Shown one piece after another: positions 1 through 54,627 of a stretch of DNA of 54,627 nt (within the stretch, counting starts at the first letter, position 1; each line of letters begins with the position of its first letter). The stretch is taken from NCBI RefSeq assembly GCF_001194135.2, contig NC_068997.1, positions 27,295,452 through 27,350,078 on the forward strand, given 5' to 3'. The stretch comes from Octopus bimaculoides (lineage: Eukaryota). The position numbers and the translations under genes are program-made. The notes under the pieces were generated by a model that saw nothing but the letters and a program-made list of their open reading frames with translations, did not search any database and was not told where the DNA came from.

Positions 1-372
1 TTTCCCATTGGCATAAGGTCCGAAATTCGGGGAGATGGGCTAGTCGATTACATTGTTCCATTGATTAACTGGTACTTTTCTTATTGATTCCGAAAGGATG
101 AAAGGCAAAGTCGACCTAGGCGGAATTTGAACTCAGAACGTAAAGCTGGACAAAATGCCGTTATGCATTTTGCCTTGCGTGCTAACGATATATATATAAA
201 GTTATAATGATATCATATTTTGGCACAAGGCCAGCAACTTCGTGAAGTTGGGAAAGTCAATTACATCGACCCCAGTGTTCAACTGGTACTTATTTTATCG
301 ACCACGAAAGGATGAAGGGCAAAGTCGACCTCGTCGGAATTTGAATGCAGGATTCTGTCAGCTCGCTGACTT
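1..372 (-). mobile_element. Two tandem copies of tRNA-derived SINE family A
   Basis: Both carry the GAAAGGATGAA.GGCAAAGTCGACCT.G.CGGAATTTGAA core shared with 46778-46918 and 51574-51790. Confidence 0.8.
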
Positions 373-612
373 ACATGTGAAGTAATAATAACCTCCAATA
401 TAAGAAAGTTACATTCATTTTAATGTTGGGACATTGTCAGAATATTTCGGACCCCAGAACGCAATTGATACTTATTCTATTATCTACAGTATATGAAAAA
501 AAAAAAATCAGTAGAATTTGAATTTCGGAACGTAATAGTGCAAGACAAAATACGGTAAGGTATTTTATTTCACCGGCACTTACCTTCAACCTCAGGAATG
601 ATGATTTTGATG

Positions 613-682
<70 letters not shown>

Positions 683-744
683 TAATAAATGTCCAGATGC
701 AATACCAGGCAGTGGCTCTCATAACTTCTGATCTTAACTTTTGA

Positions 745-1430
745 TTGAGTGCAGTAAAGTAGTACAAAAAACAGTATAAGCTCAGGCATGATTCTGTACG
801 CAAAAGAGTGCATTGGGATGTTAGCCGAGTGTGTTGCTTCGAAACAATAGAAAAGTGGTATGGAAACGAACCAGTGGCCATGACAGAGAATGAGAATTAT
901 AGGATCTTATTGGACTTCTCCCATAAAGGCTGTTCATGCAACTGAAGCAAGAGAGCTAGATGTGATTATAGAGGACAAAATAAACAAGCATTCTCGGTTT
1001 GTGGCATGAATTGGCCATGGAATTCCATTTCTTTTCATTTGTCTCAATTTGCTTGCTTTGTTGTTCTTCCTTCTCTCCCTGAATTCTCCGACAGTTTCAG
1101 TTATATCCTGGGCATCCCTAGTTGCCGATACTATACTTTCGTCCCTCCCCACAACATAATTTTTCAGCCCCAGTGTCATCTGTGTTTGAAAAATATCAGG
1201 ATCTAGTCAGAGAGCTGAAGAGACTGTGAAAGACTAAGATAATTATTGCTGTAGCAGTTGGCGTTCTTTGCGCAACACCAAAAATGATACTTAAAGGCCT
1301 GAAAAATATTGGAATCGAGATTCGCATTGTCGACCTGCAGCAAAGTACTACTGTATATTCTACCAGAATGTTAGGAATCGTTCTTGAGATTTAGGAAACT
1401 TGTTATCACCACACATTAAGATAACGTTCC
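745..1430 (+). mobile_element. Dong/R4-type (restriction-like endonuclease) non-LTR retrotransposon, 3' fragment, degenerate
   Basis: Broken frames ECSK..QK/YKLRHDSVRKRVHW..EKWY..EP..ENENYRILLDF and EKYQDLVRELKRL..VLEI; next to the (TAA)n tract at 610-690. Confidence 0.8.
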
Positions 1431-1487
1431 TGCTAATTAAACTAGCATGTAATAGCTTGATGATAATACTAATAAACTTGCACGTAC

Positions 1488-1591
1488 CTGTGCTTCAACT
1501 TCTAAGTGTCCATGTGCAGTTCCGTTCCAGTGATGGACATAGACTTTAGTATTTGGTTCAATAACAAATCTTTTGATGTTGCAGTGACGTC
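1488..1591 (-). CDS. Gene 1 last recognisable exon in the window (domain unassigned)
   Basis: ccacttttatcag| acceptor; (G)RHCNIKRFVIEPNTKVYVHHWNGTAHGHLEVEAQ; only the phase-1 frame is open; donor CAG|gtacgt; no stop, so the gene continues. Confidence 0.78.
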
Positions 1592-2240
1592 CTGATAAAA
1601 GTGGAAGTAAAATATTGATCAATAACAAATATTGATACGTTTAATTATTATTGTTGCTGTCATTGATTCTAATACAATAAACATATGACCAAAAATTTTT
1701 CAGCAAAAAACAAAAAACAAAAAACAAAACAAAACAGAGATGCCTTCCTCCAAATACAAACTACAGGAACTACCTAAACGCGTTGCAATCTCTTCTCGTC
1801 ATGATGACTAAAGCTATAGCAACGTTGAGACCCTTCCTGTATTGTCAGCAGCTATCTCAGGGTTACATAATTTCGTCCTTTAAACTTGTGCAACCAGTGA
1901 CACAAGCCCAGTAGTTATCAGGATAGAGGATTTGTATAGAGTTATCTTCTCTTAGGTGAGCAGTTAAAGAGCTGAAGCGTCTCATATGTCCTGAGTGCGT
2001 TGGGATGTCTGTGAATGACTTTCTTCCGGAGAGAATTTCGTGACATGCTAAGTAAACCATAACTGAAACATTCACTGATGCAACTATTCTGGGTCAGAGT
2101 AGTCCTGGGAAAAATTGGTGTTAAGAGAGGGTTTAATACACATCAAAACCCTGGAAGTTCAGAACCCGGGCTTCACTACCGTATCTAATTTAAAATTATA
2201 CTTACGACAGATGCTCAAATATATCAATGAAAAATGTTAC

Positions 2241-2364
2241 CTGATATTTGGGACTGGTGTTCTGGTATCCAGTCATTATTATTGTGGTCGATTCCACTGC
2301 AGTTTGTTTTCGGAATATCCCCTAGTTCGTAGTGAGCGACCAAACCTTTTTTTAACACTTGGTC
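2241..2364 (-). CDS. Gene 1 exon: C-terminal end of LamG-like domain
   Basis: tacttattggcag| acceptor; DQVLKKGLVAHYELGDIPKTNCSGIDHNNNDWIPEHQSQIS with a GLVAHY strand; donor G|gtaaca; phase 0-1. Confidence 0.78.
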
Positions 2365-2624
2365 CTGCCAATAAGTAAAGAATATAACGGTATTGTTAAT
2401 ATTAAGGACCATCAAGGACACAGGTGAAAGCTTGCAGTGACATACAAAATCTTCACACGATACTTCTATAAATCACTTTTACGTTTAATCATCTGTACAG
2501 TAGAAATATACCATAGATACACAATATAAGGGGATGTAGAACAAATGTGTGAAACAGACTGAAATGGAATGGAAATAATCTGAAAACATACATACACACA
2601 CAGACGTGCGTGCACCACCCCACC

Positions 2625-2660
<36 letters not shown>

Positions 2661-3673
2661 NNNNNNNNNNNNNNNNNNNNNNNNNNNNNNNNNNNNNNNN
2701 NNNNNNNNNNNNNNNNNNNNNNNNNNNNNNNNNNNNNNNNNNNNNNNNNNNNNNNNNNNNNNNNNNNNNNNNNNNNNNNNNNNNNNNNNNNNNNNNNNNN
2801 NNNNNNNNNNNNNNNNNNNNNNNNNNNNNNNNNNNNNNNNNNNNNNNNNNNNNNNNNNNNNNNNNNNNNNNNNNNNNNNNNNNNNNNNNNNNNNNNNNNN
2901 NNNNNNNNNNNNNNNNNNNNNNNNNNNNNNNNNNNNNNNNNNNNNNNNNNNNNNNNNNNNNNNNNNNNNNNNNNNNNNNNNNNNNNNNNNNNNNNNNNNN
3001 NNNNNNNNNNNNNNNNNNNNNNNNNNNNNNNNNNNNNNNNNNNNNNNNNNNNNNNNNNNNNNNNNNNNNNNNNNNNNNNNNNNNNNNNNNNNNNNNNNNN
3101 NNNNNNNNNNNNNNNNNNNNNNNNNNNNNNNNNNNNNNNNNNNNNNNNNNNNNNNNNNNNNNNNNNNNNNNNNNNNNNNNNNNNNNNNNNNNNNNNNNNN
3201 NNNNNNNNNNNNNNNNNNNNNNNNNNNNNNNNNNNNNNNNNNNNNNNNNNNNNNNNNNNNNNNNNNNNNNNNNNNNNNNNNNNNNNNNNNNNNNNNNNNN
3301 NNNNNNNNNNNNNNNNNNNNNNNNNNNNNNNNNNNNNNNNNNNNNNNNNNNNNNNNNNNNNNNNNNNNNNNNNNNNNNNNNNNNNNNNNNNNNNNNNNNN
3401 NNNNNNNNNNNNNNNNNNNNNNNNNNNNNNNNNNNNNNNNNNNNNNNNNNNNNNGTTCTAGAAAATAAAGAATATGACTGAAATTATAAATCCTGAAATG
3501 ACTTAATTGATTTCTCAATCAGTCAATGCACAAACATTTTCTCAAACATTGCTGCCTTGTTCCACACACATAACGTTGGTAGAATTATTTTGAGTTTTGG
3601 TCACGTGTAATTTCTCATTCTCATTGTTTGTTACTATTGTGTGTGTGTCTGTGTTTGTGTGTGCGCGCGTGCG

Positions 3674-3727
<54 letters not shown>

Positions 3728-4843
3728 GTAAGATTTAGTTGAATTAGGTACTTAAATTGTGACACCTCGTTAGGTCGGAATAATATACACAAACAACAAC
3801 AATATTATGTAAATATCAAATTTGGTACATAAGTACCAGCTGAATAATATTTCTGCGGTATATGCAGACAACTAGACCCAGATGAGTGAAGAAATCCGCT
3901 CTTGAGCTGTTCAGACATGTACATTATATTAAATATACGGTCCATAATATTTACGAAGGGCAAAATCCGAGACAGGTGAATAAATATAAATGAGTAACAG
4001 TGGAGGTAAAGGTCTCAATCTATTACAGAAGTCTAGAAATTAAACAACTCCTTAATAGATAAATCTAGACCAAAGGTTCTGAATCAATTTTGGCCAAACG
4101 GCGGGTCCTTTACCGCAAATAGCTGTTACGTGGTATTCGGGCTAAATCTTGCCTTTTCTGGGTTCCAGGAAACTTCGAGGTCTTCCACCACCATCCCCTC
4201 TTTCTTTTCTGAAACAAAGTGGTTTGCGGCGGTTTGGCGGTCAGATACGTTGAATGCACGCGAAAAATCCGAGATTTTTCTTTTTTTTCTTCCTGTCCTT
4301 ACTGACAAACGTTCATTCATTAAATCTATTGCAAATGCACCGCCAGTACAAATTCCCACGGACCACTTTCTTAGTCATATTGTGCCTAGATTTACTACAC
4401 TTTTTGGATCTAGTTTGTTTCATTCACAAAATCTGCATTTTTTAAAAGGAAGTAAAAAGATCTGAAAATTGGTTATATTGTTGCAGTTTTCCACGTTTAT
4501 TCCTGCAAAATCATGAAATTCTGGAGAACAAATTTGACGAAAAAGTTAGACATTTAAAAATCGAAAAAAGACTTCCTATTTTTAGCCAATAATGAGACAG
4601 AAATTTTCTACGTTGTAGAGTGTCAACTTAGCGGTGTCAGCTTTAAGGTTGTACTTAAAGCCATATCTGCATACCAGTGGTTTCTGGGTTATTTCTCCTC
4701 ATCTCGGATAGAGAGATGGAGCCACTAAAATCTTGTTTGAAATATATATTTTTTAAAGTGATTCACAGCACTGATCTAATAAATAGAAGATTATTATTCC
4801 TAAATCTCTGAACGAGAGACATTCAGTAACAGTACTCTAGAGA

Positions 4844-5204
4844 AAGGATTATTTACCAACATAATGTGGCAGTCCTAGTTAGGGCGATTGTTACTGTTAT
4901 TTAGCCCCAGGAAACATCGTCTCTAGCTGGCTATATGACACACTATCTGCATCCTTATATTTTCGAACAAGGCGCCATCTCTAGCCGAGCCGTTATTCCT
5001 TGCCGATGAAGAGAAATAACCCAGAAACCATTGGTACGCAGATATTGCTTTGGGCTGAGTGGGGACGCTAAACTCCCTGGTTCGAAAATATAAGGACGCA
5101 GATAGTGTGTCATATAGCCGGCTAGAGACGATGTTTCCTAGGACTAAATAGCAGTAACAATCATCCTAACAAGCACTTCCACATTATGTTGGCAAATAAT
5201 CTTT
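4844..5204. mobile_element. Foldback MITE with ~130-bp terminal inverted repeats
   Basis: 4844-4972 is the reverse complement of 5076-5204 at high identity; a second internal fragment lies at 4655-4722 in opposite orientation. Confidence 0.75.
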
Positions 5205-5220
5205 ACTATATATATATATA

Positions 5221-5285
5221 GTTTTCCAATAAGAATGGGTTTTCCAATAAGAATGGGTTTTCCAATAAGAATGGGTTTTCCAATA
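5221..5285. repeat. 18-bp tandem repeat, about 3.6 copies
   Basis: Unit GTTTTCCAATAAGAATGG. Confidence 0.95.
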
Positions 5286-5431
5286 TAGGACGGATATATG
5301 AGTATTGATACAATATCATGCTCTCATAAAAACCTATTAATGTTTACCGAACGATTTCATGCTGAAAACATCCCAGAAGTGCAGAGGTAAATTAGCAATC
5401 ATCGGACATAACTAAGTGTATACGTGTGTGT

Positions 5432-5481
<50 letters not shown>

Positions 5482-6242
5482 NNNNNNNNNNNNNNNNNNN
5501 NNNNNNNNNNNNNNNNNNNNNNNNNNNNNNNNNNNNNNNNNNNNNNNNNNNNNNNNNNNNNNNNNNNNNNNNNNNNNNNNNNNNNNNNNNNNNNNNNNNN
5601 NNNNNNNNNNNNNNNNNNNNNNNNNNNNNNNNNNNNNNNNNNNNNNNNNNNNNNNNNNNNNNNNNNNNNNNNNNNNNNNNNNNNNNNNNNNNNNNNNNNN
5701 NNNNNNNNNNNNNNNNNNNNNNNNNNNNNNNNNNNNNNNNNNNNNNNNNNNNNNNNNNNNNNNNNNNNNNNNNNNNNNNNNNNNNNNNNNNNNNNNNNNN
5801 NNNNNNNNNNNNNNNNNNNNNNNNNNNNNNNNNNNNNNNNNNNNNNNNNNNNNNNNNNNNNNNNNNNNNNNNNNNNNNNNNNNNNNNNNNNNNNNNNNNN
5901 NNNNNNNNNNNNNNNNNNNNNNNNNNNNNNNNNNNNNNNNNNNNNNNNNNNNNNNNNNNNNNNNNNNNNNNNNNNNNNNNNNNNNNNNNNNNNNNNNNNN
6001 NNNNNNNNNNNNNNNNNNNNNNNNNNNNNNNNNNNNNNNNNNNNNNNNNNNNNNNNNNNNNNNNNNNNNNNNNNNNNNNNNNNNNNNNNNNNNNNNNNNN
6101 NNNNNNNNNNNNNNNNNNNNNNNNNNNNNNNNNNNNNNNNNNNNNNNGGGGGGGGGGCGAAAGGCAAAGAAACATGGAAATATCTCTCATCAGTCTTGGA
6201 AATCCAGAGTACATGCACGGTTCGATGTCCAACATACATACA

Positions 6243-6273
<31 letters not shown>

Positions 6274-7267
6274 GTGTGTGTATGCATATACATATGCATA
6301 TATGTGTGTGTGCGTATGCGTGAGTGTATGTGTATATGTATATATGTATATATTCATATTTATATGTATGTATGTATTTATATATATATGTGTGTGTGTG
6401 TGTGTTTGTGTCCGTGTTTGTCCCACCACCGCTAGATAGCTGGCATTAGTTCGTTCACGTCCTTATAACTTGGCTGATTCGGTTAAAGAAATCCATAAAA
6501 TAAAAACCAGACTTAAAAATGAATATTGGTTGGGAGGATTTGCTCGGCTAAAAATCTTGCGAGGTGGTCCTCATGTCCAAATACTGAAACAAGAAAATGA
6601 TAAAGTACATACGTATGTTTCANNNNNNNNNNGTATGTATGTATGTATGTATGTATGTATGTATGTATTAGTTACCTACTTATGTGCATATGTATCTATC
6701 TACCTATACGCACGTGTGTGTGTATGAGAGTGTGTGTGCGTGTATGAGTGTGTGTGTGTATGTGTGTGTGTGGTCTCTCTGCATGTAATGTAAATGGGTC
6801 TCCGGCAGTTTCGACGATGAGTATGCAGGTGTTCAATAAACTGAACTATCGATTCATTGAATTAACATAAAACTCGCTGGACATCTCATTCACATTATTC
6901 TCAGGCAGAATCAATGCGGCACAGTGTTGTGAGAAGGTTCAAGCGTCCTTATATATTGCCACTTGCAGTATGATGTCTCTATGACTAAGAGACTTAACGT
7001 GCAGCTGCTCAGTTCCTCTGTTTGCGAACAAGTTTCCCAGACTGCTATATTTCACCACTGTATGTAGCCGAAGCAGCGCTGTATAGTGTTGGCTAGTGTT
7101 CCATTAGTTTGTGGACTGAATTTCAAATACAGCAATGGGTACAGTTGAGAGTTTTAGGGTTTCCGATTATATTACGGTACTCCCTAAACTTAAAAGTATG
7201 TCACAAACATTTTAAAATTGACAACTTAGTGTATGTTAATGAAAAAGCGTTAACAATCGATTATACA

Positions 7268-7925
7268 ATCAGCCAACCAACCAGCCAACCAGCCAGCCAA
7301 TGAACGAACGAACGAACGAACGAACGAACGAACGAACGAACGAACGAACGAACCAACGAACCAACCGACCAGCCAACCAACCAACCAACCAACCAACCAA
7401 CCAACCAGCCAACCAACCAGNNNNNNNNNNNNNNNNNNNNNNNNNNNNNNNNNNNNNNNNNNNNNNNNNNNNNNNNNNNNNNNNNNNNNNNNNNNNNNNN
7501 NNNNNNNNNNNNNNNNNNNNNNNNNNNNNNNNNNNNNNNNNNNNNNNNNNNNNNNNNNNNNNNNNNNNNNNNNNNNNNNNNNNNNNNNNNNNNNNNNNNN
7601 NNNNNNNNNNNNNNNNNNNNNNNNNNNNNNNNNNNNNNNNNNNNNNNNNNNNNNNNNNNNNNNNNNNNNNNNNNNNNNNNNNNNNNNNNNNNNNNNNNNN
7701 NNNNNNNNNNNNNNNNNNNNNNNNNNNNNNNNNNNNNNNNNNNNNNNNNNNNNNNNNNNNNNNNNNNNNNNNNNNNNNNNNNNNNNNNNNNNNNNNNNNN
7801 NNNNNNNNNNNNNNNNNNNNNNNNNNNNNNNNNNGACCGACCGACTGACCGACCGACCGACCGACCGACTGACCGACCGACCAACCAACCAACCAGCCAG
7901 TCAACTAACCGATCAACTGACTAAC
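7268..7925. repeat. Compound tetranucleotide microsatellite spanning a gap
   Basis: (AGCC/AACC)n, (AACG)n, (AACC)n, gap, (GACC)n, (AACC)n. Confidence 0.9.
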
Positions 7926-7986
7926 CAAGTAAGCGAGCAAGCAAACAAGTGACTAACCAATCTACCAATCAGAAAAAAAGACATAC

Positions 7987-8211
7987 CTTCTTAGAATTAA
8001 CCTTTTTACCATTAGTAATTAAACTGATTTCAGTTCCAGTGTTGACAACTGCTACCGAATGCCATTGATGTAGGTGGTACTGAGTGTTAGAAGAGGTCAT
8101 TGGTATGGTACAAAGGTTCGACTTGCCTGGCGGACTGTAAAACGCTTGAAATCTTCCGTGTTGATAGGCAATACCGAAATGGAAGCAGTTATATATTCCA
8201 CCAGCTATTAA
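7987..8211 (-). CDS. Gene 1 exon: LamG-like domain core
   Basis: atatttcag| acceptor; 75 open codons LIAGGIYNCFHFGIAYQHGRFQAFYSPPGKSNLCTIPMTSSNTQYHLHQWHSVAVVNTGTEISLITNGKKVNSKK with the QWH.VAVV...L..NG motif; donor AAG|gtatgt; phase 0-0. Confidence 0.9.
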
Positions 8212-8727
8212 CTGAAATATTTAAAAAATAACAAAAATAACAACAACAATCATCATCATCATCATCATCATCATTTAATATCTATTTTCCATGCTGGCAT
8301 GGGTTGAGAACTTTGATAAAAGTCGGCAAGGCCAAAACCCGCACCAAACACCTTTGTTGTTTTCGGCATGGATTCTACAGCTGCATGCCCTTCCTAACAC
8401 CATCCACTTCACAGAGTGTACTGGGTGGTTTGTACGTAACACTAGCATTAACGCTTCTTACGTAAGACGAACACAAATGCTTGAACGAAATACGGAACTA
8501 AATATGTCTGTGTTGTGGGGAGCAGCAGGTAAAAAGAAAACAAACACGCACACACACGCGCTCACACACACGCACACACACATACACAAGCAAGCATAAC
8601 ATGCGTGCAAAACAAGATGGAGAAACAAGTGTCGAGTACCGAAGGCAGAGTAAAATACAGTGTTTTATTAAAGGTGAAGACCTTCAGTTTATGAACTTTT
8701 TCAGCTTCAATAAAATATTGTATTCAA

Positions 8728-8761
<34 letters not shown>

Positions 8762-8886
8762 ACTTACATATGTATAATATAATTTTATATTATATTATAG
8801 AACAATAACAGATACAAGAGCAACGAAAACCACTACCGCCACAACAGCAACAACAACAGCAACAGCAATAATAGCTTTGATCTTAC

Positions 8887-9021
8887 CCGGTTTGTCTGGT
8901 CCATCAAAGTTGGTTTCACCCAAGCTGCTATGGTATATTTCGGTCCTGGACTCCACTGGCCTAAATCTATGTAGGTATCGTTGCCATCAAAAGAGCCACC
9001 ACAAGAATATGGCGGTCCGAT
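8887..9021 (-). CDS. Gene 1 exon: start of LamG-like (concanavalin A-like) domain
   Basis: ttctattcctag| acceptor; IGPPYSCGGSFDGNDTYIDLGQWSPGPKYTIAAWVKPTLMDQTNR with SFDG..YIDLG and TI.AWVKP motifs; donor CGG|gtaaga; phase 0-0. Confidence 0.9.
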
Positions 9022-10084
9022 CTAGGAATAGAATTAAAATATATATAAAAAAAGATACATGAATGTTAAGTATGGCGAGATCTTCGGGACCTTCGTCAGT
9101 TAAAAACAAAAAAAGAGGTTAAAGTTCTTTCCCAAGATCTATGGACTCATAGACCCACTTTCCCGGTTTCTGTGGCGTATACATTCCCCACCTGGATGGG
9201 ACGCCAATCCATCGTAGGAATACTCATTTTCGTCAGCTGAGTGAACTGGAACAATATGAAATGAAGTGTTTTATTTAAGAACACAACGCATCACCCGGTC
9301 ACAGAATCAAAATCACAATCTTACGATCATAAGTTCAGCACTCTAACCACAAAGTCACACGCCCCTACTACCTTCATCAATTACGACAATGAAGATTCAC
9401 TCTCTCAATCAAGTGAATTAACGTGAAAGTGGCTAAATATTCCATAGAGACGTGCAACAAACAAGAAATCAACCTTTTTGAATTATAGATAAATCCATCT
9501 GACGGGCTTCTGTACAGTTTCCGTCTACCTAATTTCACTCACAAAGTATGGATCGACTCGAGGCTATAAATAATGACATTTTTCTTAGACACCCTAGATC
9601 TCGTGGTTGTGAAGCGAACTTCTTAATCATTCGGCCATACTCTGTCTGTAACATGAAATAAATCGCCTACTATCGCTCACACGTCTCATGTCTTTATCTA
9701 TATAATGCAGCTGATGACCAATGGCGCCATTGGTTACAATTTTCCAGTGGTCCGCAGTATTTGTGACGAGAAGGACTTCAAGGGAGTATTTGTAACTTGG
9801 TTCCGAACACATATTATGGAACATCGAACATAAAAATGTTTGTGCTTGCTCCCATCACCTCTTGACAACCGGTGTTGGTTTTTCACATCACCGTCAATTA
9901 GCGGGTTGGTAAGGGAGGTAAATGTAAATACAAGAAAGTACTGGGATCGATTTGGTTGTCATCAACGTAGTACCTCTCCATGGTCACAGTTCATTTACTG
10001 AAACAGATGTAAGGTAAAAAATAAATAACAATTAAAAAAAACAGTAACACTTTCTCGAGTGGGAGCAATGTATGAGTGACTCAC

Positions 10085-10209
10085 CTTGTTATTAGTGATA
10101 CATCTAGAAAACGTTTGATTTTTAAAGGTGAACGGAAGTTGGCACACATCTCTGGCGTTGTCACCTCCTGTAGCCTTAACCTGTACTAGTTCAACTGAGC
10201 GGCAAATAC
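10085..10209 (-). CDS. Gene 1 exon: EGF Cys3 then N-terminal half of a fibronectin type II domain
   Basis: ctatcacttctag| acceptor; (G)ICRSVELVQVKATGGDNARDVCQLPFTFKNQTFSRCITNNK, like FN2 TGG.....C..PF.F....F..C; donor AAG|gtgagt; phase 1-0. Confidence 0.88.
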
Positions 10210-10225
10210 CTAGAAGTGATAGATA

Positions 10226-10260
<35 letters not shown>

Positions 10261-10438
10261 CGAGAGAGAGGGCGAGAGAGAGAGAATGGGTGTTTAACTG
10301 AAGGTAGGAATNNNNNNNNNNNNNNNNNNNNNNNNNNNNNNNNNNNNNNNNNNNNNNNNNNNNNNNNNNNNNNNNNNNNNNNNNNNNNNNNNNNNNNNNN
10401 NNNNNNNNNNNNNNNNNNNNNNNNNNNNNNNNNNNNNN

Positions 10439-10470
<32 letters not shown>

Positions 10471-10521
10471 GAATATATACACACATATATATGTATATGT
10501 ATGTATATGTATACATATACA

Positions 10522-10569
<48 letters not shown>

Positions 10570-11179
10570 CATACATACATATGTATATACACACACACAC
10601 ATATATACATAAATATATGTATATGTACATACATACGTATATATATATATACACACATACATATGTATATATATATATGCACAGGCAGACAGACAGACAC
10701 ACACACCCACACACACACACACATACACACACACACACACACACACGCACACAAATACACATATATATATAGAGAGAGAAAGAAAGAGTGAGAGAGTATA
10801 TGTAGACTATTTATAAAAGGATGTGACAAGAGAAACAGGAAATGATTTTGTTCATTTGCATACCAGTACATTGCGTTGGAAACGCGTCTTAATTATGTAA
10901 ATTACTTAACTGGAGTACTGAAACAGCGTGTATGTAGGTCAATTGTAAATAAATATATATGCGTACGTTTAATCATTCTGTGCAAACAAGTCACGAGATT
11001 AAAATGACGTCCTTTCACCTCTGTTTTTAGGATGGATTTGAGACCCGCTGGTTTTCTGTTACCCGCATTAATGTTCTCACTAACTTTATCTACACTCCTA
11101 CACAATAACAGCAACTGTGTGTTTACCTGATGTTATTATTATTATATTTGCATAATATTCAATATTGTGACGCTGTAAA

Positions 11180-11770
11180 TTGAAGATATTGTGTGTAGCA
11201 GGGATTTGTGCTGTCTGTCAGGTCATAACCAGAACTTCAGACTTACAGTACTTTAGGTGGTAGGGATGCAGTTCCAAGTAAGGCTGATCTTTGTAGTATA
11301 CCAGCATTGTAGGGAAGGTTGTTGGGTATTTCTAAAGAGTCCAGATGTTTCTTCAGGTTGAGTGGTATTGAACCCAATGCTCCCATGAAAACAGGAACAA
11401 CCTTTAAGTTTGATTAATATCATTATTGATTTGACTCAGGTTCGGTTTTATTCCTGCAGAGATTTATGTGGGTAGCGGCTTACTGCCTGAAACCTTAGGT
11501 ATTCACTAGTCTTCAATACACTCCTGATAATCTTTCCTGTCCCTAAGAAGCAAACTTTCTGTTGAAGCTCTACAAGACATTCTATTCCAATCTCCTTCAC
11601 CTATTTGGCTATATCTTTGCTTACAGTTTACCATGCACCAATTATTATAGGCACAACCATTACAGTTTTCATATTCCACATTCTTGTAATTTCAAATTTT
11701 AAGGGATTGTACGCCTTTCTTTACGATCCTGGAAGCAAAGGGTCTGAAGGATTAATTAGTTAGCAACTTA
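11180..11770 (-). mobile_element. Dong/R4-type retrotransposon 3' fragment
   Basis: Minus strand gives VPVFMGALGSIPLNLKKHLDSLEIP-type C-terminus; TAA/TTA repeats on both sides. Confidence 0.7.
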
Positions 11771-11795
11771 TTATTATTATTGTTATTATTATTAA

Positions 11796-11832
<37 letters not shown>

Positions 11833-12748
11833 GAGTGAGAGAGCAGTGCATGCCTTCAAAGTGACACTGGGGTAAAATATACGAAGCCCAGTTTACCCAT
11901 CATGACTACATGTCTGATAAGGGTACACCAGATAAATAACTTGGATTGGTCGTTGTTGGACAGTAGAAACATAGGTGTTTCTTCTTTTTTTCTAATATGT
12001 TTATCTCTTTGAATTATCCTTTATTCTCTTAAACCATAAAGCACACCATGTCTGTCAAACATTAACAGAAGGTAAATCGGCGATACCCTCTAAGTTAATT
12101 TCAACTATATCTAAAAGTACAGTTTTGATTAAACGGTAGGATTCAAAAGAACTTTTTCGAATTCTTTCCTTGTATTTAATATATCAACGCACCGTTTTCA
12201 AACATCGCGGAATTTGCACGGTTCTCGCTAGTTAATTATAATTTTATTAATTATAATTCTCCTTATATTTTGCAGTAATGTAGTTTCAGTCCCACGACGT
12301 AGTACACACACACACACACATACATGTATGTGTGTGTGTATTTTTGGTGGTTCGTTTTTGCTTTTGTCCCCCACCGCTTAGCAACCGGTTGGACAAAAAG
12401 AGAACCGATGGAATATGTAGCCAACTTAAAATAAGTAGTGGGGGCGATTTGTTCGGTTAAACGGTTTAAGGTGATGCTCCAGAATGCCCGCTGCCCAATG
12501 AGTATAACAAATAAAAAAATCTTTCTGCGTTCATTTTTAATTCTCACAGGTTCCTCACGTACAAGAAATAGTAACCTGGTCACACCTTTGTCCATCTCAT
12601 CTTGATTCCGTTCCTCCATGCAATAACAGCACAGGCGATAGAATAGGAAATACCATTGACGGGGAAGGGATTCTCTTCAATCGAACAATCATGCCCTCAA
12701 CTCGCAGCCATTAAATTACAAGAATATGGTTAATAGAGATTTACTTAC

Positions 12749-12901
12749 CGGCATTGTTGCATGCAGCTTTCTTATGTGCTTTCTCCCAGTAGCTGCAGTA
12801 GTCGTATTCTTCACAGAATGCACCTGTATAACCCGGACGACAAATACAGGTATTCGATTTGATGTCACAGGTACCTCCGTTCTTGCAGGCACAAAAATAT
12901 T
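12749..12901 (-). CDS. Gene 1 exon: EGF-like domain 2 and start of a third EGF-like repeat (5' boundary uncertain)
   Basis: (E)YFCACKNGGTCDIKSNTCICRPGYTGAFCEEYDYCSYWEKAHKKAACNNA; donor G|gtaagt (phase 1); the only nearby acceptor is ctccag| at 12902-12903. Confidence 0.85.
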
Positions 12902-13385
12902 CTGGAGTTTTTGTGACGTTTGTAGTGGTGGTGGTGGTGGCGGTAGTGATGGTGGTTTTGGTAGTTTTGGTGGTGTTGGTAGTGGTGGCGGTGGTAGTAG
13001 TGGAAGTGGTGGTGATGTCGGTGTTAGTGGTGATGGTGGGAATGGCAGTTGTGGTGGAATAAATTGTCGTGTTGGTGGTGATAGTAGGGGTAGTGTGGTT
13101 AAAAGGTATTATAGTTGGAGATGGTTGTGGACATGGTGTTAGTGGTTATGGCAGTAAAATAGGTTGTGTCATTGTTGTTGTCGGTGGTGGTGGTGGTAGA
13201 ATTAATTATGGTAGTGGTGAGGGGTAAGACGGCGTGGTATTGGTGAAAAAGAAGAGAAATAAATGAATTTTTAAAACATGCCACAGAAAAGAACAAAATT
13301 TTCACGAAAATATTCGAAAGAAAAGACAAAACGCCTTTAATTAAGTAAACGGAATTAAATACAAGTATTTAATATATATATATCC

Positions 13386-13416
<31 letters not shown>

Positions 13417-13705
13417 CACACACACACATGTCAGTCTTATTTCTGTAGAGGATGTACGTCACGGGGTTTCTGCCTTGGATAAATTGCAAACTTAATGTTG
13501 AGATTGCTTTGATAATTCTGGTGGAATATTCTTCATACTGTCCAAAAGATGTAGGCCTCACATACATACATACATACACACATGCATACATATATACATA
13601 CATACNNNNNNNNNNNNNNNNNNNNNNNNNNNNNNNNNNNNNNNNNNNNNNNNNNNNNNNNNNNNNNNNNNNNNNNNNNNNNNNNNNNNNNNNNNNNNNN
13701 NNNNN

Positions 13706-14310
13706 AATTGGATAAAAGCCAAGATAGACAAAAACTAAGTAGATTCCCAATGTAGACTATGCAAATCAAAAGAAGAAAGCGTTACTCATATGTAAATGAA
13801 TGTAGCATGCTGGCACAGAATGAATGCAAGACATGACAACCTAGGGAGAGTAATCCCCTGGGAGTTATGTAGAAAGCTAGGATTTGATCCTACTGATAAA
13901 TGGTACGAACATGACCATAGTAAAGTACTAGAAAGTAAGAAACATAAGATGTTGTGGAACTTTAGCATTCAGAATAATAGAGTAATAGAAAGTAGAAGGC
14001 CTGATTTAGTAGTAGTAGTAGATAAAGAGAATAGAAAGTGCCAGATAATTGACTTTACAGTCCCAGAAGATGAAAAAATCAATATGAGAGGTACAGAAAA
14101 AATAGCAAAGGGCCAGGACCTAGCCATTGAATTATAGAGACTATGGAAAGTGTGGGTAAAACCTATCTTAGTTGTTATAGGTGCCTTGGGAACTATCTAA
14201 AGATTTGAACAGATGGATAGAAGAAATAGGCATAAAACACAGTTTAGTACAGCTCCAAACAGTTATTAGGGACAGCTAGGATACTTAGGAGGGTTCTTGG
14301 CATCTAATGT
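13706..14310 (+). mobile_element. Dong/R4-type retrotransposon zinc knuckle and RLE endonuclease fragment
   Basis: CRLCKSKEES.TH motif then ARHDNLGRVIPWELCRK..KWYEH..RRPDLVVVVDKENRKCQIIDFTVP..EKI..QDLAIEL (PD-D-K RLE motif). Confidence 0.88.
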
Positions 14311-14319
14311 TACTTGTTG

Positions 14320-15345
14320 GCCCCTGCAACAGACTTATATTCCATTACAATTGAGCCGACCATCCCCACTTTGGAGTCGTCCGACACCATGACGGTAACG
14401 TCGTCTGCGTACACCGACACTGCTCCCCAGAGTCCAATTTCGAAAAGGAGGCCTTGTAACTGTTCCAATTTCCGCAGCAGTGGCTCGAGAGCCAACATAT
14501 GCAGAGGAGGTGACAGCGGCCAGCTCTGACTGAGGGACCGAATGTGCGATACGACACAGTTTTGATAGATGACCATTTACTCTGACCACTGAGCAGGTAC
14601 CACAGCGCATTGCAACAATTCAGCCTCTGAAAACGAGTCCGACCCTATCGAAACCTTTTGACTGGTCTAAATTGATCCGGGCCCCACCGGAGCCAGCTTT
14701 AGCCCTAGCCATCTCTACGATGTATCGCATAAAGTGGAAGTTGTCGAGGATAGACCTGCTTGGGATTGTGCATCCCAGACCAGACTACTAACGACAAGTG
14801 ACAGCCTTTTCGCTAACACCTTGGCCAAAATCTTAAACTCTGTGTTTAGTAGAGTTATGGGCCGAAAAGTTCCATACCTATACCTGACCAGTTTTGCTTA
14901 TGTATTTTCTTGACCTCCAATACTGTCACTTCGTTTTCTTCTCGACCTTCTAAGACGGCCGCCGCTAACCAGGTAATGGATATTTCTGGCGGCACATTCA
15001 ACACCTTGATCTTGGCAAGGCGTTGGTCGCGGTAGCTGGGGGATTAACATTTTCATTCCTCAAAGTGGTCGAGGAATGACATCTGGCTTCTTCTTCATTC
15101 CCAAATCTCACCTCAGTAATTCTAAATTTCTTTCCTCGCGCCCGAGGCATTTTTGTATTTCGCTCTCAGGAACATTTTCCATTCGGCGTGACTTAACTCC
15201 GATGCAGCGGTATGTGACCATTCATCTTAAGATATTCTTTATCACGTCGGATGGAGGGTTTAGAGCTAGCCTTCTTCCATTCCTTTTTACAATTTCCCTG
15301 GCCATTTTTAGATCGTCTTCATCTATGCGGAAATCTGACAAATAA
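14320..15345 (-). mobile_element. L1/Tx1-clade LINE reverse-transcriptase fragment
   Basis: PLSP...LALEPLLRKL..SVYADDVTVMVSD; upstream DQSKGFDRV and PITLLNTEFKILAKVL motifs; frameshifted. Confidence 0.85.
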
Positions 15346-15354
15346 TAATAACAG

Positions 15355-15570
15355 CCCTTTCTACTATAGGCACAAGGCCTGAAATTTGGTGGGAGGGGAC
15401 TTGTAGATTACATCGACCCCAGTGTTTCATTGGTACTTAATTTATCGACTCCGAAAAAATGAAAGGTAAAGTTGACCTCGGCAGAATTTGAACTCAGAAC
15501 GTAAAGACGGACGAAATGCTGCTAAGCATTTTACCCGGCGTGCTAACGATTTTTCCAGCTCGTCGCCTTA
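15355..15570 (-). mobile_element. SINE family A, full length
   Basis: Reverse complement of the AAGGCGGCGAGCTGGCAGAA..GTTAGCACGCC head with a B-box-like GAGTTCAAATTC; ends at (TAA)n. Confidence 0.85.
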
Positions 15571-15774
15571 ATAATAATAATAATAACAATCCTTTCTACT
15601 ATAGGCAAAACTGAGTGTCCGCCAGATCTCTCTATTTGTTGGTGGGGCTGGAGTGTGTAATGTCATATAACGAAAACAATTTCAACAACTACAAATGTGG
15701 TGCATCAGTATGGCCAGTACCCAAAGGTTAAAAGTAGCAAAATAATGAAATGAAAACTATTTATAATTGCATAC

Positions 15775-15896
15775 CTTTCCCCTATTTGTATAGCATAAAC
15801 CACTTTGGAGTTTCGCTCCATAACAGTCATTCTTTTGACATGCGCAAGATTCCGGTTGGTAGTCGGTAGGGCACTTCTGATTGGTAGTAGTTTGTA
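15775..15896 (-). CDS. Gene 1 exon 7: Cys-rich resistin-like module
   Basis: ttaactcttcaccag| acceptor; (V)QTTTNQKCPTDYQPESCACQKNDCYGAKLQSGLCYTNRGK; donor AAG|gtatgc; phase 1-0; open in the frame required by exon 6. Confidence 0.82.
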
Positions 15897-16608
15897 CTGG
15901 TGAAGAGTTAAAAAATTAGAATAGAAATATAAAAATATATAAATCTCACAAGAATTGACTCGGCAGTTTTGTCATGAAGTAAAGAATTACATAAAACGAT
16001 AATTATTTCTGATCTAAATACAAAAGCTAGTAAATTTAAGGGAAGGGTGATTATGTAATTTGAATGAACCCAGTACTTAACTGGCACTTTATATTGTCAA
16101 GCCCGAAAGAATTAAAGACAAAATTTGATTTTTTTTCTGCTTTAGGTGAAGAAATAGACACAAGTACTAATTTAAAAAAATTTTAAAGCATGGTACTTAT
16201 TCTATCGGTCTTTTATGCCGAACTGCCAAGTTATCATCAACAGTTGTCAAACGCGGCGGTTGAGGAAACGCAAAGGCGCGCGCGCGCACACACACGCACT
16301 AATATATATATACGTTGGCTTCCATGTAGCAAATTCACTCACAAGGCATTGGTCGGCTCAGTGCTATAATAGAAAATACTTGCCCATGGTTCTGTGAAGT
16401 GAGATTGAACCTAAAACTAAGTCTTTGCAAAGTGGGTTTCTTGACCATACAGCCATGCCTGCACCTGACCGTGCCTGGGTCTATCTATAATAGTCTTTAG
16501 CCAACACTATATGTTCCGACACAGAATATGTTATCGGATAGAAACAGAAGGGCTGTAAGTGCTCCACCTAAGATAATTAACCCAGTCATTATTCCATATT
16601 TCACTAAC

Positions 16609-16712
16609 CTGTTCTCGTTTGACATCGTGATCCTGAAAATCCAGTGGGACATTTGCAAAAGAATCCGTCGCTTGTCGTTGCAACGCATGTTCCGAAAGGA
16701 GCACAGATATTT
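16609..16712 (-). CDS. Gene 1 exon 6: EGF-like domain 1
   Basis: ttttttag| acceptor; (Q)NICAPFGTCVATTSDGFFCKCPTGFSGSRCQTRT completes a 6-Cys EGF with exon 5; donor G|gttagt; phase 2-1. Confidence 0.9.
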
Positions 16713-18174
16713 CTAAAAAAAAAGAGAAGAAAAAACAAATAAGTTAAATGAGATAAATTTTTATATGTTATTTGTAGTCGGGTTGGAATAATGGTAAAAC
16801 CATTGCTATCGGAAGGTAGGGGCATTTTGAGTCGTTGTCCGGTGTAGGGATCATGGAAATAGGGATCTAATGCTATTTTATAATTGTTGTGACTTGCTGT
16901 TAAAAAATACTATAAGGTTCGGTGCCATTGCAACAACGAACAGCGAAAGCTTCGTTTAATTTTCTTTTTTGTTTTAAAACTGAGTTGAAGTAGTCCCTGG
17001 TAGCATTGTGAAATCGAAAGTAGGTGGCAAATATCTATGAGGGACACCAAATATTTAGAGAGTTCGGGAAATTTCTTCGGTACATTATATTTTAAACGCA
17101 TTATAAAGTCTTTGCCAGGGTTAAAATATGTTTATCAGTGAGCAGAAAAATATTTGATGAACAAAATCGACTAAGATTTCCTTATATAAGTTCACGTTTT
17201 CTATAATTGTTTCCATAAGCGTTATTACATGTGATGGGTGGAGGTGGTTAAATAAGTCCGTGCAAGTATCTGAAAAATAGGTACAAGTACATTGGTATAG
17301 TATAAGGTAATAAGCGTAATAAGCTATGGCACAAAATTAACTCTTTTATTACCATATTCACGCCGAAGTACACTGAATTTGTTTAAATTAATTTTGAAAA
17401 TAACGAAGGGTTTAATAAAAAAGATCTTTACCATTATTAAGCTGATGTTGGGAACGTAAACTAATATGAAGATATAATGGAAGGTTGAATTTAGCTTACT
17501 TTAAAACAGAGATTTAATATCATAGAATCAGTCGACTTTCATAAAACATCTGATAGAAATGAACAACAACAACAATAACAACTGATCAACAGCAACAACA
17601 GAAGCAACAACACCATCATATACAACAGCAACATCAATAGTAGTAGCTGCAGTGGCAGCAGCAGTAACGGCAACAATAATCGCAACACAATCCGTATAAA
17701 TAATAACAGCAGCAGCAAAAACAACAGCAGGAACAGTAACAACGCCATTTACTACCATAGCAACAGCAACAACAACAATAACAACAACAGTAACAGAAAT
17801 AGCAACAACCACTATATTAGCAACAAGAACAACATGAAGTAGGACAGAAAAATTTCTGCTTCATCAGTGAGAAAGACTACAGAAACTTTAATAACAATGT
17901 CATATTTGGCCTTATATTCTTTTTCTCCGAAGAAAGACTTACGTCTGAAACATCTCACTGCAGTTGAGTTAGCAATTAGAATAATATTAACTAGAGCATG
18001 AAATTTTGTGCTTTTTCAGAGAGAAAGAATATAGAGACTTTAAATACACTAACAAAAAAGCAGCGTCACCACTGCTAAGAGCAACAACAACAAAAACAGC
18101 AACAACAACCACCACACTAGAAACAAGAACATGAACCAGAACAACAACAACAACAACAACAATAACATAGTTAC

Positions 18175-18298
18175 TGTTTGCATGGGTGAGTGGGATTTAG
18201 TTGCAGAAACAAGAGATCCTTTTCTTGTCCGTCAGTCATGACGGGGTAGCATTTCGCTGGGTATCCACCACACCTGCCCACTCGGTAGTGAGATTGTC
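18175..18298 (-). CDS. Gene 1 exon 5: end of GON domain and first Cys of EGF1
   Basis: tttcctttccag| acceptor; (G)QSHYRVGRCGGYPAKCYPVMTDGQEKDLLFLQLNPTHPCK, like GON end G.CGGY..KC; donor CA|gtaact; phase 1-2; joins exon 4 and exon 6 in frame. Confidence 0.88.
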
Positions 18299-18344
18299 CT
18301 GGAAAGGAAAGCAAATGCATCAATAATTAGATATGTACATGTAC

Positions 18345-18346
18345 AT

Positions 18347-18444
<98 letters not shown>

Positions 18445-18683
18445 ATGCACACACACACGCATTTTACAAACACATGTACACACATAGATACACAATTACA
18501 AACACAAACAGAAACTCAAGCACACACACACAAAGTCACATGCATATACACATAAACATATACACACACGAACAAATATATACGCACAAACACAAACACA
18601 TACACACATACAAAACACATACATTCCGCCTTGCACAAGCCCTTCCTCTCACACACATACACACCTCATAAACACACGCACAT

Positions 18684-18759
<76 letters not shown>

Positions 18760-18870
18760 GCGCACACACAAACTCATCCATACACAAACACAAATACATA
18801 CACAAACACCTTCCATCCAAACACTCTACCTCCAACATAGAACACTTTCACACACACATACGCACACACC
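18345..18870. repeat. Long (CA)n tracts
   Basis: Two near-perfect CA runs and degenerate CA-rich filler. Confidence 0.95.
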
Positions 18871-19439
18871 TATACACAAATACCTTGACAGGCGGCTGGT
18901 ATGTATTATCTTACGTGGACAGCAAAGTTGTGATGTCGCTTTGGTGTACGGTCTCCTTCAGATTCGGCGTTCGAATCCCGCAAACAATATTACAAATTTT
19001 ATTTATACTCTTCTTTATTTGATACAAATGATACTATACCTGGACACTGTAATAGCGGAGAAAGTTACTGACAGGTATGTATAATCTTAGCTACTTAGTT
19101 AAGGGTTCTAATTTGAAAAGTCAAATCTGTCATGCTACTTTAGTGTAGTACGGTTTAAAGAAGATGCGATGTTTGAATCCAAGAGACGATGCTACATTTT
19201 CACTCGCTTTCTACTGTAGTTGATGTATATATATGTAAGTATGAATGTGTGTATATGTATACATAAAATGGCTTGAACAATATCAGATAGAACCCAATAA
19301 GTTGTCTTTTTTTTATTGTTTCGAACTGATGCAATTATATATGATTCGCAAATATATTTATCCTTTATCTTTTATTTGTTTCGGTCATTGAACTGCAGCC
19401 ACCCTAGGATACCACCCATGAGGATTTTATTCAAACAAA

Positions 19440-19930
19440 TCAACCCCAAAAGCATAACAGTCACAATTGAGGCCAATGAAAGAAATTTGGGTAATTTAAG
19501 AATTAAGGAAGCTTTACTCATACACAGACTAGGACCCCAAATTAACAACAGGATGGAAGTTGGTAATCAATATATTATTTAGCTACATCTGGATGTATGT
19601 AGGTTCATTCTTAATAGCATGCTCATGTATTGTTTTAACAAAAGAAAAGAAGAAGGGCAAAAAAAGAAAAAAAAAAAGAAGCTGCACGTATAACACATAA
19701 CTTAGAAGCAGCGCCACAGATGTACCAACACACACGAGATTGAAACAGCAGACCTCACACACTTCTCATGAGGAATTCCGGAAGAAGCTTCGTGAGACCA
19801 CTACTGAGACGCTTCCGAAAAAAAGACCGTTGGAAAACAGTTTATAGCAGAAACTCCAGAAGATCTGAAGAAGGAATTGTAATTCCGAAATATCATCGGA
19901 CTATAGATAACTAAATTACAACAGGTATAT
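19440..19930 (+). mobile_element. Penelope-like element 3' end (GIY-YIG C-terminus and pLTR)
   Basis: ANERNLGNLRIKEALLIHRLGPQINNRME followed by a non-coding tail containing a hammerhead core. Confidence 0.7.
19853..19902 (+). ncRNA. Minimal type I hammerhead ribozyme motif (Penelope type)
   Basis: CUGAAGA (19865-71), A, stem II GGAAU-UGUA-AUUCC, GAAA (19887-90), palindromic AUAU stem III, NUH = AUC; short stem I GAU/AUC. Confidence 0.6.
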
Positions 19931-20174
19931 AGTCCATTTTTTTTGTTTTATAGTGCATTGTTGTACCATTCTAAACTTTTTATTCTTTACAACCCCACTA
20001 TGTACTTTTGAAGTTTAGTAAATACTCTATCGGTCTCTTAAGCCGTACCACTAAATTACGCGACATAAACAAACCAACATCGGTTGTCAAGTGGTAGACA
20101 CTTCCACAAAGACAACCACAAACACACCCACGCATTTACACGTGCGCACGCACGTACTCATATATATATATGCA

Positions 20175-20330
20175 ATGGGCTTCTACACAGTTATCCCCAT
20201 CCAAGTTCACTCATAAGGTATTGGTCGGACCGGGGCTATTGTAGAAGACACTTGCCCAAGGTACAACGCCGTGGGACTGAGGCCGAAACTATGTGGTGGC
20301 AAAGACAACTTCTTAACTAAACATAGCCAC
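20175..20330 (-). mobile_element. SINE-like family C (related copies at about 9500, 16315, 29160, 30905, 53220)
   Basis: Shared ATTCACTCACAAGGC.TTGGTCGGC.CG.GGCTATAGTAGAAGACACTTGCCCAAGGT core. Confidence 0.75.
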
Positions 20331-20452
20331 GCCAACATCCTTCTTAAAAATTTGAAACAGACATCCCCTTAAAAACCAACATAAAAAACACAAATCACGA
20401 AACAGAGAAATTATACACGCGATTAATATTTAAAGCCTTTGCTATAACATAC

Positions 20453-20582
20453 CTGCAGTGTAAACAGAGAGAGCTAAGGAACCACCACATTTTCGATAGC
20501 GTTGACCACTACAGCGCATGGTACAGCCTCTGGACACACCCAGTTTGTTGTAGCTATTTCCACAGTAACAGTATCTTCCAGA
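20453..20582 (-). CDS. Orphan exon: C-terminal half of a WSC domain, inside GON intron 4
   Basis: cttcctttgcag| acceptor; SGRYCYCGNSYNKLGVSRGCTMRCSGQRYRKCGGSLALSVYTA, a typical WSC C.CG...C...C.G.....CGG...VY pattern; donor G|gtatgt; phase 0-1; no stops. Membership of the gene 1 mRNA is not established. Confidence 0.8.
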
Positions 20583-20836
20583 CTGCAAAGGAAGACGATA
20601 ATAGTGCAAAATTAATCAAAGGACATACTAAGTCTATGTCTACCTGCTGGAAATAACAGTCAAAATTCTTATTTAAATCGCCAAATACACGGATAATAAC
20701 GAGAGAAATCAACCGTCTGAACGCAAACGAATCAGTTGCAGTGCAGACTTCAACACGATGGGTTGGGGCTCTCTATCATGGTAACGCGTGCTGAGGAATG
20801 TAGTGTTGAGCACTCAGTCTCACTGATCGATATTAG

Positions 20837-20898
<62 letters not shown>

Positions 20899-21557
20899 NN
20901 NNNNNNNNNNNNNNNNNNNNNNNNNNNNNNNNNNNNNNNNNNNNNNNNNNNNNNNNNNNNNNNNNNNNNNNNNNNNNNNNNNNNNNNNNNNNNNNNNNNN
21001 NNNNNNNNNNNNNNNNNNNNNNNNNNNNNNNNNNNNNNNNNNNNNNNNNNNNNNNNNNNNNNNNNNNNNNNNNNNNNNNNNNNNNNNNNNNNNNNNNNNN
21101 NNNNNNNNNNNNNNNNNNNNNNNNNNNNNNNNNNNNNNNNNNNNNNNNNNNNNNNNNNNNNNNNNNNNNNNNNNNNNNNNNNNNNNNNNNNNNNNNNNNN
21201 NNNNNNNNNNNNNNNNNNNNNNNNNNNNNNNNNNNNNNNNNNNNNNNNNNNNNNNNNNNNNNNNNNNNNNNNNNNNNNNNNNNNNNNNNNNNNNNNNNNN
21301 NNNNNNNNNNNNNNNNNNNNNNNNNNNNNNNNNNNNNNNNNNNNNNNNNNNNNNNNNNNNNNNNNNNNNNNNNNNNNNNNNNNNNNNNNNNNNNNNNNNN
21401 NNNNNNNNNNNNNNNNNNNNNNNNNNNNNNNNNNNNNNNNNNNNNNNNNNNNNNNNNNNNNNNNNNNNNNNNNNNNNNNNNNNNNNNNNNNNNNNNNNNN
21501 NNNNNNNNNNNNNNNNNNNNNNNNNNNNNNNNNNNNNNNNNNNNNNNNNNNNNNNNN

Positions 21558-21663
21558 GCTCGCCGCCTTGGAGGAAGATTCTGCCAGCTCGCCGCCTTGG
21601 AGGAAGATTCTGCCAGCTCGCCGCCTTGGAGGAAGATTCTGCCAGCTCACCGCCTTGGAGGAA
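21558..21663. repeat. 29-bp minisatellite, 3.6 visible copies running into a gap
   Basis: Unit GCTCGCCGCCTTGGAGGAAGATTCTGCCA. Confidence 0.95.
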
Positions 21664-22132
21664 ATAATCAAAAGAGTAAACAAAGATTTCCCCCATCCAA
21701 AACAGTTTTTCTAACATAGATTACTTGTATATGGTAGCTTCCCCACCTTCACTGATAATTGCCTTATTCCTGTGCTGCCTCGTTGTCAATAACGTTTCTG
21801 ATTTCCCGTCCATGACCGCACACATGACTATCTTCCCTGCGGGCAATCTGGGCATGACTTTAAACTATATCTTGTAGTGGGGCTTTGGTTCAGGAGTTTC
21901 AGACATTTGAGGTGTGTGGAAATACCTCTTAGCCTCTTTTGTTCCCAGGTTAACTCTGACTCGAAGTAGTAGCACCTGTCACGGTTTCAGTTACGGATTT
22001 ACAAGCAGATGTGATGACAGTCCCTCTGAGTGCGGGAGAAGCAGAAATATTTCTGTGTACATACGTATACGCACACAGATATACATGTATACATACATTA
22101 ATACGACAGATATGCATACATACATGCATACG

Positions 22133-22164
<32 letters not shown>

Positions 22165-23192
22165 CATATATGTGTGTGTGTGTGTGTATGTGTGTATATA
22201 TATGTATGTATATATATATATANNNNNNNNNNNNNNNNNNNNNNNNNNNNNNNNNNNNNNNNNNNNNNNNNNNNNNNNNNNNNNNNNNNNNNNNNNNNNN
22301 NNNNNNNNNNNNNNNNNNNNNNNNNNNNNNNNNNNNNNNNNNNNNNNNNNNNNNNNNNNNNNNNNNNNNNNNNNNNNNNNNNNNNNNNNNNNNNNNNNNN
22401 NNNNNNNNNNNNNNNNNNNNNNNNNNNNNNNNNNNNNNNNNNNNNNNNNNNNNNNNNNNNNNNNNNNNNNNNNNNNNNNNNNNNNNNNNNNNNNNNNNNN
22501 NNNNNNNNNNNNNNNNNNNNNNNNNNNNNNNNNNNNNNNNNNNNNNNNNNNNNNNNNNNNNNNNNNNNNNNNNNNNNNNNNNNNNNNNNNNNNNNNNNNN
22601 NNNNNNNNNNNNNNNNNNNNNNNNNNNNNNNNNNNNNNNNNNNNNNNNNNNNNNNNNNNNNNNNNNNNNNNNNNNNNNNNNNNNNNNNNNNNNNNNNNNN
22701 NNNNNNNNNNNNNNNNNNNNNNNNNNNNNNNNNNNNNNNNNNNNNNNNNNNNNNNNNNNNNNNNNNNNNNNNNNNNNNNNNNNNNNNNNNNNNNNNNNNN
22801 NNNNNNNNNNNNNNNNNNNNNNNNNNNNNNNNNNNNNNNNNNNNNNNNNNNNNNNNNNNNNNNNNNNNNNNNNNNNNNNNNNNNNNNNNNNNNNNNNNNN
22901 NNNNNNNNNNNNNNNNNNNNNNNNNNNNNNNNNNNNNNNNNNNNNNNNNNNNNNNNNNNNNNNNNNNNNNNNNNNNNNNNNNNNNNNNNNNNNNNNNNNN
23001 NNNNNNNNNNNNNNNNNNNNNNNNNNNNNNNNNNNNNNNNNNNNNNNNNNNNNNNNNNNNNNNNNNNNNNNNNNNNNNNNNNNNNNNNNNNNNNNNNNNN
23101 NNNNNNNNNNNNNNNNNNNNNNNNNNNNNNNNNNNNNNNNNNNNNNNNNNNNNNNNNNNNNNNNNNNNNNNNNNNNNNNNNNNNNNNNNNNN

Positions 23193-23243
<51 letters not shown>

Positions 23244-23455
23244 TTCTGTGTGTTGTATGTTGCATGTGCGCTTGTGTGTATGGGCGCAGTTGCAATGACG
23301 AGGCTAATGATACTGAGACATGCCATTTTCGACAGCCTCAGGTCAACCGATAAATTGTGAGTGTAATTGGGTTCATAGGAATTACATAGAGGCATGGTAA
23401 CACTAGTATATAAACATGTCTTGCAACTCTTGCAGCCGCTTAGACTTGTACTTAC

Positions 23456-23628
23456 CGTACTTGCTTAATGTTACCGTCCCATTACGTCCGCCATCTTGGA
23501 AGTGTCCTTCCCATTTCCATCTCGCTTTCTGGTGTATTATAAAAGGTGTTCCACTCAGATCAATACTGAATACGCCCTGAGGTCGACATCGCGGTAAGGG
23601 ACTGAACATGCCACCAGCTGTACCGTAA
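23456..23628 (-). CDS. Gene 1 exon 4: GON domain
   Basis: ttttattag| acceptor; (S)YGTAGGMFSPLPRCRPQGVFSIDLSGTPFIIHQKARWKWEGHFQDGGRNGTVTLSKY, like GON TAG....C.PQG.FSI.L.GT; donor G|gtaagt; phase 2-1. Confidence 0.92.
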
Positions 23629-23790
23629 CTAATAAAAAAAAAAACAACAGCATATATTCATGAAGATATATATGCATATATTCATATATGTATGTACTTA
23701 TGCATATATATCATGTATGTATATGCATATATGTATACATATATGTGTGTACACACATACACATATATATGTACATGCATACATATATGT

Positions 23791-23829
<39 letters not shown>

Positions 23830-23961
23830 NNNNNNNNNNNNNNNNNNNNNATATTTCAGGTGAATTTCGAGATCCTTAATAACTGATGTATGCTCTTAAA
23901 TAATTTTCTACTTATTTCAGACAGAAAACATTCTTGAAGCATAGGTGCCGTTAATTATGAA

Positions 23962-24877
23962 CATGACAATAAAAGGACCTTCGCTTACTTTTCTTGCATG
24001 AGTTCAAGCTTGGGCACAATGCTTCCTAAACTGCTGCCAATATCGACAGAGCATGGGGAGAGAGGTCTACAAGTGATCGCTCAGTATGAAGGGGGTTTCA
24101 GAAATTCTGTAGTGGTGATGAGAGCCTTGAAAATGAAGAAGGTTGAGGGCGGTCATGCAGTCTTGACAATGAACAATTGCAAGCAATTGTTGAGCAAAAG
24201 TCACGTCAAAGTGTCAGCAGCACTTGGTGTCGGTATTGGCACTTGGTGTCTGCAGAAGATTGGTAAGATGGAAAAGCTCGATAAATGGGTACTGCATGAG
24301 CTCAATGAAAATCAAAAAGTTTGGCGTTTTGAAGAGTGCTCCATGCTCTTTCTGCGAAACACTAATGATCCTTTTCTTGACAAAATAGTCACTTGTGACG
24401 AAAAGTGGATCCTTTATGTTAACCGTAAATGATCAGGTCAATGGCTTGATCGTGATGAGTCCCCCAAACATTTCCCAAAGTCAAAGTTGCATCAACAAAA
24501 GATTATGGTGACTGTCTGGTGGTCTGCAATTGGTGTTGTCCATTACAGCTTTCTGGAAGCCAATCAGAGCATTACAGCAGAGGTTTACTGCAATCAACTC
24601 GCTGAAATGCATGCTCACTTGCAAAAAATGAGACCTGCATTGGTGAATCGACATGGCCCAATTCTTCTCCACGATAATGCAAAGCCACATGTTGCAAGAA
24701 TGACCCTCCAGAAACTCACAGACTTGGGATACGAGACTTTAACACAACCTCCATATTCTCCTGATCTTCCACACACTGACTACCATTTTTTAAAGCATTT
24801 AAACGCGTTTTTAAGTGATAAAACTTTCAGGTTCAAACCATAGGTGGAGTCAGCTTTCAAAGATTTCTTAACATCAA
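23962..24877 (+). mobile_element. Mariner DD34D transposase pseudogene in gene 1 intron 3
   Basis: WVLHEL, IVTCDEKWILY, LLHDNAKPH and PPYSPDLPHTDYH motifs; 34 residues between the second and third Asp; stops at 24430 and 24841; 3' end runs into a gap. Confidence 0.95.
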
Positions 24878-25499
24878 NNNNNNNNNNNNNNNNNNNNNNN
24901 NNNNNNNNNNNNNNNNNNNNNNNNNNNNNNNNNNNNNNNNNNNNNNNNNNNNNNNNNNNNNNNNNNNNNNNNNNNNNNNNNNNNNNNNNNNNNNNNNNNN
25001 NNNNNNNNNNNNNNNNNNNNNNNNNNNNNNNNNNNNNNNNNNNNNNNNNNNNNNNNNNNNNNNNNNNNNNNNNNNNNNNNNNNNNNNNNNNNNNNNNNNN
25101 NNNNNNNNNNNNNNNNNNNNNNNNNNNNNNNNNNNNNNNNNNNNNNNNNNNNNNNNNNNNNNNNNNNNNNNNNNNNNNNNNNNNNNNNNNNNNNNNNNNN
25201 NNNNNNNNNNNNNNNNNNNNNNNNNNNATATATATATATATATATATACACACACACTTTACATATATATATATATCAATGTATTAGATTACTGGTTATT
25301 GGTTGTGTAATTCATATTTTACGTGGCACTATACACAAATACGCACGCATTCACACAGTCTCGCACATATACATATACAAATATAATCTGTAAGCAGAAC
25401 GTTAAAAGTATACAAAAGTTTTTAGCGCTTTTGCAATCTAAATTTCAGTGATGGCGCTTTTGTTTCTTTGTTAGAAAGCAGCTCCTTCCCTACACGAGG

Positions 25500-25565
25500 A
25501 GTTCAAATTCCCTCGGTGTCAATAGAATAAGTACTTATTCTATTGACACCGAGGGAATTTGAACT
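25500..25565. repeat. 66-bp perfect palindrome with no spacer
   Basis: AGTTCAAATTCCCTCGGTGTCAATAGAATAAGT|ACTTATTCTATTGACACCGAGGGAATTTGAACT. Confidence 0.97.
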
Positions 25566-26169
25566 GAGTCATGTACTGAGGTCAACGTGAAACAATCGAC
25601 TAAACCTCTACCCCATATATATGGTCATTACAACAATGTTTTTAAAGAATTATATATCGTTGTGGTGTAGCAGAAACATCGGGTTGCAGAATTAGTAAAA
25701 CGCCGATTACTGAGTGAGCATTGAGTCAAAAATACTCCTAACTACGCCTCTGAATGAATGAGTGGTATTATGTCAACGCAGGTCATCGTATTTAGTATCG
25801 TCTTTTTCGTCGTCTGTTCGATTGCTGCCAGAGTCATCTTTGATAGACATCCATTTTAAGATTCAAATTTTTACTGGTATCTCCAGAAATTCCTGATCAA
25901 TTTCGACCCAGATTTAATCGCTGACTATAGAAATCCAATTAATTTTTCACTCTTACTACTTTTGAAAGAAAAGCATAAATTTCTTAACTTGCTATGCTCC
26001 GCTTGCACTAGAATATGGACGATTTGTGCGGCGTAAAAAAATAAAAAAGAAATTATGTTCAGCGTTCTGGTGTAATATGTAGGCACCCAGCGATAAGGTG
26101 TAAACTTAATCCTTAATCCAACTGAACACTACCATCTGACTCTTGGGTAAAAAAGAAGAAGCAGAGTTT

Positions 26170-26410
26170 CCTTCACAAGTCATATTGACTCATAAGGGCC
26201 GGTTTCCCGGTTTCATGGCGTATATATTCCCCAACTTGACGGGACGCCGATCCGTGGCAGGATTACTCAATTTTACCAGCTGCGTGGACTGGAACAACGT
26301 GAAATGAAGCGTTTTGTTCAAGAACACAACACATAATCCGGTCCAGGATTCGAATCTACAATCTTACGATCGTGAATCCAGCACCCTAACAACTAGGCCA
26401 CGCGCCTCCA
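26170..26410 (-). mobile_element. SINE-like family D (second copy at 9125-9370)
   Basis: Shared GACTCATA.GGGCCGGTTTCCCGGTTTC.TGGCGTATA..TTCCCCA..GAACACAAC..TCTTACGATC. Confidence 0.75.
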
Positions 26411-26757
26411 TGACCCATGAGTACTTTTAGCTGAGTCTATACTGTTGCAAGGATTTAGGTTAGGTTTCCTGATAGAACAATTTCCACCCTTTTCCCTACC
26501 AAACTCGGAGGCTTCCCCAAAATATGGTGGACTCTGTCCTTTCTTATCTAGCTAAGCCAGAACTTCGCCTCCCATAGTTTCAATTCACAGTTGCAGTTTT
26601 GCATTTTTCTCTTTGAAAATATTTTTGAGAAAAACATTACATTATTACTCTTTATACATCCATCACAAAAACACTGAGTTTCAATACATGTCTTATCAAA
26701 AGCTTCCCCACCACTCCACGAAGCATTTACTGAGGCTTTAATTAAACATAGCGATAC

Positions 26758-26911
26758 CTGATATTGTTAGGTCCATATGAGCGAGTAAAAGTGAAGTCAT
26801 TTCTTATTATGCTGTTAGCAGCAATGTCGAAAGCGACTTTGACGAATTCAGTTCGTCCACGTTTTGAGTAAAGCTTGCGTGGAGTATTTTGGTAACAGTC
26901 ATACGGGAGAC
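26758..26911 (-). CDS. Gene 1 exon 3: GON domain
   Basis: ctatttcag| acceptor; (S)LPYDCYQNTPRKLYSKRGRTEFVKVAFDIAANSIIRNDFTFTRSYGPNNI, like GON F.KV..D.....I...D..F.R..G; donor AG|gtatcg; phase 1-2. Confidence 0.9.
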
Positions 26912-28332
26912 CTGAAATAGAAACAAGCAAATTAGCTTCTTAATCGCATCATCTAAATAGCTCAAACTATTAGCAATAACATAACATTGTGTAGAATATA
27001 ACGGCTTTGCCAATAGAGCAGTACAATAAAGATATTTTTGTTGTTGTTATTTAGTTCCACGTCAACCCTGATTAAGCAAACTGCTGATCAAAAGCATTCT
27101 AGAAATTACTTTCTACCTTTTTTGGAGAACGTGCTATCCAGTGTTTCTAGCTGTTGTTTCTAGCGGGAAAAGTGACCACTCTGAAGCTCTCTTAACGGTT
27201 TATGGTCTTTATAGTGGTTGGGTGCTGATGTTATTTGAAATTTTTCGAGCTTCTTTTTGGAGAACCCTTAGAAAAGTTGTGGTTAGGATCAAAAAACAAT
27301 AATCTAAACTTTTTTTTGCGATTTCAATTTTGTACTTCCCTGTTGAAGTTTGAAACCCCGCCAGAATAGGGGTAAATACTAATTTAATCAATTTAAAACT
27401 CTACGTGAATATATAGTATTTTAGCTTAGCATGGGTTTTTTTAATACATTGAATCCAAAAATAGTATTTGACTTTCCAAGATGGCGGCCAGAGTACATAA
27501 TTTTTAAATGAAATCAGTAGCTGTTACCAAGAATGTCATGTGATATGTCTTTATATATGTTTTTGAGGTCATAGAACACGAATTTGATGCGGAATAAACA
27601 GTTTAATAAATAATTAAGTAATTAAATTTTACAGAAGAATGAACATTTCCCGAGTTCCGTAATTTATCAGATACACTAATACATTAATAACCATTATGAC
27701 TTCAGAACCTCACACCAAGTCATTCAATGCATGATTGAAATCAATAAGGCTTACATTTGTCTTGCAACTCACATTATTCAAATAAATCTTCAAATTTATT
27801 GCATATCGTTCCATAGACGGTTTTTGATAATTTTATTTAAGATGGAAAATGTTGCTGGTTTTTGGCACAGAAAGGGCCGTGTGTCTGGCATATCTGATTT
27901 CTAAATACAGTCTATTGACCTTTTCTTTATCCAATATATCTGTCATAAAATAGGCCTCTACCTCAGTGCTGCTAGTAAATAGTCCACTATGCTATTCTAA
28001 AATATCAAGGTCAGCTGTCCGTCGTCTATCCATTGCTATAGTGGTGATTTCCTTCTTCTCCAGTCCGTCCAACATTAACTGCTACTGGTGGTTATCTCAT
28101 TCTTTAATGATGTCAGGTACTCACCACTCCCCCAAGTTTGGTGAGTTTGGTATAAAGCGCTTAACAGCTTTTAAGCTATAAAGCGCTTAACAGTATAGGC
28201 GTGTCGTCCGACTCAAATTTTCATGCACCTTTGGCCATTTCAGTCTGACCGGTCGCCTATACTACTAATCGCGTTACAGGTGCGAAACCAATGGTCCCTG
28301 TATGACTGGCCATAACATTTAACTTCCATGTA

Positions 28333-28370
<38 letters not shown>

Positions 28371-28587
28371 TGTGTGTGTGTAGTGTGTAGAAGAGTGTAG
28401 GCTCGGAATGTTAAAGATTTCTTCCAATTTTCCCGAGCGTAAACCTAATACATTCTGTTGTTCTTTTACCTCGTCTTTGAGTTTTTGTTTGGACTATATA
28501 TGTACACACACATGCGCGCGCACGCACACACACATATGTACAAAAAGGTGTAAACAGTTAAATCATGTACTAAATTTTCATACTTAC

Positions 28588-28671
28588 TAACGTAATTATA
28601 CACAGACGCATAATTCTTAGATCTTCCCGCCGGCAAAGTCAGGTATTCTTTCGGATTCTTAGATTTAATAC
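28588..28671 (-). CDS. Gene 1 exon 2: GON domain
   Basis: tttttcag|GT acceptor; (G)IKSKNPKEYLTLPAGRSKNYASVYNYV with the GON PKEY.TL..G...N...VY motif; donor A|gtaagt; 84 nt, phase 1-1. Confidence 0.92.
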
Positions 28672-30158
28672 CTGAAAAAGAAAGACGAGTGGAATGATAA
28701 AACGGAAAATACATATTAAATGATACTTTTAAGGATGAGGATGAGATGCGAGTGGGGACTTTTGATTAATTCGTAGCAACATAGACATGGACAGGTGGCT
28801 ATGAACTTCGTTCGTCAAACACGTGATTCCAGTTTCGATTCCACTGCGCAGTACCTCGATTCACCTGTGGACTTGGATCCACCAAAATCTTCGTAGTGCA
28901 ACTGTATGTATGCGTATGCAAGTATGTATGTATGCTTAGCTTTTCCTTGGGGCTGGCCAGATTGGAGCAATCTCGAGTACAACCAGCCGAAATTGCAAAG
29001 ATAATCTGGAACTCGACTGAGGAAAGAAAACTCCGAATGACTCTCCTTGTTTTCTTTGTATCGTCTATCTGGATGTTTTGTTGTCCCTTTTTTGTATTCT
29101 ACATACATACATACATACATACATACATACATACATACATACATACATACATACATACATACCAAATCCATTCACAAGGCTTTGGTCGGCCCGAGGCTAC
29201 AGTGAAACACACTAGCCAAAGGTACCACGCAGTGAGACTGAAACCGAAGCCATGTGTTTTGGAAGCAAGTTTCTTAACATACATATATATATATATATGT
29301 TTGTGTGTGTGTTAATTTTTAAGTATATGTATACATGTGTGTAGATCTGTTTGTATATACGTGCATATATCTGTGTGTATATATTTATACATATGAGTAT
29401 GTATGTATGCATGTATGTATGTGTGTATACATATGTATATATANNNNNNNNNNNNNNNNNNNNNNNNNNNNNNNNNNNNNNNNNNNNNNNNNNNNNNNNN
29501 NNNNNNNNNNNNNNNNNNNNNNNNNNNNNNNNNNNNNNNNNNNNNNNNNNNNNNNNNNNNNNNNNNNNNNNNNNNNNNNNNNNNNNNNNNNNNNNNNNNN
29601 NNNNNNNNNNNNNNNNNNNNNNNNNNNNNNNNNNNNNNNNNNNNNNNNNNNNNNNNNNNNNNNNNNNNNNNNNNNNNNNNNNNNNNNNNNNNNNNNNNNN
29701 NNNNNNNNNNNNNNNNNNNNNNNNNNNNNNNNNNNNNNNNNNNNNNNNNNNNNNNNNNNNNNNNNNNNNNNNNNNNNNNNNNNNNNNNNNNNNNNNNNNN
29801 NNNNNNNNNNNNNNNNNNNNNNNNNNNNNNNNNNNNNNNNNNNNNNNNNNNNNNNNNNNNNNNNNNNNNNNNNNNNNNNNNNNNNNNNNNNNNNNNNNNN
29901 NNNNNNNNNNNNNNNNNNNNNNNNNNNNNNNNNNNNNNNNNNNNNNNNNNNNNNNNNNNNNNNNNNNNNNNNNNNNNNNNNNNNNNNNNNNNNNNNNNNN
30001 NNNNNNNNNNNNNNNNNNNNNNNNNNNNNNNNNNNNNNNNNNNNNNNNNNNNNNNNNNNNNNNNNNNNNNNNNNNNNNNNNNNNNNNNNNNNNNNNNNNN
30101 NNNNNNNNNNNNNNNNNNNNNNNNNNNNNNNNNNNNNNNNNNNNNNNNNNNNNNNNNN

Positions 30159-30194
<36 letters not shown>

Positions 30195-30229
30195 TATACG
30201 TGTGTGTATGTTTGTGTGTCTGTGTTTGT

Positions 30230-30350
30230 ACCCCAACCATCACTTGACAACCGATGCTGGTGTGTTTACGTCCCCGCAACCTAGTGGTTCGGCAAATAGA
30301 CCGATAGAATAAGTACTAGGCTTACAAAGAATAAGACTTGGGATCGAAAT
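30230..30350 (+). mobile_element. SINE-like family B (related copies at about 9850, 12370, 16190, 20020, 33130)
   Basis: Shared CTTGACAACCGATG.TGGTGTGTTTACGTCCCCG..AC.TAG.GGTTCGGC..GACCGATAGAATAAGTACT. Confidence 0.75.
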
Positions 30351-30734
30351 GACTGAAACAAATAAAAGAATAAAAGAATAAAAGAATATATGCAAACGTA
30401 TACACACATACGTATGTACGTTTGTATCTTTTTGATTATCTTCTACCCCACCTTAAATTCCTTCTTCTATCACTCATTCCGGCCTATCTATTGCCCAAAG
30501 CAGCGGCTGATACATACATCAACCACTGGACTCTGAACACTTTCTATCTTTGGAGAAACAGCTTCAAAGTCCAGTAGTTCACTTGGGTTTTGCTTAATAT
30601 TTCTAGTTTCTTTGTTTTGTTCTTTCTGACCTTAAATATGACACATCAAAAGCAAACACACCAACTATTACACGTTCCCCTTAGCTTGGTAATCATTCTG
30701 TATTCACACCTGTAATAGAAACTACATGTGTGCG

Positions 30735-30774
<40 letters not shown>

Positions 30775-31183
30775 GGTGAGTGTGTGTGTGTATACATATA
30801 TGCATATGAATATATAAGTACGTACATATATGTATGTGAATGCATATGTATGTGAATGTATATGTATGTATATATGTTGGTATGTTTATATGTACTCATA
30901 TATGTAGCTGTATGGTTAGAACCTTTCTTCCCAACCACATGGTTCCGGGTTCAGTCCTACTGCATTGGCAAGTGTTTTCTACTATAGCCTCAGGCCGACC
31001 AAAGTCTTGTGAGTGGATTTAGTAGATGGAAACTAAAAGAAACCCATTGTATATATATATATATATCGTCAATGTGTCATATATCCGGAAAAGAAGTTCA
31101 TTCTAAAAGGCATAGAGCAGTAATGTATTTATATGTAGTTAAGCCTATGTCCGGTCATAGGGTAACCGGAAATAGACTTAATA

Positions 31184-31261
<78 letters not shown>

Positions 31262-31339
31262 AGGTTTTTCAAAAAAATTGATATCATTTCGCAATCTAAT
31301 AACTTTGCCAGTTCTTGTTCAAATGACTTCGAATTTTAA

Positions 31340-31900
31340 CAACATGTTTAGAAATAGGTCAAAATTTTATGTCTAATGCTTGATTGTCTATCTTTTCAGG
31401 TATAGAAATTGCATTCACTGGAAGAGAAAAGCCGTTTTGTGTGTTGGAGTGTGCTCGAACACAGTCGAACAAGACTGTGCATCGTGCATTTGTGAGAGAG
31501 TTGTCTAAAAAGTCACCAACGGCAATGCAGATTTTGACATGGCATAATAAATTCAAAGAGGAAGGCTGTCTGTGCAGGGCAAAAGGATCTGGACGGTCAC
31601 TAACATCGGAAGAGATGGTCGAGCTGGTTCGCTAAAAACTCTTGCAAAGCCCTAAGAAGTCCATAAGAACAAGTTTGGAAACTCAGAGTCCTCCAGTTTG
31701 GCGCGTCCTGATGAAATGTGCTGTTGAAATGGCCACTACCTTCACCTGACCTGACACTACTGCACTGGAGACTGTTACTCAGGATATGCTGTAGCATCAT
31801 TGGGAGGAGCTGGGCTACCGACTTGACGTGTGCCGTGTATCAGGTGGTGCGCATATTGAACATTTGCGAAATCGCTCATGGAATCCACATACCTTTGGAT
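31340..31900 (+). mobile_element. Internally deleted Tc1/mariner-superfamily transposon (WPPRSPDL-type)
   Basis: N-terminal HTH FCVLECARTQSNKTVHRAFVRE..KFKEEGCLCRAKGSGR joined to KWPLPSPDLT..WEELGYRLDVCRVSGGAHIEHL; most of the DDD core is absent. Confidence 0.8.
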
Positions 31901-32838
31901 TTCCCATTCAAATTTGGAGAAATGAATCTTTTTACATCCAATGAGTCAACGCTTTGCACGTGTATCATGCTTTTCATAAAGATGCACTCGCGAGCATGAC
32001 TATGTTCAGGAAAAGTGAGCGAGTTGGAACCCTACAGGCAATCCTTGTGTTTTCAAAAGAGAGTGGTGTTGTGGGTCATTGACATCTTCCTGATATCAAA
32101 TTACCTAGAAATGTGATAAAATCCATATAATATCAATATCGTGTGTGAAACAAATAATCTTTTACAGTGCGATATTTCTTTTGTAGTTCAGTCTATATAA
32201 TTTGTAGCTGTTTGTACACACATTGCATTCTAACTTCGCTAAGTCGGTGAGACAGGTATTCATATCTTTGAATGTCTCTTCGCCGTTGATTACAACGTTT
32301 TACCACAGAGTAAATCCTGATACAAGGCCGTCACGTCTTAAGCGGAGGACCTTAACAAGGTATGTCAGCCTCATAAGACTACAGCAATATAACTTCAGCA
32401 ATATTATCGCAGTTAGAGCAACAAAAAATATATTCACATATAGATATGCACAATGGTACACATACAGACATACACACACATATATAAATACAGGTACAGA
32501 GAAACAAATATACATGCACAAGGTTCCACTCACGCCCACATCGTCTCTCTCTCTCTCTCTCTGTCACACACACACACACATACACAAACACTCACATCAT
32601 CATACACATACTTGCATCCCCACAAACACACCCACAGGCAATCACTTAAACAACCTTGAACAAAGTATGAAAAGATACACACACACATGCGCGCGCGCGC
32701 ACACACACACACACAGAGTGACATGCACAAATACATACACAAATACATACACAGAAACACCCAGATACACAAACAGGCAGAGACAGGTGGATACAGGCAA
32801 CCACTCACCCACCCACACACACAGACACAGACACATAG

Positions 32839-32870
<32 letters not shown>

Positions 32871-33289
32871 AAAAACACACGAACGCACATAATATACACA
32901 TATATACACACTTATAGATTTATAAAAAGATGGTCCATAAATCAAAGTTTACATTGATAATATGTGTTGAAGTCTATATATACATTCTTTTACTTGTTTC
33001 TGTCATTTTGACTGTGGTCATGCTGGAGCACCATATATATAATCTTTGATTTTTAAAAATATTTTTACTTCTTCCAGTCATTTGACTGTCCATGCTGGAG
33101 CACCGCCTTAAAGGTTTTTCTGGGCGAAGAAATCGACCTCAGAACTTATTCATAGTACTTATTCTATCGGTCTCTTTGGCCGAACCGCTAGGTAACGGGG
33201 ACGTAAACACACTAACATCGGTTGTCAAGTGATTATGAGAGGATAAACACAGACACACACAGACGGGGGCACCCAAAAGAAACCGGAAT

Positions 33290-33500
33290 TATGCAATATT
33301 ATTTTATTCACTTCGTTTTACATGTTTATACTTTTATCGCTTTCAAAGTATTCTCCATTGGGAGCAATGCATCAGTCCAGACACATTTTCCACTGTTCGA
33401 AGCAGTGCTGGAACTCTTGTGAAGTGAACTCTTTTAACGAGTCCTTAGCATTTTTCTTCACGTCTTCCACGTCTACAAATTCCGTAGCGCCAGATTTCGT
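33290..33500 (-). mobile_element. Mariner 3' fragment
   Basis: DVEDVKKNAKDSLKEFTSQEFQHCFEQWK..CIA.NGEYFE C-terminus. Confidence 0.8.
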
Positions 33501-33509
33501 CATAAGCCA

Positions 33510-33935
33510 GCAAGTTCGAAGTGGGGGTAAGTCAATTACATTGACCCTAGTACTCAACTGGTACATATTTTATCGACTCCGAGACGATGAAAGGCGAAGT
33601 CGATGCGTTGGAATTTGAACTCAGTTCGTAAAGACGGACAAAATGCTGCTAAGCATTTTGCCTGGCGTGCCAACAATTCTACCTAACCGCCCTATAACCT
33701 GTCAATATTACAATTAGGAGAAAGGCGGCAAGCTTGCAGTATCATTAGTACACTGGGAAAAATGCTTACCGGCATTTCATCCGTCTTTACAAACGGAGTT
33801 CAAATCCGACCGATGTCGACTTTGTTTTTCGTCCTTTCGAGATCGAAAAAATAAATACCAGTCGAACACTGGGACTCTATGTAATCGACTTAACCACTCC
33901 ACCAAAACTGTTTGTTTTAAGCCAAAATTTGAAAC
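33510..33935. mobile_element. Head-to-head inverted pair of SINE family A
   Basis: Minus copy 33510-33694 and plus copy 33721-33935, about 27 nt apart. Confidence 0.8.
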
Positions 33936-34425
33936 CAATATTACAGTTCGAAAGATATTTCATATTATGGAAGTGCTCATTTGTTTTGTCGAGAGAGGAA
34001 AAATGAAGTTAAAGAAAATAAAACTAAATTCCGTAGAAAAAAACATTTTTTAGCTATTTTTGTTCTGTGTTAGACAATATGAAATGACAGTCCATTCACG
34101 TTGAATTATGATTCCGCAGGAAAAAGCGACACTTATCTTTATGAGAGTATATCTTTGTTTCGTCGAGAGAAGAAAAATACAATAAGATGAAAAAAAAAAA
34201 AAAAAAGTAACAATTAAAATTCCATTTGCAAAAAGTTAAATTTTTTTCCCCCTCAGATGAAACGAAAGGACAGTCCTATCACGTCACTGTTTTTTTTCTT
34301 CTCATACTACTCAAACATATCCAAACTTAAGATTTTCATTCAATAACAAATTTATCATAAGTATCGTATGGTATCAGAATGCAAGAATGAAAGAGGAGAT
34401 GTAATTTTTCTTTTCTTTTACTTAC

Positions 34426-34627
34426 CATGGCAGTAAAGATTAACCGCATGCCCAGACGAAGTCATTATCTGGTATATACCATCTACAGCACTCGTTCCCA
34501 AACTAATCATAGCTTCCTCGCAAGAATGGTAGACCTCTCCGTAAACCGTAAAAGAAGTAAAAGCTAAAATAAGGTAAAGCCGGATCCATGTTTGGCCGAA
34601 GCTGTTATATTTGCGAAACACGTTCAT
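34426..34627 (-). CDS. Gene 1 exon 1: signal peptide and start of GON domain
   Basis: caaacATG start; MNVFRKYNSFGQTWIRLYLILAFTSFTVYG (hydrophobic core) then EVYHSCEEAMISLGTSAVDGIYQIMTSSGHAVNLYCH, matching the GON start SC.E......DG.Y.I......YC; donor G|gtaagt, phase 1. Confidence 0.9.
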
Positions 34628-35032
34628 GTTTGTAAAAGGAACAAATTTGCATTCTATTATAGACTTAACAGTAGTTTTAGTACCAAAGAAAGTTGTAGCA
34701 GTATTAGTTGTTGTTGTTGATAATAATGATGATAGTTATTTGATAATAATTATGATAATCCTGCGACCAAACTACGTCTTTCGTTAATATACCAAACTGG
34801 CTTTATATATGTACCTTGGGCCAAACTGTACCTTGATACCTTTATAGTTAGATAAAACAGATACTTTCTTCGACTCTATTTTATCAGCCGAAATTCAAGA
34901 TATATTGTAGATTATAGCCGCACGCACGCACGCACGCACGCACAAACACACACACACACCAACACGCACGTTTACACAAACATATATATGTATATAATGT
35001 ATGTATATGTGTTATATGTGTATATATTATGC

Positions 35033-35070
<38 letters not shown>

Positions 35071-35293
35071 ATCCGCCCTCAACTCTCTCTGTGTGTATGT
35101 ATGTATGTATGTATATGCAGACATAGAAGACAGCTATAATGAGGCACCGTCTCCAAAATCATTCAGTCTATCATATCTACCTCAATATCTATTTTGACTC
35201 GGTATTTATTTGATCGATCACTATTGATTGATTTGTTTATTTACGTAGATGACAAAAATGTTGCACAACGCCTCGCATACATGCACACGTGAC

Positions 35294-35378
<85 letters not shown>

Positions 35379-35380
35379 AA

Positions 35381-35428
<48 letters not shown>

Positions 35429-35959
35429 AAACATACACATACACAAATGCACACCTATAGAGTTGACGATGGACAAATGTAAGGAAAGTTTTTAAATGGA
35501 AAGGACTTAAAAATCGTTTGTGACACGTATTGTACGGCGGCCTCATTAGAGGCGAGATGTCGTCGGTTGACCTGCAATGTCCCAGTTGGTTCACATTGAA
35601 CTTAGGAACGATAAGGAATCACGACATGGTGAAGGAGGAAAATACTTCATCATTGATATACCAGAGGCGTGTAAGAGAAGAATCAATGCTAGAAACAAAT
35701 GCAAGAAACAGATACTCAGCAAGTAGTTACTGTCTTACTTGTGGAATTACAATTCCAGGTAGGTACCCAGTGGTCACGGCATGGATACAGAGGGTTCAAA
35801 AAGGACGTGGACATTTCACACTCGCATCGATGGAAATAAACACATCTTGCAGGTGTCAAACGGGACGGAAACTGCTGTGATCTCTGGTCAATAACCGATG
35901 AAGGGAATATTTCACAGTGAAAGTTATATGAAAAATTACATACACATATAGCACACAAT

Positions 35960-36490
35960 GGATTGGATTGCCTATATTCAGTCGCAGAAATTGTCAGACA
36001 GCGATGACTGGGTTCTCCTGCTTGTGTGGCATGTTTCAGAGTCTTGTTGCCAGGCATAGGGTCTTCCTGTAGCCACCTTCTTGATCCAGGGCAGCACTAC
36101 CTCCTCCAGGCACTTTATGTAGGCCTCCGTATTGAGTCTGAGGCCGTATGGGAAGATGAATGAGGCATAACGTCTCCATCACTCTAGGCACCAAGATATT
36201 GACTGGATGGTTGATTTTTATCATTCTCAGTACATGTCCTCAGATTGCACTGTCCTCAGATCGACACCCAAGCACTCTGAAATGTTCGTATTGGAGCTTC
36301 CAGCGTGGATCCCAAGCAGTACAGTATGTCATTTCCAAATTCCTGGCAGAGTGAATTGCGTCATGGTGGTGTTTTTCACACAGACAGTGCCCAACTGACC
36401 CTACTATACTGTGTAGTCGACAAAATCGAAAATAAACAATGCACATGCGTGAAGTTAAAAATGTAAAATGCTGACAATTTGCCCGTCGAA
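35960..36490 (-). mobile_element. maT/DD37D-type transposase fragment
   Basis: HPVNI..DGDVMP / FPYGLRLNTEAYIKCLEEVVLPWIKKVATGRPYAWQQDSETCHTSRRTQ across frameshifts. Confidence 0.82.
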
Positions 36491-37023
36491 CCTTGTATAT
36501 ATATATANNNNNNNNNNNNNNNNNNNNNNNNNNNNNNNNNNNNNNNNNNNNNNNNNNNNNNNNNNNNNNNNNNNNNNNNNNNNNNNNNNNNNNNNNNNNN
36601 NNNNNNNNNNNNNNNNNNNNNNNNNNNNNNNNNNNNNNNNNNNNNNNNNNNNNNNNNNNNNNNNNNNNNNNNNNNNNNNNNNNNNNNNNNNNNNNNNNNN
36701 NNNNNNNNNNNNNNNNNNNNNNNNNNNNNNNNNNNNNNNNNNNNNNNNNNNNNNNNNNNNNNNNNNNNNNNNNNNNNNNNNNNNNNNNNNNNNNNNNNNN
36801 NNNNNNNNNNNNNNNNNNNNNNNNNNNNNNNNNNNNNNNNNNNNNNNNNNNNNNNNNNNNNNNNNNNNNNNNNNNNNNNNNNNNNNNNNNNNNNNNNNNN
36901 NNNNNNNNNNNNNNNNNNNNNNNNNNNNNNNNNNNNNTATATATATATATTATATATATATGTATGTGTATACATATGTATGTACATACATATATATACA
37001 TACATACATACATACACACATTC

Positions 37024-37147
<124 letters not shown>

Positions 37148-37459
37148 CTGTGTGTGTGTGTATGTGTTTGTTCTTGTCCGTTCAAAATGCAACTGATAAA
37201 ATGAAAGAGGAGAAAATTGCTTTCCGTTATCTACGTTTCAAGGTACAACGTAACACAAGTCATGATATAAGGAAGAAAATCGTTAGGATCGTCGCCACCA
37301 CCACCACCTCCCCCACCGCCATCACCACCACCGCAGTCCTCATCATCTTCCTACTCACAACACTACTATGCCGTCAACGCCACCACCGATATCACCAGAA
37401 ATAACATTAACATCATTATCGTCGTCGTCAGCATCATCTTCATCATCATCATCATCATT

Positions 37460-37515
<56 letters not shown>

Positions 37516-37559
37516 TATCGTTATCTTCACAACCACTAGTATTATCACCAAAGGTCTGG

Positions 37560-37915
37560 AGAGTCCGAACTCCTTTTCATTATGGACATCTAGTCAATCT
37601 ATTACCTTCGTCCGCTTATAACGACGTCCTGTCAGCCCTTAAGTACTTAGAACTTCGACCCCTACTTGGACCCAGCACTACTTCACACTTGCGCCTAACA
37701 GACCTCATTTTAATCCGTAGCTGCATTTCTTTCTCTAGAGAATTTTATAAGCAGTTCAGCGATGTTACTATGGGATGTAGGATGGGCTCCAATTATGCCG
37801 AACTCTTTGTGCTCCACATTGAAGAAAAAATTTTTGCTCACTTCACCGGATCCATATATGGTCATAATACTGATGGCTGTGTTGGCACCACCACCCTTAC
37901 CAAACAACGAGTCGA
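37560..37915 (+). mobile_element. Penelope-like reverse-transcriptase fragment
   Basis: EFYKQFSDVTMGCRMGSNYAELFVLHIEEKIF..DGCVG, a degenerate GVAMG..NYA.LF / YIDD region. Confidence 0.75.
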
Positions 37916-38653
37916 TCTCGTTGACCTCAGTAGATCACTGGTACTTAAAAAACTAAGAGACAAGCTTCTACACCAATTGTGGGAAAACTGTGATTCACGG
38001 GACTTCCTAAATGGTACTCCTAATGAAAAAATTGTCTTGAAATGCTTTAGTTGTGTGGCCCGCCTGATGATGTGCTATATCTTATGCGGTCCGCATCTCG
38101 AAAATGGCTGCTCATTTCTGTTCTATACAGATTGGTGTAAGTGCTAGAAATACCAGTCAATTTTCTCAGAAGTTACATTGTACAATCTTTAAAAATGTAG
38201 ATACAAGTAACGTGTGCGGAATCCCTACAAACATGACAGGATGGTCATGGTTGGACTATCTTTGATCATATGTTTGTAGAGTCAGAGTTGACCTGGGGGT
38301 TAAACAACATTATGAACAAGAAGAATCTCTACCACAATACGACCATCAAAGACTATGTCGCCGCCGCCGCCACCACCACCACCACCACCACTACTACGAC
38401 AACAACAACTAGTATTAATATATATGAATGTATGTATAATACATATACACACATACGTATATACATACACAAACATGCACGTATATATCACAAATATGTA
38501 TGTTGTGAATAAAATAGTATATTTAAGTACGTATATGTATACATACATATATGTACACACACTTATAAAAACATACATAATACGTATATGCATACATACA
38601 CACATACATATAAATATAATTAAATGAATACATACATACATACATACATATAC

Positions 38654-38707
<54 letters not shown>

Positions 38708-38726
38708 GTGTGCATATATGTATATA

Positions 38727-38809
<83 letters not shown>

Positions 38810-38979
38810 TCACAGACACATAAAGATATACACTTGAACCTGCATAGACACCAAGACATGCGCACATATACACACACATATGCTTGCATAAACCCAGACT
38901 TTCATGGCAATCGGATTATATATTACACATGGCTTATATATAATTAACGACGGCCTTGTACTGTTGGCTGTGATGACGA

Positions 38980-39029
38980 CGATGATGGTGATGATGATGA
39001 TGTTAATGATGATGATGATGATGAGGATA

Positions 39030-39077
<48 letters not shown>

Positions 39078-39082
39078 GTGAA

Positions 39083-39122
<40 letters not shown>

Positions 39123-39127
39123 GTGAA

Positions 39128-39165
<38 letters not shown>
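38980..39165. repeat. (GAT)n microsatellite
   Basis: About 60 units with a repeated GGTGAA interruption. Confidence 0.95.
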
Positions 39166-39166
<1 letters not shown>

Positions 39167-40699
39167 AAGCAATAGAGCTACACTTCTTCAAAAAATTCTC
39201 TTCAAAATTAAATGTTTGAAAGAAAAGCAGAGGAACTACATTTTGTCAAAAAGATTGAAAAGAGAAACAGAGACAATATGCATGGGCACTCCTTCAAATG
39301 AAACAAACTATGAACATTACATGGTTAGCTAACACAAACGCTAACTCATTTATGATGTTTGATTAAATGTACATAGAGAATAGATTGAATTATAAACTAC
39401 CGAAATCAAATTATTTTTATATTCTGATTTTATTTTCCTAATTTATGAATGTTGTACTAATATTTAATGTTTGTCGTGCAAAACTTGGAATTACACAGAA
39501 TATGGGATTTGACTATACAGGTGTAAAGGAATATACATTTTCATAGGACTCTGAAATCTTATTTTCAAATTTTACAGTGATGACCGCACCCTTCTCTCTT
39601 TTGTTATCTTTCCCATTCTACTTCCTAAAACTTACGTCTTGATAGGTCATCTAGCCCTTTTGAGAAAATGTGTTAATTTATAAATACGTTGATAGGAATA
39701 CAATGGGAAAGGAAAGAGGAGGAAGAGAAAAGAAGAAAAAATGCTTTGTAATGAAATTTCAATGGGTTGACCACATTAAATTGAAAAGAAATCTCTCTTT
39801 CTCTTTCCCTCTCTCTCTATCTATCCGTTCCCCAGCCTTTACTTTATTTTTCTTTATCTTTTTTTATTGTCCCGAAACCCCCTTCTCTGCCTATTTACCT
39901 CCCTCGCTCTTCTAAACAAAGCAAAAGACATCTGATTCATATAAGTGAACAAGGAAACGTCCTGTTTTTATCGTTTTGACTTTGTCTTGACGAATTCGGT
40001 AAACGAAAGCGCTAATAAAGAATTATGTACATGTATATATATGTGTGTGTGTGCGTATATATTTCCTTAACTTCCATGTTATGTACGCCCTCACTATACC
40101 AACTAGTCTCTATATACTTTCATGCGTTTACTACTCGATCTTTCCTTCACACAGTCAAATACCCTCCGAAGGCCTCCACTCATATCTGTCTCACTTTCTT
40201 TTAAAAGATGGAACTAGTAACTTCTGTCATCTTTTACCATGGATTTTCCTTCATACTTCAACAATGGAACTGCCAACTGACATTAGATTTTATTAAGGAT
40301 TTTCTTAATTTTTCGACCAAGGAACTACCAAACACAATTATCTTTTATTTTGGACACTCTTTAGTTCTTCGACGAACTGGTTACTACTAATATCCTTGGT
40401 CAAGGATATTCTCTATTACTCTCTCCAATGACGTGATAGTTAACTTACACGGAAATGTTTACTCCATAACATATGATCCACACGCTTAACTATTCAAGAA
40501 ACAGCTGTATGTGACTTTACCTATTTACTATAACTACGCTGCACTATGTCTAAATGTTTAAACTATAAATTAAATGCTCTAAAGTGGTATGTTTTGCTTG
40601 CTCTTTCTCTGAACCACTTCTAGCCATCTTTGATAAGCAGCGCCAACACCACCTTTTTTAGTTGCAGCCCAAACCGGAGTTTAACTGGTAAGTGAAACT

Positions 40700-42540
40700 G
40701 TTGTGGAAGAATTCCGACCACCCACCAAGTGACTAAAGGTGAATTGACTCATTGTTATAAAATAAAGAATTATGATCGATGGCAGTTCGGGTTGGTAAGG
40801 TGTTCACTGTGAGCCGTTGGTTGAGAGCGTGAGTCTCGTGTAATAATATTTCTTTCTCCCCTGATTCTCGTTAAATTATATATCCAGCATCAGGATATAA
40901 AAGTGGTGACAAGTTGTTCGAAGCTTGCATTGGACGTTTAAATTTTTTTGGTACGAACCCTCCTTACCCCCCAGAATCGTTCTAACATGGAAGACCTATT
41001 GGCCTCTGTGGTGCAATTGCAACAGCAACATCAGCAACAACAACAGCAATTACAACAGCAGCAACAGCAGCAGTAACAAATACAACAGCAACAAAACCAA
41101 CAGTTGCTGGAATTAATGCTGAAGAAGTCTGAAAATACTTCAGGTTCGTACTCGCCAGATAGCGTAGCAAATCAATTGAAGAATTCAGCTATAAATCAGA
41201 AGAAGGGATTACCCTCTATGCATATTTTCGAAGATACGAACAAATCTTCAAAGAAGAGTTTAAAAGTTGGTCTGACAAGAAAATAGTACGANNNNNNNNN
41301 NNNNNNNNNNNNNNNNNNNNNNNNNNNNNNNNNNNNNNNNNNNNNNNNNNNNNNNNNNNNNNNNNNNNNNNNNNNNNNNNNNNNNNNNNNNNNNNNNNNN
41401 NNNNNNNNNNNNNNNNNNNNNNNNNNNNNNNNNNNNNNNNNNNNNNNNNNNNNNNNNNNNNNNNNNNNNNNNNNNNNNNNNNNNNNNNNNNNNNNNNNNN
41501 NNNNNNNNNNNNNNNNNNNNNNNNNNNNNNNNNNNNNNNNNNNNNNNNNNNNNNNNNNNNNNNNNNNNNNNNNNNNNNNNNNNNNNNNNNNNNNNNNNNN
41601 NNNNNNNNNNNNNNNNNNNNNNNNNNNNNNNNNNNNNNNNNNNNNNNNNNNNNNNNNNNNNNNNNNNNNNNNNNNNNNNNNNNNNNNNNNNNNNNNNNNN
41701 NNNNNNNNNNNNNNNNNNNNNNNNNNNNNNNNNNNNNNNNNNNNNNNNNNNNNNNNNNNNNNNNNNNNNNNNNNNNNNNNNNNNNNNNNNNNNNNNNNNN
41801 NNNNNNNNNNNNNNNNNNNNNNNNNNNNNNNNNNNNNNNNNNNNNNNNNNNNNNNNNNNNNNNNNNNNNNNNNNNNNNNNNNNNNNNNNNNNNNNNNNNN
41901 NNNNNNNNNNNNNNNNNNNNNNNNNNNNNNNNNNNNNNNNNNNNNNNNNNNNNNNNNNNNNNNNNNNNNNNNNNNNNNNNNNNNNNNNNNNNNNNNNNNN
42001 NNNNNNNNNNNNNNNNNNNNNNNNNNNNNNNNNNNNNNNNNNNNNNNNNNNNNNNNNNNNNNNNNNNNNNNNNNNNNNNNNNNNNNNNNNNNNNNNNNNN
42101 NNATTTCGTGAAAAAACCTTAAAAGTAAAAATTTTTGTGTTGAATAATAGGACAAATTTATTCGGAACTGATTGGATGGAATTATTTAACTCATAGGATC
42201 TCCCCATAAATCTTTTCTGTAAAAATGTAAATGGTTTTCCTGCCAGTACAAATAAATCGTCAGACGAACCAAAAAAAAAAAAAAAAGAAAAAATTGCAAA
42301 AGATTTTCCTGAGGTTCTGTCTGATAAATTAGGTCTGTGCACCAAATCGAAAGCGAAGTTTCAAATCAAAGAAAACGCCATACCTACATTTAACCCCAAA
42401 CAAACTGTACCGTTTGCAGCGTTAGAACCGACAAACTTAGAGTAAGAGAAACTACAAAAAGTTGGAGTTATCCAAAAGTGGAATATAGTCAATGGGCATC
42501 ACCAACTGTGTACGTTAAGAAAAAGAATAATAAAATCAGA

Positions 42541-42545
<5 letters not shown>
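40700..42545 (+). mobile_element. Ty3/gypsy (K02A2.6-like) LTR retrotransposon remnant
   Basis: FPEVLSDKLGLCTKSKAKFQIKENAIPTFNPKQTVPFAA..VEYSQWASPTVYVKKKNNKIRV at 42300-42545; gag-like text at 41100-41290; PBS-like TGGTGACAAG near 40903; middle lost in a gap. Confidence 0.8.
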
Positions 42546-42596
<51 letters not shown>

Positions 42597-42879
42597 ATGC
42601 CGACTTACATGCCTGTGTGTGACAATTAGCCATAAAGCTCTTATGCTGCCAGCCAACTCTGACGTAACGAGACGTTAAATTAAAGAACAAGGTGACAATT
42701 ACATCAAGAAGGAGGGGGTGGAGTAGCAATGAAATAGGTCGAGATCTTTTTGTTATTGTTGTTGTTAGTGTTGTTGTCTTTTTCTCTATTCACTGTCTGA
42801 CAGTTAGTCGTTGTTGTTATTTTATTGTATAACAAGCAGTCTTAAAGCTCTACAGATTTGTTATGATTTGTTGTTGCTA

Positions 42880-42915
42880 CTGGCCTTTGTTGTTGTTGTT
42901 GTGATTGTTGTTGTG

Positions 42916-42957
<42 letters not shown>

Positions 42958-44090
42958 GGTGGTGGTGGTGATTGAGTTGGTGTTAGTGGTGATGTTAGTG
43001 TTTATGATGCTGGTGGCGTTGGCGCGCAGTGGCGGGGGTTGTGGCCATAGTATAATGGTAGTGATGCTGCTTCTGATGTTGGCGGCGTAGGTTGTAGTAG
43101 TTTTAGTGGTACAGCTGATGTTGGTAACTGTTATTACCAGCGACAGTAGTGATGGAAAGAGGTGCTAGTGTTGGTAGTAGTGGAAGTGGTATGGTGGAAT
43201 TGTTGGTGTTGGTAGTGAGAGAGGTGGAGGTATTTGCAGTGGTTGAGAAGTGGTGCTCGTACTGATGGAGATGGTGGTTGTTTTGAGGGTAGTGGCGTTG
43301 GTGTTGGAAGGGGTGGTGGAAATAGTAGTAGTGGTGTTGGTGGTGGAGAAACTACTGCTGGTGGTAGTAGTAGTGCTGTTGTTGTTGTTGTTGTTGTTGT
43401 TGCTGGTGGTGGTATCCATTTTGGCGTCTGTACTGATGTGTGGTTGTTGCTGTTGATGTGTTGTTTGATCCCCATGTTATCTCCAATCGAACTGACTTAT
43501 GATCAAAGACATTCCAGTGGTGACCATCCCATTCGTTTTCGACATATCAGGGTATCAGGCTATTCGATAAGATGTATCCTTCTTCCTATTTTAAAGACGA
43601 TATAGTGGTTACTACTTCTAGCAGCTTGTTGAGAGCACATGGAACTCCTGCAGTTGCCAACGGTGTTGTTGTTGTTGTTGGTGGTGGTGATGATGATGAT
43701 GATGATGACGGTGACGATGATGATAATGATGGAGGGGTGTGGTGGTGGTAGTAGTGATTGTTATATAAGTGGTGATGGTGGTGGTGATGATGGTGGTGGT
43801 GGTGATGGTGGTGACAGTGTTATTTTTGTTGTTGCTGCTGCTCTTTCTGAGAGTGATAGCAGGAGGAGAGGCAGATGGTATAAACAATGGAGGTGATGGT
43901 AGCGTTGCATCTGTGGCTGTGGTTGTTGTTATTGTTGTCATAATTGCTGTTGTTGTTGTTGTTGATGGCGTTATGTCTGCTTTATTATTATTGTTGTAGT
44001 TGTTTGTGGTATTAGTGATGGGGGAATTAGTGACGGTGGCGGTCGGGGAGGTATCTGTGGTGGTGGTGATGGTGGTGCTGGTGGCGCTGC
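42880..44090. repeat. Degenerate (GTT/GGT/GAT)n low-complexity region upstream of gene 2
   Basis: Direct reading; produces spurious poly-V/G/T ORFs. Confidence 0.85.
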
Positions 44091-44138
44091 TGTCAGAGGA
44101 TTAGTTTAGTCGAGTCAATAGCAGCGAACGTAGCAGAA

Positions 44139-44205
44139 ATGTACTGGATGTTGGTCACTCTACTGACAAACAACATTGTACAAAATGGCGCCGACAAAAT
44201 CTTCG
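44139..44205 (+). CDS. Gene 2 probable first coding exon (signal peptide)
   Basis: ATG at 44139 gives MYWMLVTLLTNNIVQNGADKIF; perfect donor G|gtaagt; phase 1 matches the C-type lectin exon at 50516. Confidence 0.55.
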
Positions 44206-44567
44206 GTAAGTCACAATGGACTACCGTTACTTCTTCAATTACTTAGATGTCAAACACACACACACACACTCATATACGTATATGCATAGGTATATGTGTG
44301 TCCAAATATATGTATATTTACATATATGTATGTATGTATATATATATATATATATATATATNNNNNNNNNNNNNNNNNNNNNNNNNNNNNNNNNNNNNNN
44401 NNNNNNNNNNNNNNNNNNNNNNNNNNNNNNNNNNNNNNNNNNNNNNNNNNNNNNNNNNNNNNNNNNNNNNNNNNNNNNNNNTCATATATGTACACACACA
44501 CACTCACTCACATATATATACATATATTTGTATATCATCATCATCGTCATCATCATCGTCGTCGTCG

Positions 44568-44600
<33 letters not shown>

Positions 44601-44757
44601 ACATTATCATCAATATCATACGTATTAAACCTGTACAGGGTTAGACGTTGACAGTGACTTCGAAGTTTAATAAATATGCACTCTACTACAGTAGAGTATT
44701 GAATAATCCTTCAGCTTAACGTTAAATTGTTTTTACATAACTTGACATAGAAACAAA

Positions 44758-44807
<50 letters not shown>

Positions 44808-44918
44808 TGTATGTGTGTCTGTGTGCGTATGTGTGTTTGACTTTATCGTTGTCTCTTCTCTCTTCTATCATCCATTTTTATATTATACATATATATGTAT
44901 AGGCATATAAATCTAATA

Positions 44919-44967
<49 letters not shown>

Positions 44968-45176
44968 GTCTATCCACATGTGTGTATATGTGTGCATATA
45001 AATCTCTCTCCCCTCCTCCCCTTCCTCCTCTCTCTTTCTCTCTCAATCATATTTTAAGTACATATATATTGATGTATGTATATATGCATGTATGGTTGTG
45101 TTTTGGAATTATGTTCGGATTCCCTTGACAATATAGAAATGGACATCATTGAATAAGCGGATTGAATATGTATTGA

Positions 45177-45247
<71 letters not shown>

Positions 45248-46147
45248 ATCATTATAAAAAATTATATTACCTGATCTGAATGTGTTTATGTAAACTATTT
45301 TTCAACTTATCGCAGAGGATACACAAAACCTCAAACTTTTTCTTGTCATTGTCAAAGACTATCACTTGATTTTGAATGCATTTATATAAACTAATTTTTG
45401 ACACCACAGAAGATACACAATGCCTCATACATTACATTTGAAGATCTTTTTTAATTAGTGAAACCGGTTAAGTTAAATACTTTTACAAGACTCATGCATT
45501 TCCCCTTATATACACACACATATATATGTATATATACGTATAAATATATATATTTATATATGTATATACACATATGTGTATATATGTATTTATAGATGTA
45601 TGCGAGTGCATAAATATATGTGTCTGTAGGTGTGTGTCTACATATGTCTGCAACGGGTGTATATATTTACTTCTTTACATGTGCGTTTTTGTTTATATGT
45701 TTACACGTGCGTATATGTTTGCATGTTTCCATACAAGAATAAATAAATAAAAAGAAAGACATTTACGACCTTCTGCTGTCATGCTTAGACGCTGATATGG
45801 CCTTAAATCTAAAGCATCCGATATGGCTGTGTAGTGAACAAGCTTGCTTCGCACCCACGTATCGTGGCTTCTGGCTTCAGGTTTAGATCCTCGGTGAAAC
45901 TCATGTAGGGCATAATTCTCTTATTTATTTTTCTGATTTATTTTTGTGTGATAATCGTTTGCTTTTGTATTAGTTTCTTAACGAGGCAACCATGTTTTGT
46001 TATATTTCTGTAGAAAAAACTTCAGTTGAGCAAATCAGTCGTAATAAATTAATATTGTTCTACCATGTGGTATACAACATGTGAACATATGTGCGTTAAT
46101 GTATCAATACTCGAGTGTATATATGTTGTGATCATGTACATGTTTTA

Positions 46148-46440
46148 CAAGGCGGCAAGTTGACAGAGTCGTTAGCAGGCCGGACAAAGTCCTTAGTGGC
46201 ATTTCGTCCGTCTTCGTGCTCAGAGCTCAAATTTCGCCGAGGTCGGATTTCGATGTCGACATAAGACAAATCGATTATATCGACGTCCAATACTACACAG
46301 ATACTTTGTTTTATCGACTTCGAACGATGAAGGACAAAGGTGACCCAAGCGGGATTTGAACTCCAAACATAAAGGGTCGGAAGAAATACCACTAAGCATT
46401 TTGACCGACGTACTAAAGGTTCTGCCAGTTTGCCGTCCTC
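46148..46440. mobile_element. Tail-to-tail inverted pair of SINE family A
   Basis: Plus head 46148-46260 directly followed by a minus copy ending GTTCTGCCAGTTTGCCGTCCT. Confidence 0.8.
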
Positions 46441-46777
46441 ATAGAGTCTATGCGACTATACTCTTTAATGGTTACACCTTTTTATTCTAATATGACAGGG
46501 TGTGGTTTATGGGAGATTTGGCAGATATTATTGTAACTACTCGTGATATAACACGAACTATCGACTCCTTTTTCATTCAATGTATTGCGACGCACCTGAT
46601 ATCCAATCCACAGCCGTCAGAAACATCAAGTGTTGAAGCGTACCACTAGCCAATATACGCACACATATTGCTTTCGTTAAAGATTGTGTGTGTTCATTTT
46701 GCTTTCTTTGCTTGTTGAACTACTGGAGTGGCACAGATCAGAGGTCGTTGCTGCGATAATATTCCTTATCGCATAAC

Positions 46778-46918
46778 AAGGCGGCGAGCTGGCAGAAACG
46801 TTAGCACGCCGGGCGAAATGCTTAGCGGTATTTCGTCTGTCTTTACGTTCTGAGTTCAAATTCCGCCAAGGTCGACTTTGCCTTTCATCCTTTCGGGATC
46901 GATAAATTAAGTACCAAA
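46778..46918 (+). mobile_element. SINE family A, low-divergence copy
   Basis: AAGGCGGCGAGCTGGCAGAAACGTTAGCACGCCGGGCG..CTGAGTTCAAATTCCGCC; A-box and B-box-like tRNA head. Confidence 0.9.
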
Positions 46919-47305
46919 AATGAAGTATTACTATACATTCTATATTCCATATTCTATATCCCACATTAATTTTATAAGAATATAAATAAAACATAAAAAA
47001 CAGAGTTGGAATTCTTTTGAATAATATATTCCTCTATACACTATCATACAAACCTCTTTTTTTTATTTCATATATATNNNNNNNNNNNNNNNNNNNNNNN
47101 NNNNNNNNNNNNNNNNNNNNNNNNNNNNNNNNNNNNNNNNNNNNNNNNNNNNNNNNNNNNNNNNNNNNNNNNNNNNNNNNNNNNNNNNNNNNNNNNNNNN
47201 NNNNNNNNNNNNNNNNNNNNNNNNNNNNNNNNNNNNNNNNNNNNNNNNNNNNNNNNNNNNNNNNNNNNNNNNNNNNNNNNNNNNNNNNNNNNNNNNNNNN
47301 NNNNN

Positions 47306-47337
<32 letters not shown>

Positions 47338-47569
47338 GAAAATAGATCCGTTTTTCATCCCTAGCTTCAATTCGACACCCAGAACGGGCATCTCGAGGAT
47401 TTGCCACCTGTCGTTTACAAATGTTCAGATACTGTTGAACCTGGTCATTGAGTACGCGGGGCTTCTCGACGGCGTCCGTTCACAAGGTCAAGCTTATGGA
47501 GTTGTCGATTGATGGTGCTTTGTGAAGGACCAAGTTCTGCCGACAAAATACGAGTGCTTGTGCTTAGCA

Positions 47570-47830
47570 GTCGTTCAACCATTTCAGGCAAAGCCTAATC
47601 TTTCACAAGAGATAGTCTCCCTGACCTTAGTTTGTCTTTAAGGCTGGTGTCAGCTTCATCGAAAAGTTTGAACGAGTTCTGTACCCAATTGTGGTTGACA
47701 GGTCCTGGACATTCCACATCATTAGTTTGTTTTGCCGCTTCCCTTTCAACCAGTCCTATTTTACCATAGGTAGAGTTAAATTCCTCTAATTGCAATATTT
47801 TCCTCACTCATAAAGAATACACAATTACTG
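47570..47830 (-). mobile_element. Mariner 5' (HTH) fragment
   Basis: EAAKQTNDV..PGPV..WVQNSFKLFDEADTSLKDKLRSGR. Confidence 0.75.
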
Positions 47831-49137
47831 TTTATATATGTCATATATGAAAATAAAGAATAAGTAACAATTGGATAAGCAACAGTTACTAATTATATAA
47901 CATAGAGATACTAGTTGCCAAAAATCACAAGTGAAAATCTGAAAAACTTTTCATTGAACCTCGTATATATGTGATACATCCCCCACACACCGAAACTGGC
48001 GGCTGTCTCGGATTTAGGTACTATATACATATCTGCTTTGTGGTATATAGTAGGGATTCCTTCAACCTGTTGTAACCACAGACGTTGCTATATTATTCTA
48101 ATTAGTATTTTATTATTTAATAATCACGTACACCGAAAAATACCTCAGCTACATAAATATGTATTATCCACACAAACGCCAGAACTGACCCCCCCCCCTA
48201 CACGCGCGCACCGCCCACACCCCCACAAACAAGCACATACAGTGACAAACCTCACATACACACATATGTATGTCTATATTTGTACATATGTGTACACACA
48301 TACGTACATACATTCTTGCACGCGTACATATACACACACATACACAGCTATATACATATATATCGTTGCGTATGTGTGTGACTATATGTGTATATGTATG
48401 TGTGTTCAATAGCCGTTATGCTTCTTTCATAACATAACTGTTTCAGTTTTCACAAACAATCCCAGATCGATTCAGTTTTTCGCCCAAAACAAAAACCTAA
48501 ACATCATATAAGAAATCAAAACGAACAGATACAGAAACGAAGCCAGCAAACAATTAAATGATTCAGCGAAACATGCTTGAACTTTGATATCTCACCTGAT
48601 TTCAATCGATCCCAAAGTACAGACGATAGGATACATTTGAACAGGATATAATAGATTGAGGAAAATAATTATATCTTATTGATAATTTTTTAATCTTTTA
48701 GCTTTGATAATCCTTACATAACCGGGGGAAATGTATTAGTTCGAACTGAATGTGTCGCTTGACCCATCTGTTTACAATGAGTGACTTGTGATGGCTGAAA
48801 CACTAAGTACACTTTTGATAAGTGATAACCACACTTCATCTTATTTGTTGTTGCTGTTGTTGTTATTGTTTTTGATGTTGCAGGGTAGCCTTAGTTAGCT
48901 CCCGAATGAGGGTCACTTTTGCTTACTCTTGATCGAGGCTCCTCCAAGGTCTTTCTTCATTGAAGTTAGTCTTAGATCAGTGTTGATCGAGGTTCTTTCT
49001 AGACCAGTCTTGGTTTGGTGGTGATAGTGGAGGGACTGCATTGAACTGCTTCTCTGTTTGATCTGTCGTGGGCGTAGAATCATGTGCAATAGAACTGGCA
49101 GTGAAGGGCAAAATGCTCACTTGTTACACTTAAGGGA

Positions 49138-49177
<40 letters not shown>

Positions 49178-50515
49178 GGGGAAGTAAGCAACGTGAAACC
49201 CTGGTACGGATGTAACAACAGGTATAAAATATACCCCAACACCTTGTAATACATTTCCTTCCCGTGAGTGCGTATTAGATACGTTTACACGAAAACATAA
49301 GAACACCGAACCATTTTTTCTTCCTGTGCTCATACTCAAATACACACATACACACGTATACACATACACGCAAATGCACGCATATAACGGTTTTATTAAC
49401 TCCCACATTCAAAATCAATGAGAAAGAACTGCAGGTTAATAATGGAATAAATTATGTTAATGCTATTTATTACTGGCGTGTAATTTCACAAGGTAACATT
49501 AAAGAGAGCAATCTTAAATACTACCTGTTTTCTTTATGGTAATTATTTGACGTAATCTGACCAATCTTTCATACAAACTCTACTTGGATTTCATGATAGC
49601 TACCTCATTTGAGTTCTTATAGACGTCCAGTTTAATTTCCCATACAATTTATGACAGGCGCATAAGTTTTTTCTTTACTTTAAATATTCAGTAAGAAACT
49701 GTTGTAATATTGAAACGTACTTCGATAAAAACATATAGTACAGGTTGAAAAGGGATTCCAGATAGTTCTAGAACTAAGGTGATTTCTTCCGTGATCCTTG
49801 GAGCTGCTCCTGAAAGATTTTGAAATTATTACGCTCACCAAAAGCATCATCTCCATTCCAGAAGTGTGTCTCCTAGATGCAGAAAGAAAGCGATGGAGTT
49901 GGAGGTAGAGAAGTAGAAAAGTTCAGTTGTTACGTATATGGTTTGATTTACGTGCAACGTACAAAAGGTAGACGGCCAGTAATAAAACAGTCGATAGTCT
50001 ACTTTTGTGACTACTACAACTCTTACAGACGCCAATACCTGAATTGCTTCCGCTATCTTTATCACAATCTATTTTGAGTATCTGGATGGACAGAGAATGC
50101 ATTGAAACGGAAGGTGATCGTCAAGGTTGAGAATTGCCTGGAACAATCGCAGGTGGTGACTTCTTACCTGCAGGTTACCATTATATGACCTTCGTGTTTA
50201 GTCAGTTACACTTCATTTTATGTTCATTCTGACGAGTACTTCTTCGAATATTACCCAACATTGCCTTTCTCCTTTCAGGGTCAATAAAATAAGCACCAGC
50301 TGAGCGCTGAGGTCGATGTAATCGACTAGACCCCTTCCCCGAAATTGCTGGCCTTGGCCCCAAATTTGAAATTATCATCATTATTATTGTTGTTGCTGCT
50401 GTTGTTATTATTATTATTGCAATTATTATTGTTATCATTATCTAATACTGTTTCATGTACCACAAAAACAAACAATAAACTCTGTATCATTGTATATTGA
50501 TTCATCTTGTTTCAG

Positions 50516-50610
50516 ATTGCCCAGATAGCTGGGTGTCCCATGGCAGATCTTGTTACCAGTTCAACTTTTTCCAGAAAATGTTTTTTGAGGATGCTGAAAT
50601 GACATGCCAG
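50516..50610 (+). CDS. Gene 2 exon: C-type lectin domain, part 1
   Basis: tcttgtttcag| acceptor; (D)CPDSWVSHGRSCYQFNFFQKMFFEDAEMTCQ, classic CP..W......CY.F......A...C; donor CAG|gtaaat; phase 1-0. Confidence 0.92.
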
Positions 50611-51463
50611 GTAAATAAAGATTTTGATGCTATTGTCTCTCTCTTTCTTCTCTTTCTGGATGTTGGGTAAAGTGAGTCTTTTATTTATACAGTAGTGGAT
50701 TCAAAATGGCTAATGAAGTTTAGGCAATTGTACACTTTCCTTGGCACAGCGTGGGGTTTGTGTCTTCGGTACTTAGTTTTCAGCCTCCCAATAACCCGAC
50801 CCTGACAGATGGAAGTAGGTGCAACCTCAAGAGTGAGATACAACTCACTTTATTGTTGTCATCGCTCTCGTGTTTGTTGCTGTTGTTCTTGACTGTCTCT
50901 TAGTCAGCTTTAACTAAGTATACTTGCAATCAAAGGCGCTTCAGTTTTGCCCATTCTATTTGTCTGCTGAATGATATCGTCCAAGATGTCTTTCTTTCTG
51001 TAAGAAGTTGAGTGTGCACGCGCGCGTTTGATTTGAGAGATTTATTTTGTATAGTATTTAGTATACCCTTATTCGTCTCTCTCTCTCTCCCTCTCTCTAA
51101 GTCTGTCTGCTTGTCTTTCTACTTTTCTAACTATACACAAATACTTACACACATGTGCGTGTGACACACACACACACATTGTCGAAAGTTTCCTTATGTA
51201 GTCACAATTGTGTTGGATTGGTTATTTCGTCAGAATTAGCGAAGAAAGAATACCCAAAGCCCTCATGTACAGCCTGCCTTGAACAGTTAAGCGACCGGTC
51301 CTCTGAAAAATAAGAAATAAGACAATAAGAAAAAATCCCCATTAGCGTTGTCTGTTTTAAAAAATGTTTTCGTCAAGTCTTCAGTGANNNNNNNNNNCAT
51401 CTGCATGTGTGTGTGTACATACGTACACAAGAATGCACTACACAGCAACAATTGTCGTTGTAG

Positions 51464-51549
51464 GCGGACGGAGCACAACTGGTCAGTATCAATGGGAGAG
51501 AAGAACATCAGTTCGTGATGAATTGGTTAAGATCAGGCGACCCCTTAAG
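51464..51549 (+). CDS. Gene 2 exon: C-type lectin domain, part 2
   Basis: ttgtcgttgtag| acceptor; ADGAQLVSINGREEHQFVMNWLRSGDPL, like GA.LVSI...EE..F; donor AG|gtgagt; phase 0-2. Confidence 0.92.
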
Positions 51550-51573
51550 GTGAGTATTATTTAAATGCAGATT

Positions 51574-51790
51574 AAGGCGGTAAGCTGGCATAGTCGTTAG
51601 CACGCTGGACGAAATGCTTAGCGATATTTCACCCGTCACTACGTTCTGGGTTCAAATTTCTCCGAGGTCGACTTTGCCTTTCATTCTTTCGGGGTCGATA
51701 AATTAAGTACCAGTGAAACACTGGGGTCGATGTAATTGACTTATTCCCTTCACTCCAAAATAACTGCTCTTGTGACAAAATTTGAAACCA
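51574..51790 (+). mobile_element. SINE family A
   Basis: Same head and core as 46778-46918. Confidence 0.85.
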
Positions 51791-53006
51791 TTATTTAAAC
51801 GCAGATATTCCGTAATATTTGAGAGGTTCATGAGTAATGAATGTGTTGCATAAGTCGAAAGTAGGCTGTCAGACTAAAATATAATATCTTAAGGCATTTA
51901 GTTAAAAATCTCTTTATGTTCTGGCGATATATTTATTAATTAAATTTNNNNNNNNNNNNNNNNNNNNNNNNNNNNNNNNNNNNNNNNNNNNNNNNNNNNN
52001 NNNNNNNNNNNNNNNNNNNNNNNNNNNNNNNNNNNNNNNNNNNNNNNNNNNNNNNNNNNNNNNNNNNNNNNNNNNNNNNNNNNNNNNNNNNNNNNNNNNN
52101 NNNNNNNNNNNNNNNNNNNNNNNNNNNNNNNNNNNNNNNNNNNNNNNNNNNNNNNNNNNNNNNNNNNNNNNNNNNNNNNNNNNNNNNNNNNNNNNNNNNN
52201 NNNNNNNNNNNNNNNNNNNNNNNNNNNNNNNNNNNNNNNNNNNNNNNNNNNNNNNNNNNNNNNNNNNNNNNNNNNNNNNNNNNNNNNNNNNNNNNNNNNN
52301 NNNNNNNNNNNNNNNNNNNNNNNNNNNNNNNNNNNNNNNNNNNNNNNNNNNNNNNNNNNNNNNNNNNNNNNNNNNNNNNNNNNNNNNNNNNNNNNNNNNN
52401 NNNNNNNNNNNNNNNNNNNNNNNNATATAGTTAAAAAAAACAATAACAAAAAAACAAAAAAACAACAAAGTGAGGACGTGATATGGATAGTATTATTGGA
52501 CGCTCAGGAAAGGAAAGAGAGAGTGTATGACGTTTCGGGCGTAGCCCTTCGTCGGAAAGATGGAAAGTTCGGAGAATGGAAGAACGGAGAAAGAGGAAAA
52601 TGGTACCGATGCCCACGAGGTTATATATATATATATATATACTTACATACATATATACATATATACATACATATCAATCAACAAAATGATTCAGTGAAAT
52701 CTGTGCAGGTAGAGTTAGTAGATCCAGTGGTAATCCGGGTGGAGTGGTGGCATGTGGATGAGGAGAGATGCTGAAATTTCGGGAAGTGGTTCAGAAATGC
52801 AAGTCCAAAATATAGGAAGTTCAATCAGGACTAAACGGGAGTAACCACGTGAGCATATAATATAGAGTAGAAGTTTATATGAAAACAGAAGACAAATACA
52901 GGTGTATGAACAACAAGCAAGTGCATTAGTTTGATGCTCGAGAAAAATGAAGATGGCTTATACGTTTCGAGCCTACGCTCTTCAACAGAAAGGAATAAGA
53001 GAAAAT

Positions 53007-53098
<92 letters not shown>

Positions 53099-53585
53099 AA
53101 ATATCTTGTAGATTTCAGCGGTCCAGCATAGCGAAGGTTTACAAAAAAAGCGTTTGAATGAAAGGGAGATAATAATAATACACACATCTTTTATTTGTTA
53201 TTCTTTTACTGCTATGTTACAGGGACGTAAACACACCATCACAGGTTGTCGGCCTGAGGCTGCAGGAGAAGGTACTTGCTCATGGTGCCATGCAGTAGGA
53301 TGGAACCTGAACCATGTGGTTGGAGAGCAAGCTTTTTACCACATAGCCACGCTTGTATATACATATACAAATCGAGTTCACAACTATGCTTTGTATCTGA
53401 ATGCATATATACATGCACCCACACACACACATGTGTGTGTGAGTGTGTATGTGCAAGTATCTGTGTGTATATATGTATACTTACAAGTATAAACACGTAT
53501 ATACATATAGACACTCATACGCACGAATACGCGCGTACACACACACACGCGCACACAAACACACACACGCACGCACACACACACA

Positions 53586-53630
<45 letters not shown>

Positions 53631-54627
53631 GTGTGTGCATGCATAAAAAGGCACTGGTTTTGTGCAATCGTTTACTTGCATATTACAATAGAATTCACAG
53701 CAGACGACAAAAATTGCTTGTCACAATGTCACATGTTTTGTTCTTTTTACATATTTAGCAGCAGCTTTGTAAATGTTAAATTGTCTGATGTTTGTTCAAG
53801 GGGTGAAACTGTCACCACCAGATAGACTGTGTGTTACTCTAAGCATGTAGATATATGAAGACGTTTGCCATTTTGTTTGCTCTACGTGGATGTACCTAGT
53901 ACCTTCACTGATATTATAGTCAACATGTATGCGGCAGCTATTATACTTTTGTCGATAAAAACTGGACTGTGAAGCAGATGGGGGGAATGAGTGTAGAATA
54001 CATCTGTGTCGCAGATAAGATTAGCTAAGTATATATACATGAATGTATCTCTCTCTCTATATATAAATATATGCATACACACCTATATACTTCACGTACA
54101 TACGTAGGTACATATGTGTATAAAGAGATACGTGCATATTTAAATAGGTACATACATATATAGAGATATAAATACATACATAATAATACATACATACAAA
54201 CATACATAAATATATACATGTATATACATACGTACAACGCTATATTCATGAATTTATATATAACCTCAAATATAAATGCATATATACTCATCTATACCAA
54301 TAATTATTTGCGCATTTCGCTATGTAGGCCAAAGTATATATATGTTCATCTATATATATATATTTATACATATATTTATACATATATATATACATTCTTT
54401 TATTCTTTTACACATTTCAGTCGACGAAATCGATCTCAGAACATATTCCTTGTCAGCTTAGTACTTACTGCTATGTTTCCCTCGGACTGACTCGCAGAGA
54501 TAACATAACGAGTTATACAATTTAATTATTACATTTATTGTTCAATTACATACAAAGAACGCACTCACCCAATGTTCGTTATGAATAAACAAAAGTCATG
54601 TCCGCCATATATATATCAATGACATTT

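Follow-up and report, generated by a model that had tools for sequence, protein, structure and literature searches.

Background

To our knowledge, previous studies of the GON domain have concerned only the tails of ADAMTS9, ADAMTS20 and Caenorhabditis elegans GON-1. In these GON-ADAMTS proteases it is located at the C-terminus of a protein that also comprises a propeptide, a metalloprotease, a disintegrin-like domain, thrombospondin repeats and a spacer. A signal peptide and the GON domain alone rescue ER-to-Golgi transport in C. elegans and in HEK293 cells (PMC3338439). GON domains without a protease are not rare: among 99 cluster representatives that match GON, about 60 have no thrombospondin repeats, and other animals commonly possess GON-only proteins of about 150-300 aa.

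The gene described here is located on the minus strand of Octopus bimaculoides chromosome CM046617.1; positions refer to the window, the whole stretch of 54,627 nucleotides that was analysed. Its product shares the GON domain (PF08685) with the GON-ADAMTS proteases but carries it at the N-terminus, interrupted by a WSC domain, and lacks all of their other modules: Reprolysin, disintegrin-like, TSP_1 and ADAM_spacer had no Pfam match in the octopus model or in its homologues. The first-pass annotation, which was made from the letters of the sequence, had already placed a GON domain at the start of the mature protein, without a preceding metalloprotease, and this description stands. We consider it about 75% probable that the region 34627-1488 represents the 5' part of a single large gene which belongs to an unnamed mollusc family and likely encodes a glycan or matrix receptor.

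Results

The region 34627-1488 contains about 700 codons, which make up the first third of the gene, in 15 placed exons, 14 of them confident and one doubtful, with AG/GT sites and verified frames throughout (Table 1). A profile of the mollusc family matched 14 of the 15 exons on the minus strand and in strictly collinear order (E values per exon of 1e-19 to 3e-3), and had a single match with an E value of 0.94 on the plus strand; the collinear minus-strand matches exceed chance. Both ends proposed earlier proved correct, 34627 being the first base of the start codon and 1488 the last exon base before a GT donor. Because exon 15 ends at this donor, the gene continues past the window, and extending the model leftward yielded two intact glycine-rich exons 1.4-2.8 kb beyond the window's edge, with the C-terminus lying outside the additional 5 kb. 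The nearest upstream gene is encoded on the other strand at a distance of about 9.5 kb.

Table 1. Exons in order of transcription and further features of the locus (window positions unless stated otherwise)
Feature	Position	Strand	Remarks
Exon 1	34426..34627	-	Start codon, signal peptide, GON start; ends in phase 1; family-profile match; Pfam GON from residue 35
Exon 2	28588..28671	-	GON; phase 1 to 1; family-profile match
Exon 3	26758..26911	-	GON; phase 1 to 2; family profile E 8e-11
Exon 4	23456..23628	-	GON to Pfam model position about 161; G/GTAAGT donor, phase 1; family profile E 2e-17
Exon 5 (doubtful)	20644..20768	-	Candidate WSC first half; phases 1 to 0; length, frame and AG/GT fit
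Exon 6	20453..20582	-	WSC second half; phase 0 to 1; family profile E 2e-8; boundaries as in oyster exon 6
Exon 7	18175..18298	-	GON C-terminal piece (RCGGYPAKCYP...LFLQL), downstream of the WSC insert
Exon 8	16609..16712	-	First EGF domain; Pfam EGF E 1e-5
Exon 9	15775..15896	-	First third of family-specific cysteine-rich module ("resistin-like" exon of the first-pass annotation)
Exon 10	12749..12901	-	Second EGF and linker; phase 1 to 1; Pfam EGF_2, hEGF; family profile E 9e-15
Exon 11	10085..10209	-	Half FN2-like module; Pfam fn2 positions 1-22 of 42, E 6.5e-5
Exon 12	8887..9021	-	Laminin_G_3, first part; 65% identity to Lottia; family profile E 1e-19
Exon 13	7987..8211	-	Laminin_G_3, middle part, to model position about 110 of 151
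Exon 14	2241..2364	-	Conserved "GLVAHYELG...C.GIDH..DW" segment after LamG; 48% to oyster; family profile E 3e-12
Exon 15	1488..1591	-	"RHCNIKRF..." segment leading into glycine-rich region; ends at GT donor; family-profile match
Downstream glycine-rich exons	about 31930 and 33182-33328 (numbering of flanking sequence L002)		Search of extra 5 kb flank
Mariner-type transposase remnant, intron 3	23998..24843	+	Pfam Transposase_1 E 1.2e-17
Reverse-transcriptase remnant, frameshifted, intron 9	14313..14900	-	Pfam RVT_1 E 2.4e-10

Most domains named by the first-pass annotation were recovered with profile models. The ATG of exon 1 opens a typical signal peptide (MNVFRKYNSFGQTWIRLYLILAFTSFTVYG/EVYHSC), directly followed by the GON domain (E = 8.6e-32, 111.1 bits, model positions 3-161 of 199); both EGF exons and the partial FN2 module were found as well, its truncation being also present in Lottia, and the LamG-like part corresponds to Laminin_G_3, a domain with a lectin fold (Pfam E = 5.8e-10 across exons 12 and 13). 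Only the designation of exon 9 as resistin-like had to be abandoned. Neither this exon nor the whole module has a Pfam match, and a search of the PDB with the family profile returned no resistin at E values up to 10, so that a relation to resistin/RELM is not supported; aligned to the family, exon 9 shows eight invariant positions.

A domain that had been overlooked is the WSC domain in exon 6 (Pfam E = 3.7e-7, 30.7 bits against a cut-off of 27.8), which in octopus is secure for its second half only. It is inserted between GON model positions of about 161 and 162. When the WSC domain was deleted in silico, the GON score of the octopus model rose from 111.1 to 128.5 bits and the match grew from 3-161 to 3-193 of 199 positions (E = 4.1e-37); in Lottia the score rose from 87.9 to 106.1 bits, and the corresponding oyster construct scored 121.2 bits over model positions 2-195. 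AlphaFold2 folded the WSC-deleted octopus GON domain with a pLDDT of 89.5 and a pTM of 0.87, with the exon 7 piece forming three strands (block-mean pLDDT of 81-89); with the insert kept, this piece still reached a pLDDT of 84-85, and the WSC region itself had a poor predicted fold. In addition, GON-only proteins align across the insert, with exon 7 matching their tails. The last three GON strands are encoded after the WSC domain. Foldseek detected no solved structure similar to the GON domain (best E = 0.049, TM of at most 0.22).

The cassette encoding the WSC domain is flanked by phase-1 introns in octopus and in oyster, and its skipping would preserve the reading frame. Such phase-1 flanks are classically left behind when exon shuffling inserts a domain. 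The origin by exon shuffling that had been suggested for the protein is plausible.

A HMMER search over 1.84 billion representatives identified homologues in gastropods and bivalves. Lottia gigantea XP_009066331.1 was found with E = 4.9e-91 and Crassostrea virginica XP_022345628.1 with E = 3e-72, and either alignment forms one stretch from the signal peptide through GON and WSC and the cysteine-rich part. The closest systems are all uncharacterised: C. virginica LOC111138107, LOC111138113 and LOC111138099 (XP_022345628.1, 2,223 aa), Potamilus streckersoni KAK3592745.1 and the Lottia protein; all homologues are labelled "uncharacterized" or "hypothetical", and our literature search found no paper on a mollusc GON-WSC-LamG-EGF family. 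The architecture is widespread in molluscs but has no family name, in agreement with the earlier view of a mosaic of adhesion and lectin-type modules outside named families; the family is unnamed and conserved across molluscs. The octopus protein shows the same order of parts as its homologues, namely signal peptide, GON with nested WSC, EGF, cysteine-rich module, EGF, half FN2, Laminin_G_3, the "HYELG..GIDH..DW" segment and a glycine-rich region, and is 32-39% identical to them within the N-terminal 300 aa. At all junctions compared (exon 4 end to exon 10 start), its introns agree in position and phase with those of the gap-free oyster gene. The octopus gene has one additional intron, which interrupts the counterpart of oyster exon 19.

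Compared to its homologues the octopus model is incomplete, being known from its N-terminal portion. Full-length homologues comprise about 2,200 aa, with a second WSC domain that matches Kremen1 (E = 2e-12), an array of about 14-20 EGF repeats (Pfam EGF_laminin and EGF_PEAR1L), one transmembrane helix and a short tail. The helix and a cytoplasmic tail of 60-88 aa are present in all four homologues that include the C-terminus (C. virginica, Potamilus, Sinanodonta, Batillaria); the tail contains an NPxY motif in oyster and Batillaria, which is degenerate (NPCH) in unionid mussels.

The locus contains 11 assembly gaps, all intronic and at least 103 nt away from any exon; about 15% of the region consists of unread letters of only estimated length. 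Counterparts of oyster exons 10, 11, 16 and 17 were not found in the sequenced DNA of the locus, nor did the family profile detect family positions 403-452 and 688-742 there. The true first half of the WSC domain is probably absent from the sequenced DNA, too: candidate exon 5 has no family-profile match, aligns poorly and has a pLDDT below 50, and the true exon may lie in the gap 20899-21557 or 22223-23192. Each absent segment falls in an intron with at least one gap. The earlier count of at least 13 phase-compatible exons holds with respect to number but not throughout with respect to phase: the phase-0 end of exon 9 does not fit the phase-1 start of exon 10, which indicates that coding sequence is missing between them, and the end of the LamG domain (about 55 residues) is missing between 7987 and 2364.

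Discussion

In the NCBI annotation the gene is split into XP_014770689.1 ("ADAMTS9-like"), which contains the GON head, and XP_052830094.1 ("crumbs homolog 1"), which contains the GON tail. Taken at face value, these two models describe two genes, one for a small secreted GON-only protein of 221 aa and one for an EGF/LamG protein of 467 aa, and the existence of GON-only proteins of similar size in other animals would fit the former. However, the GON domain in the first model is incomplete, as its last three strands are encoded within the second, and the end of the first model results from reading past the consensus donor of exon 4, whose position and phase are the same in the oyster gene, into the intron up to a stop codon. 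The second model begins at an internal methionine within the WSC exon, has no signal peptide and uses positions 14529-14361 of the reverse-transcriptase remnant, in another frame, as a coding exon. Since the homologues in molluscs are uninterrupted and their introns lie at the same positions, the existence of two separate genes is very improbable; the two NCBI models represent one gene, and assembly gaps caused its split into two misnamed models. Neither name is appropriate. "ADAMTS9-like" is rejected due to the lack of a protease and the N-terminal GON domain. Crumbs shares EGF and laminin-G-like modules with the family but has three classical LamG domains and an ERLI tail, whereas the family has a single Laminin_G_3, a differing architecture and homologue tails that end in ...TTA, ...SAA or ...SES.

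It is also conceivable that the octopus copy is decaying or has been remodelled, with exons truly deleted, a degenerate WSC first half, and a transcript that is non-functional or patched with transposon sequence. Family positions and the WSC first half that were found in no sequenced DNA, the poor predicted fold of the WSC region, and a reverse-transcriptase remnant in the very intron that misses two exons, of which NCBI takes 169 nt to restore the frame, could be taken as signs of such decay. Yet open frames, canonical AG/GT sites and the conserved cysteines are present in each of the 14 confident exons, the glycine-rich exons downstream are intact too, and every missing segment maps to a gap-bearing intron in a region with a considerable unread fraction, which renders decay improbable. 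Alternatively, the gene might be intact and encode a secreted matrix protein without membrane anchor, as the first-pass annotation had assumed. No transmembrane exon was seen in the window and the extra 5 kb, and the Lottia model, which carries a flag as partial, stops at 1,241 aa and has no transmembrane segment. Against this stand the transmembrane helix and tail common to all four homologues with a C-terminus, and as the octopus gene runs beyond the window, the term secreted is probably wrong and a soluble product rather unlikely.

The full octopus protein would have about 2,000-2,200 aa and be, like its homologues with their single helix and tail, a type I membrane receptor, the C-terminal half of which we infer from the homologues. 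Its outer tip would consist of putative carbohydrate- or matrix-binding modules (WSC in GON, FN2-like, LamG, second WSC), which a stalk of about 20 MEGF10/PEAR1-type EGF repeats might keep away from the cell. The short cytoplasmic NPxY tail could recruit PTB-domain adaptors and thereby lead to endocytosis or engulfment, and the GON domain may aid ER exit of this large cysteine-rich protein, as the GON domain of GON-1/ADAMTS9 does. By analogy, the protein most likely represents a glycan- or matrix-recognition receptor that might function in adhesion, scavenging or innate immunity.

Two groups of known proteins resemble the family in part. MEGF10, MEGF11, PEAR1, Draper and CED-1 share a single transmembrane helix, a short NPxY tail and a long row of EGF repeats of the laminin and PEAR1 types with the homologues only. 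The homologues differ by an additional N-terminal GON-WSC, LamG, glycine-rich region and second WSC, and no YxxL motif was seen; for the EMI domain typical of MEGF10, Draper, CED-1 and PEAR1, neither the octopus model nor the homologues had a Pfam match. Kremen1/2 and the fungal Wsc sensors share the WSC domain, but the family has neither the Kringle nor the CUB domain of Kremen, and one of its WSC domains is nested in another domain. An undescribed invertebrate receptor family, in which a phase-1 WSC cassette was shuffled into a GON loop and a recognition head was placed on an engulfment stalk of the MEGF10/Draper type, is a tentative reading that we regard as possible. If true, the family would constitute a novel class of scavenger or pattern-recognition receptors, and it would give a first hint that GON domains outside ADAMTS proteases bind extracellular ligands.

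Independent of this reading, the public annotation is corrected, as "ADAMTS9-like" and "crumbs homolog 1" each cover a part of the same octopus gene. The GON domain stands at the head of a conserved family and accommodates a whole domain in one of its loops, which marks this loop as exposed at the surface, so that the WSC-in-GON arrangement offers a natural experiment on GON structure and function and its phase-1-bounded cassette a clean case of domain-in-domain insertion by exon shuffling. The family itself, which is large and unstudied, is conserved across mollusc classes, and it is a candidate for glycan or matrix recognition in animals that rely on innate immunity. The earlier suggestion of a lineage-specific protein does not agree with its occurrence in gastropods and bivalves. 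Moreover, a Ciona model contains GON directly followed by the first half of a WSC domain before it breaks off, which hints that the GON-WSC arrangement is older than molluscs.

A mosaic gene of an unnamed mollusc family

An exhaustive HMMER search against 1.84 billion cluster representatives, with the spliced exons minus the EGF exons as the query to avoid swamping, returned as best non-self matches mollusc proteins named "uncharacterized" or "hypothetical", among them XP_009066331.1 of Lottia gigantea (1,241 aa, partial; E 4.9e-91) and XP_022345628.1 of Crassostrea virginica (2,223 aa; E 3e-72). Lottia and the oyster align without a break from the signal peptide through GON and WSC and then the cysteine-rich segments, and further members were found in Pinctada, Sinanodonta, Potamilus, Batillaria, Ostrea and Dreissena. 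No paper was found that has GON and WSC together, that treats non-ADAMTS GON-domain proteins or that cites these accessions; the family is already present in the databases, and it is unnamed and unstudied.

Further along, the homologues have a glycine-rich region of ~300 residues (motifs GSGGGSGGN and GPGGGGSGGS) and a second WSC domain matching Kremen1 (E 2e-12). About 14-20 EGF repeats of the laminin or PEAR1 type come next, then a single transmembrane helix and a tail 60-88 residues long, with NPxY in the oyster and in Batillaria and with NPCH in unionids. An ALK/LTK-like glycine-rich domain was considered and is not claimed, as the glycine-rich region of the homologues showed neither a Pfam match nor a PDB match by sequence. 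This region also matches many proteins of ~350-650 aa from metagenome and genome assemblies and some protist proteins, with E values down to 1e-32. In a profile search for the octopus 3' part, made with the glycine-rich region and the second WSC, glycine-rich microbial proteins dominated and no octopus protein was recovered.

Structure of the octopus gene

The gene is located on the minus strand of the window, which is part of chromosome CM046617.1 of Octopus bimaculoides (assembly GCA_001194135.2; chromosome position = window position + 27,295,451). Candidate exons were taken from a six-frame reading, and their boundaries were set on the DNA and verified by splicing, with AG/GT sites at 15 of 15 exons. 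Unread letters make up ~13% of the window, in 17 gaps; those within the gene are all intronic and every exon is at least 103 nt away from a gap, so that no reading frame is carried across any of them. At the gap edges inspected (e.g. 20840-20898, 23193-23240 and 22180-22222) the unread stretches adjoin TG/CA or TA microsatellites.

Exons of the octopus GON/WSC gene (window positions; phases at exon start and end)
Exon	Position	Strand	Phase
E1	34627-34426	minus	start to 1
E2	28671-28588	minus	1 to 1
E3	26911-26758	minus	1 to 2
E4	23628-23456	minus	2 to 1
E5 (doubtful)	20768-20644	minus	1 to 0
E6	20582-20453	minus	0 to 1
E7	18298-18175	minus	1 to 2
E8	16712-16609	minus	2 to 1
E9	15896-15775	minus	1 to 0
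E10	12901-12749	minus	1 to 1
E11	10209-10085	minus	1 to 0
E12	9021-8887	minus	0 to 0
E13	8211-7987	minus	0 to 0
E14	2364-2241	minus	0 to 1
E15	1591-1488	minus	1 to 0

tblastn with the homologous proteins, and a family profile run on all reading-frame fragments, matched 14 exons in strictly collinear order on the minus strand, with per-exon E values of 1e-19 to 3e-3 for the profile; the plus strand gave a single profile match, at E 0.94. The exons noticed in the first-pass annotation are real, and its observation was largely right. Its domain list stood in part: Pfam recovers GON and, from single exons, EGF (E 1e-5), half an FN2 (E 6.5e-5) and Laminin_G_3, and adds a WSC half-domain above the Pfam cut-off (E 3.7e-7) that had been overlooked. 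The exon described as resistin-like, E9, is a mislabelled module; it had no Pfam match in the single-exon search, and a resistin identity was rejected by Pfam and PDB profile searches.

At its 3' end, the gene extends leftwards out of the window. Its exons E14 and E15 correspond to the family segment "HYELG..GIDH..DW..HCN..RF", which comes after LamG, and E15 is closed by a donor at 1488. The left edge is adjoined by a gap of 1,293 unread letters (30520-31812 of L002, the locus with the DNA to the left), past which two more exons with the glycine-rich motifs of the family are found at ~31930 and 33182-33328 ("..GGGGGGLG..GGGGSHGTLG" and "LLYMGSGGGSGGNPLNMDHSPRG").

A word-indexed protein search with the concatenated exons or with GON alone returned octopus gene-model fragments only, three in all, and no other homologue. 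With cluster look-up added, they comprise XP_014770689.1 (221 aa, "ADAMTS9-like"), XP_052830094.1 (467 aa, "protein crumbs homolog 1") and two older fragments. Both named models are visibly truncated: the first matches only positions 3-161 of the 199 of the Pfam GON model (E 8.6e-32) and ends by intron read-through past a consensus G|GTAAGT donor, and the second lacks a signal peptide and starts at an internal Met within the WSC exon. GON is encoded partly in the first model and partly in the second, and the two represent one gene. No family member is matched by any of the last three exons of the NCBI annotation (14529-14361, 7188-7131 and 5076-4955); these were rejected as family exons and look like annotation patches. 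A frameshifted reverse-transcriptase remnant (Pfam RVT_1, YADD motif) occupies 14313-14900 on the minus strand in intron 9, in the gene's own orientation, and XP_052830094.1 takes 169 nt of it (14529-14361), in another frame, as a coding exon; at the site of two missing family exons, this happens to connect phase 0 with phase 1.

A WSC domain nested within GON

In Lottia and a unionid mussel, too, the Pfam GON match ends at model position 161-168. Downstream of the WSC, E7 encodes "RCGGYPAKCYP...LFLQL", which resembles the C-terminal "CGG.CG.C.P...L.L" of GON-only proteins. Joining octopus E4 directly to E7 extended the GON match to positions 3-193 of 199 and raised it from 111.1 to 128.5 bits; deletion of WSC raised the Lottia match from 87.9 to 106.1 bits, and the corresponding oyster construct scored 121.2 bits over model positions 2-195. 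A joint alignment shows GON-only proteins spanning a gap of ~85 residues exactly over WSC. AlphaFold2 (48 aligned sequences) modelled the WSC-deleted octopus GON with a mean pLDDT of 89.5 and a pTM of 0.87; the E7 segment forms three strands therein (block-mean pLDDT 81-89), and confidence is weak only at the junction that WSC would occupy. With the insert retained, the two GON parts are still confident (pLDDT 94-98 and 84-85). WSC is thus nested within the GON domain of the octopus gene. In octopus and oyster the WSC cassette is flanked by phase-1 introns on both sides, which makes it a symmetric 1-1 module, as expected from an exon-shuffling insertion, and skipping it keeps the frame (splicing check).

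Segments missing from the sequenced octopus DNA

The gap-free C. virginica locus of XP_078331959.1 served as the reference for exon structure. Between the end of E4 and the start of E10, octopus and oyster agree in intron position and phase at every junction compared, including the E4 donor, which lies in phase 1 at the ninth codon past a conserved Gly. The sequenced octopus DNA lacks three parts of the family profile, which may be hidden by the gaps: positions 193-236, the first half of WSC; 403-452, the final two thirds of the cysteine-rich module; and 688-742, the end of LamG. E9 leaves in phase 0 and E10 enters in phase 1; they cannot be joined directly, and sequence must therefore be missing between them. 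Four oyster exons account exactly for pieces missing in octopus, namely 10 (phase 0 to 2), 11 (phase 2 to 1), 16 and 17; each of them falls in a gap-bearing octopus intron.

For the first half of WSC, E5 was considered as a candidate, as it fits in frame, in phase and nearly in length (125 vs about 137 nt for oyster exon 5). It showed no match to the family profile, aligned badly and was modelled with a pLDDT <50, and it is kept as doubtful. The true exon may be located in the gap at 20899-21557 or in that at 22223-23192.

The oyster carries three near-identical family loci (LOC111138099, LOC111138107 and LOC111138113) on one chromosome record (CM130315.1), which suggests recent duplication.

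GON domains without a protease

Among the best 150 matches of a GON survey, 99 representatives matched GON. About 30 of these contain thrombospondin-repeat motifs, most of the long ones with GON at the C-terminus, which is its place in ADAMTS proteases. About 60 others, which come from amphioxus, Ciona and molluscs, are without thrombospondin repeats and are named "uncharacterized" or, wrongly, "ADAMTS9/20-like". The first-pass interpretation was right in part, in that the protein is an unnamed mosaic with GON and no metalloprotease. In the truncated model XP_078483486.1 of Ciona intestinalis (230 aa, "ADAMTS9-like"), GON is directly followed by the first half of WSC, where the model breaks off; on this basis the GON-WSC arrangement may be older than the molluscs.

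Possible function

Where WSC, LamG-fold and FN2 modules are known, they bind to carbohydrates or matrix. With their EGF stalk, single-pass anchor and NPxY tail, the homologues are similar to engulfment and endocytic receptors of the MEGF10/Draper type, from which the family differs by the lack of an EMI domain. By analogy, the most likely role would be to recognise glycans or matrix as a receptor in adhesion, scavenging or innate immunity. The octopus gene product would belong to the mosaic EGF-repeat surface receptors, a known kind of protein; it had been proposed to be secreted and is, considering the transmembrane helix of the homologues, probably a membrane receptor instead.

GON had no PDB sequence match and no significant Foldseek match (best E 0.049, TM <= 0.22), and, there being no similar solved structure, its fold does not point to a ligand. 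A weak local likeness to the N-terminal subdomain of ficolin/intelectin (~72-76 aligned columns, E >0.2) was not relied on. The sole experimental knowledge on GON is that the signal peptide and GON domain of GON-1 act in the ER and restore ER-to-Golgi transport in worms and HEK293 cells (PMC3338439). GON might likewise help the export of this large cysteine-rich octopus protein.

Neighbouring elements

Intron 3 contains a mariner-type transposase remnant in two frames (Pfam Transposase_1, E 1.2e-17; 23998-24843, plus strand), and in intron 1 an open frame at 31384-31635 (plus strand) encodes a helix-turn-helix-like, putatively transposon-derived peptide ("...REKPFCVLECARTQSNKTVHRAFVRE..."). 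A divergent neighbour gene on the plus strand, for which NCBI gives a 991-aa protein with Lectin_C and many Ig domains, runs rightwards from about 44139 and starts ~9.5 kb upstream of the start codon of the GON gene.

What the first reader, a model, noticed from the sequence alone, without database searches (positions are those of the whole stretch)
20453..20582. Intact WSC exon in the intron that splits the GON domain: candidate domain-within-domain insertion
Seen: a stop-free exon with canonical splice sites and six Cys, encoding the second half of a WSC domain, lies on the gene 1 strand between GON exon 4 (ends phase 1) and GON exon 5 (starts phase 1). It is phase 0-1, so it cannot be included alone. 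Known: WSC is a carbohydrate-binding module; from memory, animal WSC domains often split into a phase 1-0 and a phase 0-1 exon. Inference: a missing phase 1-0 exon sits in gap 20899-21557 or 22223-23191, giving a symmetric cassette that splices a WSC domain into GON at LSKY^GQSH, the position of a loop before the GxCGGY strand. That would be a skippable lectin-like insert within GON, which I do not know to be described. Alternatives are a misjoin at the (CA)n tracts at 18345-18870, a nested gene, or a relic exon.
Basis: partly seen in the sequence, partly recalled or inferred. Interest (0 to 1): 0.8.

Follow-up and report, generated by a model that had tools for sequence, protein, structure and literature searches.

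The report
Half of a WSC domain nested in GON
The exon is the real second half of a sugar-binding-type WSC module that sits inside the GON domain of an old, unnamed animal gene; its first half is hidden in an assembly gap, so octopus annotation cuts the gene in two.

Summary
Window 20582-20453 (minus strand) is a stop-free, AG/GT-bounded, phase 0-to-1 exon encoding the C-terminal half of a WSC domain. It lies between GON exon 4 (ends phase 1 at 23456) and GON exon 5 (starts phase 1 at 18298).

The closest homologues are from Lottia, Crassostrea, Ostrea, Batillaria, Dreissena and the tunicate Ciona. All carry WSC sequence inserted in GON at the residue equivalent to LSKY^GQSH (truncated in the Batillaria and Dreissena models). 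In Ostrea, Lottia and Ciona the WSC is encoded by two exons with the predicted phases, 1-to-0 then 0-to-1.

A sponge homologue (Oscarella) has an empty 51-nt phase-1 intron at the same codon. This fits exon shuffling of a 1-1 module into an existing intron, before protostomes and deuterostomes split.

No first-half exon exists anywhere in the assembled window, so it must lie in gap 20899-21557 or 22223-23192. The chromosome-level assembly keeps both gaps.

Actual skipping of the cassette has no support. I found no paper describing the nested architecture, though the proteins are in public databases as "uncharacterized" or "ADAMTS9/20-like".

The parts
34426..34627 (-). GON-family gene, coding exon 1: ATG at 34627, signal-like N-terminus and start of the GON domain; ends in phase 1
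   Evidence: Exact match to P0001 residues 1-67. Donor cat g|gtaagt read directly.
28588..28671 (-). GON exon 2 (phase 1 to phase 1)
   Evidence: Exact match to P0001. Splice sites read.
26758..26911 (-). GON exon 3 (phase 1 to phase 2)
   Evidence: Exact match to P0001. tblastn with Lottia, Crassostrea and Batillaria proteins.
23456..23628 (-). GON exon 4, ends ...TVTLSKY + G in phase 1; the last exon before the insertion point
   Evidence: Pfam GON match. Aligns to the same exon of the homologues.
22223..23192 (.). Assembly gap (970 N): one of two possible locations of the unassembled first-half WSC exon. Predicted about 131-134 nt, phase 1 to 0, encoding roughly Y.GC[FY].D...LP...C...C...G..[YF]AG.[QE]
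   Evidence: N run. Same gap in GCA_001194135.2. Exon predicted from the Ostrea, Lottia and Ciona structures.
21558..22222 (.). 665-bp contig between the two gaps. Contains no WSC coding sequence; starts with a 29-bp tandem repeat
   Evidence: Six-frame reading. HMM search. Tandem Repeats Finder.
20899..21557 (.). Assembly gap (659 N): the other possible location of the first-half WSC exon
20453..20582 (-). The finding: second-half WSC exon (WSC-b), 130 nt, phase 0 to 1, five Cys, C.CG signature of the inserted WSC type
18175..18298 (-). GON exon 5 (GON C-terminal part, GQSHYRVGRCGGYPAKCYP...HPCK), phase 1 to phase 2. It lies on the same contig as WSC-b
   Evidence: Contig continuity 20898-13706.
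16609..16712 (-). EGF-like exon (NICAPFGTCVATTSDGFFCKCPTGFSGSRCQTRT)
   Evidence: Colinear with the EGF that follows GON in the homologues.
15775..15896 (-). Cys-rich exon (VQTTTNQKCPTDYQPESCACQKNDCYGAKLQSGLCYTNRGK)
   Evidence: tblastn with Lottia P0004 residues 340-382.
12756..12902 (-). Second EGF-like region (approximate; these are HSP limits)
   Evidence: tblastn with Lottia, Crassostrea and Batillaria proteins.
10070..10210 (-). Fibronectin type II-like region (approximate)
   Evidence: tblastn. Pfam fn2 E=5.5e-5.
8008..9021 (-). Two Laminin_G_3 (ConA-like) exons, 9021-8887 and 8214-8008 (approximate), with the intron between them
   Evidence: tblastn, 67% identity to Lottia. Pfam Laminin_G_3.
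2239..2421 (-). Conserved region downstream of LamG (GLVAHYELG...IDH..DW). The gene runs on past the start of the window
   Evidence: tblastn.

Best explanation
The 130-nt exon is an ordinary, functional coding exon. It is the 3' half of a two-exon WSC module nested inside the GON domain of the octopus orthologue of an uncharacterized, ancient animal gene (Lottia LOTGIDRAFT_169789; Crassostrea virginica LOC111138107, LOC111138113 and LOC111138099).

Expected mRNA order: GON exons 1-4, then WSC-a (not assembled, hidden in gap 20899-21557 or 22223-23192), then WSC-b (20582-20453), then GON exon 5, EGF, a Cys-rich region, EGF, FN2, LamG and further domains.

In the protein, the WSC is a Kremen-type, presumably carbohydrate-binding, eight-Cys module. 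It bulges out of a short beta-hairpin loop between the last strand of the GON N-terminal part and the GRCGG strand, so GON still folds as one domain around it.

In evolution, a class 1-1 WSC module entered a pre-existing phase-1 intron by exon shuffling. This happened before molluscs and tunicates diverged.

Shown: the exon, its phases, its orthology, and the nested architecture and exon structure in other species. Inferred: that the missing octopus exon exists and where it lies, that splicing is constitutive, that the module binds sugar, and the shuffling scenario.

The two-way split of the gene in octopus annotation is an artefact of the missing exon. One model is 221 aa and runs into the intron after exon 4. 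The other is 467 aa and starts at Met22 inside WSC-b.
For: 1. Homologues. A phmmer search of octopus GON (without WSC) against 1.84 billion representative proteins has as top hits Lottia P0004, C. virginica P0005, Batillaria P0007, Ostrea P0011, Dreissena P0006 and Ciona P0008 (species). Each carries WSC sequence directly after the residues aligned to octopus ...TLSK. Where the model is complete, GON resumes with ..I.GRCGG[YF]PG.C.P. Octopus WSC-b plus exon 5 aligns colinearly with that segment.

2. Exon structure. The pattern is identical in Ostrea, Lottia and Ciona: the GON exon ends in phase 1, WSC-a is phase 1 to 0 and ends ...AG.Q, WSC-b is phase 0 to 1 and starts just before C.CG, and GON-C starts in phase 1. 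Octopus matches at all three boundaries that are assembled.

3. Exon identity. WSC-b has the C.CG signature of the four inserted WSCs examined, not the C.CD of the downstream WSC. It also scores higher against the inserted copy in each of the three species where both were compared. The downstream WSC is split at different positions.

4. Physical linkage. WSC-b and GON exon 5 lie on one gap-free contig (window 20898-13706), in the conserved order and orientation.

5. Empty site. Oscarella P0157 lacks the WSC and has a 51-nt phase-1 intron in the homologous codon. Its AlphaFold model (pLDDT 87) puts that codon in a 5-residue loop between strands SVSF and IVSGRC.

6. Downstream gene. It is colinear with the mollusc proteins through EGF, FN2 and LamG.

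7. Gene models. Two independent models already splice WSC-b in frame to exon 5: P0002, and the NCBI model that starts at window 20519 (plus the coordinate mapping).
Against: The first-half exon was never observed in octopus. It is absent from every assembled base of the window, and the gaps are not filled in GCA_001194135.2.

No cephalopod transcript or second cephalopod genome could be examined. The protein searches returned no other cephalopod sequence.

The AlphaFold model of the oyster GON[WSC] is only moderately confident (mean pLDDT 70; residues 235-271 of the WSC below 50), so the geometry of the nested domain is not established.

Sugar binding is assumed from the WSC family name and from similarity to Kremen-1 WSC (E=4e-13). 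It was not tested.
Confidence: 0.85

Rival explanations
1. Alternatively spliced cassette. WSC-a and WSC-b are real exons, but they are included only in some transcripts or tissues. The protein would then exist with and without the lectin-like module on GON.
For: The two-exon unit is symmetric (phase 1 to 1). In Ostrea it is 131 + 139 = 270 nt. Skipping it therefore keeps the frame and gives a contiguous GON like the natural insert-free form in Oscarella.
Against: None of the C. virginica RefSeq proteins and isoforms examined skips the WSC. X1 and X2 keep it, and X3 starts downstream of the whole GON. The module is retained in every mollusc homologue seen and in Ciona, which fits a constitutive part of the protein. 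No transcript data were available.
Confidence: 0.1
2. Relic exon. Octopus has lost WSC-a, WSC-b is a decaying remnant that is always skipped, and the octopus protein has a plain GON domain.
For: WSC-a is not in the assembled sequence. The skipped form would be in frame.
Against: WSC-b keeps an open frame, both canonical splice sites, the ancestral phases and all five conserved Cys. It still scores E=7.4e-11 against a profile built from distant molluscs and a tunicate. A neutral remnant would not be expected to keep all of this over that span. About 1.6 kb of unassembled sequence lies exactly where WSC-a should be.
Confidence: 0.04
3. Assembly artefact or nested gene. The 2-kb piece carrying the WSC exon was joined to the GON exon 5 piece through the (CA)n tract at 18348-18809. 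Alternatively it belongs to a separate gene lying in the intron, or it is the misplaced exon of the gene's own downstream WSC.
For: A 460-bp imperfect (CA)n array separates WSC-b from exon 5. The draft has 17 gaps.
Against: The order WSC-b then GON-C exon, on the same strand and with the same phases, is what Ostrea, Lottia and Ciona have. A chance misjoin would not reproduce it. The exon has the inserted-type signature C.CG and the inserted-type boundaries, not those of the downstream WSC. No other WSC-related coding sequence or separate gene start is present nearby.
Confidence: 0.01

Closest known systems
Orthologous uncharacterized mollusc and tunicate proteins: Lottia gigantea LOTGIDRAFT_169789 (XP_009066331.1); Crassostrea virginica LOC111138107, LOC111138113 and LOC111138099; Ostrea edulis LOC130047286 plus the adjacent gene model; the Ciona intestinalis locus on AP043567.1
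   Same: Same N-terminal architecture: signal peptide, GON with WSC nested at the same residue, the CGG[YF]PG.C motif, EGF, Cys-rich region, EGF, FN2, Laminin_G_3. Same exon boundaries and phases around the insert.
   Different: The octopus copy is incomplete in the assembly. WSC-a is missing, and the 3' part of the gene lies outside the window. Identity is only about 37-47% in GON. None of these proteins has a described function.
GON domain of ADAMTS9, ADAMTS20 and C. elegans GON-1 (Pfam PF08685)
   Same: Octopus exons 1-5 match the GON profile. NCBI names the fragment 'ADAMTS9-like'.
   Different: There is no metalloprotease, disintegrin or thrombospondin part. GON is N-terminal here rather than C-terminal. 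It is interrupted by a WSC. The conserved CGGYCG.C motif has become CGG[YF]PG.C. An amphioxus canonical GON gene has a phase-0 intron a few residues downstream instead of the phase-1 intron. The ADAMTS name is therefore a misnomer.
WSC domain of Kremen-1 (PDB 5FWS, 7BZT)
   Same: It is the best solved-structure sequence match to the inserted WSC of the oyster orthologue (E=4e-13). Both have the same eight-Cys pattern, three in the first half and five in the second.
   Different: Kremen's WSC lies between a kringle and a CUB domain as a separate bead. Here it is nested inside another domain. Ligand unknown.
Oscarella lobularis GON-LamG-WSC receptor tyrosine kinases (tandem genes on OX382162.1, including XP_065840049)
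   Same: Same family-specific GON (CGGFPG.C), followed by an EGF-like motif. In neighbouring full-length models, Laminin_G_3 and a downstream WSC follow as well. A phase-1 intron lies at the homologous codon.
   Different: No WSC in that intron, which is only 51 nt. The C-terminus is a protein kinase rather than EGF repeats.
Nested (inserted) domains created by exon shuffling of class 1-1 modules (general concept; from my own knowledge, after Patthy and later surveys of domain insertions)
   Same: A symmetric phase 1-1 extracellular module sits in a phase-1 intron. The host domain is continuous in relatives.
   Different: This particular pair, WSC inside GON, is not described in any paper I could find.

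Membership tests
WSC domain (Pfam PF01822) | Match to the C-terminal half of the profile, with the C.C ... C...C ... CGG Cys pattern | tested here: met
   Pfam positions 47-82 of 82, E=1.7e-5. Family HMM E=7.4e-11. Five Cys, as in the orthologous exons.
WSC domain (Pfam PF01822) | Whole-domain score above Pfam's gathering cut-off (27.8 bits) | tested here: inconclusive
   25.4 bits. Only half the domain is assembled, so the cut-off cannot fairly be reached.
WSC domain (Pfam PF01822) | N-terminal half (Y.GC..D ... C...C ... AG.Q, three Cys) | not testable with these tools
   Absent from all assembled sequence. Expected inside N gaps that are also unfilled in GCA_001194135.2.
GON domain (Pfam PF08685) | Profile match above the gathering cut-off, continuous across the exon 4/5 junction | tested here: met
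   39.8 bits against 22.6, profile 125-193, for exons 4+5 alone. P0001 carries PF08685.
GON[WSC]-EGF-FN2-LamG family (Lottia LOTGIDRAFT_169789 orthologues) | WSC inserted between the strand ending ...(I/L).(T/S).(S/K) and the ..I.GRCGG strand of GON | tested here: met
   Alignments A1-A3. Only the second half is seen in octopus.
GON[WSC]-EGF-FN2-LamG family (Lottia LOTGIDRAFT_169789 orthologues) | Intron phases 1 | 1-0 | 0-1 | 1 around the insert | tested here: met
   Octopus. Ostrea. Lottia. Ciona. The WSC-a boundaries are unseen in octopus.
GON[WSC]-EGF-FN2-LamG family (Lottia LOTGIDRAFT_169789 orthologues) | CGG[YF]P.xC in place of the canonical CGGYCGxC | tested here: met
   Octopus has GRCGGYPAKC.
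GON[WSC]-EGF-FN2-LamG family (Lottia LOTGIDRAFT_169789 orthologues) | Colinear downstream EGF, Cys-rich, EGF, FN2 and Laminin_G_3 regions | tested here: met
   tblastn of the Lottia, Crassostrea and Batillaria proteins against the window. Pfam.
ADAMTS9/20 metalloproteases (the name given by NCBI) | Reprolysin catalytic domain, disintegrin-like domain and thrombospondin repeats upstream of GON | tested here: not met
   The octopus ORF starts with Met and a signal-like peptide directly before GON. Full-length orthologues show no such domains.
Alternatively spliced cassette exon | Frame-preserving when skipped | tested here: met
   The flanking introns are both phase 1. The Ostrea cassette is 270 nt.
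Alternatively spliced cassette exon | Transcripts or annotated isoforms both with and without the exon(s) | tested here: not met
   C. virginica isoforms X1-X3 do not skip the WSC. Octopus transcripts could not be tested with these tools.

The most novel reading that the evidence does not exclude
The WSC cassette is a regulated switch. Because it is a frame-preserving 1-1 unit in a hairpin loop of GON, tissue-specific skipping could produce receptor forms with and without a lectin-like module.

More broadly, GON[WSC] may mark an undescribed, pre-bilaterian family of cell-surface receptors. The sponge members carry a tyrosine kinase, and the mollusc and tunicate members carry EGF repeats instead. 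No vertebrate member appeared among the 150 best hits.
Probability: 0.12. Interest if true: 0.6.

Novelty: new member of a known kind. Interest (0 to 1): 0.45.

Why it matters
For the octopus genome, two gene models are really one gene, broken by a missing exon of about 131 nt. They are an "ADAMTS9-like" model of 221 aa and a downstream model of 467 aa that begins inside the WSC exon. The ADAMTS name is wrong.

The same breakage at the same intron appears in the NCBI models of Ostrea, Dreissena and Ciona. The nested domain therefore seems to defeat automatic gene prediction repeatedly.

For protein evolution it is a clean case of one domain inserted into another. The exon phases are preserved in molluscs and a tunicate, and a sponge relative keeps the empty phase-1 intron at the same codon. 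Together these let the exon-shuffling step be reconstructed and dated to before the protostome-deuterostome split.

The family itself is unstudied. It comprises GON[WSC]-EGF-FN2-LamG-WSC-EGF repeats with a membrane anchor in molluscs, and GON-LamG-WSC-kinase in a sponge. It could be a carbohydrate-recognising receptor. GON has no solved structure that I could detect.

Tried and rejected
- Searching the 43-aa exon alone in the word-indexed protein database found nothing. That index evidently misses true matches, because P0002 contains the exon exactly. The profile search also missed P0004 and P0005. Absence there is therefore not evidence.
- I fetched the chromosome-level O. bimaculoides assembly hoping to fill the gaps. 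It is identical to the window, with the same N runs.
- I looked for WSC-a in the 316 bp upstream of the exon, in the 665-bp island contig and in the 263 bp below exon 4, in all six frames. I then searched the whole window with a family HMM. Nothing was found.
- The upstream ORF that the old model P0002 attaches to the exon (20772-20645, through a 63-nt 'intron') has no similarity to WSC. I reject it as a prediction artefact.
- Foldseek of both AlphaFold models against the PDB gave no significant match (best E=0.42 and 0.097). The GON fold could not be anchored to a solved structure.
- I tested whether the phase-1 intron is general to GON domains. In amphioxus P0003 it is not: the nearest intron is phase 0 and lies a few residues downstream.
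- I looked for a skip isoform among the C. virginica RefSeq proteins and found none.
- P0106 might have been another cephalopod or mollusc locus, but it is only a 643-bp metagenome contig.

Full report
**What the window is.** It is a draft Octopus bimaculoides scaffold with 17 runs of N. It is base-for-base identical, gaps included, to part of chromosome CM046617.1 of GCA_001194135.2. A large gene runs along the minus strand from about 34.6 kb to beyond the window start.

**The observation.** On the minus strand, 20582-20453 reads ctttgcag|TCT GGA ... GCA G|gtatgt.
- It is 130 nt, open, and goes from phase 0 to phase 1.
- It encodes SGRYCYCGNSYNKLGVSRGCTMRCSGQRYRKCGGSLALSVYTA.
- Pfam places it on positions 47-82 of the 82-position WSC profile (E=1.7e-5).
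- A profile built from the inserted WSC domains of the relatives found later scores it E=7.4e-11. The next best of 1,899 six-frame segments has E=1.4.
- It has five Cys, not six.

GON exon 4 ends TAC G|gtaagt at 23456, and GON exon 5 starts ccag|GA CAA at 18298. Joined, they give an unbroken GON match (profile 125-193).

**Existing gene models.**
- NCBI's "ADAMTS9-like" P0001 (221 aa) covers exons 1-4 and then reads into the intron.
- An older model, P0002, joins a spurious upstream ORF to the WSC exon, GON exon 5 and the EGF exons.
- The next NCBI gene (467 aa, hEGF and Laminin_G_3) starts at locus position 24109, which maps to window 20519. That is Met22 inside the WSC exon.

Gene predictors therefore already splice the WSC exon in frame to exon 5. 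They cannot connect it to exon 4, which is what a missing phase 1-to-0 exon would cause.

**Relatives.** I searched octopus GON (exons 1-5, without WSC) against 1.84 billion representative proteins. After P0001, the best hits include:
- Lottia gigantea LOTGIDRAFT_169789
- Crassostrea virginica LOC111138107 (with paralogues LOC111138113 and LOC111138099)
- Batillaria attramentaria
- Ostrea edulis LOC130047286
- Dreissena polymorpha
- Ciona intestinalis (species)

In all of them the sequence aligned to octopus ...GTVTLSK is followed at once by WSC sequence. In Ostrea this reads Y.GCF.D...LP...C...C...AG.Q..C.CG...C...C...CGG...SVY.TG. GON then resumes with ..I.GRCGG[YF]PG.C.P...HPC and an EGF. 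Canonical GON domains of the ADAMTS type, and an Oscarella homologue, run straight through this point. Octopus WSC-b plus exon 5 aligns colinearly with the second half of the insert and the GON C-terminal part.

**Exon structure elsewhere.**
- Ostrea: ACG T|gtaagt ... cag|CT TAC GTC (phase 1); CTC CAG|gtaaag ... cag|AAT TCT (phase 0); ACA G|gtaaac ... cag|GT GTG (phase 1).
- Lottia has the same three boundaries and phases.
- In Ciona I found the WSC-b and GON-C exons that NCBI's 230-aa model omits. The phases are again the same, with introns of about 55-80 nt.

The first-half exon is 131-134 nt in those species.

**Is the octopus exon really the inserted WSC?** The same proteins have a second WSC far downstream, so a misplaced exon had to be considered. 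Four observations argue against it.
- The four inserted copies examined read C.CG and the four downstream copies read C.CD. Octopus reads CYCG.
- Alignment scores favour the inserted copy in Lottia, Crassostrea and Ciona: 100 against 91, 72 against 56, and 77 against 52.
- The downstream WSC is not split before C.C in Lottia or Ciona.
- WSC-b and GON exon 5 share one gap-free contig, in the order seen in the other genomes.

**Where is the first half?** It is not in the 316 bp upstream of the exon, not in the 665-bp island contig, and not in the 263 bp below exon 4. It is nowhere else in the window. It must lie in one of the two gaps, which are bordered by microsatellites. I could not reach any other cephalopod genome or transcript with the tools at hand.

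**Origin.** Oscarella lobularis (accession-to-species link from PMC12465263) has tandem genes of this family. Their GON carries the CGGFPG.C signature, and in neighbouring models it is followed by Laminin_G_3, WSC and a protein kinase. GON there has no insert. It does have a 51-nt intron, TCA A|gttagt...tgtag|AC TTG, in phase 1 in the homologous codon.

An amphioxus canonical GON gene has instead a phase-0 intron a few residues further on. The phase-1 intron is therefore a family trait rather than a general GON trait.

The simplest history is insertion of a symmetric 1-1 WSC module into that intron before the mollusc-tunicate split. Precise loss in the sponge lineage is not excluded.

**Structure.**
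- The insert-free Oscarella GON models well (mean pLDDT 87, pTM 0.84). The intron codon lies in a 5-residue loop (SNLRQ) between strands SVSF and IVSGRC.
- The oyster GON[WSC] model is weaker (mean pLDDT 70). The GON parts score about 80-90, and residues 235-271 of the WSC score below 50. It still shows GON strands on both sides of the insert.
- Neither model has a significant PDB neighbour.
- By sequence, the insert is closest to the Kremen-1 WSC (E=4e-13).

**Skipping.** The cassette preserves the frame, so skipping is possible in principle. None of the C. virginica RefSeq isoforms I read lacks it, and every mollusc homologue seen, and Ciona, retains it. I rate regulated skipping at about 10%.

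**Literature.** No paper in the searchable library mentions "GON domain" together with WSC. All 25 papers that mention the GON domain concern ADAMTS proteins or list Pfam names.

**Verdict.** The exon is an ordinary coding exon of a conserved but unstudied gene. The domain-within-domain reading is right. The apparent oddity in octopus comes from an assembly gap. What is new is the recognition of the nested GON[WSC] architecture and its exon-shuffling signature, which is a fresh example of a known kind of event.

Noticed in passing
window 20519 and 23456; L002 6001-12118; L005 8001-9249: Automatic annotation breaks this gene at or next to the nested WSC in four genomes. Octopus: 221 aa plus 467 aa. 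Ostrea: 256 aa plus 1898 aa. Dreissena: a 276-aa model that reads into the intron after WSC-a. Ciona: 230, 300, 179 and 1415 aa. The N-terminal pieces are named 'ADAMTS9/20-like' although no protease part exists.
   Followed up: partly
L004 1-17746 (Oscarella lobularis OX382162.1): Three tandem paralogues start with the family's GON domain. The neighbouring full-length models carry GON, Laminin_G_3, WSC and a Tyr/Ser-Thr kinase domain, so the sponge version of this family looks like a receptor kinase.
   Followed up: partly
window 18240-18270 (GRCGGYPAKC) and alignments A1-A3: In this family, including the sponge, the conserved GON motif CGGYCGxC has lost its middle Cys (CGG[YF]PGxC; PAK in octopus). 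One disulphide of canonical GON is presumably absent or rewired.
   Followed up: no
P0028, P0042, P0053 (Branchiostoma): Amphioxus proteins have a complete GON followed about 30-190 residues later by a WSC. The two domains are in tandem, not nested, so they also co-occur outside the nested family.
   Followed up: no
models m3a979ef9bdfd and m17117863cebf: A confident AlphaFold model of a GON domain (pLDDT 87) has no significant Foldseek neighbour in the PDB (best E=0.097). No GON chain appears in the PDB sequence search either. GON seems to have no solved structure.
   Followed up: partly
window 14313-14576 (-): A reverse-transcriptase fragment with a YADD motif (Pfam RVT_1, weak, E=0.0017) lies inside an intron of the gene. 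A longer ORF on the opposite strand nearby (13796-14134) has no Pfam match.
   Followed up: partly
window 200-382 (+), 15445-15567 (-), 33780-33959 (-), 46680-47033 (-), 51632-51790 (-): A short interspersed repeat recurs at several places. Its translation reads ...[FY]R[PS]RK[DN]E.QSR.[RW]RNLN..., and it is seen on both strands in introns and flanks. It is probably a SINE-like element.
   Followed up: no
window 21558-21663: A 29-bp tandem repeat (3.7 copies, 98% match) lies at the edge of the island contig between the two gaps.
   Followed up: no
window about 44139-54627 (+): The neighbouring gene, on the opposite strand, encodes a 991-aa product with C-type lectin and many Ig/I-set domains according to the record's precomputed Pfam hits. 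A CPDSWVSHGRSCYQF-type exon is visible at 50479-50667.
   Followed up: no
L003 5339-5480 (Lottia): The JGI Lottia model uses an internal donor and drops the end of WSC-b. The genome continues in frame ...CGGGGKTDRCGGSYRISVYSTS, so the published protein lacks the last WSC Cys and strand.
   Followed up: partly
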